A stretch of DNA of 64,000 nt from an uncultured delta proteobacterium. Its GTDB lineage: Bacteria; Myxococcota; Myxococcia; Myxococcales; Myxococcaceae. The notes under the pieces were generated by a model. It made no database searches and was not told the origin of the DNA. It was given only the letters and a program-made list of their open reading frames with translations. The stretch spans positions 1-64,000 of the forward strand of contig CAWCKH010000004.1 in the NCBI GenBank assembly GCA_963796055.1, in the 5' to 3' direction. The first letter of the stretch is position 1. Every line of letters begins with the position of its first letter. Positions 1 through 64,000 of this stretch are shown here, piece by piece. A program made the position numbers and the translations under genes.

Positions 1-42
1 AGACCCGGGGTGTGAAGGGCGAGCCTTCGCGAGCTGGTCCAG

Positions 43-711
43 TTACTGCGGGGCAGTTGAACCGGCTTTGGCCCTCCGCGCGAGAAGCAGGACGGCGGCG
101 AGCGAGACACCGAACCCAGCGCACCCAAGCACGATCCAAGCCTCTGGACGGATCAACCAGGCCCTCAGCCTCCGCGGTGCCGTCCGGTCGTCGGCGGCCA
201 GGGCCCGGCGGTGGGCTGAGCTCAGGTCCTCCTTCGAGGGCGGCCCCGACAGGGTTGCAGCCCAGAGGCCCTTCGGCGAAAGGACAAACGTCTGGTCGGC
301 GTGATTGAAGCCCGAGCCGCTGTTCATCACGCGGAAATCGAGTTCGTCGAAGAGCTCGCGAGTCGCCACCGCGTCGATGGAGCGTACCACGAGCCACTCG
401 GAAGGAAGGTCTAGCCGTTGGCGGAACCGCCGAAGATCTGCCGCGACGTCCTTGGGATCGAAGGAAAGCAGTATCACACGAAAATCTGCCGACGCTCCTG
501 GGATCGCCTGCTTCAGAGCAACCGCCGTCAACGGGCAGCTTCCGGCGCAGCGCGTGAAGATGGGCACGAGAAGCGTCGGCGCTCCGGCGGTTCCGAGATT
601 CTGGTGCCGGTCGTGCTCGTCGAGAATGGCCAGGCTGCGTGGCACCAGACCCGGCCGCGCCGGCGGGAGCAGTTCAGCCAATATCAGGCTCATGACCCAG
701 AAACCGCTCAT
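43..711 (-). CDS. SCO1/SenC family copper chaperone
   Basis: CxxxCP motif (FTRCAGSCP), SFDP motif, conserved His (FNHAD); lies downstream of the oxidase subunits. Confidence 0.85.
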   Translation of the reverse strand: MSGFWVMSLILAELLPPARPGLVPRSLAILDEHDRHQNLGTAGAPTLLVPIFTRCAGSCPLTAVALKQAIPGASADFRVILLSFDPKDVAADLRRFRQRLDLPSEWLVVRSIDAVATRELFDELDFRVMNSGSGFNHADQTFVLSPKGLWAATLSGPPSKEDLSSAHRRALAADDRTAPRRLRAWLIRPEAWIVLGCAGFGVSLAAVLLLARRAKAGSTAPQ

Positions 712-715
712 GCGA

Positions 716-2356
716 CTACTCTGATACGAGCGGGTAATTGGCGCCGAGCACCTGAATCAGCGGCGGGATGTATGAGATCAGAATCGCAATCACTCCGGCG
801 ACGATCCACGGCCTAAAATTTCTAACCGCTCCAACGTCCTCGTTGTGATACGCCTCCGACTCGGGCAGCGCGAACGAGTCGGCCTGCTGCTCGGATCGCG
901 CGCTCGCGAGGCTGCGGACGAGCACATAGAAGAACAGCAGCACCGCGAGACCCATGATGCTCCCACCCACCGCTCCGATGTATTCGCCGATGCGCCAGTC
1001 GGGCCGGTACGCGTCGGAAAGCTCGTCGAGATACGACATCCCCAGATTGGTCCTCCTCGGTACACCCTTCAGGCCTCCGTAGAAAAGCCCCGCCGAGAAG
1101 GTGAACACGCCGATCGTCCACACGTACGGAATCGATATCGCTACTCTCGGCGCAACGATCTTCTTCCCCAAGACGCCTACCGACAGGTAGAGGCTCATCC
1201 CCAGGATGGCGAGGAACACCGGACCAGCAACGGTCAAGTGGAAGTGCGCTGGGAGCCACGATGTATTGTGAATCACCGCGTTCATCGAGTACGAGGCATT
1301 CACGATGCCGGTGATTCCGCCGAGGATGAAGATGACCAGGCCGAGGAAGAGATAGGGAAACAGCCACCGCTCCTTGTCGAAGTGCGGCAGCTTCGCCCAC
1401 CAGGCGAAAAGGCCCTTCCCGCCATTCTGACGGGCTCCGTGCTCGAGCGACGCTGCCAGCGTGAATGCCGTGAGCAGGCTCGGAACAGCGACCAGGAAGG
1501 TCAGCGCTGCGTGCAGCGCCTTGTATCCGGAGGAGATGCCCGGCTCGGCGAACTGGTGGTGCAGGCCGAGCGGCGTCGACAGCACGATGAAGGCCAAGAA
1601 CACGAAGCGCCCATAGAAATCACTGTACAGCTTGCCGCCTGCCAACCGCGGCATGATCACGTAATACATGACATAGGCCGGCAGGAGCCAGAAGTAGACC
1701 AGCGGGTGTCCGAAGAACCAGAACAAGAGGCGTGAGAGGACGACGTTGACACCTGCGGTCAAGCCCAGCGACCACGGGATCAGCTGGACAAGCACTTCAT
1801 ACGCGACCGGCAGCGTGCACATCTGCCAGATGATGAAAGTGGAAAAGATTCCAACTGCCCCCAGCGGCGTCTTCTCCCTCGGATGGTCCTTGCGCCACCG
1901 TGAGTAACCGGGAATCCACCCCCAGAACGACACCCAGGAGCCAACGACCAACAAGACGACTCCAATGTAAAAGAGCGGATGTGCCTTCATCGGCGCGTAG
2001 AAGGTGTAGAGCACGTCGGCCTTGCCGGCGAAGATCGGACCGGCGGCGACCAGCGTCCCCACGACCATCAAGGCGGCTCCGGTCTTCGCGGCCGCGGCAG
2101 AAACGCTCTGGCCCAGCTGCTGGCTGACCACCGCGTGCCCGAACGCCACTGCAAAGAAGGTGGTGAGCACGATGGCATTGATCACGCCATGTGCGGTCAA
2201 GCCCTTGTAATAGCCGATGCCGAGGAACGACGTCTCCTGGATCAGTCCCGCCCGATAGAACACCTGCAGCACGCCATGGTACGCGCCAAAGAGAAACAAA
2301 GTGAGCGGGAAGAGCAGCTCGAAGACGATGGTCGCGCGCAGATTCTTCTGGATCAC
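716..2356 (-). CDS. cbaA: heme-copper oxidase subunit I, ba3 (B-family) type
   Basis: WFFGHPLVYFW, LHHQF and AHFH motifs; many TM helices; GTG start overlaps the subunit II stop (GTGA). Confidence 0.9.
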   Translation of the reverse strand: MIQKNLRATIVFELLFPLTLFLFGAYHGVLQVFYRAGLIQETSFLGIGYYKGLTAHGVINAIVLTTFFAVAFGHAVVSQQLGQSVSAAAAKTGAALMVVGTLVAAGPIFAGKADVLYTFYAPMKAHPLFYIGVVLLVVGSWVSFWGWIPGYSRWRKDHPREKTPLGAVGIFSTFIIWQMCTLPVAYEVLVQLIPWSLGLTAGVNVVLSRLLFWFFGHPLVYFWLLPAYVMYYVIMPRLAGGKLYSDFYGRFVFLAFIVLSTPLGLHHQFAEPGISSGYKALHAALTFLVAVPSLLTAFTLAASLEHGARQNGGKGLFAWWAKLPHFDKERWLFPYLFLGLVIFILGGITGIVNASYSMNAVIHNTSWLPAHFHLTVAGPVFLAILGMSLYLSVGVLGKKIVAPRVAISIPYVWTIGVFTFSAGLFYGGLKGVPRRTNLGMSYLDELSDAYRPDWRIGEYIGAVGGSIMGLAVLLFFYVLVRSLASARSEQQADSFALPESEAYHNEDVGAVRNFRPWIVAGVIAILISYIPPLIQVLGANYPLVSE

Positions 2357-2811
2357 GGCGTCACCTCGATCCAGCCCATCATGTTGTCGTGCCCGGACTT
2401 GCAGAATTCGTGGCATAGAATCTGATGCTTGCCGGGTTTGTCGAATCGCGCCTGCGCGTAGTTTACCGCGCCGGGAATGGCCATGAGATTGACATTGGTC
2501 CGGTCGATCATGAAACCGTGCACGATGTCCTTGCTGGTGACATAGAAGTCGACGACGGAGCCCCTCTCCACCTTGATCCGGTTCGGCTTGAAGGACCAGG
2601 TCTTCGCCACCACGTGCGCCTCATACCGGCCGGGAGCCACCCGGATCAGCTCGCCCTCCTCGAAGGGCTTGACGTTGGTGATGCAGGTGGGCACCGAGAT
2701 GCCAAGGCGAATCGCCGCGTAAGCGATCAACCCCAGCATCGCGGCGGCGAACACCAACGAGGCCACAAGAACCTTCTTCTCGACGTTGGGAACGGCGGAA
2801 TTGATGGCCAT
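2353..2811 (-). CDS. cbaB: cytochrome c oxidase subunit II (CuA), ba3 type
   Basis: DIVHGF...CHEFCKSGHDNM CuA motif; single N-terminal TM helix. Confidence 0.9.
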   Translation of the reverse strand: MAINSAVPNVEKKVLVASLVFAAAMLGLIAYAAIRLGISVPTCITNVKPFEEGELIRVAPGRYEAHVVAKTWSFKPNRIKVERGSVVDFYVTSKDIVHGFMIDRTNVNLMAIPGAVNYAQARFDKPGKHQILCHEFCKSGHDNMMGWIEVTP

Positions 2812-2815
2812 GGAG

Positions 2816-2944
2816 TCAGTGCCGGTGGATCATCAGAACGTAGAGGAACAGCCAGACGAGGGAAAAGAAGGCGATCATCAGAACGAAGAACGCGACGGCT
2901 CCCCTGGGGAAGAACTCCGCTTCGTTCGATGGTGTCTGCCTCAT
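2816..2944 (-). CDS. small ba3 oxidase subunit IIa (42 aa, not in the ORF track)
   Basis: Hand translation MRQTPSNEAEFFPRGAVAFFVLMIAFFSLVWLFLYVLMIHRH; PRGA plus one TM helix, directly upstream of subunit II. Confidence 0.75.
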   Translation of the reverse strand: MRQTPSNEAEFFPRGAVAFFVLMIAFFSLVWLFLYVLMIHRH

Positions 2945-3429
2945 GCTCGCCCCCTCGGGACAGCCGCACGATTCCGGAGGTCCAGACGGTACCACTGACC
3001 CTGTCCTCCCGCGAGTTGGGAGTGTGATGTCATCAGGGAACCGACGTCAATGCGAAGGGTGAGGAAGATTGAGAGGCGGCGACGCAGAGTGCCGAGGCAG
3101 ACCTTCGTGGGTCAGCGCGAGGGAACCCCCGGGGCTAGGCACGGGCAGGAACATCGCGGGGCTCCGTCCGACGGGTCCTTCAGGTTCCCGACCTGGACCT
3201 TCGAGGGCAGCAACAGCACGGCTTCCAACCTGACTCCAGTGGTGAGTGCCGTCCGACGTTCGAGACGCGCTTTGCCCTGACGACGGCCCCGGAACGGCTC
3301 TACAGATCGTTGCGTGTCGGATGAGAGAACCTGGGGGACGACAGTGCCCATTGACGGTACGCCGCCCGGGGGGCAAGGCCGGAGAGCTACGCCTTTCGCG
3401 GTCTCGAGGAGAGCTGCTATCCGAAGCAA

Positions 3430-4470
3430 CTAACGCTTGCTGCGTTGCACCAGCCAGGTCTCGAGCTGCGCTTCGAATGCGGCTTCGTTGGCGAGCGCCT
3501 TCTCGAGAATCGGGGCCACGGCCGGAGGTACCGTCTCGGGTACACGCGCATGGACGAACATGTTCTCGCCACGCACGGCGCGGAGGATCAATTCCGCGAA
3601 CCCGTCGATCCACCATGCTTCAACCGCTCGGCCGTGGGCCGCCGTCGCCTTTGCAGGAGAAGAGAGATAGCCCTGCCAGCCGGGTGCGGTCGCTATCTCG
3701 CGCAACTCCTCTAACGAGCGACCTGCTCGGCTCGGGAGCGTCTTGTAGTTGGAACGAACCAGATCGGGTCGCACAGCGAGCATGCCCGATGTCTCGCTGA
3801 CGCCGGCATGAACATCCATGCCGAAGGACGAAAACTCTGTTGTTGAAAAATATTTAATGTTGATCTTCTCTCCGCTCGCTTGAATTGCGGCATCGGCCCG
3901 AAACAGAGCGGTGAGGTGCAGCATTGTCACGTGAAAGGCTTCGCTAACGAAGTCGCACGCCTCGTTGATGGCGATGTTGTGCGTGGGCGCTCCGTGGCCG
4001 TTCACGACAAAGATCCACTTGAATCCGTTCTGGGCGACCTGTCCGCCAACATCGGCCACAACGGCTCGTAACGTCGACTGTCGAATGCCGTAGGTGCCGG
4101 GGTGGATCAGCATGTCGCCCAGGTGGTTCGCTCCGCTGTGGCCGTAGTTGATTGGAGGCATCAGAACGACGTGCCATTCTGGCAAAGCTCGGCTCACGCG
4201 CCTCGACGCCCGGTTGGCCTCGTACATGACGCCAAATGTGTCGGCACCAACGGGCAGGTGGGGGCCGTGTTCCTCGATCATTCCCACCGGCAGGATGAAC
4301 ACTGTCCGCTCACGATCGAGGGCATCGATCTGGGGCCAGCTGAGCTCTTCGAGCTTGTAGAGCTTCGAACGAGCGGGAGCAGAGCCGTCGCGTTGGGTCA
4401 CTTGAGCTCGCGCCGATGCGACAGACCCACTGATGACACACGCGATCAACACGATGAGCGCTTGATTCAT
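3430..4470 (-). CDS. creatininase/amidohydrolase family protein with signal peptide
   Basis: LPVGMIEEHGPHLPVGAD, NGHG and DVHAGVSETS motifs; ATG at 4470 with GGAG RBS. Confidence 0.85.
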   Translation of the reverse strand: MNQALIVLIACVISGSVASARAQVTQRDGSAPARSKLYKLEELSWPQIDALDRERTVFILPVGMIEEHGPHLPVGADTFGVMYEANRASRRVSRALPEWHVVLMPPINYGHSGANHLGDMLIHPGTYGIRQSTLRAVVADVGGQVAQNGFKWIFVVNGHGAPTHNIAINEACDFVSEAFHVTMLHLTALFRADAAIQASGEKINIKYFSTTEFSSFGMDVHAGVSETSGMLAVRPDLVRSNYKTLPSRAGRSLEELREIATAPGWQGYLSSPAKATAAHGRAVEAWWIDGFAELILRAVRGENMFVHARVPETVPPAVAPILEKALANEAAFEAQLETWLVQRSKR

Positions 4471-4649
4471 ACGTCTCTCCTGTCGTGCTGCGCCCGCTCG
4501 AATCCGGCCGGACGACCGGCCCCACATGATGGCGAGGCGCGAGCCGCGCGGCTCTTCGAGATCTGGACGGGGGAGGCGGCCGATCGGCAGAAGACGACTG
4601 GTAAACGCTGCTCTACAACCCGGGATCTTGGTCGTCGGTCTCCACGGCA

Positions 4650-5012
4650 CGCGCCTCGCGAGCGCGTGTGCGGGCAGATCGAGATGGAGCCGTTCAACAT
4701 CCACGTGACCCGGCACAGGCATGCCTTCCACTTGGTCCAGCGCGGCGTGCCCCTTGGCAGCGGTGGCCAGTTGCTCGGTCAGAGCGTGCTCACGGTGACT
4801 GCCCGCTACGCGCATCTCGGCCGGAGTGCCCTGCACGATGCGGTGCGGGTGCTCGAGCCAAGCTTCCTGCCGCGTTCAGCATCGCCCGCGCCGGGTCAGG
4901 CACAAGGGAGGCCACACGCGGGAGCTGCCAAAGCGCAGGGCGGCCCAAGAGTCCTGCAATTTCGTGGGCGACCAACCGGGCTTGAACCGGTAACCCCCGG
5001 AGCCACAGTCCG
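4650..5012 (+). pseudogene. C-terminal remnant of a tyrosine integrase paralogous to 30375-31610
   Basis: ERVCGQIEMEPFNIHVTRH...LGQSVLTVTARYAHLGRS...FRGRPTGLEPVTPGATV aligns with the C-terminus of the intact integrase; N-terminal part absent. Confidence 0.9.
4965..5012 (-). repeat. att site: tRNA-His 3' half, copy 1
   Basis: tgggcgaccaaccgggcttgaaccggtaacccccggagccacagtccg; 1 mismatch to 31547-31594. Confidence 0.95.
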
Positions 5013-5197
5013 GGCTAGACCACCTGGCACTTCAAGATTCCTGTCAAGACACTCGATAACTCGATGGAATTCTTCGTGGCGAGGTGAGCACCGGACGGCT
5101 CTCGATCACTCCGTCGCGCTGAGGTAGAACGACTTCCCTCAAACCTCCCTCAATCGGCTTCGCAGTGGTCACAGCGTTCTAGCGGCGCTCGAACACG

Positions 5198-5540
5198 TTC
5201 GTCCTCACCTGCCCTCGCTGCGGGGGCACCCGCCCCGTCGTGGCAGTCGTCCTCCGTTCCGCGAGGGCCCAGGCCATCCTCGAGCACCTGCGGCTCCCCT
5301 CCAGGCGTCTCCCCCTCGCTCCAAAGCCACCTCCGCGCCCCAGCTCGGCCTCTGGTGAGTGCCGTCCGACGTTCGCGACTCGCCCCGGCCTGACCACGGC
5401 CCCGGGACTGCTCTACCCTCAACAGCGGTGAGCACCCCCGCCGAGCGCCTCCTGGTCCCGTCGCCCTCCCCTCTCCCTGGCTGAAGCGACACCCCACTTT
5501 GGTCCGCGGCTCGAAAACCCGGTTTGTTCTTCTTTGGACT
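5198..5540 (+). pseudogene. 3' remnant of an IS91/ISCR-like (Y2) transposase with possible degenerate oriIS
   Basis: VLTCPRCGGTRPVVAVVLRSARAQAILEHLRLP...PQLGLW* (one frameshift); GGTTTGTTCTTCTTT at 5521-5535; family assigned from recalled motifs. Confidence 0.55.
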
Positions 5541-5719
5541 AGTCCAAGCGCCGATGAGCGACCGCCTATCGGTGTAGCCACGCTCCGCAGCCAGCCACCC
5601 CTCTACCCTCCGGCGCCGCGGACGCTGCTTCCGCTTGCCCCTGCCCGGCCCCAGAGAGAGCATCCAGCAGTTCGCCCTCTCCACCGCGTTCACGTTCTGA
5701 CCAAACCTTCACCCAAGGA

Positions 5720-6886
5720 GTGACAGCGATGAAGACATTTCTCACTGCTGCAATCGTGCTCGGCCTTGGCCTCCCCTCGGCAGCGCGCGCCGAGGGCGTC
5801 AAGATCGGGATCATCAACTCCATGACCGGCCCCGAGGCACCGATCGGGGAAAGCCTCACCAATGGCATCAAGCTCGCGCAGGACGACCTGGCCAGGAAGA
5901 ACATCAAGGTCGAGCTGATCTGGGAGGACGACACCGGCAAGCCGCAGGTCGCGATGAGCGCCATCGAGAAGCTCGCCACCCGCGACAACGTGGCCGGGGT
6001 GGTCGGCCCCTACACCTCGGCCAGCGCCAACGCGGTCGCCAAGCAGGCGCAGCGCTACAAGGTGCCGCTCCTAGTGCCGGTGGCGGCCAAGGAAGACATC
6101 ACGCGCCAGGGCTACGAATGGGTGTTCCGGCTCAACGCCCCGGCCAACGTCTACGCCCAGGTGCTCCTCGACGCGGTCACCCAGCTCGGGAAGCCCAAGA
6201 CCATGGCCCTGATCTACGAGAACACCGACTTCGGCACCTCCACCGCCACCACCGCCAAGGAGTACGCGGACAAGAAGGGCATCAAGGTGGTGGCGGACGA
6301 ATCGTACTCCAAGGGCTCGCCCGACTACCGGTCCACGCTCACCAAGGTGAAGGCCCTGAGCCCCGACCTGGTGTTCATGGTTTCCTACGTGGCGGACGCG
6401 ATTCTCCTGATGCGACAGGCGCGCGAGATGGGCCTGAAGCCGCAGGCCTTCCTGGGCGGTGGCGCCGGGTTCACCACCGCCCAGTTCGCCAGCGAGAAGG
6501 ACATCTCCAACCACGTCTTCACCTCCACCCAGTGGACCGACGACGTGCCCTGGCCCGGGGCCAAGGACTTCGCCACCCGGTACAAGGCCAAGTTCAACAA
6601 GGAGCCGCCCTATCACGCGGCGTGCGCCTACGCGGCGATGATGATCATGGCGGAGGTGGCTTCAAAACAGGGCGGCGACCGGGAGAAGGTCCGCAGCGCG
6701 CTGGCCTCCGGCAGCTGGAACGGCATCATGGGCGACGTGAAATTCGAGAGTTACGAGGGCTACGCCAACCAGAACAAGCACCCCATGCTGGTGCAGCAGA
6801 TCCAGGACGGCAAGTATGTGACGGTGTTCCCGGCCAAGTTCGCGGGCGGCAAGAAGGGGAGCTACCCGTTCCCCGGCTGGAAATGA
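5720..6886 (+). CDS. livK: branched-chain amino acid ABC transporter substrate-binding protein
   Basis: Signal peptide; KIGIINSMTG, EDDTGKP and VVGPYTS motifs; operon context. Confidence 0.9.
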   Translation: MTAMKTFLTAAIVLGLGLPSAARAEGVKIGIINSMTGPEAPIGESLTNGIKLAQDDLARKNIKVELIWEDDTGKPQVAMSAIEKLATRDNVAGVVGPYTSASANAVAKQAQRYKVPLLVPVAAKEDITRQGYEWVFRLNAPANVYAQVLLDAVTQLGKPKTMALIYENTDFGTSTATTAKEYADKKGIKVVADESYSKGSPDYRSTLTKVKALSPDLVFMVSYVADAILLMRQAREMGLKPQAFLGGGAGFTTAQFASEKDISNHVFTSTQWTDDVPWPGAKDFATRYKAKFNKEPPYHAACAYAAMMIMAEVASKQGGDREKVRSALASGSWNGIMGDVKFESYEGYANQNKHPMLVQQIQDGKYVTVFPAKFAGGKKGSYPFPGWK

Positions 6887-6959
6887 CCGCTGGGGTTCGC
6901 CTCGCGGGCGGCGGGCGCGTTTCCGGGCGCCGCTCGCAGCGCGGATCGCACAAGCGACG

Positions 6960-7826
6960 ATGATCGTCTTCCTTCAGTCGGTGCTGAGCGGGGTGCTGAT
7001 CGGCGGGGTCTACGCGCTGGTAGGCATTGGGCTGACCATCATCTTCGGCGTGATGCGGGTGATCAACTTCGCCCACGGTGAGCTGGTGATGATCGGCATG
7101 TACCTGACCTGGATCATCTTCACCGGGCTGGCCATCGACCCGTTCGTGTCAATCCTGATCAGCATTCCGGCCATGTTCGCGGTGGGCGCGCTGATCCAGA
7201 AGACGCTCATCAACCGGGTGCTGGGGGCGCTGCCGGAGAACCAGATCCTGCTCACCGTCGGGCTCGGCCTGGTGCTGAGCAACCTGGTGATGCTCTTCTT
7301 CACCTCCGACTACCGGATCCTCACCACCAGCTACTCCTCGAGCACCCTCCGCCTAGCCGGGTTGTCGGTCTCCACGCCGCTGGCCATCTCCTTCGCCATC
7401 ACCAGCGCGATCACCGCGCTCCTGTACTGGTTCCTGCTCAAGACCGACACCGGCCAGGGGATCCGCGCCACCGCCCAGGACCGGGACGCGGCGCAGTTGA
7501 TGGGAATCAACGTCAAGCGCATGTCGCTTCTTGCCTTCGGAATCGGGGCCGCGCTGGCCGGCACCGCCGGCGCCCTCATCTCGCCCACCTACTACATCTT
7601 CCCGCAGGTGGGCGGTGTCTTCACTTTGAAGGCATTCGTGATCGTGGTGTTGGGCGGCATGGGGAGCGTCCTCGGGGCGACGCTGGGCGGGGTGATCATC
7701 GGCGTGACCGAGTCGCTGGCGGCGGTTTACATCTCCGCCGGCATGAAAGAGCTGTTCGTCTATGTGCTCTTCCTGATCGTGTTGCTGTTCAGGCCGGCGG
7801 GCCTGCTCGGCAGATCGAGAATGTGA
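6960..7826 (+). CDS. livH: branched-chain amino acid ABC permease
   Basis: GLTIIFGVMRVINFAHGE and VVLGGMGS motifs. Confidence 0.92.
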   Translation: MIVFLQSVLSGVLIGGVYALVGIGLTIIFGVMRVINFAHGELVMIGMYLTWIIFTGLAIDPFVSILISIPAMFAVGALIQKTLINRVLGALPENQILLTVGLGLVLSNLVMLFFTSDYRILTTSYSSSTLRLAGLSVSTPLAISFAITSAITALLYWFLLKTDTGQGIRATAQDRDAAQLMGINVKRMSLLAFGIGAALAGTAGALISPTYYIFPQVGGVFTLKAFVIVVLGGMGSVLGATLGGVIIGVTESLAAVYISAGMKELFVYVLFLIVLLFRPAGLLGRSRM

Positions 7827-8959
7827 TTGGAGCCATCCGAGTGAACGACCTGCCGCGCTCGCTCACCCGCTCGCGCCGTTCCACCCTGCTCTCATTCGCT
7901 GCGGTGGCGGCGGTGGCGCTGGTGCTGCTCCTCGTTCCCAGGGCGGTGCAGAGCCCATACCTTTTGCACGTGATGATCCTCTTCTTCCTCTCCGTGAGCA
8001 TGGGGGAGAGCTGGAACGTGATCGGCGGCTACACCGGCCAGTACTCGCTCGGGCACGCCGCTTACTTCGGCGCGGGGGCGTACACCACGCTGATACTCCT
8101 CCAGTACCGCCACGTCGCGCCCTGGTGGGGCGCGTGGGCCGCGGTGGGGGTCTCGCTGGTGGTGGCGCTGGTGATCGGCAGCATCTGCTTCCGGCTCCGA
8201 GGCCCCTATTTCACCCTGGCCTCGATCGCGGTGACGGAGAGCATCCGCTTGATCGCCCTCAACTGGAAGGCGGTGACCAACGGCGCAGAAGGCATCCTCT
8301 TGATGGACATCCCCCCCCTCAAGATCGGAGGGATGCTGATCACCGACTGGCTCTCGAAGGTGCCGTTCTATTACATCGGGCTGGTCCTGGCGCTGGTCAC
8401 CCTGCTGGTGAACTACCTGGTGGGCCGCTCCAAGCTCGGGTACTGCTTCCAGGCAATCCGGGAGGACCAGGACGCCGCCCACTCGCTGGGCATCAACCCC
8501 GCCTTCTACAAGAATGTGGCGCTGGCCATCTCCGCGGTCTTCACCGCCCTGACCGGGGCCTTCTACGGGCTGTACATCGGCTTCATCGACCCCCAGACGG
8601 TGCTGGGAATCGACCTCTCGGTGGAGATGGTGCTGATCTGCATCATCGGCGGCATCGGCACCAACTTGGGCCCGGTGGTGGGCGCGCTGGTGCTGGTGCC
8701 GCTCTCGGAGGCCCTGCGGGCGAACCTGTTCGCACGGCTCCTCTTCAGCGCCGGGCTGCTGGACGAGACGTCGCGCGCAGGCGCGTTCCTCAAGGAGAAC
8801 CTGGCCCACGCCCACGTGCTCATCTACGGGATCCTGGTGGTGCTGGTGATCCTCTTCATGCCCGACGGCGTGCTCGGGTTCGCGAAGAAGCTGCTCGCGC
8901 GGCGAGCGCCCGGCCCAGCCCCGGTGCGGACCTGGGAGGCCCCCGATGCAAATCCTTGA
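7823..8959 (+). CDS. livM: branched-chain amino acid ABC permease
   Basis: GYTGQYSLGHAAYFG, RLRGPYF and AIREDQDAA motifs. Confidence 0.92.
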   Translation: MIGAIRVNDLPRSLTRSRRSTLLSFAAVAAVALVLLLVPRAVQSPYLLHVMILFFLSVSMGESWNVIGGYTGQYSLGHAAYFGAGAYTTLILLQYRHVAPWWGAWAAVGVSLVVALVIGSICFRLRGPYFTLASIAVTESIRLIALNWKAVTNGAEGILLMDIPPLKIGGMLITDWLSKVPFYYIGLVLALVTLLVNYLVGRSKLGYCFQAIREDQDAAHSLGINPAFYKNVALAISAVFTALTGAFYGLYIGFIDPQTVLGIDLSVEMVLICIIGGIGTNLGPVVGALVLVPLSEALRANLFARLLFSAGLLDETSRAGAFLKENLAHAHVLIYGILVVLVILFMPDGVLGFAKKLLARRAPGPAPVRTWEAPDANP

Positions 8960-9668
8960 AATAAGGCATCTGTTCAAGTTCTTCGGCGGGCTGGCTGCGA
9001 ATGCCGACGTCAGCTTCTCGGTGGAGAAGGGGATGATCATGGGGCTGATCGGCCCCAACGGCTCGGGCAAGACCACCCTTTTCAACTGCATCACCGGCTA
9101 TTACCCGCCCTCCAAGGGAGAGGTGGTCTTCAAGGGCCAGCGGCTGCACGGGCTCCAGCCGGACCGGGTCTGCAAGCTGGGCATGGCGCGTACCTGGCAG
9201 AAGGTGCGGCCCCTGGCCAAGCTCAACGTGCTGGACAACGTGATGGTGGGAGCGCTGGCGCGCACCAACTCGCTCAAGGTCGCGCGCCAGGCGGCGATGG
9301 AGCAGCTGGAGCTGGTGCGGATGGCCCATCGCGCCGCGATGCTGGCGGGCGGGCTCTCCATCGGCGAGCGCAAGAAGCTGGAGGTGGCGCGCGTGCTCGC
9401 CACCCGGCCCGAGCTGTTGCTCCTGGACGAGGTGATGGGCGGGCTGAACCCGGCCGAGAGCGATGAGATCATCCAGCTCATCCTGGAGATCAAGGCCCGC
9501 GGGTTTACGCAGATCGTGATCGAGCACAACATGAGAGCCATCATGCGCATCTCGGACCGGATCGTCTGTCTCAACACGGGCGAGAAGCTCGCCGAGGGCT
9601 CGCCCCAGGAGATCGTCCACAACCCAGACGTGATCACCGCCTACCTCGGAGACGCCGAAGTTGCTTAG
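8946..9668 (+). CDS. livG: branched-chain amino acid ABC ATPase
   Basis: GPNGSGKTT Walker A, LLLDEV, C-terminal VITAYLG. Confidence 0.92.
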   Translation: MQILEIRHLFKFFGGLAANADVSFSVEKGMIMGLIGPNGSGKTTLFNCITGYYPPSKGEVVFKGQRLHGLQPDRVCKLGMARTWQKVRPLAKLNVLDNVMVGALARTNSLKVARQAAMEQLELVRMAHRAAMLAGGLSIGERKKLEVARVLATRPELLLLDEVMGGLNPAESDEIIQLILEIKARGFTQIVIEHNMRAIMRISDRIVCLNTGEKLAEGSPQEIVHNPDVITAYLGDAEVA

Positions 9669-10365
9669 CGTCCGAAAGTTGAGCTTCAGCTACGGCGACC
9701 TGAAGGTCCTGTGGGACATCGACCTGGAGGTGAACCAGGGGGAGATCGTCACCGTGGTGGGGGCCAACGGGGCCGGCAAATCAACCACCCTGCGCAACAT
9801 CTCTCGCCTGGTGAAAGCTTCGAGCGGGGAGGTAGTCTTCGACGGGGTGGACCTCCTCCGGCTCGAGCCGCACCAGGTGGTGGAGCGGGGCATCGTTCAG
9901 GTGCCGGAGGCCCGGCGCATCTTCCCGGAGATGACGGTGCTCGAGAACCTGCGCATGGGCTCCTTCGTGAAGGCGACGCGAAAGGATCGGGCGCGGAACA
10001 TGGAGCGGGTCTTCACGCTCTTCCCGCGGCTCAAGGAGCGCGAGCGCCAGCTGGGGGGCACCATGTCCGGCGGCGAGCAGCAGATGCTGGCCATCGCCCG
10101 CGGGCTGATGGCCAACCCCAGGCTCCTCCTCCTCGACGAGCCCTCGCTGGGCCTCTCTCCGCTGTTCGTCAAGCACATCTTCGAGATCATCAAGGAGATA
10201 AGCCGGCAGGGCATCACCATTCTGCTGGTCGAGCAGAACGTCTACCAATCGCTCAAGATCGCCCACCGCGCCTACGTGGTGGAGACCGGGCGGGTGGTGC
10301 TCTCGGGAAAGGGGCAGGAGCTGCTCGCCAACGAGCAGGTGAGGAAGGCATTTCTGGGAATGTGA
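9661..10365 (+). CDS. livF: branched-chain amino acid ABC ATPase
   Basis: GANGAGKST, MSGGEQQM and LLLDEPSLGL motifs. Confidence 0.92.
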   Translation: MLSVRKLSFSYGDLKVLWDIDLEVNQGEIVTVVGANGAGKSTTLRNISRLVKASSGEVVFDGVDLLRLEPHQVVERGIVQVPEARRIFPEMTVLENLRMGSFVKATRKDRARNMERVFTLFPRLKERERQLGGTMSGGEQQMLAIARGLMANPRLLLLDEPSLGLSPLFVKHIFEIIKEISRQGITILLVEQNVYQSLKIAHRAYVVETGRVVLSGKGQELLANEQVRKAFLGM

Positions 10366-10369
10366 AGCC

Positions 10370-10804
10370 ATGAAAAGAAAGACAGACGTCGGGGATTGGA
10401 TGACCGTCAAGCCGATCACCATCGAGGAGGACACCTCGATCATGGAGGCGATCCACCTGCTCAAGGAGAAGAACATCCGCCGGCTGCCGGTGATGCGCCG
10501 GGGGAAGATCGCCGGGGTGGTCACCGAGAAGATGCTCCTCACCTTCACGCCCGGGAAGTCGACCTCGTTGAACGCCTGGGAGGCGCACTACCTGCTCTCC
10601 AAGACGCCCGTGAAGGAGGCGATGAACCCTCGGCCGCACACGGTGACGCCCACCACCCCGGTGCGCGAGGCGGCGAAGCTCCTCCACGACCGCAAGCTGA
10701 ACGGGGTGCTGGTGACGAACGAGAAGGGCGACCTGGTCGGCATCTTCACCATCACCAACGCACTGGAGGCGCTGATGGCCTCCGCCAACGCCGACGGCGG
10801 GTAG
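10370..10804 (+). CDS. CBS-domain protein (AcuB-like)
   Basis: Two CBS repeats (IRRLPV...GVVT; LVGIFT). Confidence 0.85.
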   Translation: MKRKTDVGDWMTVKPITIEEDTSIMEAIHLLKEKNIRRLPVMRRGKIAGVVTEKMLLTFTPGKSTSLNAWEAHYLLSKTPVKEAMNPRPHTVTPTTPVREAAKLLHDRKLNGVLVTNEKGDLVGIFTITNALEALMASANADGG

Positions 10805-10852
10805 CGGCCGCGCGGAAGGGGCGAACTTCCGTGGCCTCTGATAGAGGAGGGG

Positions 10853-11377
10853 TGGGCTGAGCGAGCAGACGTTGTACGTCTGGCGGCGACGGTTCGGGAC
10901 GATGGGCGCCGACGACTCGAAGCGTCTGAAGCAGCTCGAGACCGAGAACAACCGGCTGAAGAAGCTGCTCGCCGAGCGCGACCTCGAGGTCGAGGTGCTC
11001 AAGGAGATCGCCGCAAAAAAAAATGGTGAGCGCGTCCATGCGACGCCCATGGGTAGAGTACGCCCGTGGTCGAGGGCTCTCCTGTCGGCGGTCGTGCAAG
11101 CTGTTGCGCGTGGCGCGCTCCTCCCTGGGCTACGTCTCGAGGAAGGAGCATCTGGATGGGCCCATTCGGGCCCGAATTCGGGAGCTCTCGGCGCAGTTCC
11201 CGAGGTACGGCTACCGGCGGGTGCGGATTTTCCTCGAGCGGCAGGGCTGGAAGATGAGCCCGGAGCGGGCGTACCGCCTCTGGCGACACGCCGAGCTTCA
11301 ACGGGAAGTTCCGGGACGGGGGAGGTCAGTCGCGGGATCCTCAACCTGACGGTGGTCCAGAAAACGGGGGCACGTCA
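10853..11377 (+). mobile_element. IS3-family remnant: partial orfA, A9 slippery run, internally deleted orfB, right end
   Basis: EQTLYVWRRRFG...RLKQLETENNRLKKLLAE; AAAAAAAAA at 11015-11023; PRYGYRRV; terminal ...GGGGGCACGTCA. Confidence 0.85.
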
Positions 11378-11772
11378 CCCTCAATCCTCCCTCAATCACC
11401 TTCGCGGTAGCTTCGGTCCGATCGGGGGGAGCACCGGCTCTCGTCACACGCTGGCCGTCCGGGTGCTCACTGGCGCCCCGGTCGACTACGGCATTAGATC
11501 CTGCGTGGATTTGCCGACTATCCGCGTCCAGCAGGCCGCCGGTCTCGCCAGTCTGGCTGAGTGGATGGACCGCCACTGCTCCGGAGAGCTTGAGTTCACA
11601 AACGCCTTCTGCCGCGTCCAGAGCCGCATGTTGCTGGAGCGTCTTGATGAAGCCGCCGAGGTCGAGTCCGCGTGGCGCGCCAAGCGCTGCCGCCCTGCCT
11701 TGCATCTCGTCCCGACCTGGCCTTTCCTGATGGAGATAACGCCGGAACGAGGGGGCACACGTGCGATCCAGA

Positions 11773-14568
11773 ATGCATGGTGGTGCGACGCTGCGCTGGA
11801 TTTCGCTCGGGATCCTCACTCTCTCCGCATGCAGCAGTGGTAGTGGCGAAGGCAAGAAAACCCACTCCGTGTCGGGGATGGTCTCGGGCGCCATCGCCGA
11901 TGGCGTCTCCGTCACCCTGAACGGCGCAGGGGGCACGAGGACCGCGACCACCTCCGCTGGCGGGAGCTTTGCCTTCGCCGACGTGGCGAATGGAAGCTAC
12001 ACCCTCACCCCCTTGAGGGACGGATACGCCTTCACTCCCCCCAGTATTCCCGTCATCGTCAGCGACAGCGACGTCAACAACAACAATTTCACCGCCGTCA
12101 GCGTCCTCCACAGCATTTCAGGTTCCATCTCCGGAGACGTCGCCGATGGCGTCACCGTCGCCCTGAGCGGCGTGTTCAGCGGCACAACGACGACGTCCGG
12201 CGGTGGCCACTTCAATTTCCCCAACCTCCAGAATGGCGTTTACACCGTCACCCCGTCGGCCGCCGGCTTCCGATTCCTTCCAGAGAGCCGCACTGTCACG
12301 CTGAGTGGCGCGGATGCCACGAGCATCGACTTTGCGTCGGGGGAGGCCAGCAAGTCGATCTACACCCTCACCGTCTTGAAGGACGGTTCCGGCTCCGGGG
12401 CGATCACCGGTGCAGGACTTGACTGTGGGACGACCTGTTCCGTGCGAAGCTTTGACGGCAGCATCCTGACGCTCACGGCGACTGCTGCGCCATACTCGGT
12501 TTTTTCCAGTTGGTCGGGGTGTGAAGTCACATCAGGCGTGAACTGTAGTCTCACGATTACTTCGGACAGGACCCTCACGGCAGTTTTCGCAGTCCTGCAG
12601 TTGAAACGTTTGGCTGGAGAGCCGTCCGGCATCGGAAGTACGGACGGAACTGCTGAGTCGGCGAGGTTCAACGACCCGCTCGGCATCGTGGCCAGTGCGA
12701 GCGGTGATCTCTACGTCGCCGACTCCGGGAATTTCACAATTCGTCAGATAACGACCGCCAGGGTTGTCACCACTCTCGCCGGCAGGACAGGTTACAGCGG
12801 AAGCAACGACGGTGCCGGAGCGAACGCCTACTTCAATGGTGTCGGCTCGATCGCGCTGGATGCCAGTGGTAACCTCTACGTCACCGATGCAGGCAATCAC
12901 ACGATTCGCACCGTGACGTCGGCGGGCGTTGTCGTGACACTTGCAGGAAAAGCAGGCACGAGCGGAAGTGCAGACGGAACGGGCACGGCGGCCAGGTTCA
13001 ACTTCCCCTCGGGAGTGGCCTTGGACGCGAGCGGAAACGCGTACGTCACCGATACGGGCAACCACACGATCCGCAAGGTCACTCCGTCAGGTGTCGTCAC
13101 GACGCTGGCAGGCATGCCGGGTGCTTCTGGTAGCGCCGACGGAACGGGCACGGCGGCCAAGTTCAATTCTCCCGAGAACTTGGCGGCGGACTCGAGCGGG
13201 AACTTGTACGTCGTTGATAGAAGGAATCGCACGATCCGAAAGGTGACGCCGGGCGGCCTCGTCACCACCCTTGCGGGCAGCGCCGGCTCCCCAGGAAGTG
13301 ACGACGGAGTTGGGGCAAGCGCGAGGTTCGGCGATCTCACCGGAATCACAGTGGACGCCAGCGGGAATGTCTACGTCAGTGACTGGGCATACAGCACGAT
13401 TCGCAAGGTGACACCGTCGGGGGTCGTCACGACGCCGCTCGGCAAGCCCGGGCTCTCCGGCAGCGAGGACGGGACGGGCTCTTCGGCCCGGTTCCGCTCT
13501 CCGTCGGGTCTGGGGGCGGATGCGACCGGCAACCTTTACCTCACCGACACGGGAAACCAGACGGTCCGCAAGGTCACGCCGGCCCTCGTTGTGACCACGC
13601 TCGCCGGCCGGGCTCCTCTCTTCGGAGGAGTCGACGGCACTGGTGCGGCTGCCAGATTCTCCGGTCCGGCCCAGGTCGCGGTTGGCGCGAGCGGTGATAT
13701 CTACGTCGCGGATTCGGGCAACCACGCCATTCGAAAAGTGACGCTCGCCGGTGCCGTCACGACCATCGCGGGCACATTGGGATCTTATGGGAGTGCGGAT
13801 GGGACGGCCGCTTCAGCAAGGTTTTTCGGTCCGGAGGGGATCGCGGTCGACGTGAGCGGTAACCTCTACGTCGCCGACTCGGCAAACCACACGGTGCGGA
13901 AGATCACCTCGTCCGGTGTCGTCACGACCCTCGCCGGAACCCCCGGTTCTGCCGGGAGTGCCGATGGAAGCGGTGCGGCCGCGCGGTTCAATTACCCGAA
14001 GGCTCTGGCCGTCGACGGAAGTGGCACAGTTTACGTCGCAGACACGTTTAATCAGACAATCCGCAAGGTGACATCCGACGGCACTGTCGTCACTCTCGCC
14101 GGCGTGGCGGGTTCCATGGGTACCGCTGACGGCATCGGCACGACGGCTCGATTCAACTACCCAGGAGGCATCACGGTCGATGCAATTGGCGACCTGTACG
14201 TTTCGGATACCTCGAACCATACAATTCGCAAGGTCGCTGCATCGGGAAAGGTCAGTACGATTGCCGGCACACCCGGGATGGCCCATAGACAGGACGGTAC
14301 AGGAACGAACGCAGGATTGTTCAGCCCTGCGCAGATCACCGTCGATGCGAGCGGCGCCCTGTACGTGGCCGATGTTGGAAACAATGCCATTCGTCGTGTG
14401 ACTCGCGACGGCGTGGTGACCACTGCTGTCGGAGTCAGTGGACCCGTCGTCGGCAACCTCCTCACGAACCTTCCGGCAGCCCTCGCCTTTCCAACAGGCG
14501 TGGCGGCCGATGGGACGGGCAACCTCTTCATCTCCGTGCAGCACGCGCTGCTGGAGGTCGCACCCTGA
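11773..14568 (+). CDS. large lipoprotein: Ig-like/carboxypeptidase-regulatory-like domains plus many NHL repeats
   Basis: Lipobox LSAC; about 11 repeats of GxxDGxGxxARFxxPxGxAxDxxGNLYVxDxxNxTIRK. Confidence 0.9.
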   Translation: MHGGATLRWISLGILTLSACSSGSGEGKKTHSVSGMVSGAIADGVSVTLNGAGGTRTATTSAGGSFAFADVANGSYTLTPLRDGYAFTPPSIPVIVSDSDVNNNNFTAVSVLHSISGSISGDVADGVTVALSGVFSGTTTTSGGGHFNFPNLQNGVYTVTPSAAGFRFLPESRTVTLSGADATSIDFASGEASKSIYTLTVLKDGSGSGAITGAGLDCGTTCSVRSFDGSILTLTATAAPYSVFSSWSGCEVTSGVNCSLTITSDRTLTAVFAVLQLKRLAGEPSGIGSTDGTAESARFNDPLGIVASASGDLYVADSGNFTIRQITTARVVTTLAGRTGYSGSNDGAGANAYFNGVGSIALDASGNLYVTDAGNHTIRTVTSAGVVVTLAGKAGTSGSADGTGTAARFNFPSGVALDASGNAYVTDTGNHTIRKVTPSGVVTTLAGMPGASGSADGTGTAAKFNSPENLAADSSGNLYVVDRRNRTIRKVTPGGLVTTLAGSAGSPGSDDGVGASARFGDLTGITVDASGNVYVSDWAYSTIRKVTPSGVVTTPLGKPGLSGSEDGTGSSARFRSPSGLGADATGNLYLTDTGNQTVRKVTPALVVTTLAGRAPLFGGVDGTGAAARFSGPAQVAVGASGDIYVADSGNHAIRKVTLAGAVTTIAGTLGSYGSADGTAASARFFGPEGIAVDVSGNLYVADSANHTVRKITSSGVVTTLAGTPGSAGSADGSGAAARFNYPKALAVDGSGTVYVADTFNQTIRKVTSDGTVVTLAGVAGSMGTADGIGTTARFNYPGGITVDAIGDLYVSDTSNHTIRKVAASGKVSTIAGTPGMAHRQDGTGTNAGLFSPAQITVDASGALYVADVGNNAIRRVTRDGVVTTAVGVSGPVVGNLLTNLPAALAFPTGVAADGTGNLFISVQHALLEVAP

Positions 14569-14769
14569 AATCGGCCGTGCATCAGGTCCGCGTCGAGAGG
14601 GTCCCTGGAAGGAGGTAGGCCTCGACCATGACCGAGGTGAGTGAGTGCTCGCTCTGCCCTGCGCCGCGGCTCGAGCTCGGGAGGAGGGTGACTCGCGCCT
14701 CCTGACGATTCCCGCAGCACACGTGTGCTCCGCCGGAGGAAAGCGCGGACGAAAAGTCCTGGAGTTTCC

Positions 14770-14817
14770 TGGGCGACCAAGCGGGCTTGAACCGCTAACC
14801 CCCGGAGCCACAGTCCG
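14770..14817 (-). repeat. att site: tRNA-His 3' half, copy 2 (compensatory T-stem variant)
   Basis: tgggcgaccaagcgggcttgaaccgctaacccccggagccacagtccg. Confidence 0.95.
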
Positions 14818-15067
14818 AGAAGGACCAGCCGACAGACTGAAGCGCATGTCAACGCCCCTGATAACTCGATGGAATCCTTTGTGCCGAGGTGAGCACCGGA
14901 CAGCTGCCGATCCTTACGTCGGGCACTGAGGGCGAGCGACTTCCCTCAAACCTCCCTCAACGCTGGGCTGGGAACAGCGCGACTGCACACCGGTAGATGA
15001 CGGTTTCGCGGCTCATCTTGCGCAGTACGGGTGGAGCCAAAGGCTCGCCCGCTCACGGGAGCGCCCG

Positions 15068-16054
15068 ATGAAAGTCTCTCTCAGATTCCTCTCGCGATGT
15101 CTCCCGGCCCTCGCCCTCGCGCTGTTTGCGCTCGGCGTCCTGCCCGACGCGGCGGGCGCAGAGACGTCTGTCCTCCAACTCGGCACGATCTACCGCTGTC
15201 CAGCGGGAAAGAGCTTCAAGGTTCTCTCCTGTGCTGGCTCGGCGGACGCCGATCTCTGCGACGTTCAGTCGTACAGCCACGGCCAGCCGGAGATGCGCGG
15301 CAAGTCGACCCATCAGCAGGTCATGGGCGTGCTCCCGATCTGCCACATCCAAACCCCAGGAGAAACCCGGTCCGATGGGCATCCTGGGGCTATCCAGGAA
15401 GACGGGACGAACGGAATCAAGGTCGGTGACGCGGTCGAGGTGGTGACTGGCTCCGGCTGGACCCGGGCCAAGGTGGTCGCCGTCAACGGGAACTCGTATC
15501 GGGTCTTGGTCTACGGCGTCCAGGTGACGAAGGACTATCCCACAGAAGTGCGCCGACTCGGAGCCGCCTCGGCCCGTGATCACGCGCAGGGACAGTACCG
15601 GCTCGGCGACCGCGTGCAGGTGAACGTCGGCGGACGGTGGATCAGCAGCAGGATCGTCACCGAGATGGGTCAGGACTACCAGGTGGAGCTGCCCGGCAAT
15701 CGCACTGCATGGGCCACGCCCAACAACCTGCGCCCGGCGCACTCGGCCCCGGTAGCAGTCTCCAGTTCCTCCGCCGGCATGCCGCCGAAGCCCGGGCTGA
15801 CGAGCTGCGCGGGGAAGTTCGAGGGTCGCTATGCCAGCACCGGAGGCTTTGGCTCGTTCACGCTGACATTTCGGTCTGGCAAGGCCACAATGACCGACGC
15901 GGGCGGCAACGACGAAGTGTTCGAGTGCTGGATGGGCGGCGCCAGGATGTACCTGCACAAGCCCGATGCCCCGAACCTCGACATGCCCATCGATATTAAT
16001 GACGACGGCACGCTGCAGACACCCCTCGGCGAGATCAGGAAGAAGGCGAGCTGA
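15068..16054 (+). CDS. secreted hypothetical protein with two Tudor/Agenet/SH3-like repeats
   Basis: Signal peptide; KVGDAVEV..W..AKV and RLGDRVQV..W..SRI repeats; paired cysteines. Confidence 0.7.
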   Translation: MKVSLRFLSRCLPALALALFALGVLPDAAGAETSVLQLGTIYRCPAGKSFKVLSCAGSADADLCDVQSYSHGQPEMRGKSTHQQVMGVLPICHIQTPGETRSDGHPGAIQEDGTNGIKVGDAVEVVTGSGWTRAKVVAVNGNSYRVLVYGVQVTKDYPTEVRRLGAASARDHAQGQYRLGDRVQVNVGGRWISSRIVTEMGQDYQVELPGNRTAWATPNNLRPAHSAPVAVSSSSAGMPPKPGLTSCAGKFEGRYASTGGFGSFTLTFRSGKATMTDAGGNDEVFECWMGGARMYLHKPDAPNLDMPIDINDDGTLQTPLGEIRKKAS

Positions 16055-16388
16055 GACGGTGAAGCCTTTCCGGTCGATCTTGGGGCCCAGGCCGTCGACC
16101 TGTCCCTACGTACCTCCGAGATCAAAGCGCCAGGCTTCAACCCCAGAAAGTTGAGGAATGGCTGGCGGTCGTCGACCGAGCGCTGGCTGTCCTGCGGCGA
16201 ATGAGGGCGACACTGCGGCAATCGAGCACGTGCCGGATGGGACAGCCCCAGCTGCCCTCGTTGGTTCGGCGAGCACGAGCCGAGACGCGTTGTTGACCTG
16301 AACAGCTCATCCGGCTCACTGAGCGCCCAGGGGGCCCCCAGTTAACTCCGGTGAGCCGGATGGATCGGGGCCAACCTGCCGGAACGTT

Positions 16389-16436
16389 TGGGCGACCAAC
16401 CGGGATTGAACCGGTAACCCCCGGAGCCACAGTCCG
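16389..16436 (-). repeat. att site: tRNA-His 3' half, copy 3
   Basis: 48 bp identical to 31547-31594. Confidence 0.95.
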
Positions 16437-16832
16437 AATGAACACCCGATACCTCCAAGCGCCCGTCAAGACCTTCGATAACACTCGGCCGTTTCTCGGT
16501 TCGACGTGACCACCGGACGAGCACGGTTCACTCCGTCGGGGCCTGAGGGAGCGCCAACTCCCTCAATCTTCCCTCAATCGCCTTCGCAGTGATTACCGGT
16601 TCCCGCGGCGCTCGAGCACGCTCGTCCTAACCTGCCCTGCTGCGGAGGCGCCCGACACGTCGTCGCCGTCGTCCTTCGTTCCACGGCGTTCTTTATCGAC
16701 GCGACCATGAGGCCAAGGCAAGGAGGAGTCATGAGGGGTCCATTCCATCGTTTGCAGCCGGCGGCGCCCGGCGCGATCATGAGCCGCCGCGGCTGAGACG
16801 CGGTCGTTGGGCCGCCGGATGACCATGCCTGG

Positions 16833-17702
16833 GTGGCGCCTTGGAGCGAAACCGTGATGTACACCCCTCCGCAATGGCGCGTGGCGTTCCCCATCACCTT
16901 CATCGCCCTCATCGCTCTTGCGGGCATGCTGATACTCGCGCTGCAACACGGCACGCCGTGGGCCGCGATCCTCTGCAGCGGCGCGATCACAGGAGTCCTC
17001 GTCGCGATCTCGTGGACACTGAGACACTTTGCCCCGAAGGTGTCCGTGGCGTTCGTGGGAACCGCCGCGGTCCCGGCAATCCCCCTATGGCTCATGAGTC
17101 CCGGGACCGGACTCGCTGGCATCGCCGTGGGGGCCACCGTCTTCGGCACCTGGTTGCTCGTCTACGAGCTTGGCATCACAGCGAGAGCCAACACCGAAGT
17201 CGTGTCCGAAGTTGCGAGCTTCGGCGCCGCTGGAGGCGCCCGTCGCGCGTTCATCGTCTATCACTCGACTCACGGTGGCTTCCAGCCCTTGGTCCTACGC
17301 GCCTTTGCCGAGGGCCTCCAATCACAAGGCTGGCGAGTCGACATGACCACAGCGAGCCATGCAACGCCGGTGAACTTGTCAGCCTACGATGTTCTGGCGC
17401 TGGGTGCGCCCTCCTACAACTGGCAGCCGGCGCGGCCGACGCTCGCCTATCTGGGTCGCCTCGGTGACCTGAAGGGGATGCCCGTCGCCCTCGTGATCTC
17501 CGGCGGTGGGATGACGGACCGCGCCCTGAAGATCATGTCCGACCACGTGACGCAGGCGCATGGCCGGATCGTAGAAGCGATTGAGATCTGGACCACTCGG
17601 CCGAACGCCGAGCGCCACGGCCTGAGCGATCCGCTGGAGATCATGCGCCGCGCGGGTGCACGCGTCGCGTCATCGGCACCACAACGAGGAACGCTCTCGT
17701 GA
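16833..17702 (+). CDS. membrane protein with C-terminal flavodoxin-like domain (start uncertain)
   Basis: Four hydrophobic segments, then AFIVYHS...YDVLALGAPSYNW. Confidence 0.65.
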   Translation: MAPWSETVMYTPPQWRVAFPITFIALIALAGMLILALQHGTPWAAILCSGAITGVLVAISWTLRHFAPKVSVAFVGTAAVPAIPLWLMSPGTGLAGIAVGATVFGTWLLVYELGITARANTEVVSEVASFGAAGGARRAFIVYHSTHGGFQPLVLRAFAEGLQSQGWRVDMTTASHATPVNLSAYDVLALGAPSYNWQPARPTLAYLGRLGDLKGMPVALVISGGGMTDRALKIMSDHVTQAHGRIVEAIEIWTTRPNAERHGLSDPLEIMRRAGARVASSAPQRGTLS

Positions 17703-17995
17703 ACGTGGGGCGGCGTTGATTCCTGCTACGGATCCGCGGGCCGCCTAACAAGCGAGTTAGACATCCTCACGCAATTGAGCGACTTCGGCGAAGCATGCGG
17801 CCGATAAGCAAACTTGGACGGCCTCACTATTGGACGGCCGCAGGCCGATCCGCTGGCCCACATGGAAGACGACCGTTGAACGGATTCTTGATGAGGATGT
17901 CCCTGACGGAAAGAAGGACCTTTGATCCCCAGGCGGCGCTGAAGTCACGATCCGTGAGTATGCGGTTCGTTAGCGGATACAGTGATGGTTTCAGC

Positions 17996-19198
17996 ATGAG
18001 ACACGAGCTTGCTCTCCGAGCCTCCGATGTCCTCGGCGTCGCCCGGCTGGCGTTCGATGCCGTCATCGGGCTCACCGATGTGGTCGAGTCGATGCACGGC
18101 ACGATCTCCCGCCGGCCGTTTCCGGTGGGGACGATCGCCGACACGCGGACCCGCGGGATCACCCGACGGGTCTATCAGAGCATCCGGTTGATCACCCGAC
18201 TCCTGGAGGGCGGTCTCGAGACCGCGCAATCCCTGCTCAAGCTGCCAGCCGGCGGGCCCTCCTCGCCACGACGCGAGATGCTGCTCTCCGTTCTCAACGG
18301 CGTGGTGGGCGATCATCTGGCGGCGACGGACAATCCGCTCGCCATTCCCATGCGGTTCCGGAAGGATGGGGACGCGCTGGAGCTGGATCGGGACCTGCTG
18401 GCCGCACGGCTGCCAGAACCACGGGGAAGGGTCGTGGTTCTCGTCCACGGCCTGTGCATGAGCGACCTCCAGTGGAAGCGGGGCGGCCACGACCACGGCA
18501 AGGCCCTGGAGCGCGAGCACGGCTTCGTGCCGGTTTACCTCCACTACAACACCGGCCGACATGTCTCGCTGAACGGTCGTGACGTCGCCCAAGCGCTGGA
18601 GTTGATGTTCGCCGCCTGGAGAGTCCCGGTGGAAGAATTGGTGCTCCTCGGTCACAGCATGGGCGGGCTCGTCATCCGCAGCGCATGTCACCAGGGTCAC
18701 CTCGCCGGCCATCGTTGGACCCAGCGACTGTCCAAACTGATCTTCCTCGGCACTCCACACCACGGGGCGCCGCTAGAGCGGGTCGGCAACCTCCTCGATC
18801 GAGTCCTTGAGGTGAGTCCCTATGCCGCACCGCTGACTCGCATCGGTGGGAACCGGGCGGCCGGGATCAATGACCTGCGCTTCGGGAACGTTCTCGACGA
18901 GGACTGGGCCAACCGCCAGCGCCGGTATCGGATGGATCCCCGCACCCCCGTGCCGTTGCCCGAAGGTGTGGGCTGCTACGCCATTGCCGCCAGCCGGGGA
19001 CGGAAGAGGGGTGACGCCATCGACGCTCTTCTCGGCGACGGCCTCGTTCCAGTGACCAGCGCGCTGGGGATCCACCCCAAGCCGCGCTTCAGGCTCGCCT
19101 TCCCGCCCGCGCATCAGCGCGTGTTCTTCCAGACAGACCACTTCGACCTCCTGGACTCGCCGGCGGTCTACGCGCAGCTCGCCCAATGGCTGGCGTAG
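17996..19198 (+). CDS. alpha/beta hydrolase (PGAP1-like lipase family)
   Basis: LVHGL, GHSMGG, GTPHHGAP and GDGLVP motifs, terminal His. Confidence 0.85.
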   Translation: MRHELALRASDVLGVARLAFDAVIGLTDVVESMHGTISRRPFPVGTIADTRTRGITRRVYQSIRLITRLLEGGLETAQSLLKLPAGGPSSPRREMLLSVLNGVVGDHLAATDNPLAIPMRFRKDGDALELDRDLLAARLPEPRGRVVVLVHGLCMSDLQWKRGGHDHGKALEREHGFVPVYLHYNTGRHVSLNGRDVAQALELMFAAWRVPVEELVLLGHSMGGLVIRSACHQGHLAGHRWTQRLSKLIFLGTPHHGAPLERVGNLLDRVLEVSPYAAPLTRIGGNRAAGINDLRFGNVLDEDWANRQRRYRMDPRTPVPLPEGVGCYAIAASRGRKRGDAIDALLGDGLVPVTSALGIHPKPRFRLAFPPAHQRVFFQTDHFDLLDSPAVYAQLAQWLA

Positions 19199-19303
19199 GG
19201 TAGACGCAGAGCGACTGACGGGGTCTCTCCTTGCTGCCGGCGGGCCTGACCGACCCTGCCGCTCAGAGGTGCCCCCAACGATGCTCCCACTGATCGAGAT
19301 TCC

Positions 19304-19351
19304 TGGGCGACCAACCGGGATTGAACCGGTAACCCCCGGAGCCACAGTCCG
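19304..19351 (-). repeat. att site: tRNA-His 3' half, copy 4
   Basis: 48 bp identical to 31547-31594. Confidence 0.95.
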
Positions 19352-19709
19352 AGTTGGACCACCCCGGTGGTGCTCTTGGCCCTTGGTCTGAGCGTCAGTC
19401 GGCTGTGGTGGCTGAACGGGAATCCGACGCGCCGTAAGAGGCCCGCTGCAGGGAAGTAGGTCGAGCACGAGGTCAGCAGGAGGTAGGCATCGGAGGACAC
19501 GCGACGCTTCGAGCGCTCGCTCGCGATGCCTGGCCCCCGCCGAGTCGGTCCAGCGTGGCCTCCAAGTGGCGCCACGGCGCGGCTGCGTACGACCTAAGAC
19601 TCATCGCTAGCTTCCGGAAAGTGGACTACCCGATGAGACGAGTGACAGCTGCCGCCGCAACCGCGGCGACGGGAGCAAGGTCCGCGACCGTGAAGGGAAT
19701 GACCTCATC

Positions 19710-20087
19710 ATGAAGAGAATCCTCACGGCGGCTTCACTCGCGGCGCTCCTTGGCTGCGCGCATTTCGGCAAGAAGGAAGACGAAGCGGAGGCAGCAGCGA
19801 CCGCCGCTCTTCAGAAGCAGGTCCAGGCGCAGCAAGCGCAGATCAACGAACTGAAGAGTCAGCAGGCCAGCACCCTGCAAACGCAGATCAACGAGCTGAA
19901 GGGTCAGATCGGGATGCTGCAAACACAGCTGATCGTCCTCCAGACCCCGTCCAATGGTGCTGCCACGCCGAAGGCTGCACCCGCTGTTGCGCCGCCCGCT
20001 GCTGGGCCCGCGCTTGCGCCGCCGCCCGCCGGTACGCCCGCGTATGCGCCCCCCGCTGCCGCGCCTGCCGCCGCGACCCCGAGGTGA
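19710..20087 (+). CDS. small lipoprotein with coiled coil and Pro/Ala tail
   Basis: MKRILTAASLAALLGC lipobox; duplicated QINELK heptads. Confidence 0.75.
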   Translation: MKRILTAASLAALLGCAHFGKKEDEAEAAATAALQKQVQAQQAQINELKSQQASTLQTQINELKGQIGMLQTQLIVLQTPSNGAATPKAAPAVAPPAAGPALAPPPAGTPAYAPPAAAPAAATPR

Positions 20088-20318
20088 AACGCCCCGTCAC
20101 CAGAAACGGTGACCGTCGCGACCTCGAAGGTCACGCCCCTCCAGGGCGGGGAGAGCCCTAGCAGCTTCGTCGCGCATCCATGCGCCGAGGTTCCTAATCC
20201 TCACAACCAGCGACCATTCGGCATGCCGCCGGCTGGAACACCGGTGTCCGTGTCGCCACCGCTGCCGACGTGGAAGAAGCGAGGTCTGCCGAGGGGACTC
20301 GTAACTGCCTGTCGAGGT

Positions 20319-20364
20319 TGGGCGACCAACCGGGCTTGAACCGGTAACCCCCGGAGCCACAGTC
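20319..20364 (-). repeat. att site: tRNA-His 3' half, copy 5
   Basis: 46 bp with 1 mismatch to the tRNA; identity ends just past the anticodon loop. Confidence 0.95.
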
Positions 20365-20963
20365 TCGCCTGACCCGGCGGAGGAGTGACCGGCCCGTCCG
20401 GATCTCGACGGGTTGGTCCAGCCCCGCCCAGGCAGCATCGTGCTCGTCCGACCCGCTACGGCACAAGGGAGGCACACGGCGTGGTGGACTTGCGATGCCT
20501 CCGGGTACGTCTCGGGGCGGCGCAGGCTCGGCGCCCCGTCCGCGGTGCTGCCGCCCGACGTCACCACCGAACGTCGATGGTCTTCGCAGCGACCCTCGCC
20601 GGTTGGCGGTCGGCGCGCTCGGGTCTCGAGCCACCGCTCTGGATCCGGCAGTGAGGGTTAGGTACAGGCGGGAGCTCGGGCTCGCACGCCGTCAAGAAGA
20701 GGTCGCCAGATCCGGTTGACGGGTCACAACCCGTCAGCCGCATGCCTGGTACCTCGAGTTGCTCAGCGCGCATTCATTCGAACGCCTGCCGATCCGGAGG
20801 CCGTTCATCAAGCCGCGCCGTCAAAGCAGTCGAGCTCGCACCAATTGCAGGGCTGGCGACCATCTTCCCGTCCTCCGGTACTGGGATCCAGATGATCTGC
20901 TTGCGGCAGTCGGCCCACGGCGGCACTGATCAGATCCTGATCAAGCTGCCCGGAGATTGAGGA

Positions 20964-21887
20964 ATGACGAGTGACTTGAGGACTCGGCGAATGGATCCCC
21001 AGCTGGCACCATTCATCCAGTCGTTTCCCCCGGCCGACTTGAGCGATCCGGTCACTGCGCGCAGGCAACTCGCCGAGCTGTCCGCCAGGGCATCAGTGCC
21101 GAACGTCGAGGGAATGCAGATCGAGGATCGCAAGGTCCCTGGCAACCCGGACGTACCGGTGCGTATCTATCGCCCGCATCAGGCGCAAGGCACCATCGTC
21201 TGGCTTCACGGCGGCGGATTCGTCATGGGTGGCCTGGATATCGAGCATCCGTGGGGTCTCCGGATCGCGGACGGCTCCGGCGCGGTGGTTGTGTCCGTCG
21301 GCTACAGGCTGGCGCCCGAGAATCGGTTTCCGGCCGCGCTCGATGACGCGTACGTCGCACTCACCTGGACGGCCGAGCACGCAGCCGAACTCGGCATCGA
21401 CCCGCAGCGCATTGCCATCGGCGGCCATGCTGCTGGTGCGGGGCTCGCAGCCGCGGCGGCGTTGCGAGCGCGTGACCAACAGGGGCCGCCGATCAGGTTT
21501 CAGTTGCTCAACCAGCCGGAGCTCGACGATCGGCAGGCGACCTGGTCGGCACGGAACTTCACCGATACCCCGTTCATGACGCGCGACAAGGTCGCCGCGT
21601 CGTGGAGGCATTACCTCGGGTCCGCGCCCGCCTCACCTTACGCCGCGCCGGCGCGGGCTACCGATCTGTCGGGCCTGCCGCCCGCCTACATCACCTGCGC
21701 GGAGTTCGATCCGAACCGCGATGAAGCCATCGTCTATGCGCAGCGGCTGCTACAGGCCGGCGTGCCAGTCGAACTGCACCAGTGGCGCGGCACCTTCCAC
21801 GGATCCCAAGCGGTCCTGTCCGCCGAGGTGTCGCAACGGCAGATCGCGGAACTCGGCTTCGCGCTGCGTCATGCGCTCGCCGAGTGA
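20964..21887 (+). CDS. HSL-family alpha/beta hydrolase (Abhydrolase_3)
   Basis: HGGGF, YRLAPE and DPNRDE motifs; nucleophile elbow reads GHAAG. Confidence 0.85.
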   Translation: MTSDLRTRRMDPQLAPFIQSFPPADLSDPVTARRQLAELSARASVPNVEGMQIEDRKVPGNPDVPVRIYRPHQAQGTIVWLHGGGFVMGGLDIEHPWGLRIADGSGAVVVSVGYRLAPENRFPAALDDAYVALTWTAEHAAELGIDPQRIAIGGHAAGAGLAAAAALRARDQQGPPIRFQLLNQPELDDRQATWSARNFTDTPFMTRDKVAASWRHYLGSAPASPYAAPARATDLSGLPPAYITCAEFDPNRDEAIVYAQRLLQAGVPVELHQWRGTFHGSQAVLSAEVSQRQIAELGFALRHALAE

Positions 21888-21898
21888 CGTGGGGCCAT

Positions 21899-23284
21899 AT
21901 GAAGACCGACACCCAAATCCAAATCTCCAACCTCCGCACCACCCTGAACGGAAAGGTGATCGGCTCCGACGACGCCCGGTACGACCACGTGCGCCGAGTG
22001 TTCTTCACCGGCTTCGACCGTCGGCCCGCGGCCATCGTCCGCGTCGGCGACGCGTTGGACGTCGCGCGCGTCGTGACGCTGGCACGGGAGACCGGGGCCG
22101 AGCTCGCGGTGCGAAGCGGCGGCCACAGCCGGGCGGGGTACGGTACGTCCGAGGGCGGGATCGTCCTCGACCTCTCCGCGATGAACGCGGTCGAAATCGA
22201 CGCGGATGGCCGAGCAGCATGGGCGCAAACCGGGGTCAAGGCTGGCGCCTACACCAGGGTGACCGGCGAACGCGGCCTTGCGACCGGGCTCGGCGACACC
22301 GCGAGCGTCGGCCTCGGTGGGATCACGCTCGGCGGCGGCATCGGCTTCCTCGTCCGCAAGCACGGCCTCGCCATCGACGACGTGCTTGCGGCCGAGGTGG
22401 TGACCGCCGACGGCGAGCTTCTCGAGGTGGACGAGCATGCCCACCCCAATCTCTTCTGGGCCGTCCGGGGCGGCGGCGGCAACTTCGGTGTCGTGACCAG
22501 ACTCCGTCTCCGGCTGCACAAGATCGACCAGGTCCTCGGCGGGATGCTACTGCTCCCTGCGAGCGCCGACGTGATCACCGGGCTGGTCGCCGCGACAGAT
22601 GCGGCGTCCGAGGACCTGTCCGTGATCGCGAACGTATTGAAGGCCCCGCCGCTGCCCTTCATCCCGCCGGAACAGCACGGCAAGCCCGTGGTGATGGCCC
22701 TTGTCGTCTACGCGGGCGAGCCCGCGGCTGGTGAGAAGGCGATCGCGCCGATTCGCACCCTCGCCACTCCGGTCGCCGACATGGTACGGCCGATCCGCTA
22801 CCCGGAGATGTACGCGGGGCCGGAAGCTCCTGGTCCGGCGTTCGCCGTGGGAACGAACCTGCTCGTCGATGAGCTCTCGGCGGCCGGGGCAGGGACGATC
22901 CTCGCGCACCTCGAGACCGCGACTGCCGCGATAGCCGCCGTCCAAGTGCGCGTCCTCGGGGGCGCGATGGCGCGCGTCGCCGACGGCGCGACCGCGTTCG
23001 GCCACCGGCGAGCGAAGCTCATGGTGAACATTGCCGCCATGGATGGGCGCGTCGAGGAGCGCGCGGAGCATGAGACATGGGCCGCCGGGCTGGCCGAGGC
23101 GCTCTCCCGTGGAGTGACGACTCCGGCCTACGTCGGGTTCCTCGGCGACGAGGGCGAGGAGGGTGTCCGCCGCGCGTACCCGCCTGCGACCCTGGATCGC
23201 CTCGCGCAGGTGAAGCGTCGGTACGACCCCGAGAACCTCTTTCACCTGAACCTGAACGTCGCGCCCGACGTGAGAGGAGCTTGA
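21899..23284 (+). CDS. FAD-linked oxidoreductase (berberine-bridge-enzyme-like)
   Basis: VRSGGHS, LFWAVRGGGGNFGVVT and KRRYDPENLF motifs. Confidence 0.9.
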   Translation: MKTDTQIQISNLRTTLNGKVIGSDDARYDHVRRVFFTGFDRRPAAIVRVGDALDVARVVTLARETGAELAVRSGGHSRAGYGTSEGGIVLDLSAMNAVEIDADGRAAWAQTGVKAGAYTRVTGERGLATGLGDTASVGLGGITLGGGIGFLVRKHGLAIDDVLAAEVVTADGELLEVDEHAHPNLFWAVRGGGGNFGVVTRLRLRLHKIDQVLGGMLLLPASADVITGLVAATDAASEDLSVIANVLKAPPLPFIPPEQHGKPVVMALVVYAGEPAAGEKAIAPIRTLATPVADMVRPIRYPEMYAGPEAPGPAFAVGTNLLVDELSAAGAGTILAHLETATAAIAAVQVRVLGGAMARVADGATAFGHRRAKLMVNIAAMDGRVEERAEHETWAAGLAEALSRGVTTPAYVGFLGDEGEEGVRRAYPPATLDRLAQVKRRYDPENLFHLNLNVAPDVRGA

Positions 23285-23385
23285 GCGCCACGTGCGTGCG
23301 CCACGCTCTTGGGGCTCCTTCTCGCCGGGCTTCGAGGGTGGCCGCGCTGTGCCTTACCGCTGAAAAGGCTTGGGCGGGGAAAACG

Positions 23386-23434
23386 GTCGCGGGATCCTCA
23401 ACCTGACGGTGGTCCAGAAAACGGGGGCACGTCA
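23386..23434 (+). repeat. solo IS3 right end identical to 11329-11377
   Basis: 49 bp exact repeat gtcgcgggatcctcaacctgacggtggtccagaaaacgggggcacgtca. Confidence 0.9.
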
Positions 23435-23954
23435 CGATGCCTCACACTGGTCCAGCGCGACGTGCCTTTGGCGCCAGAGCCAACCGGAGCAACCGAGCGC
23501 GCCTCTCTGGCGGACAAATTGCAGACACTTCTCCAGGAACTCGAGGCCTAAAGTCACGTCCCGCAATCAATTGCGGGATCGGCCTTTTGGGGCTCGAAAT
23601 GGCTCTCGAATCCGCCCGAAAATACGCTCCACAATGCGCTCCCAGATCGGGCGCATTGTCGGGCCGTTTGCCGGGCCGAATGCCGGGCGGCTTCGAGCAG
23701 CCGTCGTCAGGCAGGTCGCGCCCTTCCGCCCTCGCCCACCCGGTTCGCCTGCAGCACCGGGAGTACCCCTGCGTTTCCCGCTCACGCCCTCGCAACGATG
23801 AAACTGAGGGCGTGAGCGGGAAACTCTGGGTACCCCTGAATTCGAACGGGGTGGGCGAGGGCGAAAGGACCCTCATTTGTGGAGTCCTGATGAGGAAAGG
23901 TCTCGAGATGGAGTGAGTGAGGAAGGGAGGGCAGTGAGAAAGGTGTGAGCAACG

Positions 23955-24215
23955 ATGGAACGTGCATCCCCCGAGCAGGTCGAGCAAGCCGGTCGGCGCG
24001 GGCGGCTGAGCCGTAAGGACCGACAGCTGGTTGGCGCACTTGGACTCTGTCGGTACCTGAACATCGGGCAAGTCATCGAGCTCGGAGTGGGCGCCAAGAC
24101 GGGGAAGGCGACCGGGTACAGGCTCCGTGGACTGGCTGGCGAGGAAACCAGGTCCAAGGTGCGAGCGTCGAGGCCCGCGCTGTTGAGACGCTTTCCCTTC
24201 CATTCCTTCCCTCGC
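23955..24215 (+). pseudogene. truncated replication-relaxation (Replic_Relax-like) protein N-terminus
   Basis: RLSRKDRQLVGALGLCRYLNIGQV resembles the LTxRDxxxLxxLxxxRxLTxxQ start of that family; the ORF degenerates afterwards. Confidence 0.45.
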
Positions 24216-24375
24216 GCCGCACGAAATCATTTGGACTGCCGTTCAGCTACCTCCACCTGGCGGCCATCGTCGACCTCTGCTCTCGTTTCTGGGGATTCAG
24301 TTGCAGTCGGCCCACCACCGACTCGCCAAGCCCTAGTGAGTCTCGGAAGTCTAAGTGAGCCCGGGAAACGGAACC

Positions 24376-25572
24376 CTAGAACATCGGTGTGGGGACGTTC
24401 CCCCAGCCCGTCCCCGGGCCCAGGTCCTTCAGGTTGAGCACTGTCAGGCTGTGCATGTCGAGGTCCACGAAGAATTGCGGCACGCGCTCCTGGTCAATCG
24501 CGAACAGCGACGCCCGTCGGCTCAGATCGCCGTGGTGGCCGACCCGGAGGAAGATGATCCTCCTGGCGGTTGGAGACGTGGCCGCCGCCTCACCCGGGGT
24601 GTGATGCACCATCTCGTGGCCACCTTCAAGGTGGCGAAACGGGTGGAAGATCCAGTCCGCGATCATCGCGATGGTCTGATTGTGCTCGTAGAGCCGGAAG
24701 GCGGGGTCGGTGTCTGCAATCATCCCCTGCATCACGTAGTTGGGGGGCACGATGTAGCCGAGAATGGCCCCCCGCTCCTCCGCGAGCCGCGACCCGATCT
24801 CGGGTATCCGCAGCACGTCCGGCATCCGATGCTGGACCATGACCGCATCACCGGGGAGGATGGCCAGCACCGAGACGCGGCCATCCGACCAGATCGGCAA
24901 CCTCGCGACGGTGTACGAGCGCAGCGCGAAGGCGGTTCCGATGGAGAGGACCAGGAGCGAGGTCAGCCCGAGGCTGCCTCGGAGCACTGGAGTGCGTGGG
25001 GCGGGGATCTTCCTAGCGACCTGCTCCAGCGGCCTCGGAAGAAACATGCCGGTCCGCGAGATGTAGGCCGAGTACTGCTCCCCGAACGCAGCCACCATCC
25101 GCCGCTCCTCGTCCCGTGCGAGGAAGGAGTAGAGGCCCATCATCACCGCCCAGAGCACAACCGTGAGGAATCGCGGCCACAGAATCGCTAGCCCGAGCCC
25201 AGCGACCGCAAGCGCGGCATACTGCGGGTGCCTGATCCACCTGTACGCGCCGCCCAGGACCGGCCCCCGTCGCAAGAACTTGTGGGAGTACACCTGGGCG
25301 GCGCAGACCAGGAACAAGACCGTGCCGCTCACGAAGAGGACAGAGCCAGCAACTCGCAGCGCCCTGAGGAACGCGTCGGGCGGTAGAACCATGTGCGGGA
25401 GAAAGAAGTCTGCCAGCCAGTGTGTGGCCGGCCAATTCGCGAGGAAGAGCAGGAACGGATTGAACGCGGCGTAAAAGAAAGCCGCGAATGGGCTGATCAT
25501 CACGAGCACTTCCAGCCCGATGATGAAGTACAGCACGATGACGCTGCCGATGAACCGTCGTGACCCACTCAT
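24376..25572 (-). CDS. ICMT/PEMT-family membrane methyltransferase-domain protein
   Basis: GAYRWIRHPQY...EERRM..FGEQYSAY...MFLP; multiple TM helices. Confidence 0.8.
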   Translation of the reverse strand: MSGSRRFIGSVIVLYFIIGLEVLVMISPFAAFFYAAFNPFLLFLANWPATHWLADFFLPHMVLPPDAFLRALRVAGSVLFVSGTVLFLVCAAQVYSHKFLRRGPVLGGAYRWIRHPQYAALAVAGLGLAILWPRFLTVVLWAVMMGLYSFLARDEERRMVAAFGEQYSAYISRTGMFLPRPLEQVARKIPAPRTPVLRGSLGLTSLLVLSIGTAFALRSYTVARLPIWSDGRVSVLAILPGDAVMVQHRMPDVLRIPEIGSRLAEERGAILGYIVPPNYVMQGMIADTDPAFRLYEHNQTIAMIADWIFHPFRHLEGGHEMVHHTPGEAAATSPTARRIIFLRVGHHGDLSRRASLFAIDQERVPQFFVDLDMHSLTVLNLKDLGPGTGWGNVPTPMF

Positions 25573-25949
25573 GTGATGCTGGTGCCTGGTCCGGGCCCAC
25601 CGTTAGGCGCCCCTGGGCTGGTCCTGTTACCTCCATGAGCCCTCGGCAGTCGAGCGCATCTCCCGCGCCCTCCGCCCGGCTGGCCTGGGCCGTGCGGAAG
25701 GAGGTGCGCCGGTGCGCCGGTGCGCCAGTGAACCTGGACGCTGGCGCGACCGGCTTCGCCGACCACGGGCTCGGCGCCGTCCTCGGGGTACATTGGGATG
25801 GATACCGCACGTGGCTGCCGGGTGTGCCAGTGCGGCGTTGCCAGCGGGCGCCAGAACAACGCGGCATGCCCGCTGTCGGCTGTTCCAGCACGTGGGCGCG
25901 CGACGCTCCTGGGGCGAATGCGGCAGTCTGGCTGGCATCGCGCGGGAGT

Positions 25950-26105
25950 TCACCGCCCACTTCGCCGGATGAAGTCCTCAATGTCCGCGACTCGCAGCCG
26001 AATCGAATTGGACACGCGGACGTGCCGGAGCTCGCCCCGCTCGCACAGTCCGTAGACGGTCGCGGTGCTCACCCCCAGCCGGGTAGCCACCTCACGGACG
26101 GACAT
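25950..26105 (-). CDS. excisionase-like HTH protein, probably the tail of an IS66-interrupted ORF
   Basis: MSVREVATRLGVSTATVYGLCERGELRHVRVSNSIRL. Confidence 0.75.
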   Translation of the reverse strand: MSVREVATRLGVSTATVYGLCERGELRHVRVSNSIRLRVADIEDFIRRSGR

Positions 26106-26278
26106 GAGGCGCCCTGCCCCGCTCTCCACAACACCGAGCGGCAGTTTGGGTCCCATTAGGGTCCCACGCGGAGCCATCCGGGAGCGTCCATTGCGTCCAT
26201 CGAGACGAGATGACCCGACGTAACCGACCGACGACGGACGTCTTGAGCCGTAGCGGCTGACCGGCAGAGTCGGGCGCC

Positions 26279-26608
26279 ATGCCCCGACGACCCAGCACCG
26301 AGGAGTGGATCGCCCTCCTGGCCGAGTTCGAGCAGAGCGGCCTGCAGCAGAAGGAATTCTGCGCCAAGCACGACCTCTCCATCGCCGCATTTCAGTATTG
26401 GATGTACAGGAAGGCCAAGAAGCACTCCGAATCGGCAGCCAAGCTTTCCGAGTCCTTCCTGCCCATCGAAGTCGTAGGCTCTGCCGCGCCTCCAGCGCGG
26501 CCAGGGGGAGTGGTTGTGGAGATCGCGCTCGCCGGAGGCATCGTGGTCCGGCTGCCGGCCGGGACCGAGCCCAGGTACGTGAGCGAGCTGCTTCGGGCGC
26601 TGCGGTAG
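26279..26608 (+). CDS. tnpA: IS66 accessory protein TnpA
   Basis: SGLQQKEFCAKHDLS..FQYW, FLPIEV, VEIAL..GIVVRL. Confidence 0.85.
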   Translation: MPRRPSTEEWIALLAEFEQSGLQQKEFCAKHDLSIAAFQYWMYRKAKKHSESAAKLSESFLPIEVVGSAAPPARPGGVVVEIALAGGIVVRLPAGTEPRYVSELLRALR

Positions 26609-26615
26609 CCGCCCG

Positions 26616-27215
26616 GTGCTGCTCCTCCCGCGGGCAGTCCGCATCCTCCTCGCCGCGAAGCCCGTGGACATGCGCAACAGCATCGACGGGCTCGCCGCCA
26701 TCATCCGTAACGAGTGGAAGGAGGACCTCTACGCAGGGGACCTCTTCATCTTCGTCAGCCGGCGAGGCGATAGGACGAAGGTGCTGACCTGGGACAACGG
26801 GGGCTTCGTCCTGTTCTACAAGCGGCTCGAGCAGGGCCGCTTCCGGCTCCCGGCCTTCCGCGAGGGTGCGCTCGGAGCGCGGCTGCAGAGCAGCCAGCTC
26901 GCCATGCTGCTCGACGGCATCGACCTCAGCCGCGTCCGCCGGCCCAAGCAGTGGGTCCCCCCGCACCCAGTTTCCAACGAGGGGGGAGGTATAATCTCTA
27001 CTGCGCGTTGGCACCAGGCTCCGAAGACCACGAGTGTGCGTGGCGAGACGAAGCCGAACGGCTCGCAGCGGAGCTCGCTCAAGTCCAGGACCGACAGCAG
27101 CAGCTCGAGGGTCAGCTCGCTGCGCTCCAGCGCCACATCTTCGGGCAGCGCAGCGAGAAGATGCCGCCGGTCGCCGAGCAGCTCCGGGCAGAGAAGCCGG
27201 TCGACCCCGCGGTGA
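26616..27215 (+). CDS. tnpB: IS66 TnpB (reads past the usual stop into tnpC; possible indel)
   Basis: PVDMRNSIDGL, KVLTWDNGGFVLFYKRLEQGRF, LLDGID. Confidence 0.85.
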   Translation: MLLLPRAVRILLAAKPVDMRNSIDGLAAIIRNEWKEDLYAGDLFIFVSRRGDRTKVLTWDNGGFVLFYKRLEQGRFRLPAFREGALGARLQSSQLAMLLDGIDLSRVRRPKQWVPPHPVSNEGGGIISTARWHQAPKTTSVRGETKPNGSQRSSLKSRTDSSSSRVSSLRSSATSSGSAARRCRRSPSSSGQRSRSTPR

Positions 27216-28471
27216 CGCAGGCGACGCGGCGCGCACGCCGCGAAGCGAGGGCCGCGCTCCCCGAGCGCCTCGTCGAGCACCGAGTCGCTGACGAGAAGCG
27301 GACCTGCCCGAAGTGCGGGAGCTCGGAGCTGCGGCCCGTGGGCGAAGGGAAACGGACGTACTTGTACGAGTACGTGCCGGCCCGCTTCGAGCGACAAGTG
27401 CACGTGCAAGAGACGCTGGCCTGCCGATGCGGCGAAGGCCTCGTCACCGCGGACGGGCCTCGCCGCGTGGTGGACAAGTGCCAATACGGGCCTGGCCTGC
27501 TCGCCCACGTCGTCACGGCGAAGTGCGCCGACAGCATTCCTTTGTACCGCCAGGCCAAGGCGCTGGCCCGCGCCGGCGTGCCCATCAACCGCACCACGCT
27601 CGGAGACCTCTTCCACACCACAGCGGACGTGCTCGCGCCCTTGGCCGCTCGGATTCTCCAGCGGGTGCGCGACGCGCAGCTGGTCCGAGCGGATGAAACG
27701 CCCATCCGCGTCCTTGCGGAGGAGAAGACACGTCGCGGCTACATCTGGACGTTTCGGACGGAGAAGCTCATCGCCTACGAGTACAGCGCGTCCCGGAGCG
27801 GTGAGACGCCCGCGAGGGTGCTCGAAGGCACGAAGGGCTATCTGCTTGTCGACGCGTACAGCGGCTACAACGCCGTCACCCTGCCCGATGGACGCATCCG
27901 CGTGGGCTGCTGGGCGCACGTGCGGCGGAAATTCTTCGACGCGCTCGGCACCGCCCCCGAGGCCCAGGGCATGCTGGACCTCATCCTTGGCCTGTACCGA
28001 GTCGAGCACGCCGCCCGCGACGCGGGCGTCCTCGGCCAGCCGGAGCACCTCCAGCTCCGAGCTGAGCAGAGCGTCCCGCTTCTCGGGAAAATTCGCGACT
28101 GGCTGGCCACACAGGTCCCGCTCCATCCGCCGAAGTCTCCGCTGGGCGAGGCGATCCGCTACGCACGTGGGCAGTGGGAGGCGCTGGGCCACTTCGTGGA
28201 GGGTGCCTCGCTGCCGCTCGACAACAACGCTTCGGAGAACGCGCTCCGCACCGTCGCCCTCGGTCGGAAGAACTTCCTCTTCGTGGGGCACGACGAAGCC
28301 GGAGCCGGACTCGCTGGTCTCTACTCCCTCGTGGCCACGTGCCAGGCGAACGGAGTCAATCCGGAGGCGTACCTCGCGGATGTCCTCCTCCGCGTGCAGA
28401 GCCACCCGGCGGCGCGGATCGACGAGCTGCTCCCGGACCGGTGGATGCAGCCAGCTCCGAACACCTCCTGA
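27008..28471 (+). CDS. tnpC: IS66 transposase TnpC (start approximate)
   Basis: FGQRSEK, CPKCG, ADETP, GCWAHVRRKF, DNNASENALR and LLP motifs. Confidence 0.92.
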   Translation: MAPGSEDHECAWRDEAERLAAELAQVQDRQQQLEGQLAALQRHIFGQRSEKMPPVAEQLRAEKPVDPAVTQATRRARREARAALPERLVEHRVADEKRTCPKCGSSELRPVGEGKRTYLYEYVPARFERQVHVQETLACRCGEGLVTADGPRRVVDKCQYGPGLLAHVVTAKCADSIPLYRQAKALARAGVPINRTTLGDLFHTTADVLAPLAARILQRVRDAQLVRADETPIRVLAEEKTRRGYIWTFRTEKLIAYEYSASRSGETPARVLEGTKGYLLVDAYSGYNAVTLPDGRIRVGCWAHVRRKFFDALGTAPEAQGMLDLILGLYRVEHAARDAGVLGQPEHLQLRAEQSVPLLGKIRDWLATQVPLHPPKSPLGEAIRYARGQWEALGHFVEGASLPLDNNASENALRTVALGRKNFLFVGHDEAGAGLAGLYSLVATCQANGVNPEAYLADVLLRVQSHPAARIDELLPDRWMQPAPNTS

Positions 28472-28607
28472 CCGCTCAGCTCGGCCGGAGGATCCAAGCT
28501 CGATCGGTTACGATGACCCGACTACAGGCTCAGTTCTCTCGACGGGTTGGACGCTCGCGGACATGGATGGACGGACCGGATGCCCCCTCCGGAACCAAAG
28601 GCCAGGG

Positions 28608-29987
28608 GTGCTGTACCAGGACATCGCTGACCAAAACCGGTTCAGGACATCGCTGACAGTTTCGGCTGCTCGACTGTCGCGTGCCCTGGAAAGAGCAGCG
28701 AGTCATGAGCCACAAGCTGGAGTTCATCGAGAAGGCCAGCGCGATGGGGGCGAACATCTCGGCGCTCTGCAGGGAGTACGGCATCTCCCGGCAGACCGGC
28801 CACAAGTGGCTTCGGCGCTTCCGCGCGCGGGGATACACGGGCCTCGTCGAGCAGAGCCGTCGCCCGCTCTCGAGCCCGCTCACCACCGGCGAGGAGATTG
28901 TCGTCCGCATCCTCGAGCTGCGCGACCAGCACCAGACCTGGGGGCCGGACAAGATTGCCCGGGTGCTTCGGCGCACGCTGGGCGAGGACGGGCCGAGCAA
29001 GAGCACCGTAGCGCGGGTCCTGCATCGGCTCGGGAGGCTAAGGCGACACCGACCGCGCGTACGAGTGTGGAGCGTCGACGGGCGCCCGCGGGTCGAGGTG
29101 CACGGGCCGAACGACCTGTGGACGATGGACTTCAAGGGCTGGTGGCGAGCTCGAAACCGCGAGCGGTGCGAGCCGCTCACGGTGCGAGACGGGTTCAGCC
29201 GGAAGGTCCTCGCCGTGACCCTCCTCGGCTCGGTGAGGGCCGAAGAGGTCCGGCGTGTCCTCCGGAGCTTGTTCTTGCGGCACGGCCTGCCAGCCGCCAT
29301 TCAGAGCGACAACGGCACGCCATTCGTATCCACCCGCGGCCGCGGCGGACTGAGTCGGCTCTCGGCGTGGCTCGTCTCGCTCGGGATCCGTGTCGTGCGC
29401 TCACGTCCCGGGTGCCCGCAGGACAACGGCGGGCACGAGCGGATGCATCGGGACCTGAGCGAGCTGGAGCTCAACCCCGCCCGTACCCGCCGCGCTCAGC
29501 AGCGCGCGTGCGATCGTTGGGTGATCGAGTTCAACGAGGTCCGCCCCCACGATGCGCTCGGTGGCAAGACGCCAGCGGAGGTCTATCGCGACTCGGAGCG
29601 TCGCTCGCTCGACCCGCTCGTCCCGAGCTACCCGCCCGAGTGGAAGACGCGCCTGGTCTCGAAGGTGGGGACCATCTCGGTGAACGACGACGTGGTGTTC
29701 GTCAGCACGGCCCTCGCGGGCCAGATCGTCGGTCTCAAGCAGGAAGGGATCCTGCGCTGGCGAGCTCACTTCTTCGGCGTCGACCTCGGGATGATCGAGA
29801 TCGCCCCGCTGGCGAACGTGCTGACACCCGATGACGTCAGCTCCGTTACACCCGTCAACGCACCGTACTCAGAGGCTGTCAACGCCACTGTCACCCAGGA
29901 CGCGCTGCTGAACGCGCGAGCCGTAAACGCCTGAGAAACCCGCCGTCACCCTGCAGTCAACTGTCAGCGATGTCTTGACTCGTTCCA
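28608..29987 (+). mobile_element. IS481-family element (ends approximate)
   Basis: Repeated CAGGACATCGCTGAC at left, inverted GTCAGCGATGTCTTG at right. Confidence 0.8.
28681..29934 (+). CDS. IS481-family DDE transposase
   Basis: MPWKE, LCREYGISRQTGHKW, WTMDFKG, SDNG, PQDNGGHER and NEVRPH motifs. Confidence 0.92.
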   Translation: MPWKEQRVMSHKLEFIEKASAMGANISALCREYGISRQTGHKWLRRFRARGYTGLVEQSRRPLSSPLTTGEEIVVRILELRDQHQTWGPDKIARVLRRTLGEDGPSKSTVARVLHRLGRLRRHRPRVRVWSVDGRPRVEVHGPNDLWTMDFKGWWRARNRERCEPLTVRDGFSRKVLAVTLLGSVRAEEVRRVLRSLFLRHGLPAAIQSDNGTPFVSTRGRGGLSRLSAWLVSLGIRVVRSRPGCPQDNGGHERMHRDLSELELNPARTRRAQQRACDRWVIEFNEVRPHDALGGKTPAEVYRDSERRSLDPLVPSYPPEWKTRLVSKVGTISVNDDVVFVSTALAGQIVGLKQEGILRWRAHFFGVDLGMIEIAPLANVLTPDDVSSVTPVNAPYSEAVNATVTQDALLNARAVNA

Positions 29988-30035
29988 GGCCTCTATCGCG
30001 CGCCTGGAAGCCGATTCTTGGCGACGAGCGATGTC

Positions 30036-30064
30036 TTGTAAACGAGTTCTATATGGGTTATACA
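30036..30064 (+). promoter_or_regulatory. candidate sigma70-like promoter for xis-int
   Basis: TTGTAA-17 bp-TATACA in an AT-rich patch about 60 bp upstream of the xis-like ATG. Confidence 0.35.
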
Positions 30065-30123
30065 TAGGACCTAGCGGGCGAGCAGCATGCTCTGGCCAGG
30101 AGTGGGTCTTGGCGACGGACGAA

Positions 30124-30363
30124 ATGCAGACACCCCAGCTTCTACTCACCGTCGAGGAGGCTGCTCCGCTGTTCCGACGCTCTCGGAGCTCGCTCTACGC
30201 AGCCATCCAAAGAGGTGAAGTGAAGATCGGCGTTGTCCGGATCGGGTCCAAGATTCTGATTTCCCGTCCCGCCATCCTCCGTTGGCTCGATAGCGCCGGT
30301 CTCCCGTCCTCGGAATCAGGGGGCACTCGAGAGACCCTGCGCCGCCCGGCCGACTCGAACTAG
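30124..30363 (+). CDS. excisionase-like HTH protein
   Basis: LLTVEEAAPLFRRSRSSLYAAIQRGEV..VRIGSKILI; directly upstream of int. Confidence 0.8.
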   Translation: MQTPQLLLTVEEAAPLFRRSRSSLYAAIQRGEVKIGVVRIGSKILISRPAILRWLDSAGLPSSESGGTRETLRRPADSN

Positions 30364-30374
30364 CATCCCAGGCG

Positions 30375-31610
30375 ATGAGTGTCCGCAAGCGCACCTGGCA
30401 AACGCGTGGCGGCGAGACGCGGTCCGTCTGGTTCATCCAGTTCACGTACCGTCACCCCGACGGTTCCGTCACCGCCATCCGACAGCGAGCACAGACCAAC
30501 ACCGAGCGTGCAGCCAAGGACGAGGAACGTGAACTGCGGGCCGCGCTCCTGGCAGGCACCTACGGCAAGCGAACTGACATCCTGACGCTCCGACAGCTCG
30601 CGGACGAGTTCTTCCGGCTCCATCGCCCAAGAGTGAAGCGCTCGACCATGGAGTACTACCGGTCGAAGATTCTGAGCCACGTCGTGCCGGCCCTCGGCGA
30701 CTTGAAGGTGACGGCCGTGTCGACGGCCACGGTTGCCGACTTCACTGCTGAGCTCTTCGCCAAGTGCAGTCCCGGCGGCGTCAACTCCATCCTCCGCGCG
30801 TTCCGGGCGTTGCTCGGGTTCGGCGTGGAGCAAGGCCTCCTCGAGAAAGTGCCCGACGTTCAAATGGTCGAGGAGCCCAACCCGGATGAGGAGCTTCAAT
30901 TCGTCTCGGCCGCCGAGACCGCTTCGTTCCTCGCGGCGGTGCTGGAGTTCGAACCCGAGTGGCACCTGTTCTTCGTCGTGGCCTTCCGTACCGGCCTACG
31001 AATCGGCGAGCTCATCGAGCTCCGCTGGAAGGACGTGAACCTCGAGCGCCACGAGCTCCATGTGCGCCGCGCGAGGTACGATGGGGACATCACCACGCCC
31101 AAGAGCGGGCGCGCACGGATCGTCCCCTTCCCGTCCGAGGTGGCCAGAGCCCTACGGCCCATTGTCGCTGCGACCGAGCGACTCGTGTTCGGCTACGAGG
31201 ACGGGACTCCCTTCGACCGTTACGTGGCGCGCCCCCCCATCGAGCGCGTCTGCCAGCGCATCGAGATGCAGCCGTTCAACATCCACATGACCCGACACAG
31301 CTATGCCTCTCACTTGGTCCAGAGAGGCGTGCCGCTGGCCACGGTGGCCAAGCTGCTCGGCCAGAGCGTGCTCACGGTGACTGCGCGCTATGCACACCTG
31401 GGCAGGAGCGACCTCCACGATGCGGTGCGGGTGCTCGAGCCCAGCTTCCAACCGCGTCCAGCGCCGCCCGCGACAAGTCGAAGCACAAGGGAAGCACACG
31501 CGGGAACTGCTGAGGCGCCGAGCGGACCAAAAGTCCTGCAATTTCCTGGGCGACCAACCGGGATTGAACCGGTAACCCCCGGAGCCACAGTCCGGTGCTC
31601 TACCAATTGA
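30375..31610 (+). CDS. tyrosine recombinase/integrase; 3' end overlaps tRNA-His antisense
   Basis: RTGLRIGEL, TPKSG, HMTRH, LGQS and ARYAH motifs; N-terminal arm-binding-like region. Confidence 0.95.
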   Translation: MSVRKRTWQTRGGETRSVWFIQFTYRHPDGSVTAIRQRAQTNTERAAKDEERELRAALLAGTYGKRTDILTLRQLADEFFRLHRPRVKRSTMEYYRSKILSHVVPALGDLKVTAVSTATVADFTAELFAKCSPGGVNSILRAFRALLGFGVEQGLLEKVPDVQMVEEPNPDEELQFVSAAETASFLAAVLEFEPEWHLFFVVAFRTGLRIGELIELRWKDVNLERHELHVRRARYDGDITTPKSGRARIVPFPSEVARALRPIVAATERLVFGYEDGTPFDRYVARPPIERVCQRIEMQPFNIHMTRHSYASHLVQRGVPLATVAKLLGQSVLTVTARYAHLGRSDLHDAVRVLEPSFQPRPAPPATSRSTREAHAGTAEAPSGPKVLQFPGRPTGIEPVTPGATVRCSTN

Positions 31611-31622
31611 GCTATGATCGCC
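31549..31622 (-). tRNA. tRNA-His(GTG)
   Basis: Cloverleaf GGCGATCATAGCTCAATTGGTAGAGCACCGGACTGTGGCTCCGGGGGTTACCGGTTCAATCCCGGTTGGTCGCC with G-1:C73 pair. Confidence 0.97.
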
Positions 31623-31755
31623 GTGCTGCGAGCGGGGTCACGTAGCCGAGTTCCCCTGCGACTTCAAGCCGATGCGCGCGGTGTTCACCCCCCGTCCATC
31701 GCCCCGGGGGACCTGTAAGACCTGCCCCCGCTGGAACAGACATGGTCGGCGGCCC

Positions 31756-33573
31756 ATGGGACTCCGGATCGAGGACTATGCCGTCATCGGCGATACCCAG
31801 AGCGCAGCGCTGGTCGGGACGAACGGCAGCATCGACTGGCTCTGCCTCCCCCGCTTCGACTCGGGAGCCTGCTTCGCGGCGCTCCTCGGCACGCCCGACC
31901 ACGGACGGTGGCTCCTCGCCCCCGAGGGGCCGGTCCGCCGGACACGGCGGCGCTACCGCGGCGACTCGCTGGTGCTCGAGACCGAGTTCCACACCGACGA
32001 CGGGGTGGTACGGGTCGTCGACGGCATGCCCGTCCGCACCCGCTGGCCGGACCTCGCCCGCATGGTGGAGGGCGTGGAGGGCAAGGTCCGGATGCGGATG
32101 GAGCTGGTCATCCGCTTCGACTACGGCTCCATCGTCCCCTGGGTGCGCAAGGGCCGGGAGAACGCGCTCCTGGCCATCGGAGGCCCGGACGCCCTCGAGG
32201 TCCTCTCCCCCGTCCCCACCCGCGGCGAGGGGTTGACCACCGTCGCCCGCTTCGACGTCTCCCCGGGCGAGCGCGTCCCGTTCCTGCTCACCTGGCATCC
32301 GAGCCATGAGGACCCGCCCCTCTCCACCGACCCGGTGCACGCGCTGGCGGAGACCGAGCGGTACTGGCAGCGCTGGTCGGACCGGTGCAGCTACAAGGGA
32401 CCCTGGCGCGAGGCGGTGGTCCGGTCGCTGCTGACCTTGAAGGCCCTCATCTACGCGCCCACCGGCGGCATCGTGGCCGCGGCCACCACCTCCCTGCCCG
32501 AGCAGATCGGCGGAGTGCGCAACTGGGACTACCGCTACTGCTGGGTGCGCGACGCCACCTTGTGCCTCTATGCGCTGCTGCAAGGCGGCTACATCGAGGA
32601 GGCGCGGGCCTGGCGCGACTGGCTCCTGCGGAGCGTGGCCGGAAGCCCCGATGATCTCCGCACGCTCTATGGCGTGCGGGGAGAGCGGCGCCTCACCGAG
32701 CTCGAGCTCCCGTGGCTGCCGGGCTACGAGCAGAGCCGTCCGGTGCGGGTGGGGAACGCCGCCGTCGACCAGCTCCAGCTCGACGTCTACGGCGAGCTGA
32801 TGGACGCGCTCTACACCGCGCGCCGGGTGGGCCTCTCCCACAGCGAGAATGCCTGGCGGGTGCAGTGCAAGCTGATGGAGTGGCTGGAGCGCAACTGGTC
32901 CCAGCCCGATGAGGGCATCTGGGAGGTCCGGGGGCCCCGGCAGCAGTTCACCCACTCCAAGGTCATGTGCTGGGTGGCACTCGACCGGGCGGTGAAGATG
33001 GCCGAGCGATTCGGGCATCACGGTCCCGTCGACCGCTGGCGCGCGACGCGGGACCGGATCCACGCCGAGGTCTGCGAGAAGGGCTGGAACGCCGCGCGCG
33101 GCAGCTTCACCCAGTCCTACGGCAGCGACGCGCTGGACGCGAGCCTGCTCCTCATCCCCCAGGTGGGCTTCCTCCCGGCGTCGGACCCGAGGGTGGTGAA
33201 GACGGTGGAGGCGATCCAGCGCGAGCTGGTCGACGACGGCTTTGTTCTCCGCTACCGGACCTCGGCCTCGGTCGACGGGCTCCCTCCCGGGGAAGGCGCC
33301 TTCCTTCCCTGCAGCTTCTGGCTCGTGGACGCGCTCGCCATTCTGGGGCGGCAGGACGAGGCCAGCGCACTCTTCGAACGGCTGCTGGCGGTGCGGAACG
33401 ACGTGGGGCTGCTGAGCGAGGAGTACGACCCCCGGGCCCGGAGGCTGGTGGGCAACTTCCCCCAGGCGTTCAGCCACATCACCCTGGTCGACACCGCCTC
33501 CAACCTGGCGCGCCTGCCGTCCGCGCCGGGACAGCACCGCGGCGACGGAGGGGGCCGAGCAGGTTCGGAGTGA
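31756..33573 (+). CDS. glycoside hydrolase family 15 (trehalase/glucoamylase-like)
   Basis: IEDYAVIGD, RNWDYRYCWVRD, QLDVYGE, GIWEVRG and GNFPQAFSH motifs. Confidence 0.93.
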   Translation: MGLRIEDYAVIGDTQSAALVGTNGSIDWLCLPRFDSGACFAALLGTPDHGRWLLAPEGPVRRTRRRYRGDSLVLETEFHTDDGVVRVVDGMPVRTRWPDLARMVEGVEGKVRMRMELVIRFDYGSIVPWVRKGRENALLAIGGPDALEVLSPVPTRGEGLTTVARFDVSPGERVPFLLTWHPSHEDPPLSTDPVHALAETERYWQRWSDRCSYKGPWREAVVRSLLTLKALIYAPTGGIVAAATTSLPEQIGGVRNWDYRYCWVRDATLCLYALLQGGYIEEARAWRDWLLRSVAGSPDDLRTLYGVRGERRLTELELPWLPGYEQSRPVRVGNAAVDQLQLDVYGELMDALYTARRVGLSHSENAWRVQCKLMEWLERNWSQPDEGIWEVRGPRQQFTHSKVMCWVALDRAVKMAERFGHHGPVDRWRATRDRIHAEVCEKGWNAARGSFTQSYGSDALDASLLLIPQVGFLPASDPRVVKTVEAIQRELVDDGFVLRYRTSASVDGLPPGEGAFLPCSFWLVDALAILGRQDEASALFERLLAVRNDVGLLSEEYDPRARRLVGNFPQAFSHITLVDTASNLARLPSAPGQHRGDGGGRAGSE

Positions 33574-33616
33574 TGGATCGCGCGGTGTCGTGACAAGCTA
33601 GGGCACTGATCCGCTG

Positions 33617-34894
33617 GTGACGACCCCGTCCTCCGCCCCGCGCCTCGCCGCGCTCGTCCTGGCGCTCGCCGCCACGCCCGCGGGCGCGCGGGTCGCCGTG
33701 CTCCCGCTCAGCGGACCCAGGAACCACACCCTGGAGCGCCAGCTGGCCTCCTCCATCTGCGCGAAGATGGGCTGCGTCCCCGCCTCCAACGTGATGAGCG
33801 GCAAGAAGGTGGACTGGGACAAGGTCCGGCGGGCTCGCCTCGAGGGCGTGGTGGTCGGCGGCCTGTCCAAGGCCACCCGGCCCCAGGTGCTCGAGGTCAG
33901 CTTCCTCACCCCCGACGGGCAACGGGCCTGGCGTCAGCGCTACACCATCGTCAACGGACGCATCTCCTCCACCAACCTGGTGCAGATCCGCGACGGCATC
34001 CTGGCCACAGCAAGGCCCGCTCCGGCCGCCGCACCCGCCCCCCAGCCTCCGCCGAGGGCCGCTCCCCCCGCCGCCGCGGGAACCGCGGCCGCGCCGCCCG
34101 CGCCTCCGCCCGGGGAGATCGCCCCTCCGCCCGCAGGCACGGACATCTCGGCCGCGGGCACCGCCGCCGACCTCGGCGGACCTCCCAAGCCGGACCTGTT
34201 CGAGCTGGAGATCGCCGCCCAGGTCCTCCACCGCAGCTGGAGCTACTCGGACTACGACCCCGCCGGCGGGCTGCGCACCTACAGCCTCTCGCTCTACACC
34301 CAGCCCCGGGCGCGGCTCGGCGTGTACCCATTGCGCTCTGCCGAGGGATTGTTCGCCGCGGCCGGGGTGGAGCTGTCCGGGGCGGTGGCAATCGGAACGG
34401 TGCTCGCCGGGAATGACCCGGCAGCTCCGAGGTTCCCGCTGAGCCTGTGGTGGATGGACGCGGGCCTGCGGGTCCGCCTTCGTCTGGGGAGCTGGACGCT
34501 CGGACCCGGGGCCGGTTTTCATCTGTCACATCAATCCGTCAACCCGAACTCCCAGGGGGCCCGGCTCGACGGGGTCCCCACCGTGGACGCCAAGGCCCTC
34601 CGGGTCGGGCTCGAATTCGGTGGCCCCATCGCCGGCGCGTTCGGGCTCACCGGAGAATTCAACTACCTCCTGGTGCTCTCCACGGGGGTGGATACCGCCG
34701 AATTCCCCGACCAGAGTGCGGGACCCGCGTTCGAGGGGCGGCTGGGCGCGACCTGGCAGGTCTCTCGCGTGCTCCGGTTGTTCCTGGCCGGCACCTACTT
34801 CCAGGAGAACTACAACCTCAACGCCCCGGGACGCGCTGACAGTGCGCAAGCCGCCGTCTTCGGTGGGGAGCTGGGCTTCCGGCTGGGTCTCTGA
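33617..34894 (+). CDS. secreted protein: N-domain, Pro-rich linker, probable outer-membrane beta-barrel
   Basis: Signal peptide, alternating beta-strand pattern, terminal GGELGFRLGL; paralogous to 37434-38852. Confidence 0.65.
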   Translation: MTTPSSAPRLAALVLALAATPAGARVAVLPLSGPRNHTLERQLASSICAKMGCVPASNVMSGKKVDWDKVRRARLEGVVVGGLSKATRPQVLEVSFLTPDGQRAWRQRYTIVNGRISSTNLVQIRDGILATARPAPAAAPAPQPPPRAAPPAAAGTAAAPPAPPPGEIAPPPAGTDISAAGTAADLGGPPKPDLFELEIAAQVLHRSWSYSDYDPAGGLRTYSLSLYTQPRARLGVYPLRSAEGLFAAAGVELSGAVAIGTVLAGNDPAAPRFPLSLWWMDAGLRVRLRLGSWTLGPGAGFHLSHQSVNPNSQGARLDGVPTVDAKALRVGLEFGGPIAGAFGLTGEFNYLLVLSTGVDTAEFPDQSAGPAFEGRLGATWQVSRVLRLFLAGTYFQENYNLNAPGRADSAQAAVFGGELGFRLGL

Positions 34895-34959
34895 CGGAAG
34901 GCACCCGGTTCCGGCAATGACAGAGGTCCCTCTCCGAACCCTCCGCGCTAGAGTCGCCC

Positions 34960-35511
34960 ATGGTCATGACCAAGATGAACCGTCTTCTTTCGCTCCTCCT
35001 GCTGGTCGCGCTTCCCGCCGCGGCCACCGCGGCCCTCAAGGCGCGCCCGCCCTCCCAGGTCACGTTCGTCGCAGTGGGTCCCGCCGGACTGCGCATCGAG
35101 GGAAAGTCCACCGACCTCCAGGTCACCGACCGGCCCGACGCGCTGGTGGTCACCGTGCCCCTCGCCAGGCTCGAGACCGGCATCTCGCTCCGCGATCAGC
35201 ACATGAAGGAGAAGTACCTCGAGGCCCAGAAGTACCCCAACGCCCAGCTCGCCGTGTCGCGCACCGCGATCAAGTTCCCTCACGACGGCCAGACCACCGA
35301 GGGCACCGTGCCGGCGACGCTCGCCCTGCACGGGAAGTCCAAGACCGTCCCCGTGCACTACCGGGCGACTCGGCAGGGCCGCTCCTACGACGTCAAGGGC
35401 GATCTGAAGGTCGACTTCCGAGAGTTCGGCATCGAGATCCCCAATTACCTCGGCGCCACCGTGAAGCCGCCGGTGGACGTCAACGTCGCCTTCGTCGTGG
35501 ATGAGACGTAG
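34960..35511 (+). CDS. YceI-family protein
   Basis: LETGISLRDQHMKEKYLE..KYP, LALHG, DFREFGI. Confidence 0.88.
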   Translation: MVMTKMNRLLSLLLLVALPAAATAALKARPPSQVTFVAVGPAGLRIEGKSTDLQVTDRPDALVVTVPLARLETGISLRDQHMKEKYLEAQKYPNAQLAVSRTAIKFPHDGQTTEGTVPATLALHGKSKTVPVHYRATRQGRSYDVKGDLKVDFREFGIEIPNYLGATVKPPVDVNVAFVVDET

Positions 35512-36715
35512 CGGCCGCCGCGGTCCGCTCTTGCTGACGGCCGCCGTGCTCCTCATCCCGGGCGCGGCGCGCGCATATCCGTGGATGATTCGCCACGGCT
35601 ACAGCGGCTGCGGCGTCTGCCACATCGACCCCTCCGGTGCCGGACTCCTCACCGACTACGGGCGGGCCCAGTCGGACCTCCTGATGGCCACCCGGTGGAC
35701 GCCGGAGAAGTCCGAGGAGGCGAGCCCCACCGCCGACTTCGGATTCGGTCTCTTCAAGCTCCCCGACTGGCTGTTCCTCGGAATCACCTACCGCGGGGGC
35801 GAGCTGTTCGCCCGTTCCACCACCAGCGACGACTCCGGGTTGCAGCAGAGCACCGCCACCGACCATCGGTGGCTCCACATGCTGGCGGACTTCCGTGCCG
35901 GCCTGCGCATCGGCCGGTTCCGGGCCTCCGGTGCCATTGGCTGGCTCCAGATCCCGGCCTCGGCGATCAGCGTGACCTCCAAGCCCCAGAACAACATCGT
36001 CGCCCGCGAGTTCTGGGCCGGCTGGGAGCTCGGCGAGGAGGCGGGGCTGGTCCGCGGCGGGCGCATCAACCTTCCCTTCGGCCTGAGGAACGTCGAGCAC
36101 ACCGCCTGGGTGCGCTCGGCCACCCGCACCGACATCAACGAGGACCAGCAGTACGGAGTGTCGCTGCTCCTCGCGGGTGAGACGGTGCGCGGGGAGATCA
36201 TGGCCATCGCCGGCAACTACCAGGTGAAGCCCGACGAGTACCGGGAACGCGGCTATTCCGGGTACGTCGAGGCCATGGTGGCGCCCTCGGTGGCCCTGGG
36301 GCTGAGCAGCCTCGTCACCCGCGCCGAGGCCGGGCTGTCCACCAAGATGCCCACGCTGCGGCAGGCGCACGGCGCATTCCTGCGCTGGGGCATCCTCCCG
36401 GAGCTGGGACTCCTCGCCGAGGCCGACGTCCTCTTGCAGCAACGGCTGGGGAGCGGGGTACTCGAGGCCGGCTCGACCACCTGGAGCCAGCTCGATTGGG
36501 AGCCCATCCAGGGGCTCCACCTGATGCCGGCGTTCGAGACCTGGAAGCAGTACGGGGACGTGAGCGGGGTCTCGACCGGCGAGTGGATCACCGTGGACTG
36601 GTTTCCCTGGAGCCACCTCGAGCTGCGGATCGACCTGTTCTTCCGGCAGCAACCGCAGACCGGCGGCTCCACCGACAGCGTCGGGGCCCTCTTCCAGGTG
36701 CACGTGCTGCTGTGA
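35501..36715 (+). CDS. outer-membrane beta-barrel with an N-terminal CxxCH heme motif
   Basis: AYPWMIRHGYSGCGVCHIDPSGAGLLTDYGR; terminal ALFQVHVLL. Confidence 0.7.
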   Translation: MRRSGRRGPLLLTAAVLLIPGAARAYPWMIRHGYSGCGVCHIDPSGAGLLTDYGRAQSDLLMATRWTPEKSEEASPTADFGFGLFKLPDWLFLGITYRGGELFARSTTSDDSGLQQSTATDHRWLHMLADFRAGLRIGRFRASGAIGWLQIPASAISVTSKPQNNIVAREFWAGWELGEEAGLVRGGRINLPFGLRNVEHTAWVRSATRTDINEDQQYGVSLLLAGETVRGEIMAIAGNYQVKPDEYRERGYSGYVEAMVAPSVALGLSSLVTRAEAGLSTKMPTLRQAHGAFLRWGILPELGLLAEADVLLQQRLGSGVLEAGSTTWSQLDWEPIQGLHLMPAFETWKQYGDVSGVSTGEWITVDWFPWSHLELRIDLFFRQQPQTGGSTDSVGALFQVHVLL

Positions 36716-36716
36716 G

Positions 36717-37430
36717 ATGCCTCGGCCCTGGATGGGGCGCGGGACCGAGCACGGGCAGGTGAGCGGGCCACCGCCCGCGGCGGCCGGTAGGCTGAAGCCG
36801 CTCCTTCGCCGCGCCCTGTGGGTCCTGGGGACGGGAGCCGCCTTCCTGCTCCTGGCGGTGCTGGGCCTCGGTCTGGCAAGCCTGCTCTCTCCCGGCGAGT
36901 CGTTCCGGCCGGACCCCGAGCCGGTCCCCGTCGCGCGCCCGGCACCGCGTCCCCAGCCGCCCGAGCCGGTCCCCCCGCCCCCGCCGGCTGCGCTGCACGA
37001 GCCACCCCGCCCGCCTCCCGTCGCCGTGGAGCCCGAACCGCCGCGTCCGCTCCTCCCCGCCACGACCCTCACCCTTCCTACCCGCCTCCGCCTCCGGCGG
37101 GAGCTGATTCACGGCCTGGCAGAGCTCAAGGACGAGCTGGGGCGCTGTCCCGCCGACCCGGTCGCGCCGCCACCCGGCCGGCGCGCCGCGCTGGTGCTGG
37201 ACACGGTGACCGAGGCCGAGGCGGTGCGGGTGGTGGGCAGCAGGCTGGAGGCGGACGGCCCGGTCAACGATGGCTTCGTCTCCTGCGCTCGCTCGGTGCT
37301 CGAGGGAAAGCGGCTCCCCACCCCCGGAGCCGCCGCCGGGGCGCGGTTGCGCCTCGTCCTCCCGATCGGTCCGAAGGGGAACTCGCTCTCGATCTCGGCG
37401 GCGTCGCTCTCCGAGGCCGAACGGCCATGA
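36717..37430 (+). CDS. hypothetical membrane-anchored Pro-rich protein
   Basis: TM segment, Pro-rich linker, C-terminal domain with two Cys. Confidence 0.55.
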   Translation: MPRPWMGRGTEHGQVSGPPPAAAGRLKPLLRRALWVLGTGAAFLLLAVLGLGLASLLSPGESFRPDPEPVPVARPAPRPQPPEPVPPPPPAALHEPPRPPPVAVEPEPPRPLLPATTLTLPTRLRLRRELIHGLAELKDELGRCPADPVAPPPGRRAALVLDTVTEAEAVRVVGSRLEADGPVNDGFVSCARSVLEGKRLPTPGAAAGARLRLVLPIGPKGNSLSISAASLSEAERP

Positions 37431-37433
37431 GCG

Positions 37434-38852
37434 CTACAGCCGCCAGGCCAGCCAGAGACCGCCGCTGAGGTACGTGTCCGTCGCCCCACCGGCCACGTGC
37501 GAGTCGCCGGGCTCGGGGTTGAAGGTGAACCCGTAGCGCTGCACCGCGCCCATCAGCCGGATCTCGAACGAGCGCCCGAGCTCGATCCCGAAGCCGACGT
37601 TGGCGTCCAGGCCCATCGACGACTGCCGCGGGAACCACGCCGCGCTGCCGATCTCCCCGACCGCGAACAGGTGGCGGTACGCCGCGCCGCCCAGGAACGA
37701 CACCGGCCCGAAGAGCGAGAAGCGGAAATCCACCCCGGCGGCCAGGGCCGAGTAGCCCACGTCGGGGATGTCCGGCCTGGGACTAGAGGCGGTCCCGGAG
37801 ATGGTGAACGTCTGGCGCTCGAAGCGCGCCTCGAGCCCCAGGTGCGACTTCTCGCCGATGAGGAAGCGGTAGCCCAGCCCGGCCCCCCAGACCAGCGCCT
37901 TCGTGGGGTAGCTCGTCCCGTCCTGGGCCTGGGACTGCAGCCCGACCGACATCGCGATGTGGCCGGTGAAGTAGACGCGGCCGCCGAAGAGCGGCGCCCA
38001 GGTGAGCTCCACCGCCGGAGCCACCGCGGCGCCCAGCGAGTAGCCCTGGAGCGACTGGTTCAGGTCGTCTTTGTAGGTGAAGTTCCGGGTGAAGAGCGCC
38101 GCGCCGGCGGCGATGTCCAGCGCCGGGCGCTGCGAGTCGCGCGGCGAGGCGGCCTCGGCGCTGACCGTTCCCCCGACGATGCCCGGGTCGCCCGGCGGGG
38201 CGGACGCCGCCGCGGCAGCGGTCGGGAGCGGCGGTGCGGCGCCCGTGGGAAGGGCCGGCTCTCCGGGCGGAGGAGCTGCCCCTGCGGCGAGCGTGGGGCC
38301 CTGGGCTGGCGCTGCAGCGGCAGGGGCCGCAGCCACCGCGGCCACGCCTCCCACCGGGACGGGCTGGAGCGACCCGGGCCGGGGCGCCTTGGTGCCGCCC
38401 AGCGAGCGCTGGAAGCGCGGCTTCAGCTGCTTGGAGAGCACCTGTCCCAGGGCCTTGACGCTGGGCGCCTTCCAGGTCGCGTCGTCCACGATGGAGCCGG
38501 TCGCACCGTCGCGGACCTGGACCACGGCGAGCTGGCTGCTCCCCTTGTCCAGGGTGGTGACCCGGACAACCGCGTCGAGCTTCATCCCCAGCGCCAGCGC
38601 CTGGTACGCCCCGTCGGTGCCGAGCGTCTGACCGTACTTCTGGGCCTCGTCCTGGAGCCGGTTGTCGGGGACGGTCACGCCCTTCAGCGCGCCCAGCGCA
38701 GCCTTTCCCGCCACTGGCGCGCCCGGGCCGGTGGCCAGCACCCCGTAGCGGCGGGCGCTCTTCGACGCCGGGGCCTTGGCCTTCTTCGACGCGGCGAGGG
38801 CGGGGCTCGTCACCAGCGCGGCGAGGAACAGCAGCAGGGCGGAGGTCCTCAT
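37434..38852 (-). CDS. secreted protein with Pro/Ala linker and probable beta-barrel
   Basis: MRTSALLLFLAA signal; terminal LSGGLWLAWRL; same architecture as 33617-34894. Confidence 0.65.
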   Translation of the reverse strand: MRTSALLLFLAALVTSPALAASKKAKAPASKSARRYGVLATGPGAPVAGKAALGALKGVTVPDNRLQDEAQKYGQTLGTDGAYQALALGMKLDAVVRVTTLDKGSSQLAVVQVRDGATGSIVDDATWKAPSVKALGQVLSKQLKPRFQRSLGGTKAPRPGSLQPVPVGGVAAVAAAPAAAAPAQGPTLAAGAAPPPGEPALPTGAAPPLPTAAAAASAPPGDPGIVGGTVSAEAASPRDSQRPALDIAAGAALFTRNFTYKDDLNQSLQGYSLGAAVAPAVELTWAPLFGGRVYFTGHIAMSVGLQSQAQDGTSYPTKALVWGAGLGYRFLIGEKSHLGLEARFERQTFTISGTASSPRPDIPDVGYSALAAGVDFRFSLFGPVSFLGGAAYRHLFAVGEIGSAAWFPRQSSMGLDANVGFGIELGRSFEIRLMGAVQRYGFTFNPEPGDSHVAGGATDTYLSGGLWLAWRL

Positions 38853-39286
38853 TCCTCGCCCCCTGCAGCGAGGTTCCGCGTCCACTCGGCGATGCAGGTG
38901 ATCTCCCCGTTGGTGAGCCCGCCCCCGGGCGGCATCGACGAGGTGCAGGTCGGGTTCACCTGGCTGATCAGCTCCTGCAGCGTCCCGCCGTCGAGGTGGT
39001 CCACCCGAACACGGGGCGGACAGGCGTTGGTGCTGACGTCCACCAGCCGCGCACCGGCGTTCGCTGACTCGAGGTCCAGCCCGTTCTGGTGCACCGCGGC
39101 CGAGTGACAGCCGGAGACGCATTTCTTGAGGATGACCTCGGCCTTGGCCGGCTTGCCCAGGCTGGGGCAGACGAATCCGCTGACGTTCGAGCCTCCGTCT
39201 CCGAAGCGGTCCGGGTTGTCCAGGGAGCCCGCGCACCCTGCCAGCATCCACAGGCAGGTGAGGACCAACACACGTCGATGGAGCAC
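38849..39286 (-). CDS. lipoprotein, possible c-type cytochrome
   Basis: Lipobox LAGC; CVSGCH and distal MPP motifs. Confidence 0.6.
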   Translation of the reverse strand: MLHRRVLVLTCLWMLAGCAGSLDNPDRFGDGGSNVSGFVCPSLGKPAKAEVILKKCVSGCHSAAVHQNGLDLESANAGARLVDVSTNACPPRVRVDHLDGGTLQELISQVNPTCTSSMPPGGGLTNGEITCIAEWTRNLAAGGEE

Positions 39287-39356
39287 GACTGGAACGGTAA
39301 ACGAGCGTCAGGTGAGCGGACAATGTGCTCGACGCGCCCACCCGCGGGATTCGGCT

Positions 39357-40724
39357 TCAGGGCCGGGCGCGCGGGGGTTCGATGGCGGGCGGAACCAGCG
39401 CGCCGGGCGCGTCGGCCAGAGCCCAGGTCAGCCAGGCGGTCGCCGCCGACGTCTGGGCAAGCGCCACCGGGTCGATCTTGTCCAGGGTGTCCGCCGCCGA
39501 GTGGTGAACGTCGAAGTAGTGCGTGGGCTCCTGCCACAGGTGAACCGTTGGGAGCCCACGCTTTCTCGCCAGGGGCCCGAGGTCCGCCCCGTGGAGCGTG
39601 CCTGTCCTCGGCTGTGGGTCGAGGCCCACCACCGTCAGGGGCTTGAGCAGCGGGGCGAGGAAGGACTCGGCGCCCTCCCCGCCGCGGAGGATGACCCAGA
39701 GCGGGCGGCTGGCGCCGGCGTCCAGCTCCAGGGCAGCAGCGTGTCGCTCGGCTCCATGGGTCTCGGCGTAGGCCTCTGCTCCGAGCTCCCCGACCTCCTC
39801 GGACATGAAGAGGACGAAGCGGACGGTCCTCCGGGGCGCCGGCCGCATGCGGGCGATGAGTCGCGCCGACTCCAGCACCATCGCCACCCCGGTCCCGTCG
39901 TCCTGCGCTCCCACCGCGAGGTCCCAGGAGTCCAGGTGCGCGCCGAGCAGGACGACCTCCGCCGGCTTCTCCCGCCCACGGATCTCCCCCACCACGTTCG
40001 CCGAGCGAACGTCGGCCTCGGTCCGGCAGCCGAGCACCAGGCGCACCCGCACCGGTCCGGCCGCGAGCCAGCGGTGGAGCGCCTCGGCGTCCTCGGTGGC
40101 CAGGGCCACCGCCGGGATGGCCCGGTGGCCGTGCTCGAACAGGACCACCCCGGTGTGAGGCGAGCGGAGCGAGGCGCTCGCCGCGGAGCGCACCATCGTC
40201 GCCACCGCGCCCCGCTCCGCCGCCTTCGCTGGCCCGAAGGTCCGCAGCGCCGAGGCCTGGCCATATCCCTCGTGGGTCGACATGCCGTGGTGGAAGTAGA
40301 CGATCCGGCCCTGGACGCTGGCCGTGGCCAGCGCCTCCAGGCTGGTGACCTCCACCACCTCCGCCTCCACGCCTCCCGGTGGCGTGGGCGCGCTGCCGCC
40401 GAGGGCGGTGAGCGCCAGCGGCCAGGCACGCCTTCCCGGGCCGGCCAGCACCTCTCCGCGCTCCTCACCCCGGATCCAGTGCGGCACGGCGACCGGCTCG
40501 GTGCGCACCGGCACCCCTGCCGCCTGGAACTGCTCCACGGCCCAGCGCACGGCGTCCGCGGCGCCCTGCGACCCGCTGAGACGGGGGCCGATCCGGTCGG
40601 TGAGGTCGGTGACGGTGGCGAGCGTGGCGCCGTCGGTCAGCGCACGGCCGGCGATGCTCTCGAAGGCGGACGGAGCGGAGGAGGGAGCGGCTGCGAGGAG
40701 GGTGAGCGCGAGCGAACCGAGCAT
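39357..40724 (-). CDS. M28 family peptidase (carboxypeptidase Q-like)
   Basis: IGPRLSGS, GAHLDSWD, GAQDDGTG, EEVG and HHSAADT motifs. Confidence 0.9.
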   Translation of the reverse strand: MLGSLALTLLAAAPSSAPSAFESIAGRALTDGATLATVTDLTDRIGPRLSGSQGAADAVRWAVEQFQAAGVPVRTEPVAVPHWIRGEERGEVLAGPGRRAWPLALTALGGSAPTPPGGVEAEVVEVTSLEALATASVQGRIVYFHHGMSTHEGYGQASALRTFGPAKAAERGAVATMVRSAASASLRSPHTGVVLFEHGHRAIPAVALATEDAEALHRWLAAGPVRVRLVLGCRTEADVRSANVVGEIRGREKPAEVVLLGAHLDSWDLAVGAQDDGTGVAMVLESARLIARMRPAPRRTVRFVLFMSEEVGELGAEAYAETHGAERHAAALELDAGASRPLWVILRGGEGAESFLAPLLKPLTVVGLDPQPRTGTLHGADLGPLARKRGLPTVHLWQEPTHYFDVHHSAADTLDKIDPVALAQTSAATAWLTWALADAPGALVPPAIEPPRARP

Positions 40725-40758
40725 GGAGCGGTGTGCATGCCATAGACTGACCGGCACA

Positions 40759-42222
40759 GTGAGCGTTTCCGCCTTGCTCGCCTCGGTCGCCCTCGCCGCG
40801 GCTCCGTCCGAGCTCCGCTGGGGCGCGGACGCCGAGGGGGGCGCTCCGTACGTCTTCGAGCAGCCCCCCGGGCGCCTTCGCGGGTTCGAGGCCGAGCTGG
40901 CCGAGCTGCTGGCCGCGCGGCTCGGGCGCACCGCGCGTCACGTCCAGGGCCCCTTCGCGCAGCTGCTGCCACTGCTCGAGCGCGGCGACGTGGACGTGGT
41001 CATCAACGGGATCGAGGCCACCGAGGAACGCGCGCGGGCCTATGCGCTGACCCGGCCCTACTGGGCGGGCCCCGAGCGGCTGACCATCCGCCGCAACGAC
41101 CCGCACGCGCCGGCGGACCTGACCGATGTCCGCGGACGGCGAGTGGGGACGTTGCCCGGCACCCTGGCCGAGCGGATGCTCCGCGCCGCGGGCGCCGACG
41201 TCCACACCTACGATGGAGGGCAGGAGGATCCCTACCGGGACCTGGCGCTCGGCCGCACCGACGCGGTGCTGCTCGATGCGCCGATCGCGCTCTACTACGG
41301 GGACCGCCCGGAGCTGACCACCCTCCCCTCGGGGTTCGGTGAGCTCCGGTACGTGGTGGTGGCCCGGGCGAGCGACCCGCGCCTGGGGGATGCGCTGGAC
41401 GCGGCGCTCGCCTCGCTCACCGCCGACGGGACGCTCCCCGCCGTGCTCCAGCGCTGGGGTCTGTGGACCGAGGAGACAGCCCGGGTGCTCGGGGTGGAGA
41501 GAGCACCGTCCGGCCCGGCCACCGAGCTGGAGGCCTGGCGCGCCCGCCGGACCGAGGGCGTTTGGGGCGTGGGCGTGAGGCCGGTGCTGACGGCGCTCGG
41601 ACGCGGTGCCGCGGTCACCTTGTTCCTCTCCGTCGCGGCGATGGCCCTGGCGATGGTTCTCGGCGCGGCGCTGGCCCTGGCCCGGATCTACGGACCGGGA
41701 CCACTCTCGGCGCTCGCCCTGGGGTACGTGGAGCTGTTCCGCGGGACGCCACTGCTCCTGCAGCTCATCGTCGTCTACTACGGGCTTCCCGAGCTCGGCG
41801 TGCGCCTGAGCCCGCTGCTCGCGGGCTGGCTCGCCCTGGGGCTGAACTACGCCGCCGCGGAGGCGGAGAACGATCGGGCGGGGCTGCTCGCCGTGCCGCG
41901 CACCCAGATGGATGCGGCCCGGGTGCTGGGGCTCGGCCGCTGGCAGGCGGTCCGGCACGTGATCGCCCCCCAGGCAATGCGGGTGGCGCTGCCGCCGGTG
42001 ACCAACGACTTCATCGCCCTGCTCAAGGACAGCTCGCTGGTCTCGGTGGTGACGGTGACCGAGCTGACCAAGACCTACGGGACGCTGGCCGCGGCGACGC
42101 GGGACCACCTCGGGCTCGGGCTCCTGGTGGGAGTGATCTACTTGCTGCTCGGGCTGCCGTTCGCCCGGCTCTCCCGGTGGCTGGAGCGGCGCCTGGCGGC
42201 ACACCTGGAGGTGGCGCGTTGA
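40759..42222 (+). CDS. polar amino acid ABC transporter, fused binding protein and permease
   Basis: WGADAEGGAPY binding domain; FRGTPLLLQL and LLKDSSL permease motifs. Confidence 0.9.
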   Translation: MSVSALLASVALAAAPSELRWGADAEGGAPYVFEQPPGRLRGFEAELAELLAARLGRTARHVQGPFAQLLPLLERGDVDVVINGIEATEERARAYALTRPYWAGPERLTIRRNDPHAPADLTDVRGRRVGTLPGTLAERMLRAAGADVHTYDGGQEDPYRDLALGRTDAVLLDAPIALYYGDRPELTTLPSGFGELRYVVVARASDPRLGDALDAALASLTADGTLPAVLQRWGLWTEETARVLGVERAPSGPATELEAWRARRTEGVWGVGVRPVLTALGRGAAVTLFLSVAAMALAMVLGAALALARIYGPGPLSALALGYVELFRGTPLLLQLIVVYYGLPELGVRLSPLLAGWLALGLNYAAAEAENDRAGLLAVPRTQMDAARVLGLGRWQAVRHVIAPQAMRVALPPVTNDFIALLKDSSLVSVVTVTELTKTYGTLAAATRDHLGLGLLVGVIYLLLGLPFARLSRWLERRLAAHLEVAR

Positions 42223-42884
42223 GCGCGCTGGTGGTGGAGGGGCTCGTGCGGCGGGTGGGTGCCGAGCGGCGGGCGGTGCTCGACGGCGTGAGCCTGCGGG
42301 TGGAGCCCGGGCGGGTGGCGGTGGTGCTCGGCCCCAGCGGCTCGGGAAAATCCACCCTGCTCCGCTGTCTCGCGGGGCTGGAGACGTTCGACGCCGGCCG
42401 GGTGTCACTGGGCGGACTGGAGGTGCAGCCGGCGCAGCACGCCGCACTGCTCGGCCGGGTAGGCCTGGTGTTCCAGTCGATGGAGCTCTTTCCGCACCTC
42501 CGGGTGCTGGAGAACTGCACCCTGGCCCCGCGTCTCCGGGGAGATCCGCAGCCCGAGCGCGAGGCACGGACCTGGCTCGAGCGGCTGGGCCTGGCGGATC
42601 GTGCCGACGCCTGGCCGCAAGCGCTGTCCGGAGGGGAGCGTCAGCGGGTCGCGATCGCCCGCGCCCTGTCGTGCCGGCCGGCGGCGTTGCTCTGGGATGA
42701 GCCCACGAGCGCGCTCGACCCCGAGCGCAAGCGCGAGGTCGCGGCGCACGTGGCGGCGGTCCGCGCCTGGAACATTCCCCAGGTCGTGGTCACCCACGAT
42801 GCCGAGCTCTCCGCGGCACTGTTGGCCGAGCGCTACCGGCTCGATGACGCACGGCTCACCCCGCTCACGACCGGGACGGGCTGA
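42219..42884 (+). CDS. amino acid ABC transporter ATPase
   Basis: GPSGSGKST, LSGGERQRVAIARAL, DEPTSALD. Confidence 0.9.
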   Translation: MSALVVEGLVRRVGAERRAVLDGVSLRVEPGRVAVVLGPSGSGKSTLLRCLAGLETFDAGRVSLGGLEVQPAQHAALLGRVGLVFQSMELFPHLRVLENCTLAPRLRGDPQPEREARTWLERLGLADRADAWPQALSGGERQRVAIARALSCRPAALLWDEPTSALDPERKREVAAHVAAVRAWNIPQVVVTHDAELSAALLAERYRLDDARLTPLTTGTG

Positions 42885-42979
42885 CCTGCCTCGGCCAGGT
42901 CGGAATGCCCCTCGCCAATCGCCACGAAGGGTTAGGTTCCCCCGCGGGCATGGTCGGACGGGGAGGTTCCGGGGCAGGC

Positions 42980-43459
42980 GTGAGATTGCAGCTCGGAGTC
43001 CTGGTGACCGGGCTGCTGCTCTCCCGGCTGTCGGGGGCGGAGCCGGCACGCTTCGCCCTGCAGGGCGGTCAGTGGGGACTCGGGGGAACCGCGGAGCACG
43101 CCCTGGCGGTGCAGCTCGAGCTCCGTCCGGGCGTGCACTGGCGGTGGGTGCGCCCCACCGGGGGCCTCCTGCAGTCCACCGACGGAACCCAGTTCGTCTT
43201 CGCCGGCGTGCTGATCGACATCCCGCTGGCCTGGGGCCTGACGCTCTCGCCGGGGCTCGCGCCGGGGATCCGCACCGTGGACGGCACGCGGAACTTCGGC
43301 TCGCACCTGCTGTTCAAATCGTCGGTCGAGCTCGGGTTCCCGCTCTTCCCCGGGCTGCGTGGCCTGGTGAGCTTCGCTCACATCTCCAACGGGAAGCTGG
43401 CGACGCCCAACCCCGGAATCGAGGTTCTGAACTTCGGCTTCGAGGTCGCGCTGGAGTGA
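42980..43459 (+). CDS. pagL: lipid A 3-O-deacylase (PagL-like) beta-barrel
   Basis: HISNG...NPGIE catalytic motif. Confidence 0.75.
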   Translation: MRLQLGVLVTGLLLSRLSGAEPARFALQGGQWGLGGTAEHALAVQLELRPGVHWRWVRPTGGLLQSTDGTQFVFAGVLIDIPLAWGLTLSPGLAPGIRTVDGTRNFGSHLLFKSSVELGFPLFPGLRGLVSFAHISNGKLATPNPGIEVLNFGFEVALE

Positions 43460-43605
43460 CCGCCAGGGTCAGTCGAAGTGCAGCTGATCGAACGGCACCG
43501 GCACCGCGTTCCAGCTCGTCTGGCACCCGCCGGGGGCGCCGCTTTCCCGAGCGGTTCCGACCGCGGTGCCCTGTGCGACGTGGTGCGCGGCGCCGCGCCC
43601 ACCAG

Positions 43606-43679
43606 CGACCCCGGCGTGACTCGAACACGCAACCATCGGCTTAGAAGGCCGACGCTCTATCCAGTTGAGCTACGGGGCC
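43606..43679 (-). tRNA. tRNA-Arg(TCT)
   Basis: Cloverleaf; anticodon arm TCGGC-CTTCTAA-GCCGA. Confidence 0.95.
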
Positions 43680-43753
43680 GGTTGCTCGTGAGGCTCCGCA
43701 GTCCTAAGCCGGGCCCGCGCTCTCCCGCAAGTTCCCGGAGCGTCGCACCCGGG

Positions 43754-44332
43754 TCAGTGCGAGATCTTCGTCCCCAGCACGCCGAGGAACTTGCCGATCC
43801 AGTCCGCGTTCGCGGGCCAGGCGGGCGCGGTCACCAGATTTCCGTCGACCACCGCCCGGTCGATGGGTCCGTCCATGTACTCGCCCCCGGCGAGCCGCAC
43901 GTCCGGCGCGCAGGCCGGGTAGGCCGAGACCTTTCGGCCCCGGATGACGTCGGCCGCGGCCAGAATCTGTGCGGCGTGGCAAATGGCGGCGATGGGCTTC
44001 TTGCTCTCGGCGAAGTGGCGCACCGTGGCCAGCACCGTCCGGTCCAGCCGGAGGTACTCGGGGGCCCGGCCGCCGGGGATGACCAGCCCGTCGTAGTCGT
44101 GCGGCTTCACCTCGGCGTAGGTGGCGTTGAGCGTGAAGTCGTGTCCGCGCTTCTCGGTGTACGTCTGGTCGCCCTCGAAGTCGTGCACCGCGGTGCGGAT
44201 CTTCTCCCCGGCCAACTTGCCCGGGCAGGCCGCGTGCACGGTGTGCCCCACCGCCTGAAGCGCCTGGAAAGGGACCATCACCTCGTAGTCCTCACCGAAG
44301 TCGCCGACCAGCATCAGGATCTTCTTCCCCAT
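43754..44332 (-). CDS. DJ-1/PfpI family protein
   Basis: [18 protein letters not shown] and AICH motifs. Confidence 0.92.
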
Positions 44333-47300
44333 CGCGGTGCCTCCTCGCGGGCCGGGGCAGCCTCCTCCCCGTTCACCACCGACTCTATGTCATGGAGACT
44401 CACCGGCTTGACCAGGTGCCGGGAGAACCCGGCCCGGAGCGCGGCTGCCCGGTCGGCCTCCTGTCCGTATCCACTCACCGCCACCATCCGGAGGTCGGGG
44501 TGCTCGGACCGGAGACGCTGGGCGAGCTCGTACCCGTCGATGACCGGAAGGCCGATGTCGAGCAGCGCCAGATCGGGCACGTTCTCCCGGGCCATCCGCA
44601 GCGCTTCGAGCCCGTCGTGGGCCACACGGACCCGGTTGCCGAGCAGCTCCAGTGCCTCGGCGATGCTCTCCGCCGCGTCCACGTTGTCGTCGACCACCAG
44701 GATGTGCAGCCCCCGGTCCGGCGCGCCACGGATTGCCGGTTCCACCCGCGCCCCCGAGCCGTCGGAGAGACCCGTGGCGACCGCCAGCGGAAGGCGCACG
44801 CTGAAGGTGCTTCCCTTGCCTGGACCCGGGCTCTCCACCTGCACCGTCCCTCCGTGCAGCTCGGTGAGGCTCTTCACCAGCGCCAGACCCAGCCCGAGGC
44901 CGCCCTTCGCCCGGTCGCGGTCCTGGCGGGCCTGGAAGAAGGTGTCGAACACCCTCGGCCCCAGCTCGGGCGGAATGCCGACCCCGTCGTCGCGGACCGA
45001 GATGCCCACCTGCCCTTCCTCCCGGTGCGCGGTCACCAGGATGTTTCCCCCTGGATCGGTGTACTTCGCCGCGTTGTGCAGGAGATTGAAGAGCACCTGG
45101 GCCAGCCGGGCAGGATCGACGACCACCTTGAGCCCGGTTCTGGGCACCGTCAGCCGCAGATGGTGTCCACGCTCCTCCAGCAAGGGGCTGACCTGTTCCA
45201 CCGCCGCCGAGATCACCGCTGCCAGCTCCACCGTCTCACGCTTGAGCTCGATCTTCCCCTGAGCGATGCGCGACACGTCGAGCAGATCGTCCACCAGGCG
45301 GGCCATGTGCTGCACCTGCCGCTCGAGGATCCCGCGTTCCCGCTCGAGCACCTGCGGCGCCCGGAGGCGCATCAGCTCCAGGGTGGTGAGCATCGGGGAA
45401 AGCGGATTTCGTAGCTCGTGGCCGAGCATGGCCAGGAACTCGTCCTTGGTCCGGTTCGCCGTCTCCGCCGCCTGGCGTGCCCGCACCAGCTCGGTCACGT
45501 CGGTGGCGACCACGGCGATCGCGTCCACGCTGCCCTCTTCGTTCTTCAGCGGCTCGTAGACCAGATTGAAGAAGCATTCCTCCAGCTCGGAACCAGCGTG
45601 GCGCCCGAGCATCACCCGCATCGCGGGCTCGATGAACGGACGTCCCGCCTCCAGCACGCCCCGGAGGTTGGCGAAGACCGTCTGTCCGTGCAGCTCCGGC
45701 AAGGCGGTGAGGAGCGGCTTGCCCAGCACCTCGCGGCCGCCGACCAGGGCGCGGTAGAAGGGGTTGGCGAAGTCGTAGACCAGGTCCGGACCTCGAAGGA
45801 TCGCGATCGCCACCGGCGCGTTCTCGAAGACCGAGGCCAGCTGCCGGGCGCTCTGCCGCTCCAGCCGGCGGAGCATCCGCCGTGCGAGGTGCGCGTCGAT
45901 GCGGGCCAGGAGCTCGCGGGCGGAGAACGGCTTGACCAGGTAGTCGTCCGCTCCAGCCTCGAGCCCCTCGCTCTGCGCCTCCTCGCCCGCGCGCGCGGAG
46001 AGCATCAGCACCGGGGTGTCCTCGAGCTGGGGGTGGGCGCGGATCGCCGCCACCAGCCCGAACCCGTCCAGCTCCGGCATCATCACGTCGGTGAGCACCA
46101 GGTCGGGCCGGCCTCTCTTCGCCGCCGCCAGCGCCTCGGTGCCGGTGCGCACCGCCTCGACCTCGAACCGGCCCTCCAGCAGCCGGACCAGATAGTCGCG
46201 CATGTCCGCGTTGTCGTCGGCCAGCAGCACCCGCGGCAGCTCGGTCGGGCTGCGCGTCTGCCGGAGGCGAGGGCGCGCCGGTGTCGGGAAGCCAGCGGAG
46301 CGCCTCCTCCACGTACGCCTCTGCCTGCCGGAGCTGGGTCTGGCCCTCGCCGTGCTCGACCCGGGCCGGTTCCAGGTGCGCGTGGCCGAGCGGGAGGCGG
46401 ATCTCGAACTCGCTCCCCTCGTCCAGCCGACTCCGGGCGCCGATGCTACCTCCGTGCAGCCGGACCAGATCGCTGACCAGCGCCAGCCCGATGCCCGAGC
46501 CCTCCTGGGTCCGGGCCCGGGCGCCCACCACGCGGTGGAACCGCTCGAAGACCCGCGGCAGCTCGGCCTCGGGGATGCCGGTCCCGGTGTCCCGGACGCG
46601 GAGCACCGCCTGCCGTCCCTCGATCCGCAGCGAGACCGCCACCTTCCCCTCGAAGGTGAACTTCAGCGCGTTGGAGAGGAGGTTGAGGACGATCCGCTCC
46701 CACATCTCGCTGTCGACGTAGACCGGCGTGCCGAGGTCCGGGGTCTCGACCTCGAGCTCGCACACCGGCGCGTTCGAACGCCGCCCGGAAGCTGCCAGCC
46801 AGGTCCCGGGTGTGCCGGGCGAGGTCGATGGGGCGGAAGACCGCGTTCGCCCGGCCCGCCTCGAGCCTGGAGAACTCGAGCAGCGCGTTCACCAGCCGCT
46901 GCAGTCGGAGCACGTTCCGGCGCATGACATCCAGCTGGCCGGCGAGCTCGTCTGGAAGTGTCCGCGAACTGCGCAGCTCGTCCAGCGGTCCCAGGAGAAG
47001 GGTGAGCGGGGTCCGGAACTCGTGGCTGATGTTGTTGAAGAAGGTGGTCTTGGCCCGATCGAGCTCCGCCAGCGCCTCGGCACGGCGCTTCTCCTCCTCG
47101 AAGGCCCGTGCGGTCTCGAGCGACGAGGCGAGGGCGGCGCCGACGAGCTCGAAGAAGGTCCGGTACGCCTCGTCGAAGGCCAGCATCGGGCTCCGGCCGA
47201 GGACCAGAACCCCGCTCAGGCCGGAGCCAGCCTTCGCGATGGGGAGCACCCACCCTCGGGGGCCAGCGCTCTCCCGGGTGGCCGAGGGAAGCGGCAGCGG

Positions 47301-48053
47301 GCTCCTGCTGACCCTGAGCCGCTCGACGTAGTCTCCGAGCACGCCAGAGAGTGCCTCCTCCTCGGCCTTCTCCAGTCCCACGGTGACGCTGCGCTCGGGT
47401 CCCCGCTCGCCCAGCTCCCGGTAGACGGCCCACGGAACGTCGGCGGCACTCTCGCGCAAGGCCTCGATCGCCAGTACCAGAGCGCTGGCTTCGGTGCGCC
47501 CCACCGCGGCGATCTCCGCCAGCCGGCGCAGCGTCCGGGTGCGGCGCCCGGCGAGCACCTGGCTGGTCGTCTCGACCACCGAGCAGAACACCCCGGCCAC
47601 CCCGCCTTCCTCGTGGCGGATGGGGCTGTAGGAGAAGGTGAAGTAGCACTCCTCGGGAAACCCGTTGCGTTCCAGGGGAAGCATCAGGTTCTCGGAGAAG
47701 GTGGATTCTGCGCGGGACATCACCGCTTCGAGCATCGGGCCGATGACGTGCCAGATCTCCGCCCAGCACTCCCGGGCTCGTTGCCCCAGGGACCGGGGAT
47801 GCTTGGCGCCGAGCATCTGCCGGTAGGCGTCGTTGTACAGCATGATCAGCTCGGGACCCCACCAGACGAAGACCGGCATCCGCGAGTTGAGGCAGATGCT
47901 GACCGCTGTCTTGAGGCTCTGCGGCCAGTCCCGGGTATCTCCCAGTGGAGTGACGGCCCAGTCCTTGCGGCGCATCTCGCTCCCGAGCGCACCTCCGCCG
48001 GCGAGAAAGTCGAGGGCGCCGTCGTCGATGGGTTTCCGAATGCCGCTGATCAT
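44314..48053 (-). CDS. hybrid sensor kinase (PAS/GAF-HisKA-HATPase-REC-PAS-HisKA-HATPase-REC) split by two frameshifts near 46765 and 46250
   Basis: [35 protein letters not shown] and VVDDN spread over three ORFs. Confidence 0.85.
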
Positions 48054-48239
48054 TCCCCGCCGCTCTCGGTCGGGACAGTGGGTGCGACTCCCGGTCGAGA
48101 GCCGGATACTTGCCACGGCCCGGGTGCTGGGGACCGGCCGAGGGAGGCGGTCGTTCACCACCAAACGGGGGACCGGCCACTTCCAGCCGTGCTATCCCGG
48201 TGATGAACGCCGCCTGGAGCTTCCCCGGAGGTCGGGACG

Positions 48240-49901
48240 ATGACTGCCTTGCTGCTGTCCGTCGTGCTCGCGGCGAGCCCCTCGCCAAGTTACGGGGTAC
48301 TGGACTTTCCCATCAGCGGGAACGCCGAGTGCCGGCGCCTCTTCGTGCGGGGGATGCTCCAGCTGCACTCCTTCCAGTACGACGACGCGCACGAGAGCTT
48401 CCAGTCCGCGGCGAAGGCGGATCCGCGCTGCGCGATGGCGCACTGGGGCGACGCCATGGCCTATAGCCACCCGATCTGGGGTGAGGAGCAGGTCCAGTCG
48501 GCCCGGGCCGCGCTGTCCCTGGTGAAGAACGAGGGGGAGCTCAAGCCCACCGAGCGCGCGCACCTCGCGGCGGCCCGGGCGCTGTACGGGCCGGGCGACA
48601 TCCAGGAGCGCCACCGCGCCTGGCTGGAGGAAACGGAGCGCGCGCACCGGGCGTTCCCGGGGGACGACGAGCTGGCCCTGCAGCATGCGCTCGCCCTCAT
48701 GGCCAACGCCGAGAATTTCCGGAACACCGGTCGGCTGATGAAGGCCGCGGCCATCGCCATGGACGTGTTCCGGCGCAAGCCCAACCACCCCGGCGCGGCG
48801 CACTACCTCATTCACGCCTGCGATACGCCGGACCACGCGGTGCTCGCGCTGCCCGCGGCCCGCAAGTACGCGCGGATCGCGCCGGCCTCGTCGCATGCCC
48901 GGCACATGCCCTCGCACATCTTCGTCCAGCTCGGGATGTGGTCGGATTCGGCGGCCTCCAACGAGGACGCCTGGGCCGCCTCGGAGCAGCGGGCCACGAG
49001 CCGGAAGCTGGGGCAGGCCGACCGCGACTACCACACCTACTCCTGGCTCGGGGCCTCGTACCTCGAGCTGGGGCGCTTCACCCGGGCGCGGGCCGTCCTC
49101 GACGACATCGCCTCGCGGATGAAGGAGGAGGACGGAGCGGACATCCGGTTCAATTACGCCCAGCTCGCCCGGAAGTATCTCGCCGACACCGGCCGCTGGT
49201 CCGAGGCGAAGGCGCTGTTCGCGCTGATGGAGACGCCGTACGTGGAGAAGGGGGAGCCCGAGGGCAGTCTGGGGTGTGCGCTGCACAGCCCGACCAGCGG
49301 GGCCGACGAGGTCCGTGTCCCGGTCGGGCTCTTCGCCCGGGATGGGATGCAAGCCGCGCTCGCCGACGCAGCGATGCGCGCCGGCGACGAGTCCGGAGTC
49401 AAGGCGCAGCTCGCGGCCATGGATCGGACGCACGAGGCGATGGAGCCCTGGGCAAAGATGCTCCCCCCGGACCGCGCGGAGCGGGCGAAGCTGCAGGCCG
49501 CGGCGTACCTCGCCGGGGCGCGTGCGTTCCGCGAGCCAACCCCGGAGAGCTGGAGCGCCGCGGCCGAGTCGATGACCCGCTATGCGGACGCCATCGAGAA
49601 GCGACCGCCCTCCGGGCCCGCCTTCGGGCCGCCGGCGCGGCTCCTGGTGGCGGACTTCCTGCTCGAGGCCAACCGGACGAAGGAGGCGCTGGCGGCCTAC
49701 GACACCACCCTGCTCCGCTTCCCGAATCTCTCTCGCGCCCTGCTCGGCTCGGCGCGCGCAGCGCAACGGGGCGGCGATGCGGTGACCGCCCGCGAGCGGT
49801 ACGCGACGCTCGCCGCGCAGTGGAAGAATGCCGACCCCGGCGTCCCCGAGCTGGACGAGGTGCGGACCGGGGCACGGGCCCAGCGCACCAGCCGGCGCTG
49901 A
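48240..49901 (+). CDS. secreted TPR-repeat protein
   Basis: DPRCAMAHWG, HPGAAHYLIH and HARHMPSHIF motifs. Confidence 0.8.
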   Translation: MTALLLSVVLAASPSPSYGVLDFPISGNAECRRLFVRGMLQLHSFQYDDAHESFQSAAKADPRCAMAHWGDAMAYSHPIWGEEQVQSARAALSLVKNEGELKPTERAHLAAARALYGPGDIQERHRAWLEETERAHRAFPGDDELALQHALALMANAENFRNTGRLMKAAAIAMDVFRRKPNHPGAAHYLIHACDTPDHAVLALPAARKYARIAPASSHARHMPSHIFVQLGMWSDSAASNEDAWAASEQRATSRKLGQADRDYHTYSWLGASYLELGRFTRARAVLDDIASRMKEEDGADIRFNYAQLARKYLADTGRWSEAKALFALMETPYVEKGEPEGSLGCALHSPTSGADEVRVPVGLFARDGMQAALADAAMRAGDESGVKAQLAAMDRTHEAMEPWAKMLPPDRAERAKLQAAAYLAGARAFREPTPESWSAAAESMTRYADAIEKRPPSGPAFGPPARLLVADFLLEANRTKEALAAYDTTLLRFPNLSRALLGSARAAQRGGDAVTARERYATLAAQWKNADPGVPELDEVRTGARAQRTSRR

Positions 49902-50996
49902 TCAGCCGGCGGCCCGAAGGGGCGACAGCCGGGAGAAGAAGTCCCGGGTCACCTCGCGTCCAGCGTTCATGTAACCCGGCCACCGCCGGCGATCGACGAA
50001 GGTCTGGTAGAACTTGCCCCCGCGCACCGCCTCGTAGGCCACGGGGTGCAGGAGCGTGAGCCGGTCTCCGGCCAGGAGCGCCTGCTCGCGGGCCAGCGCC
50101 ACCATCCCGGACCAGCGGAGCTGACCGCTCGCCCGGAGAATGGCGAACGAGCGCTGGCGCCAGCCGGTGACGTCCTCGCCCTCGAAGCCCACCGGCAGGT
50201 AGCAGTTGAGCCCCAGCACCCGGTCGGGCTTGACCTCCAGCACCGGGCGCACCGGAAAGATGTCGATGATCCCCCCGTCCCCGTAGACGTGGGCGCCGAT
50301 CTGCACCGGCTCCACGAAGATGGGGATCGCGACGGAGGTGCGGGCTGCCACCGCCACCGGCAGATCGGGCGTGGTGCGGGTGCCGAACATCTCCACCCGG
50401 TTCCGGTCGATGTTCCAGGCCGGCATGGAGAACGGGATGCGCGTCTCGCCCAGCCGGCGATCGCCGACCAACCCGCGGAGGGAACGCTCCAGCGCCTCCC
50501 CCCGGAGAAGCCCGGCCCAGCCCCCCATCGCCCGTCGGGCCGAGCGGGCCAGGGCGCCCCAGTCCACGTCCACGTAGTCAGCGCGGCGGAGACCGAGCCA
50601 GAACCGGGCGATGGCGGCCGAGTCCAGGCCGCACGCCCAGAGCACGGCGAAGAGCACCGACCCCGAGGCCGCGGAGAGGGCGGCGGGCTCGAGACCCGCC
50701 TCCTCGAACGCGCGCTGAACCCCGACACAGGCGCTGGTCGCCCCGCTTCCACCGGAGACCACGACCGCCAGCTTCTCGCCCCGGAGTGCCGGGACCTCCT
50801 CCGGCTCGAACGGCGGAAAGGGATCCGGGTCGATGACCGGCTCACGATCCGTCGGCAGCGGCAGGAGCGTGCGCCGCAGCACGGCGAGGAACTCGGGGTC
50901 CTCGCGCATGGCCCTCCAGCCGTCCTGGCCGGCCGAGACCGCGTCGAAGAACGGCCGGAGGTTGTTCGGGTCCAGCAGTCGGACCAGGCGGCTCAT
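49902..50996 (-). CDS. patatin-like phospholipase
   Basis: SGG Gly-rich loop, AASGS elbow, DGG motif. Confidence 0.75.
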   Translation of the reverse strand: MSRLVRLLDPNNLRPFFDAVSAGQDGWRAMREDPEFLAVLRRTLLPLPTDREPVIDPDPFPPFEPEEVPALRGEKLAVVVSGGSGATSACVGVQRAFEEAGLEPAALSAASGSVLFAVLWACGLDSAAIARFWLGLRRADYVDVDWGALARSARRAMGGWAGLLRGEALERSLRGLVGDRRLGETRIPFSMPAWNIDRNRVEMFGTRTTPDLPVAVAARTSVAIPIFVEPVQIGAHVYGDGGIIDIFPVRPVLEVKPDRVLGLNCYLPVGFEGEDVTGWRQRSFAILRASGQLRWSGMVALAREQALLAGDRLTLLHPVAYEAVRGGKFYQTFVDRRRWPGYMNAGREVTRDFFSRLSPLRAAG

Positions 50997-50999
50997 GGC

Positions 51000-51473
51000 T
51001 CAGGCCTGGGCGTGGCCCGAGGAAACCGCCCGTGGGCTGCTGATCGCGGCGAGCGTCCCCGCGATCTCCGCCGGTTCGACGCCCTCCAGGGCCTTCATCG
51101 TCCGGAGGTGGTGCACCAGGTCGTTCAGCGTCACCATCCCCTTGAGGAACCCGAGCGTGTCCACCACCGGGATGCGATGCACCTGCTCCGAGCGCATCCG
51201 GTCCTCTGCCACCCGGAGCCCGTCCGTGGGCTGCACCGTCACCAGCCGGTGCGACATGGCCGCCGAGACCTTGATCTCCCCCAGCGTCTTGCCCTGGAGG
51301 TAGGCGGCCATCGCGATGTCCCTGTCGGTGATGACCGAGGTCACGCGACCGTCCGCTCCCAGCACCGGGAGGCACCCGATGTCGTACTCCCACATCTTCC
51401 GCGCGGCGACCCACAGCGATTCATCTGCCCCGCAGGTCTCCAGTTGCTTGGTCATGATGTCCTCGACGCGCAT
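51000..51473 (-). CDS. CBS-domain protein
   Basis: DIGCLPV..ITDRDI; VHRIPVVD. Confidence 0.88.
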   Translation of the reverse strand: MRVEDIMTKQLETCGADESLWVAARKMWEYDIGCLPVLGADGRVTSVITDRDIAMAAYLQGKTLGEIKVSAAMSHRLVTVQPTDGLRVAEDRMRSEQVHRIPVVDTLGFLKGMVTLNDLVHHLRTMKALEGVEPAEIAGTLAAISSPRAVSSGHAQA

Positions 51474-51686
51474 GACTGACCTCCTTCCTCGGAGAGGAGT
51501 CGTGCATCGGTCGAGCCACGGATTGGCCCCGGGCATGCAGCCTCCGCAGTTCAGCCCCGGAGAGGCACCAGGGCGCGCAGCGGGTGCGGCTGCGCGCGGG
51601 TGCCGGCGCAACCATTGCGGGGCTCGCCACGGCCAGAGTGCCAGCCGTTCACCTACCAGTTCGTCGGCACCAAGTGAGCCCGGGGT

Positions 51687-52535
51687 TCAGCGCCGGGTGA
51701 CCACGACCTCCAGGTACTTGGAGGGAACCACCATCGTGCCGTCGTGGGCGCGGTTGAACCGGCCGATGAGGTCGGTCAGCTCGGCGGTGAAGGCCCGGGC
51801 CTTCTCCTCGGGAAGCGCGGCGTAGAGCTTGTGGATCGGTCCGTAGAACGTCCGGAACACGTCGATGAAGTGCTCGGCCGACAGGTAACGGAAGCTGAAC
51901 TCGCGGTGCACCGAGTGGATGGAGGCCGCGGCGCCCTCGAAGAGCTGCTCGCAGTGCGGCACGGTGCCCCAGAGCGCGGGGCCCTTGAGGCCGGCGGGCG
52001 GTGGGGCGGTGCGGCCCACCAGCGCGAACACCTGGCCGATGAAGCCGTCGGGCGTCCAGCTGGCGAGGCCGATCTTCCCGCCCGGACGCACCACCCGGGC
52101 CAGCTCGCGGGCTGCCCGGCCGTGGTCCGGGGTGAACATGACCCCGAAGGTGGAGATCGCCGCGTCGAACTCTCCACCGTCGAAGGGCAGCGCCTCGGCG
52201 TCGCCCTCGACGAAGGCGATGTCCAGCCGTTCGGCCCGGGCGCGCTCCTCGCCCCGGGCCAGCAAGGCTGGCACGTAGTCCAGACCGGTGACCTTGCAGT
52301 AGCGACGGGCGGCAGCGAGCGTCGCGGTGCCGTTGCCGCAGGCCACGTCCAGCACGGCCTGGCCGGAGTGCAGGTCGGCCGCCTCGCACAGCGACTCGGC
52401 GACGAGGTTGAGGGTGGTGCCGACGACGGCGTAGTCGCCGCTGGCCCAGGTGGCCTGCTGGCGTGCGTTGATGGCCGCGAGGTCCGGGGCGGGAGGGGTG
52501 CTGGGGGTGCTGTGGGTCGCTGAAACGGTGGTCAC
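51687..52535 (-). CDS. class I SAM-dependent methyltransferase
   Basis: VLDVACGNG, GDAEALPF, STFGVMF. Confidence 0.9.
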   Translation of the reverse strand: MTTVSATHSTPSTPPAPDLAAINARQQATWASGDYAVVGTTLNLVAESLCEAADLHSGQAVLDVACGNGTATLAAARRYCKVTGLDYVPALLARGEERARAERLDIAFVEGDAEALPFDGGEFDAAISTFGVMFTPDHGRAARELARVVRPGGKIGLASWTPDGFIGQVFALVGRTAPPPAGLKGPALWGTVPHCEQLFEGAAASIHSVHREFSFRYLSAEHFIDVFRTFYGPIHKLYAALPEEKARAFTAELTDLIGRFNRAHDGTMVVPSKYLEVVVTRR

Positions 52536-52644
52536 GAATCGAGCTCCTGGGGTAAGGGGGACGTGCTGCACGGCTCTGGATGCGTCCCTGGCCCGAGGCG
52601 CGCTTGACTGGGACTCCGCATCTCTTGCTCTTCCGTCCGCGGCG

Positions 52645-53655
52645 ATGAGCACCGACGTCCTCTCCGACGTTCTCCGGGCGGTGCGGCTGAGCGGCGCGGT
52701 CTACTTCCTGGTGGATGCGTCCGCCCCGTTTGCCGCCGAGGCGCTCCCGGCGCGCGACGTGGCGCCGCACGCGATGCCCGGCGCCGAGCACCTGATGGAG
52801 TATCACCTGGTGACCCGGGGTACCTGCTGGGGGGGCATCGTGGGCGAGGAGCCGATGCTGCTCCACGAGGGCGACATCATCGTCTTCCCCCAGGGTGACC
52901 CGCACGTGATGTCGAGCAGCCCCGGCCTGCGCGGACGGGTGTCGGTCGACGCGTACCGCCGGCCGCCTGGGAGTCAGCTCCCGTTCACGCTCCGCGAGGA
53001 GGGCGGCGGGGCCCGTACCCAGCTGGTCTGCGGCTTCGTCGGCTGCGACGTGCGCCCCTTCAACCCGCTGCTCGCCACGCTTCCCCGGACGCTGCGGGTG
53101 AGCACCCGCGAAGGAGGCGGCTGGCTCGAATCGCTGGCCAGGCTCGCGGTGACCGAATCCGGCGGTGGCCGGACCGGCGGCGAGACCGTGCTGGCGCGCG
53201 CGAGCGAGCTGATGTTCGTGGAGGTCATCCGACGCTACCTCGCTTCGCTTCCACCGGAGCAGACCGGGTGGCTGGCTGGGGTCCGGGACCCCTTCGTCGG
53301 CCGGGCGCTGGCGACGCTACACGACCGGCCCGCCAAGCCGTGGACGGTGGAGTCGCTGGCGAAGGCGGCGGCACTGTCGCGCTCGGCGCTGGCGGAGCGC
53401 TTCACGCACCTGGTCGGCGAGGCACCGATGCAGTACCTGACGCGCTGGAGGATGCAGCTCGCCGCGACGCTGCTGCGCTCACGAGACGTCAGCGTCTTCG
53501 AGGTGGCGATGGACGTTGGCTACGCTTCCGAAGCCGCGTTCAGCCGGGCATTCAAGAAGGTGGTGGGGGTTCCTCCTGCCGCCTGGCGCGAAGGGCAGCG
53601 GGAGCAGGAAACCCCGCGCACCGGCGCAACCCGTCGAGCCGCGACCAGGGCCTAG
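52645..53655 (+). CDS. AraC-family regulator with cupin domain
   Basis: DVLSDVL; PWTVESLA..SRS; GYASEAAFSRAFKK; divergent from the methyltransferase. Confidence 0.92.
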   Translation: MSTDVLSDVLRAVRLSGAVYFLVDASAPFAAEALPARDVAPHAMPGAEHLMEYHLVTRGTCWGGIVGEEPMLLHEGDIIVFPQGDPHVMSSSPGLRGRVSVDAYRRPPGSQLPFTLREEGGGARTQLVCGFVGCDVRPFNPLLATLPRTLRVSTREGGGWLESLARLAVTESGGGRTGGETVLARASELMFVEVIRRYLASLPPEQTGWLAGVRDPFVGRALATLHDRPAKPWTVESLAKAAALSRSALAERFTHLVGEAPMQYLTRWRMQLAATLLRSRDVSVFEVAMDVGYASEAAFSRAFKKVVGVPPAAWREGQREQETPRTGATRRAATRA

Positions 53656-53743
53656 AGCTCATCGGAGGTCCACCCCGCGGCGGCACTTGCGCGGACCGGT
53701 CGCCCTCTTGGGCGGGACGACCGGCGCGCGGCGGGATACAGGG

Positions 53744-53819
<76 letters not shown>

Positions 53820-53909
53820 AGTCGGTCTGCTTAGAGAACACGACGGATTGGGGCCCGTCAAGGTTCGCGCCGATGGCCTGGACTGTGCTGGCGAGGAACC
53901 TCCGCGGCG

Positions 53910-54443
53910 ATGGACCCTGTCCGGGTCATGATCCGCGACGCCACCGAGGCCGACCTCCCGGGCATCCTCGCCATCTACAACGACGTGCTCATCACCTCGA
54001 CCGCCATCTTCTCGGAGAGGCCGACGACGCTGGAGGACCGGGTGCAGTGGTTCCGGGCCCGGCGCGAGCTCGGCTATCCGGTGCTGGTCGCGGTGGACGA
54101 CACGGGGGTGCTCGGGTTCGCCAGCTTCGGCGACTTCCGGAGCTGGCCGGGGTACCGGCACAGCGTGGAGCACAGCGTCCACGTCCGGGCAGACGTCCGG
54201 GGGAGAGGCATCGGCGGCGCCTTGATGCGGGTGCTCCTCTTCCGCGCGGCCACCCTGGGAAAGCACGTGATGGTGGCCGGCGTGGACGCGGACAACGCCG
54301 GCTCCATCCGACTGCACGAGCGCCTCGGCTTCCAGCGCGCCGGGACGCTTCACCAGGTGGGCTGCAAGTTCGGCCGCTGGCTCGACCTCACCTTCCTGGA
54401 GCGGGTCCTCGACGAGCGCGCCACGCCCGAGGGGACCGGCTGA
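53910..54443 (+). CDS. GNAT acetyltransferase (phosphinothricin acetyltransferase-like)
   Basis: EHSVHV..RGRGIG, N..SIRLHERLGF, KFGRWLD. Confidence 0.9.
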   Translation: MDPVRVMIRDATEADLPGILAIYNDVLITSTAIFSERPTTLEDRVQWFRARRELGYPVLVAVDDTGVLGFASFGDFRSWPGYRHSVEHSVHVRADVRGRGIGGALMRVLLFRAATLGKHVMVAGVDADNAGSIRLHERLGFQRAGTLHQVGCKFGRWLDLTFLERVLDERATPEGTG

Positions 54444-54764
54444 AGCTCACGGGACTCAGGCCCGCTCGCGGCCGGGCCGCCACGGCGCCTCGACCAGTCC
54501 GCGCGACGCACCGCCCTCCGGCAGCTGCCCGACCTGGGTCTTCAGGGCCCGCACTTCCTCCTCCAGCTCGGACACGCGGCGCAGCAGCTGTGGATCGCTC
54601 GCCCCGCGCGCAGTCCGGTACTCGACCAGGGCCCGCATCGTGGGCTTCACCGCCACGCGCCAGGCGATGGCCGCGCCGGATCGAAGGGCATGGAGAGCTC
54701 CCGGAGGGCCGTCTCGAACCGGTACGTGCCCCGCGCCGGTCGATTGCCGGTCGGCCGGGATGGT

Positions 54765-55361
54765 CTAGCGGGACAGAGGCGTGCGCTCCAGGGTCGCGAG
54801 CTCGGGCTGCAGTGCGTCGAGCGCACGGGCCCGGTGGGAGATGCGTCCCTTCTCCTCCAGGGTGAGCTCGGCCATGGTCCGCCCGAGCTCCGGGACCAGG
54901 AACACCGGGTCGTACCCGAATCCCCCGCTCCCGCGCGGGAAACGGAGGATGGTCCCCCGGCACTCCCCGCGGGCGAGCCGCACCTCGCCCTGCGGCGAGG
55001 CGAGCGCCAGGACGCAGCGGAACGCCGCGCCACGCTCGGCGTCGGGCACCCGCTGCAGCTCCCGAAGCAGCTTCTGGATGCGGACGGCGTCCGGTCCGGG
55101 CGCATACCGGGCCGACCGGACGCCGGGGGCGCCCCCCAGCGCATCGACGAAGAGCCCCGAGTCGTCCGCCACGCTCCACAGCCCGGTGCCCCGCGCAGCG
55201 GCCAGCGCCTTCAGCCGCGCGTTGCCCTCCAGGGTTTCCTCGGTCTCCTCCACCTCGGGCATCGGCGGGACGTCGTCGAGCGACAGGACGTCCAGCCCCT
55301 GCACCCGCGACTGCACCTCCCGGAGCTTTCCCGGGTTGCGGGTGGCGACCAGCAGCTTCAT
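54765..55361 (-). CDS. rdgB: non-canonical purine NTP pyrophosphatase
   Basis: [22 protein letters not shown] and ISHR motifs. Confidence 0.95.
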
Positions 55362-56074
55362 GCGCCCAGAGCGCGGCGCTGCGTCTCGACCAGCCGGGCC
55401 ACCCCGGCCAGCCCGGCGTCGATCAGCGCGTCCAGCTCGGCCCGGGCGAAGGACCCCTTCTCCGCCGTGCCCTGCACCTCCACCAGCTTGCCCTCGCCGG
55501 TGGCGATCACGTTCATGTCCACCTCGGCCGCGCTGTCCTCCTCGTAATCGAGGTCGGTCACCACCGTCCCCTTCACGATGCCCACCGAGACCGCGGCCAC
55601 CGGCACCATCTTCGGGACGCTGGACAGGACCTTCCGGCCCTGGAGGTTGCGCACCGCCTGGGCCAGGGCCACGTAGGCCGCGGTGATGGAGGCGCAGCGC
55701 GTGCCCCCGTCCGCCTCGATGACGTCGCAGTCCAGGGTGAAGGTCCGCGGCCCGAGCTGGGTCAGGTCGACGGAGGCCCGGAGCGCGCGCCCGATGAGGC
55801 GCTGGATCTCCTGGGTCCGCCCGCTCTGCTTTCCCCGGGCCGCCTCGCGCGCGGTGCGGGTGTTGGTGCTCCGGGGCAGCATCCCGTACTCGGCGGTCAC
55901 CCAGCCGCTGTTCTTGCCGATCAGGTGTGGAGGAACGCGCTCCTCCACCGAGCAGGTCACCCGGACCCAGGTGTGGCCGAGGCGGACCTCGGCCGAACCC
56001 TCGGCATGCCGGGAGACGCCGGGGGTGATGGTCAGCGGACGGAGATCGAGCGGGCCACGGTCGAAGGAACGCAT
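55358..56074 (-). CDS. rph: ribonuclease PH
   Basis: [28 protein letters not shown] and DMNV motifs. Confidence 0.96.
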
Positions 56075-56102
56075 GCGGGTCCGCCGACTTATCAGGCCCG
56101 GC

Positions 56103-57113
56103 TCAGCCGAGCCACTGGGGGTTCTGCACCGTCCCGTCGTACTGGTGGGTGACCTTGAACGGCTCGTACTTCCCATCGGCCGCGGCGCCAGCGGCTCGCT
56201 TCCGGATGTCGTCCAGCGCGGCCTCGCCGAGCGGACGGAAGGTCTGCGCCGCCCGGACCGCCTGATCGAGGATCTCCATCCGCTCACAGCCGGTGATCAC
56301 CACCGAGGTCGGCATCGACAGGGCGTAGTGGAGGGACTCCACCGCGGTCACCGCACCCGACTTCAGCGCGTGCCCGTCGGCCATGGGCTTCATCCCCAGG
56401 ACCGCGATGCCGTCCTTCACCAGCTCGGGCACCACCCGGCGCGAGAAGCTACGGAAGCTCCAGTCCAGCGGGTTGATCGGCATCTGCACTGCGTCGAAGC
56501 GGACGCCGTGGGCCCTGGCGACCTCGAGCATGTGGAGATGGATGTCCGGGCTCTTGTGCCCGGTGAAGCCGATGAAGCGGATCTTCCCCGCTTTCCGGGC
56601 AGCGTCCATCGCCTCCCAGGAACCTCCGGGGGCGAAGATCTTCTCCGGATCATCGGGGCGGATCACCTCGTGGAACTGCATCAGGTCCAGGTGATCGGTC
56701 TTGAACCGCTTCAGGGACTCGTCGATCTGGCGGGCCGCGGCGGCGCGGGTGTGCCCGTCGATCTTCGACATCACGAACGCCCGCTGGCGGTAGCCATCCT
56801 GGAGCGCCAGCCCCGCCCGCCGCTCGCTCTCACCGTCGTGGTAGTCCCAGCAGTTGTCGAGGAAGTTGATGCCCCGGTCGATGGCGCTGCGGATCAGCCG
56901 GACCCCCTCCTGGGGGTCGGCCGGGTTGCCGATGTGGTAGCCGCCCAGCCCGATGCAGCTCACCTCCACGCCCGTGCGCCCAAGCTTCCGGCGTGGAACG
57001 CCATCCCGGCCAGGCCCGGCATCGGCGGCGCGAGCGCCGGGGCCGATGCCCAGCGCGGCGAGCGCCCAGCCCAGGGTGGAGAGGAATCCGCGGCGGCTGT
57101 TCGAGCTCGACAT
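56103..57113 (-). CDS. aldo/keto reductase with Tat signal
   Basis: [30 protein letters not shown]. Confidence 0.9.
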
Positions 57114-57209
57114 GCCCCGTTCTCTGAATCTGCTCCTGGGCCGCTGTCGCGCCCGCCTCTGGAGGCGGCGCCGGAACTGGACAGAACGTTCCTCCCCTGG
57201 CCCGCGACC

Positions 57210-57986
57210 TCAAGGCGGCGTGGTCGAGGCCACCGGGCGCCGATCCCGCGCTGCCACCTGCGCCAGGAAGGCCTTCAGCCCGTCGGCGATCGCCTGCGCG
57301 ATGCGGTCCCGGTACTCGGCGCGGGCCAGCTTCCGGCTCTCCTCGGGATGGGAGATGAACCCGAACTCCACCAGCACCGCCGGCGCCTCCACCCCGGTGA
57401 GGACGTAGAACGGCGCCTGCTGCACCCCGTGGTCGCTCCCGCCCGAGGCCGCCACCAGCCGGGAATGGATGGCGTAGGCGAGCCGCGCGCTGTCTGCGTG
57501 GGCCTCGCTCCGCCGCAGGTCGGAGAGGATGAAGGACAGGGTGTCGGTCGGCTCGGGCGCACCCGCCCCCGCCGAGTCCGCGTTCTCCAGCTCCGCCACC
57601 CGGCGTGCGTCCTCGCCGGAGGCGCTGGCGGAGAGGAAGAAGGTCTGCACCCCCTCCAGCTTCGCCCGGAGCCTGCGGGTGGGCATCGAGTTCAGGTGCA
57701 AGGAGACGAAGACGTCAGGCCGGGCCTGGTTGGCGAAGGTGACCCGATCGGCGAGCGCCAGCAGCACGTCCTGCTCGCGGGTGAGGAGTACCTCCACGCC
57801 CTGCTGCTCCAGCGCGGCCTTGAGCCGGCGAGCGACGTCCAGCGACACCGCCTTCTCCAGCTGCCCGTCGGGGCCGATGGCCCCCTCCTGCGCGCCACCG
57901 TGGCCCGGATCGAGCACCACCCGCGGCCGTGGGGCGGGCGCGGCGGCGACGAGCAGCGCGGTGCAGAGCGCCAGGGCGGAGGACAT
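57210..57986 (-). CDS. N-acetylmuramoyl-L-alanine amidase (Amidase_3)
   Basis: LDPGHGG, EK, SLHLNS and AVLVEFGF motifs. Confidence 0.92.
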   Translation of the reverse strand: MSSALALCTALLVAAAPAPRPRVVLDPGHGGAQEGAIGPDGQLEKAVSLDVARRLKAALEQQGVEVLLTREQDVLLALADRVTFANQARPDVFVSLHLNSMPTRRLRAKLEGVQTFFLSASASGEDARRVAELENADSAGAGAPEPTDTLSFILSDLRRSEAHADSARLAYAIHSRLVAASGGSDHGVQQAPFYVLTGVEAPAVLVEFGFISHPEESRKLARAEYRDRIAQAIADGLKAFLAQVAARDRRPVASTTPP

Positions 57987-58183
57987 CCGCCCCGGCATGT
58001 TACTGCAACCTTGGCCCCGGACTACTTGACGGGGCTGGTCGTCCCGTCGGGATTCGTCTTCTCGTGCTTCACCACGTTGCCGTGGCCCCGGGGCGTCGTG
58101 CTTCGACTTCCGCTTCACCGAGCTGGTCCCGTCGTCGTTCTGCTTGACGGTGCCCGGCGTGTTACTCCGACACCGACGCCGGC

Positions 58184-58459
58184 CTACTTGGCGGGAGCAG
58201 CCTGGGTGTCGGGAGGGGTCTTCTCGTCAGCCTTCGGAGCGGTCTTCTTCTCCGTCGAGTACGTGCTCGTGTCCGAGGTGGACCCGCCAGTTCCCTTCTC
58301 CTCGGTCGTCGACTTCTTCTCCGTCTTGGAGCTGGTACCCTCGCCGCTCTTCTTCGTCGTGCTCTTGCTCTCGGTGGTGGCCTTCGTGTCATCGGCTCGC
58401 GCGGTGCCGACCACCGCCAGCGCCAGCGCTGCGGTGAGGCCGGTGATGAGTCGCTTCAT
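58184..58459 (-). CDS. small secreted K/T/S-rich hypothetical protein
   Basis: Signal peptide with GGAGG RBS; low-complexity repeats. Confidence 0.6.
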   Translation of the reverse strand: MKRLITGLTAALALAVVGTARADDTKATTESKSTTKKSGEGTSSKTEKKSTTEEKGTGGSTSDTSTYSTEKKTAPKADEKTPPDTQAAPAK

Positions 58460-58520
58460 GGACAGCCTCCTTGCTCAGCAGCACAACCTGGTCATCGATC
58501 CGAGGAGCGCAAGGTGCGGT

Positions 58521-59570
58521 TCACCCCACGTCGATGCGCGGGCGGCCACGAGTCAGCTCTCCGACAACAGCTGCCTCGACCCCTGCCCGAGCGAGCGCTC
58601 GCTCGGCCTTCGGGAGAGCGGAGCGGGGCACCGCAGCGAGGAGCCCACCGTTGGTCTGCGCATCGGCAAGCACCCACCGAACCGGGTCGGGCAAGCCGTC
58701 GGGGAAGCGCACGTGCGCGCCGAAGTGCTCGAGGTTGGCGGTGGTCCCGCCCGGCACCACGCCCTGCTCCGCCAGCGCGGGGACTCCGGCGAGGATGGGG
58801 ATCTGCTCGAGAAAGAGCCTCGCCCGCAGCTTCGCCCCCAGCGCCATCTCGGTGAGGTGTCCCAGAAGCCCGAAGCCGGTGACGTCGGTCAGCGCGTGCA
58901 CCGGGAAGCGTCCCGAGGCGAAGACCTCGCCCGCGGCGCGGTTCAGGGTGGACATGAGGGCGACGACCGCCCGCTCCAGCTCGGGCGTGGCGAGGCCGCG
59001 CTTGATGGCGGTGGTGGCGATGCCCGAGCCGAGGGGCTTGGTGAGCAGGAGCACGTCCCCGGGGCGGCCTCCGGCGTTGGTGAGGATGCGCCGCGGGTGA
59101 ACGACACCGGTCACCGCCATCCCGTACTTGGGCTCCGGATCGTCGACGGAATGCCCGCCGAGGATGGGAATGCCTGCCTCGTCCGCCTTGCTCTGCCCGC
59201 CCTCGAGGATGCGGGCCAGGATCTGCATCGGCAGGGCCTGGGTGGGGAAGGCCACGAGGTTCAGCGCGAACAGGGGCCGGGCGCCCATGGCCCAGACGTC
59301 CGAGAGGGCGTTGGCGGCGGCGATCTGCCCGAAGGCGAAGGGGTCGTCGACCACCGGGGGGAAGAAGTCCACGGTGGAGACCACCGCCTGGGTGGCGGAC
59401 AGACGGTACACCGCGGCGTCGTCGTGCGTGGCGAAGCCCACCAGCGCCCGCGGGTCCTTTCTGGTCTTCAGGCGGCGCAGGACCTGCGCCAGTTGCGCCG
59501 GTCGGAGCTTGGCGGCTCAACCGGCGCAGTGACTGAACTGGGTCAGTCGCCGCAGCGTCTCGGGGCTCAT
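58521..59570 (-). CDS. selD: selenophosphate synthetase with in-frame UGA (Sec) at 59517-59519
   Basis: MSPETLRRLTQFSHCAG-UGA-AAKL continues in frame into DDAAVY, TVDFF, ANALSD, DVTGFGL and DAQTNGGLL. Confidence 0.95.
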
Positions 59571-59590
59571 GGGGCTGTTTTGCCCGGGAA

Positions 59591-60535
59591 TCAGCCGGGG
59601 CGCACGTAATCCTTGCGGATGAGCTCCACGATGGCCTCGGCGATGGTCACGTCGTCGCCCTCCGAGTGGTCCATCACCGCGCGGAGCGTGCCGTGGTTGT
59701 GCACCAGCTGCAGCAGATCCAGCTGCTCGGGGGTGAGGTCGCGGAGTCTGGGCACCAGCGGACGGCGCACCACCAGCGGGGCCTCGGGCAGCGGAAGCTG
59801 CGCCTCGATGCGCTTGTACTCGTCCAGCAACCGGAGCGCGTCCATCAGCAGCGCCTCGGTGGACCGGTCCAGCTCGACCATGAACTCCTGGCCGTCCGGG
59901 GGCTGCAGCTCGAAGTCCCCTTCTTCCCAGGTGATGATCCGGTTGAAGCTCTTCTGCGGACCGAGCGCGTGGTCGCCGTCGACCACCGCGTAATACACCC
60001 GGCCCTGGCGCAGGTAGATGCGGCCCTCGTGGGCGCCGGTCACAACCAGCACGCCGTTCTTCTTCGAGGTGTGGAACAGCTGGAGCAGGTCGGGGAGCGG
60101 GATGTCCTCGATCTTTCCGGTCATCGAGGAGGTCTTGTTGGTCTTGGCCGCCTGGACCTGCGCCGCCTCCTCCAGCCGTTCTCGCATCTCGGCGTCCGAG
60201 AGGTCGGTCTGGGCCCCCGCCTCGCGCTGGACCAGCTTGAGGATCGAGGTGCCGATGAGGATCCGGTCCCCCTCCTTCAGCCGGGCCTGGCGGATCTTCT
60301 CCCCGTTGACGAAGGTGCCGTTGGTGCTCCCCAGGTCCTCGATCAGCACCTTGCCGGGGCCGACGGTGATCTTCGCGTGCTTGCGGCTGACCATGTCCTC
60401 GACCAGGACCATGTCCAGCTCGCTCGAGCGGCCGATGGTGACCTGACGGCTCATCTTCAGGGGGAACTCGCCCCCCTGGTACTTGCCGGAGATGAACCGG
60501 AGGGCCCAGGCCGTGTCGCCGCTCGACGCTGCCAT
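59591..60535 (-). CDS. FHA-domain plus DUF4388-like protein
   Basis: IGRS..VSRKHA..DLGSTNGT; G.IEDIPLPDLLQL..SKKNG. Confidence 0.88.
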   Translation of the reverse strand: MAASSGDTAWALRFISGKYQGGEFPLKMSRQVTIGRSSELDMVLVEDMVSRKHAKITVGPGKVLIEDLGSTNGTFVNGEKIRQARLKEGDRILIGTSILKLVQREAGAQTDLSDAEMRERLEEAAQVQAAKTNKTSSMTGKIEDIPLPDLLQLFHTSKKNGVLVVTGAHEGRIYLRQGRVYYAVVDGDHALGPQKSFNRIITWEEGDFELQPPDGQEFMVELDRSTEALLMDALRLLDEYKRIEAQLPLPEAPLVVRRPLVPRLRDLTPEQLDLLQLVHNHGTLRAVMDHSEGDDVTIAEAIVELIRKDYVRPG

Positions 60536-60550
60536 CTTCGTCAGACCACC

Positions 60551-61252
60551 CTACAGCAACGTCCCGGCGAAGACGAAAACTCCAGCATCGCCGGAGGGCA
60601 GGAGCCGGAGCCGACCGGTCCGGGGCTCGGGGTCCCGGGACGAGGAAGTCAGGACTGCCTCCTCGGTCACCAGCACCTCCTCCCGCTCGGACCGGAGATA
60701 CCAGGCGCGTGGCTCCCACCGGTGCCCCGGAAGGCGCAGCACGGGGTCGATCCGCGCATCGGCCAGCGAGCGCTGGCGGTCGGTGGGGGTGACCAGCACG
60801 CCGAGCGCCTCCGCCGAGGTCGCCGAGAGGAGGGTCGCCCGCTGCCACAGGACCCCCAGCGCCCCGGCCAGCGCCGGGGCGAGCGGGCCCTCCGGCTCCC
60901 ACCGTCCGTTCCGTCGCAGGAACCGGACCCGCTCCCGTCCCAGCGACGAGACCTGCACCCCGCCCGAGGTGCCGGCGGCATCGAGCGTGGCCACCACCGC
61001 CGCCCGGTCGGCATCCACGGTGATGCTGAAGCGGTCGTAGCGCAGGCCGCGCGGCTCGAAGGCCGGCCCACCCGGAACGGGGATGGGCGCCCGGGCCAGC
61101 TCCGCCGAGCGGAGGGCGGCGATCAGCTCGGGTTCCGGCCCGCCCACGGCGCCGAGCATCCGCGGCAGCAGGGCCCACACCGCGCCGGCCAGGGTGGCCA
61201 GGCCGAGGAGGACCGCGACCGCCCGTATGCCGCGACGGCCGTCCTCGTTCAC
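60551..61252 (-). CDS. hypothetical membrane-anchored protein
   Basis: GTG start overlaps the bamD stop; N-terminal TM helix. Confidence 0.55.
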   Translation of the reverse strand: MNEDGRRGIRAVAVLLGLATLAGAVWALLPRMLGAVGGPEPELIAALRSAELARAPIPVPGGPAFEPRGLRYDRFSITVDADRAAVVATLDAAGTSGGVQVSSLGRERVRFLRRNGRWEPEGPLAPALAGALGVLWQRATLLSATSAEALGVLVTPTDRQRSLADARIDPVLRLPGHRWEPRAWYLRSEREEVLVTEEAVLTSSSRDPEPRTGRLRLLPSGDAGVFVFAGTLL

Positions 61253-62025
61253 GAGCCGAGCATCTTCTGCGCCTTCTCGGCCGCAGGGGTGCCCGGCACG
61301 CGGGTGATGATCCGCTGGAGAGCATCGCGCGCCTTGTTCTGATCCTTGAGGCGCGAGTACAGGTCGTGCAGCCGGAAGAGGTACTTCTCGTCGTCCGGGC
61401 CGGGGTACTTCTGCAGCACCGTCTCCAGCCGCCTGGCGGCCGCCGAGGGGCGGTCGCGCTTCTCGTAGAAGTCGGCCACGTAGACCTCGTGGCGCACCAG
61501 GCGCTCGCGGATCTCCGACTGCTTCTTCCTCGCGTCCTCGATGTACTGGGACTGCGGGAAGGTCCGGGTGAAGTCGTTCAGCGCCTCCCAGGCGGCGCGG
61601 ACCTGGGTCTGGTCCTTCTCGCTGGAGGGCGGGAGCATGAACCAGTCGCTCGGGATGTCGCGGTAGTGGGCCAGGGCCGCGCGGTAGGCGGCGTAGTCCA
61701 CCTTGGGGTGGGTGGGGTGGAGCTTCACGAAGCCGGTGTAGCGGTCCGCGGCCTCGGTCCACAGCTCGCGCTCGAAGGACACGTCTGCCAGCCGGAGCTC
61801 GGCCTGGCGCGAGGCCTCGAGGAACGGGAACTTGGTCTTGACGTACTCGAAGTATTTCTCGGCCAGCTGGTACTGGCTGCTGTCCAGCGCCTCGTCGCCG
61901 CGCTTGAGGTTGGTGCTCGCCTCGCTCGCGTAATCGGGCTCGCCGAAGTCGCCGTTGTTGGAGAACAGTCCACAGGCGGGCGCCAGGGCCAGGGCAGCGA
62001 GCGGGAGGAGGCGGTGCAGGCGCAT
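61249..62025 (-). CDS. bamD: outer membrane assembly lipoprotein BamD
   Basis: Lipobox, TPR pattern, HPTHPKVDYA, HEVYVADFY. Confidence 0.88.
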   Translation of the reverse strand: MRLHRLLPLAALALAPACGLFSNNGDFGEPDYASEASTNLKRGDEALDSSQYQLAEKYFEYVKTKFPFLEASRQAELRLADVSFERELWTEAADRYTGFVKLHPTHPKVDYAAYRAALAHYRDIPSDWFMLPPSSEKDQTQVRAAWEALNDFTRTFPQSQYIEDARKKQSEIRERLVRHEVYVADFYEKRDRPSAAARRLETVLQKYPGPDDEKYLFRLHDLYSRLKDQNKARDALQRIITRVPGTPAAEKAQKMLGS

Positions 62026-62041
62026 CGAGGGGGCAAGTACC

Positions 62042-62510
62042 CTAGCCTCCTTCGTCCATCCCTTCCACCCCGGGCAGCAGCTCCCGCACCAGAGCGGCGT
62101 CGAAGCCGCGGGCCAGGAGCCGGCGCGCGGACCGCCGGGGCGGCTCGCCCCGGACGATGAGTCGGGCAGCGGCGCTCCGGGCGTCCCAGCCCTCGTCCCG
62201 GATGGCCTCGCTCAGCGCCTCCTCGGCGAGGGCCGCCGCGTACCCCTGCTGAATCAGGCGGGCGCGCATCGCCTCGAGGGCCCAGCCGCCCCGGAGGACC
62301 AGGGTCCGGGCACGGACGCCGGCAGAGCGCCGGTCGTCGAGCGCGCCGAGCCGGATGGCCGCCTGCAGCTCGGCCTCGACCTCCTCGTCCGCCAGGCCGG
62401 AACGACGCAGCGCTTCCCGGAGCGTTGCCTCGGACACCTCCCGCCGAGCAAGCGTGCGCAGTGCACGAAGACCCGTTCCCCCGGCGGCTCCAGCGGTGTT
62501 ACGCCTCACG
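62042..62510 (-). CDS. recX: RecX regulatory protein (probable frameshift near the 5' end)
   Basis: ARREVSEATLR, GALDDRR and RRLLARGF motifs. Confidence 0.65.
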
Positions 62511-62538
62511 GTGCATGCACCCCGCCCTGGGACGGTAC

Positions 62539-63225
62539 ATGGATTTTCAGACCGCGTGGGGCGTCTGGCAGCGCCGGAACGGTTGCGCACCGGACGAGCC
62601 GACGGACGAGGCGTTCGTCTCGGCCGCGCGGGCCCGGCCGGACCTCTGGTGCGCGGTGGAGCGGGCGGCGGGGAGGGCGCACCCGCCCGAGGACGCGCAG
62701 AACGCGCTGCTGGTGCTCGCCGCGCAGACCGCGACCACGGTCCTCGTCGACGACGACCGGCTGACCGGGCCGCTGGAGCGGGCCTGGAGCGCGCTGCGGG
62801 CCGAGGGGGCCACCGAGGATCAGATCGACGCGCTGATCGGGGCGGTGCTGCTCGAGGAGGCCTTCGGCGACGACATGCCGGCCGACGGGTTCGACGCGGC
62901 GTTCGTCGCCGAGTCGCTGGAGACGCTGGCGGAGCTGGCCACCGTCACCCCGGACCGGGCGACGGCGCTGGAGATCGCCTTCGCCGGCGGACCCGACGGG
63001 CCCGAGCGGCGGGCACGGCGCATCGCGGCCCAGGCGCTCTGCGGGGTGGCCTGGGCGGAGGGGCCGGACCTCATCAGCCGCGAGCATCTGGAGGCGGCCG
63101 CCACCCGGCTCGAGCCGGACCAGCGGCGGGCGCTGGAAGAGTTCGTGGACCACCTGGCGGAGATGAGGCTCGTCGGGCCGCTGCGGCGGGCGCGGCTGCG
63201 GCGGGTGCTGTCCGAGCTGATCTGA
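62539..63225 (+). CDS. hypothetical protein (DUF1841-like helical)
   Basis: Long ORF with genome-typical codon use. Confidence 0.55.
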   Translation: MDFQTAWGVWQRRNGCAPDEPTDEAFVSAARARPDLWCAVERAAGRAHPPEDAQNALLVLAAQTATTVLVDDDRLTGPLERAWSALRAEGATEDQIDALIGAVLLEEAFGDDMPADGFDAAFVAESLETLAELATVTPDRATALEIAFAGGPDGPERRARRIAAQALCGVAWAEGPDLISREHLEAAATRLEPDQRRALEEFVDHLAEMRLVGPLRRARLRRVLSELI

Positions 63226-63237
63226 TCTGCAGGCTGC

Positions 63238-64000
63238 TCAGAACCGCTCGATGTGAAAGTCGTCGTCCGCAGCCGGCAGCCCGGTCGAGCCGCCTGCCGG
63301 CTTCGCCGCGGGCTGTGCGCCGGGGCGCGAGGTGGTGGGGTTGATGCGTCCGACCGGCGTGCCCGCCCCGGGGGTGGGCGGACGCGGGACCGCCCCGGCC
63401 GGAGCAGGCGCGCCGGGAGGGACCGCGGGAGCGCCACGCTGGGCGAAGGCGACGCTCCCCGGCGCCGAGTTCCCATCCGGAGAGGAGCCTTCGAAGTCGT
63501 CCCAGCGCGCGTCGCTGGTGGCGCTGATGCCGCTGAACCGGAGCGCGAAGTCGTCCGGGTTCGTCGCCTGCCGGTGCGCCTCCTCGTAGGTGATGATGTT
63601 CTGGCGCACCAGGCTCATCAGCGACTGGTCGAAGGTCTGCGTCCCGTAGCTCTGGTGGCCCTGGGCGATGGCGTCGGGAATCTCCTTGGTCCGGTCCTTG
63701 TCCTCCACCAGCTCGCGGACCCGAGCGGTGGCCTTCAGCACCTCGACCGCGGCGACGCGGCCCTTCCCGTCGGCGCGGGGAACCAGCCGCTGGGAGATGA
63801 CCGCCTTGAGCACGCTCGCCAGCTGCAGGCGCACCTGCTTCTGCTGGTAGGGCGGGAAGACCGAGACGATGCGGTTGATGGTCTCGGTCGCATCCAGGGT
63901 GTGGAGGGTGGACATGACGAGATGCCCGGTCTCGGCGGCGGTGAGCGCCGTCTCGATGGTCTCGAGGTCTCGCATTTCGCCCACCAGGATGACGTCCGGG
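63238..64000 (-). CDS. pilT: type IV pilus retraction ATPase, 5' part outside window
   Basis: PDVILVGEMRD, AAETGHLVMSTLHT, SQRL and QTFDQ motifs. Confidence 0.92.
   Translation of the reverse strand, partial: PDVILVGEMRDLETIETALTAAETGHLVMSTLHTLDATETINRIVSVFPPYQQKQVRLQLASVLKAVISQRLVPRADGKGRVAAVEVLKATARVRELVEDKDRTKEIPDAIAQGHQSYGTQTFDQSLMSLVRQNIITYEEAHRQATNPDDFALRFSGISATSDARWDDFEGSSPDGNSAPGSVAFAQRGAPAVPPGAPAPAGAVPRPPTPGAGTPVGRINPTTSRPGAQPAAKPAGGSTGLPAADDDFHIERF

Follow-up and report, generated by a model that had tools for sequence, protein, structure and literature searches.

Elements that have lost their integration and transfer genes while retaining their att sites are known as CIMEs. They are stacked at a single target by later arrivals, and the path outlined in PMC5704250 runs from integrative mobilizable element (IME) to CIME to accretion. 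According to the account in PMC3146451, over a dozen direct repeats lie within 100 kb of a single RNA gene, ssrA, in Dehalococcoides, where 15 islands lack the integration module and 16 carry it. In GIsul2, an integrase excises and integrates the CR2-sul2 unit in trans, as described in PMC9376610. Islander, which needs an integrase in every unit and a length of >2 kb, found 4 tandems of three or more (PMC4383910, where the Mx8-type integrases are also named). Because finders of this kind make both demands, stacks like the one described here are missed.

Here, we describe an array of att-bounded units at tRNA-His in the genome of a soil myxobacterium; the window is the 64-kb stretch at the start of contig C4. 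tRNA-His(GTG) is intact at 31548 to 31621 (−) and is the target, with the crossover most likely in the anticodon loop. As the preliminary description reported, direct copies of its 3' half begin at 4965, 14770, 16389, 19304, and 20319. These copies are 92 to 100% identical to the reference copy, and their spacing (9805, 1619, 2915, 1015, and 11228) bears out the described unit sizes of 9.8, 1.6, 2.9, 1.0, and 11.2 kb. Identity to the tRNA stops 2 to 5 bases past the 7-base anticodon loop, again as described. The marks of a tDNA island are present (a restored tRNA, displaced direct 3' fragments ending at the anticodon loop, and a tyrosine integrase), and they are found completely, in their anticodon-centered form, in the tRNA-proximal unit only. 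No Rfam family other than tRNA was found.

The array extends beyond the 64-kb window. The whole genome holds 12 partial tRNA-His copies, all in one direction and spread over four contigs, of which 7 lie on C7 (3), C5 (3), and C2 (1, degenerate). Among 58 tRNA and tmRNA genes tested, partial copies of at least 88% identity numbered 11 for His and at most 2 for every other gene, with none for 45, and the repeated His copies are not due to chance. The congener G004 has 14 such copies, and others are present in G002, G005, G006, G007, G009, G010, and G011. The core at 14770 to 14817 (+) carries a compensated G-C T-stem allele, the one that intact tRNA-His has in other Myxococcaceae (L113 to L115); this foreign allele occurs in 25/55 distinct internal cores and in 0/10 intact tRNAs of the examined set. 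Two further cores lie at 16389 to 16436 (+) and 19304 to 19351 (+). That the repeats are an assembly artifact is scarcely credible: both arrays run into contig ends and G004 has many indels, but the copies differ in sequence and flanks, the array in G004 is independent, and 39 junction loci were found in metagenomes. Contigs of run X1, possibly the source sample, match parts of several units almost exactly, though none of the contigs from 4 runs (of 20 listed) covers the whole array.

In the window, only the tRNA-proximal 11.2-kb unit contains a full tyrosine integrase and a xis-like gene, in agreement with the preliminary description. Int A (411 aa; PF00589) is encoded at 30375 to 31610 (+), and the xis-like HTH_17 gene lies at 30031 to 30363 (+; TIGR01764, 29.3 bits versus a cut-off of 28.8). 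The best fold match of Int A is the Tn1549 Int, and its N-terminal domain, modeled as three strands and a helix, is probably arm binding. Mx8-type integrases extend across attP. Likewise, the Int A open reading frame reads through the att core, as in homologs P0003, P0005 to P0007, and P0009, and its last residues therefore change upon excision (406 residues shared; 411 versus 413 aa). Unlike in Mx8-type integrases, only the last 5 to 7 residues of Int A change, in a terminal tail of low confidence in the predicted structure.

The rest of this unit is a mixture of mobile-element remains and cargo. IS481-family (28602 to 29987, +) and IS66-family (26218 to 28512, +) elements, both with near-identical copies elsewhere in the genome, lie beside a second small xis-like HTH gene (25950 to 26129, −) and membrane methyltransferase-like cargo (PEMT/ICMT) that faces away from the tRNA (24376 to 25536, −). 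A Replic_Relax-type relaxase is left as a 92-aa N-terminal fragment (23955 to 24230, +) with 48% identity to an intact 410-aa PF13814 protein of G006. The long hairpin that precedes it (23722 to 23868; z −8.8) is found again at further tRNA islands in the same genome and is a candidate oriT. An IS3-type end at 23386 to 23435, assigned from its terminal sequence and an adjoining transposase fragment, is identical to 11329 to 11378; this exact 50-bp repeat (11329/23386) was considered as a second att and rejected because it reads as an IS3-type end. Esterase and FAD-linked oxidase cargo (20964 to 23284, +) has a 95% counterpart in G004, behind what remains of the same distal arm and with a different proximal end. 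The unit starts with an att core and distal arm D1 (20319 to 20480, +), which has the GCACA repeat seen at the Int A end.

The remaining units of the window have no intact integrase, and several carry the commonest distal arm, D0. The 1.0-kb unit (19352 to 20318, +) has a 13-bp D0 stump, a degenerate proximal end, and a gene for a 125-aa lipoprotein-like protein (19710 to 20087, +) that is also found in G004 (at another contig position) and G005 (87 to 89%). The 2.9-kb unit (16437 to 19303, +) comprises arm D0 (16437 to 16577, +), an IS91 tail piece (16623 to 16682), and genes for a 281-aa membrane protein and a 400-aa alpha/beta hydrolase (PGAP1-like). In the 1.6-kb unit (14818 to 16388, +), arm D0 is combined with a proximal end of type P2 and a 328-aa gene with a signal-peptide-like start (15068 to 16054, +); this gene is 94 to 96% identical in G004, G002, and L045, with different boundaries and, in L045, inverted.

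The 9.8-kb unit opens with an att core and arm D0 (4965 to 5154, +; a 143-bp arm with a TCCCTCA pair at its end), followed by the 3' tail of an IS91/ISCR-family (Y2/HUH) transposase with its oriIS end (5200 to 5539, +) and then GGAC. A branched-chain ABC transporter operon with a CBS gene follows (5541 to 10806, +); in G006, this cargo is 97.8% identical and lies behind a different oriIS copy, without His att nearby. Next come an IS3-type remnant (10872 to 11408, +) beside an orphan D0 arm-site pair (11378 to 11408) and a 935-aa NHL-repeat protein (11761 to 14568, +). Because the orphan pair marks a lost junction, this unit is probably a fusion of two. The outermost unit, which runs off the contig, carries a 306-bp 3' stump of an Int A paralog with its proximal arm (4659 to 4964, +; 83 to 84% nucleotide identity) and cytochrome-oxidase-like cargo (COX1/COX2; 40 to 3303, −) that stops at an IS91 tail piece (3240 to 3303). 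The same cargo is 98% identical in G006 and 87% in G004 and G010, there in other units. No sigma-70 site was found within 4900 to 5760. The preliminary description did not include this integrase stump, the IS91 tail with oriIS, the IS66 and IS481 elements, the truncated relaxase, the reading of int through the core, or the C7, C5, and C2 copies.

It had also been claimed that all cargo from 5.7 to 23.3 kb faces the tRNA. All called genes in this range are indeed on the plus strand, but the pattern is a local one: genes at 1 to 4.9 kb and 24.4 to 25.5 kb are on the minus strand, and strands are mixed in G004 units (11 plus, 18 minus) and metagenome units (5 plus, 7 minus), these counts being approximate because a simple codon-model gene caller misses some genes.

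Each internal junction consists of a proximal arm, the core, and a distal arm, with arms at fixed spacing, and this arrangement supports the earlier proposal that the junctions may act as attP-like sites. Unit ends fall into several arm families. Those of Int A carry a GCACA repeat with an 11-bp period; among the five window units, only the 11.2-kb unit has this repeat at each end, while the 9.8-, 2.9-, and 1.6-kb units carry TCCCTCA instead and the 1.0-kb unit has neither. To judge from these repeats, the range of Int A would be limited to the 11.2-kb unit and to blocks with GCACA-type arms at their ends. Neither 201 family genomes nor a protein search yielded an intact integrase matching the TCCCTCA arm, and thus the mobilizer of TCCCTCA-armed units is hypothetical. 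For a second integrase stump, in G006, a search of the 200 remaining family genomes gave no relative at E≤1e-12, and a weak search of longer proteins gave none at E≤1e-15.

The preliminary description proposed that a lone resident integrase (Int A) could take up, release, and rearrange every unit, the tRNA playing the part of attI and the junctions that of attP. The sole intact integrase does adjoin the tRNA, cores are 92 to 100% conserved, and one unit lies at different positions in two species. Nevertheless, the predicted arm-binding domain of Int A and the confinement of its arm repeat to one of five window units argue against this idea, as does the sharing of most cargo with other boundaries. 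G002, G003, G004, G006, and G010 lack a tRNA-proximal integrase, and Int A is therefore not a fixed platform. We consider the proposal quite unlikely, and the integron analogy in its single-integrase form does not hold. Int A scores 50.6 bits against the IntI profile TIGR02249 (cut-off, 265) and is not of the IntI type. The attC consensus is RYYYAAC/GTTRRRY, and complementary pairs of it number 0 in 1 to 31546 (shuffled mean, 1.1). Unlike integrons, the tRNA-His array has multigene units of mixed orientation and neither IntI, attC, nor a fixed integrase platform. It is integron-like only loosely, in that units lacking a recombinase of their own are stacked at one site, the newest first.

There is comparative evidence that units move. 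The 2.9-kb unit is found whole, from att to att, in G004 at 93% identity between other neighbors, and integrase-less units therefore do move. With core DNA identity between genomes at 79 to 81% and shared cargo at 93 to 98%, it appears that at least one gene packet moved intact between species recently. At 17918, the G004 copy retains 53 bp of oriIS that are absent here, and runs X2 and X5 also have 53 extra letters at that position. A contig of run X5 joins 19364 to 16506, with 47 letters on the short side; a D0-type neighbor accounts for this join equally as well as an excised circle.

For the 2.9-kb unit, recurrence at another position in a second species supports the earlier proposal; most shared cargo is differently bounded. 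Shuffling of discrete cassettes is the exception. Among 64 shared-cargo breakpoints, which are not mutually independent, 6 fall at att cores (2.9 expected; p about 0.05) and 6 at IS91 tails (4.2 expected; p 0.25), and both were rejected as general cargo boundaries. Alternatively, the units might be dead, immobile remnants whose cargo is swapped by homologous recombination via core, arm, and IS91-tail repeats. Repeats of 200 to 500 bp at 75 to 90% identity are plentiful, G004 is internally duplicated, and in the arm of the 2.9-kb unit, G000 and G004 differ more over the initial ~65 bp than farther along. We regard this as very unlikely, given that arm conservation is block-wise with exact spacing, the proximal boundary of the 2.9-kb unit lies at the core, and the hosts are only ~80% identical. 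A phage link was rejected too: neither the core nor the D0 pattern occurs in viral contigs, where relatives of Int A are at most 37% identical.

Arm D0 shows exact core-to-TGAGGG spacing in 24/35 distinct copies, and 55 of its 143 columns are at least 90% conserved, versus 10 expected under a uniform star model that ignores relatedness. It occurs at 42/83 internal junctions, is far commoner than the matching proximal arm, and is paired with many proximal types. Neither is expected from simple decay; arm conservation could, for its part, be inheritance from autonomous ancestors. The D0 pattern is confined to one genus, to which all 4 matching genomes among 208 of the family belong.

Many D0 copies are fused to the remnant of an IS91/ISCR rolling-circle transposase, consisting of its tail and oriIS. 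A tail lies within 450 bp of 12/17 D0 junctions in genus genomes (19/42 overall, duplicates included), mostly at one single fusion point. The oriIS end is sharp, in that GGAC or GGAT starts 28/41 distinct flanks (3/41 look like false motif hits). GTCC, whose complement is GGAC, is the target of IS1294b (PMC13181058). The window holds a transposase tail only (84% amino acid identity over 45 residues), and a 484-aa Y2 transposase that seems intact is encoded at C5:86309 to 87763, with PF04986 and PF14319 (Y2/HUH and zinc domain) above cut-off; the NCBIfam IS91 and ISCR clade Ia cut-offs were not reached. A partial His core and D1 arm precede this element, a hint of one-ended capture of neighboring DNA. 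Arms D1 and D2 are likewise followed by tails, and the ABC cargo begins directly at oriIS in two genomes.

These observations would fit a cassette factory, in which a trans-acting IS91/ISCR transposase starts at the D0-fused oriIS, ends at GGAC or GGAT, and copies back through the arm and att core into the neighboring unit. The resulting circle would have a complete attP, made of one unit's distal arm and its neighbor's proximal arm and cargo, and an integrase would then insert it at the tRNA. D0 would be multiplied, and small chimeric integrase-less units would arise. An att-bounded CR2 unit is likewise described for GIsul2 (PMC9376610), but there the unit was demonstrated to be moved by the integrase, not the CR2 protein. 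The factory is unlikely on several further counts: the left ends of aligned Int A stumps lack GGAC/GGAT, so a rolling-circle stop was rejected as their origin; core-less D0 arms were rejected as its products because two longer ones in G004 do not begin with GGAC and one is cut by IS3; cargo breakpoints at IS91 tails are not significantly in excess; and no preinsertion allele was found at ≥95% identity. No strong hairpin was found at oriIS or the core-arm join. All 44 tail pieces inside arrays point to the tRNA, but uniform direction as evidence of att coupling was rejected, since 38/45 pieces genome-wide follow the replichore and no coupling is needed. The oriIS fused to D0 may produce new cassettes; two tests for this failed. 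A broader reading, in which one myxobacterial genus captures genes with two enzymes and without attC, passing tyrosine integrases stacking attP-bearing circles from oriIS-arm fusions at tRNA-His and spreading them between species about 80% alike, is doubtful.

Our preferred reading, to which we assign a probability of roughly 0.64, is that tRNA-His is an accretion hotspot where eroding IMEs become att-bounded CIMEs that visitors remobilize. The genus IME backbone would consist of an integrase, xis, a small regulator, a Replic_Relax-type relaxase, and the hairpin; an intact backbone is present at L226 of G006. Small IMEs of several integrase specificity groups would insert at the anticodon loop, each arrival supplying a functional tRNA 3' half and shifting older units outward, a step whose structure is seen here and whose enzymology is taken from known tDNA islands. 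Residents would then erode by deletion and IS activity as far as the borders of useful genes, often keeping core and arms. Stumps and arm conservation speak for this erosion, and selection is its conjectural part. Decay, named earlier as a sign against the cassette model, is indeed partly seen: Int A stumps of 25 to 489 bp have scattered endpoints, the relaxase is truncated, and IS cuts occur, one of them in an Int A ortholog (85%) in a distal G004 unit. As in CIMEs, integrase and transfer genes are missing while att ends and conserved arms are retained, and 38/39 complete att-to-att units lack a full Int A-type integrase, consistent with the units having been described as integrase-less. Descent from autonomous elements by deletion is evident for Int A-type ends, from int stumps and the relaxase fragment; D0-type ends lie outside that evidence. 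A visiting element with an arm-fitting integrase would excise units, singly or within a block, and carry them to other species, where they would reenter the same tRNA; one whole unit is shared across species, and the route is presumed. The dominant distal arm would derive largely from a single fusion with an IS91/ISCR tail.

The array resembles CIME accretion, as given for the ICESt1/ICESt3 model (PMC5704250), in its chimeric junctions, integrases of different families, and carriage by a neighbor. It differs from that account in having 12 to 14 junctions per array rather than a few, a median unit length of 3.4 kb, and several arm families, with the dominant arm fused to an IS91 tail. The ssrA islands described in PMC3146451 share the repeat stack and the discordant histories of cargo and integration module but use a serine integrase at a T-loop site, whereas here a tyrosine integrase and an anticodon-loop site are found; 16 of those islands keep the integration module, versus an integrase in 1/39 units here. 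Tycheposons of Prochlorococcus, as presented in bioRxiv 10.1101/2020.12.28.424599, also show successive tRNA integrations, partial tRNAs, and fragmented integrases, but carry modules for replication and, at any one tRNA, a single integrase clade instead of a relaxase-type backbone and long, well-kept arms. New here is the frequent fusion of the most common distal arm to an IS91/ISCR tail and oriIS, as in the CR2-sul2 unit of GIsul2. In the account of PMC9376610, that unit likewise has att just upstream of the ISCR/CR, no integrase, and variable cargo after oriIS, but GIsul2 has a guaA target, three att sites, and full rcr2, compared with a tRNA, a dozen sites, and a transposase tail only.

The locus provides comparative evidence for an integrase-less, att-bounded unit moving whole between species and offers a defined test of how arm sites limit which integrase moves which unit. 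If functional, the oriIS-arm fusion would carry the ISCR-plus-att arrangement, known from resistance islands such as GIsul2, over to an environmental array that collects genes, and it would account for the origin of small chimeric cassettes without attC sites.

An intact tRNA-His gene (31548-31621, minus strand), called by both ARAGORN and Rfam, and five direct repeats of its 3' half, starting at 4965, 14770, 16389, 19304, and 20319, bound the units of the window; orientation, starts, and spacings are as the preliminary description gave them. Identity to tRNA-His ends 2 to 5 bases beyond the anticodon loop. The window opens contig C4 in a genome of 5.5 Mb (G000), where seven further partial copies, in the same direction, lie near the ends of contigs C7, C5, and C2. 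When 58 tRNA and tmRNA genes of this genome were tested, 11 partial copies of tRNA-His reached ≥88% identity, against at most 2 for any other gene. Elsewhere on C4 (3118970-3121462), nine tRNA genes are clustered, several of them redundant and possibly of mobile origin.

The array is a genus trait. Congener G004 carries 12 partial tRNA-His copies on a single contig plus 2 on a second, 1 to 5 occur in each of seven other congeners, and a metagenome scan added 39 loci. The junction set comprises 94 junctions, 11 at intact tRNAs and 83 internal. Complete units number 39 (5 of which duplicate others) and span 0.2 to 11.2 kb, with a median of 3.4 kb. A full Int A-type integrase occurs in only one of these, the proximal unit of the window; G002, G003, G004, G006, and G010 lack one beside tRNA-His. 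On a G004 contig (C13; L015-L016), a 3.4-kb segment is duplicated in two units at 96% identity, two longer D0-type distal arms lack their core, and two junctions bear identical ISL3-like ends.

The preliminary description had likened the array to an integron in which one resident integrase could move the small units. By the four features tested (IntI, attC hairpins, a fixed integrase, and co-oriented cassettes), it is not an integron. Int A (30375-31610, plus strand) is a 411-aa tyrosine recombinase with a predicted N-terminal domain of three strands plus a helix; its fold is matched best by Tn1549 Int, and its score falls far below the IntI cutoff. The open reading frame (ORF) of Int A extends across the att core, a property shared by five homologues, and excision would alter just the last few residues, which lie in a tail modeled with low confidence. 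LGQ is common to the Int A clade (most others have LGH) and is therefore not damage to the window's copy. A GCACA repeat with an 11-bp period is present at both ends of the Int A unit, and these repeats are candidate Int A arm sites; none of the 9.8-, 2.9-, 1.6-, and 1.0-kb units carries it at both ends. In another member of the Myxococcaceae, an Int A homologue (53%; L222:10001-11214) likewise reads through tRNA-His, and no second att copy was found in the 10 kb upstream.

Unit ends fall into many clusters on the proximal side and few on the distal side; one distal type, D0, is found at 42 of the 83 internal junctions. D0 is 143 bp long with a TCCCTCA pair at its end. Among 35 distinct copies, 24 keep the exact spacing from core to TGAGGG. 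At least 90% conservation is seen in 55 columns, whereas a uniform star model, which ignores relatedness, predicts 10. Among 208 genomes of the family, the arm turned up in just 4, every one a member of this genus; in the window, it occurs in the 9.8-, 2.9-, and 1.6-kb units and as a 13-bp stump in the 1.0-kb unit. A search for an intact integrase matching D0 found none. The T stem has a compensated G-C pair in 25 of 55 distinct internal cores versus 0 of the 10 intact tRNAs in the same set. The same allele is that of the intact tRNA-His in three other Myxococcaceae, and many unit ends therefore come from other hosts; the allele may stem from a single ancestral change.

Core DNA identity between G000 and congeners G004 and G006 is 79 to 81%. 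The 2.9-kb unit is present att to att in G004 at 93% (indel errors included), flanked by other neighbors. Other cargo is recent and shared between genomes as well, namely, an ABC operon at 97.8%, an oxidase at 98%, an esterase-oxidase pair at 95%, and a 328-aa gene at 94 to 96%. The ends of these four differ between genomes; one case is inverted, and one has no His att nearby. Att cores lie at 6 of 64 cargo breakpoints versus 2.9 expected, and many breakpoints are close to gene edges. Whole-unit transfer is therefore real, yet it is not the main mode of cargo exchange. Genes for PGAP1-like hydrolases recur in or near arrays (window 17996-19198, L005:17604-18806, L220, and L221); both G000 and G004 have second copies at 91 to 96%, and several congeners have a paralogue at 65%. 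A 935-aa NHL-repeat protein with ten 165-bp repeats (11761-14568) has Pfam support; a simple gene caller missed most of it.

The arrays also show decay. Int A stumps of 25 to 489 bp with scattered endpoints lie at many proximal ends, the G004 orthologue is interrupted by IS elements, and a junction has been lost at 11378, where an orphan arm persists. Within the proximal unit lie IS66 and IS481, together with an IS3-type end and a long hairpin; a Replic_Relax-type relaxase survives there as a 92-aa fragment. In G006, an intact relative belongs to a backbone of relaxase, regulator, and xis genes, directly past which lies an integrase match. The hairpin and relaxase-fragment module (23484-24209) recurs in at least seven other places in G000, in islands by several tRNAs and the tmRNA, and marks a family of small elements that resemble integrative mobilizable elements and carry xis and a 108-aa regulator. 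At C5:228415-230950 (L002:13415-15950), two tyrosine integrase genes converge over tRNA-Arg(TCG). In other Myxococcaceae (L027, L028, L029, and L113-L115), tRNA-His is directly followed by a tRNA-like sequence interpreted as tRNA-Arg, so the array may have split such a tRNA-His/tRNA-Arg pair.

The preliminary observation stands and is extended; its interpretation is supported in part. Most likely, the locus is an unusually large accretion array of the CIME type (att-bounded elements without integration or transfer genes) with recent cross-species traffic. It agrees in structure with CIME accretion (PMC5704250) and with the ssrA arrays of Dehalococcoides (PMC3146451). Related background covers Islander filters with a remark on Mx8 (PMC4383910) and tycheposons (bioRxiv 10.1101/2020.12.28.424599).

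The one unusual part of the array is the fusion of an arm to oriIS, an IS91/ISCR element end. At 5200-5539, the end of an IS91/ISCR-family transposase plus oriIS matches an apparently intact 484-aa PF04986/PF14319 ORF on C5. Such an att-plus-ISCR end fits the CR2-sul2 unit of GIsul2 (PMC9376610); IS91 targets and one-ended transposition are treated in PMC13181058. A literature search covering few subscription journals found no paper on a multiunit array in which oriIS is joined to a tRNA att arm. The oriIS-cargo join (5532-5547) forms a perfect palindrome, whose two arms are separated by 64 bp in G006; this suggests a deletion between inverted repeats. At tRNA-Asp (C5:85505-88755; L106:7505-10755), a 3-kb integrase-less unit holds an xis-like remnant, a partial tRNA-His core with a D1 arm (the GCACA-repeat type), an apparently intact IS91-family gene, oriIS, and a 159-aa gene.

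GGAC or GGAT comes directly after oriIS-type ends in 28 of 41 distinct cases, and the tail is found at 12 of 17 D0 junctions in genus genomes, mostly with one fusion point. Tail pieces in arrays are uniformly oriented (44/44). As evidence for coupling to att, this uniformity is confounded by a genome-wide replichore bias: the transposase strand of IS91-family remnants in G000 is on the C-rich strand in 38 of 45 BLAST pieces, which are clustered in islands and not independent, and the bias flips near dnaA (C4:1.355 Mb). As a bolder reading, the D0-tail fusion suggests a rolling-circle route making small attP circles. This route failed in two tests: the left ends of Int A stumps lacked GGAC or GGAT starts, and IS91 tails lay at 6 of 64 cargo breakpoints versus 4.2 expected. 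If true, such circles would explain both the excess of D0 and its mixed partners.
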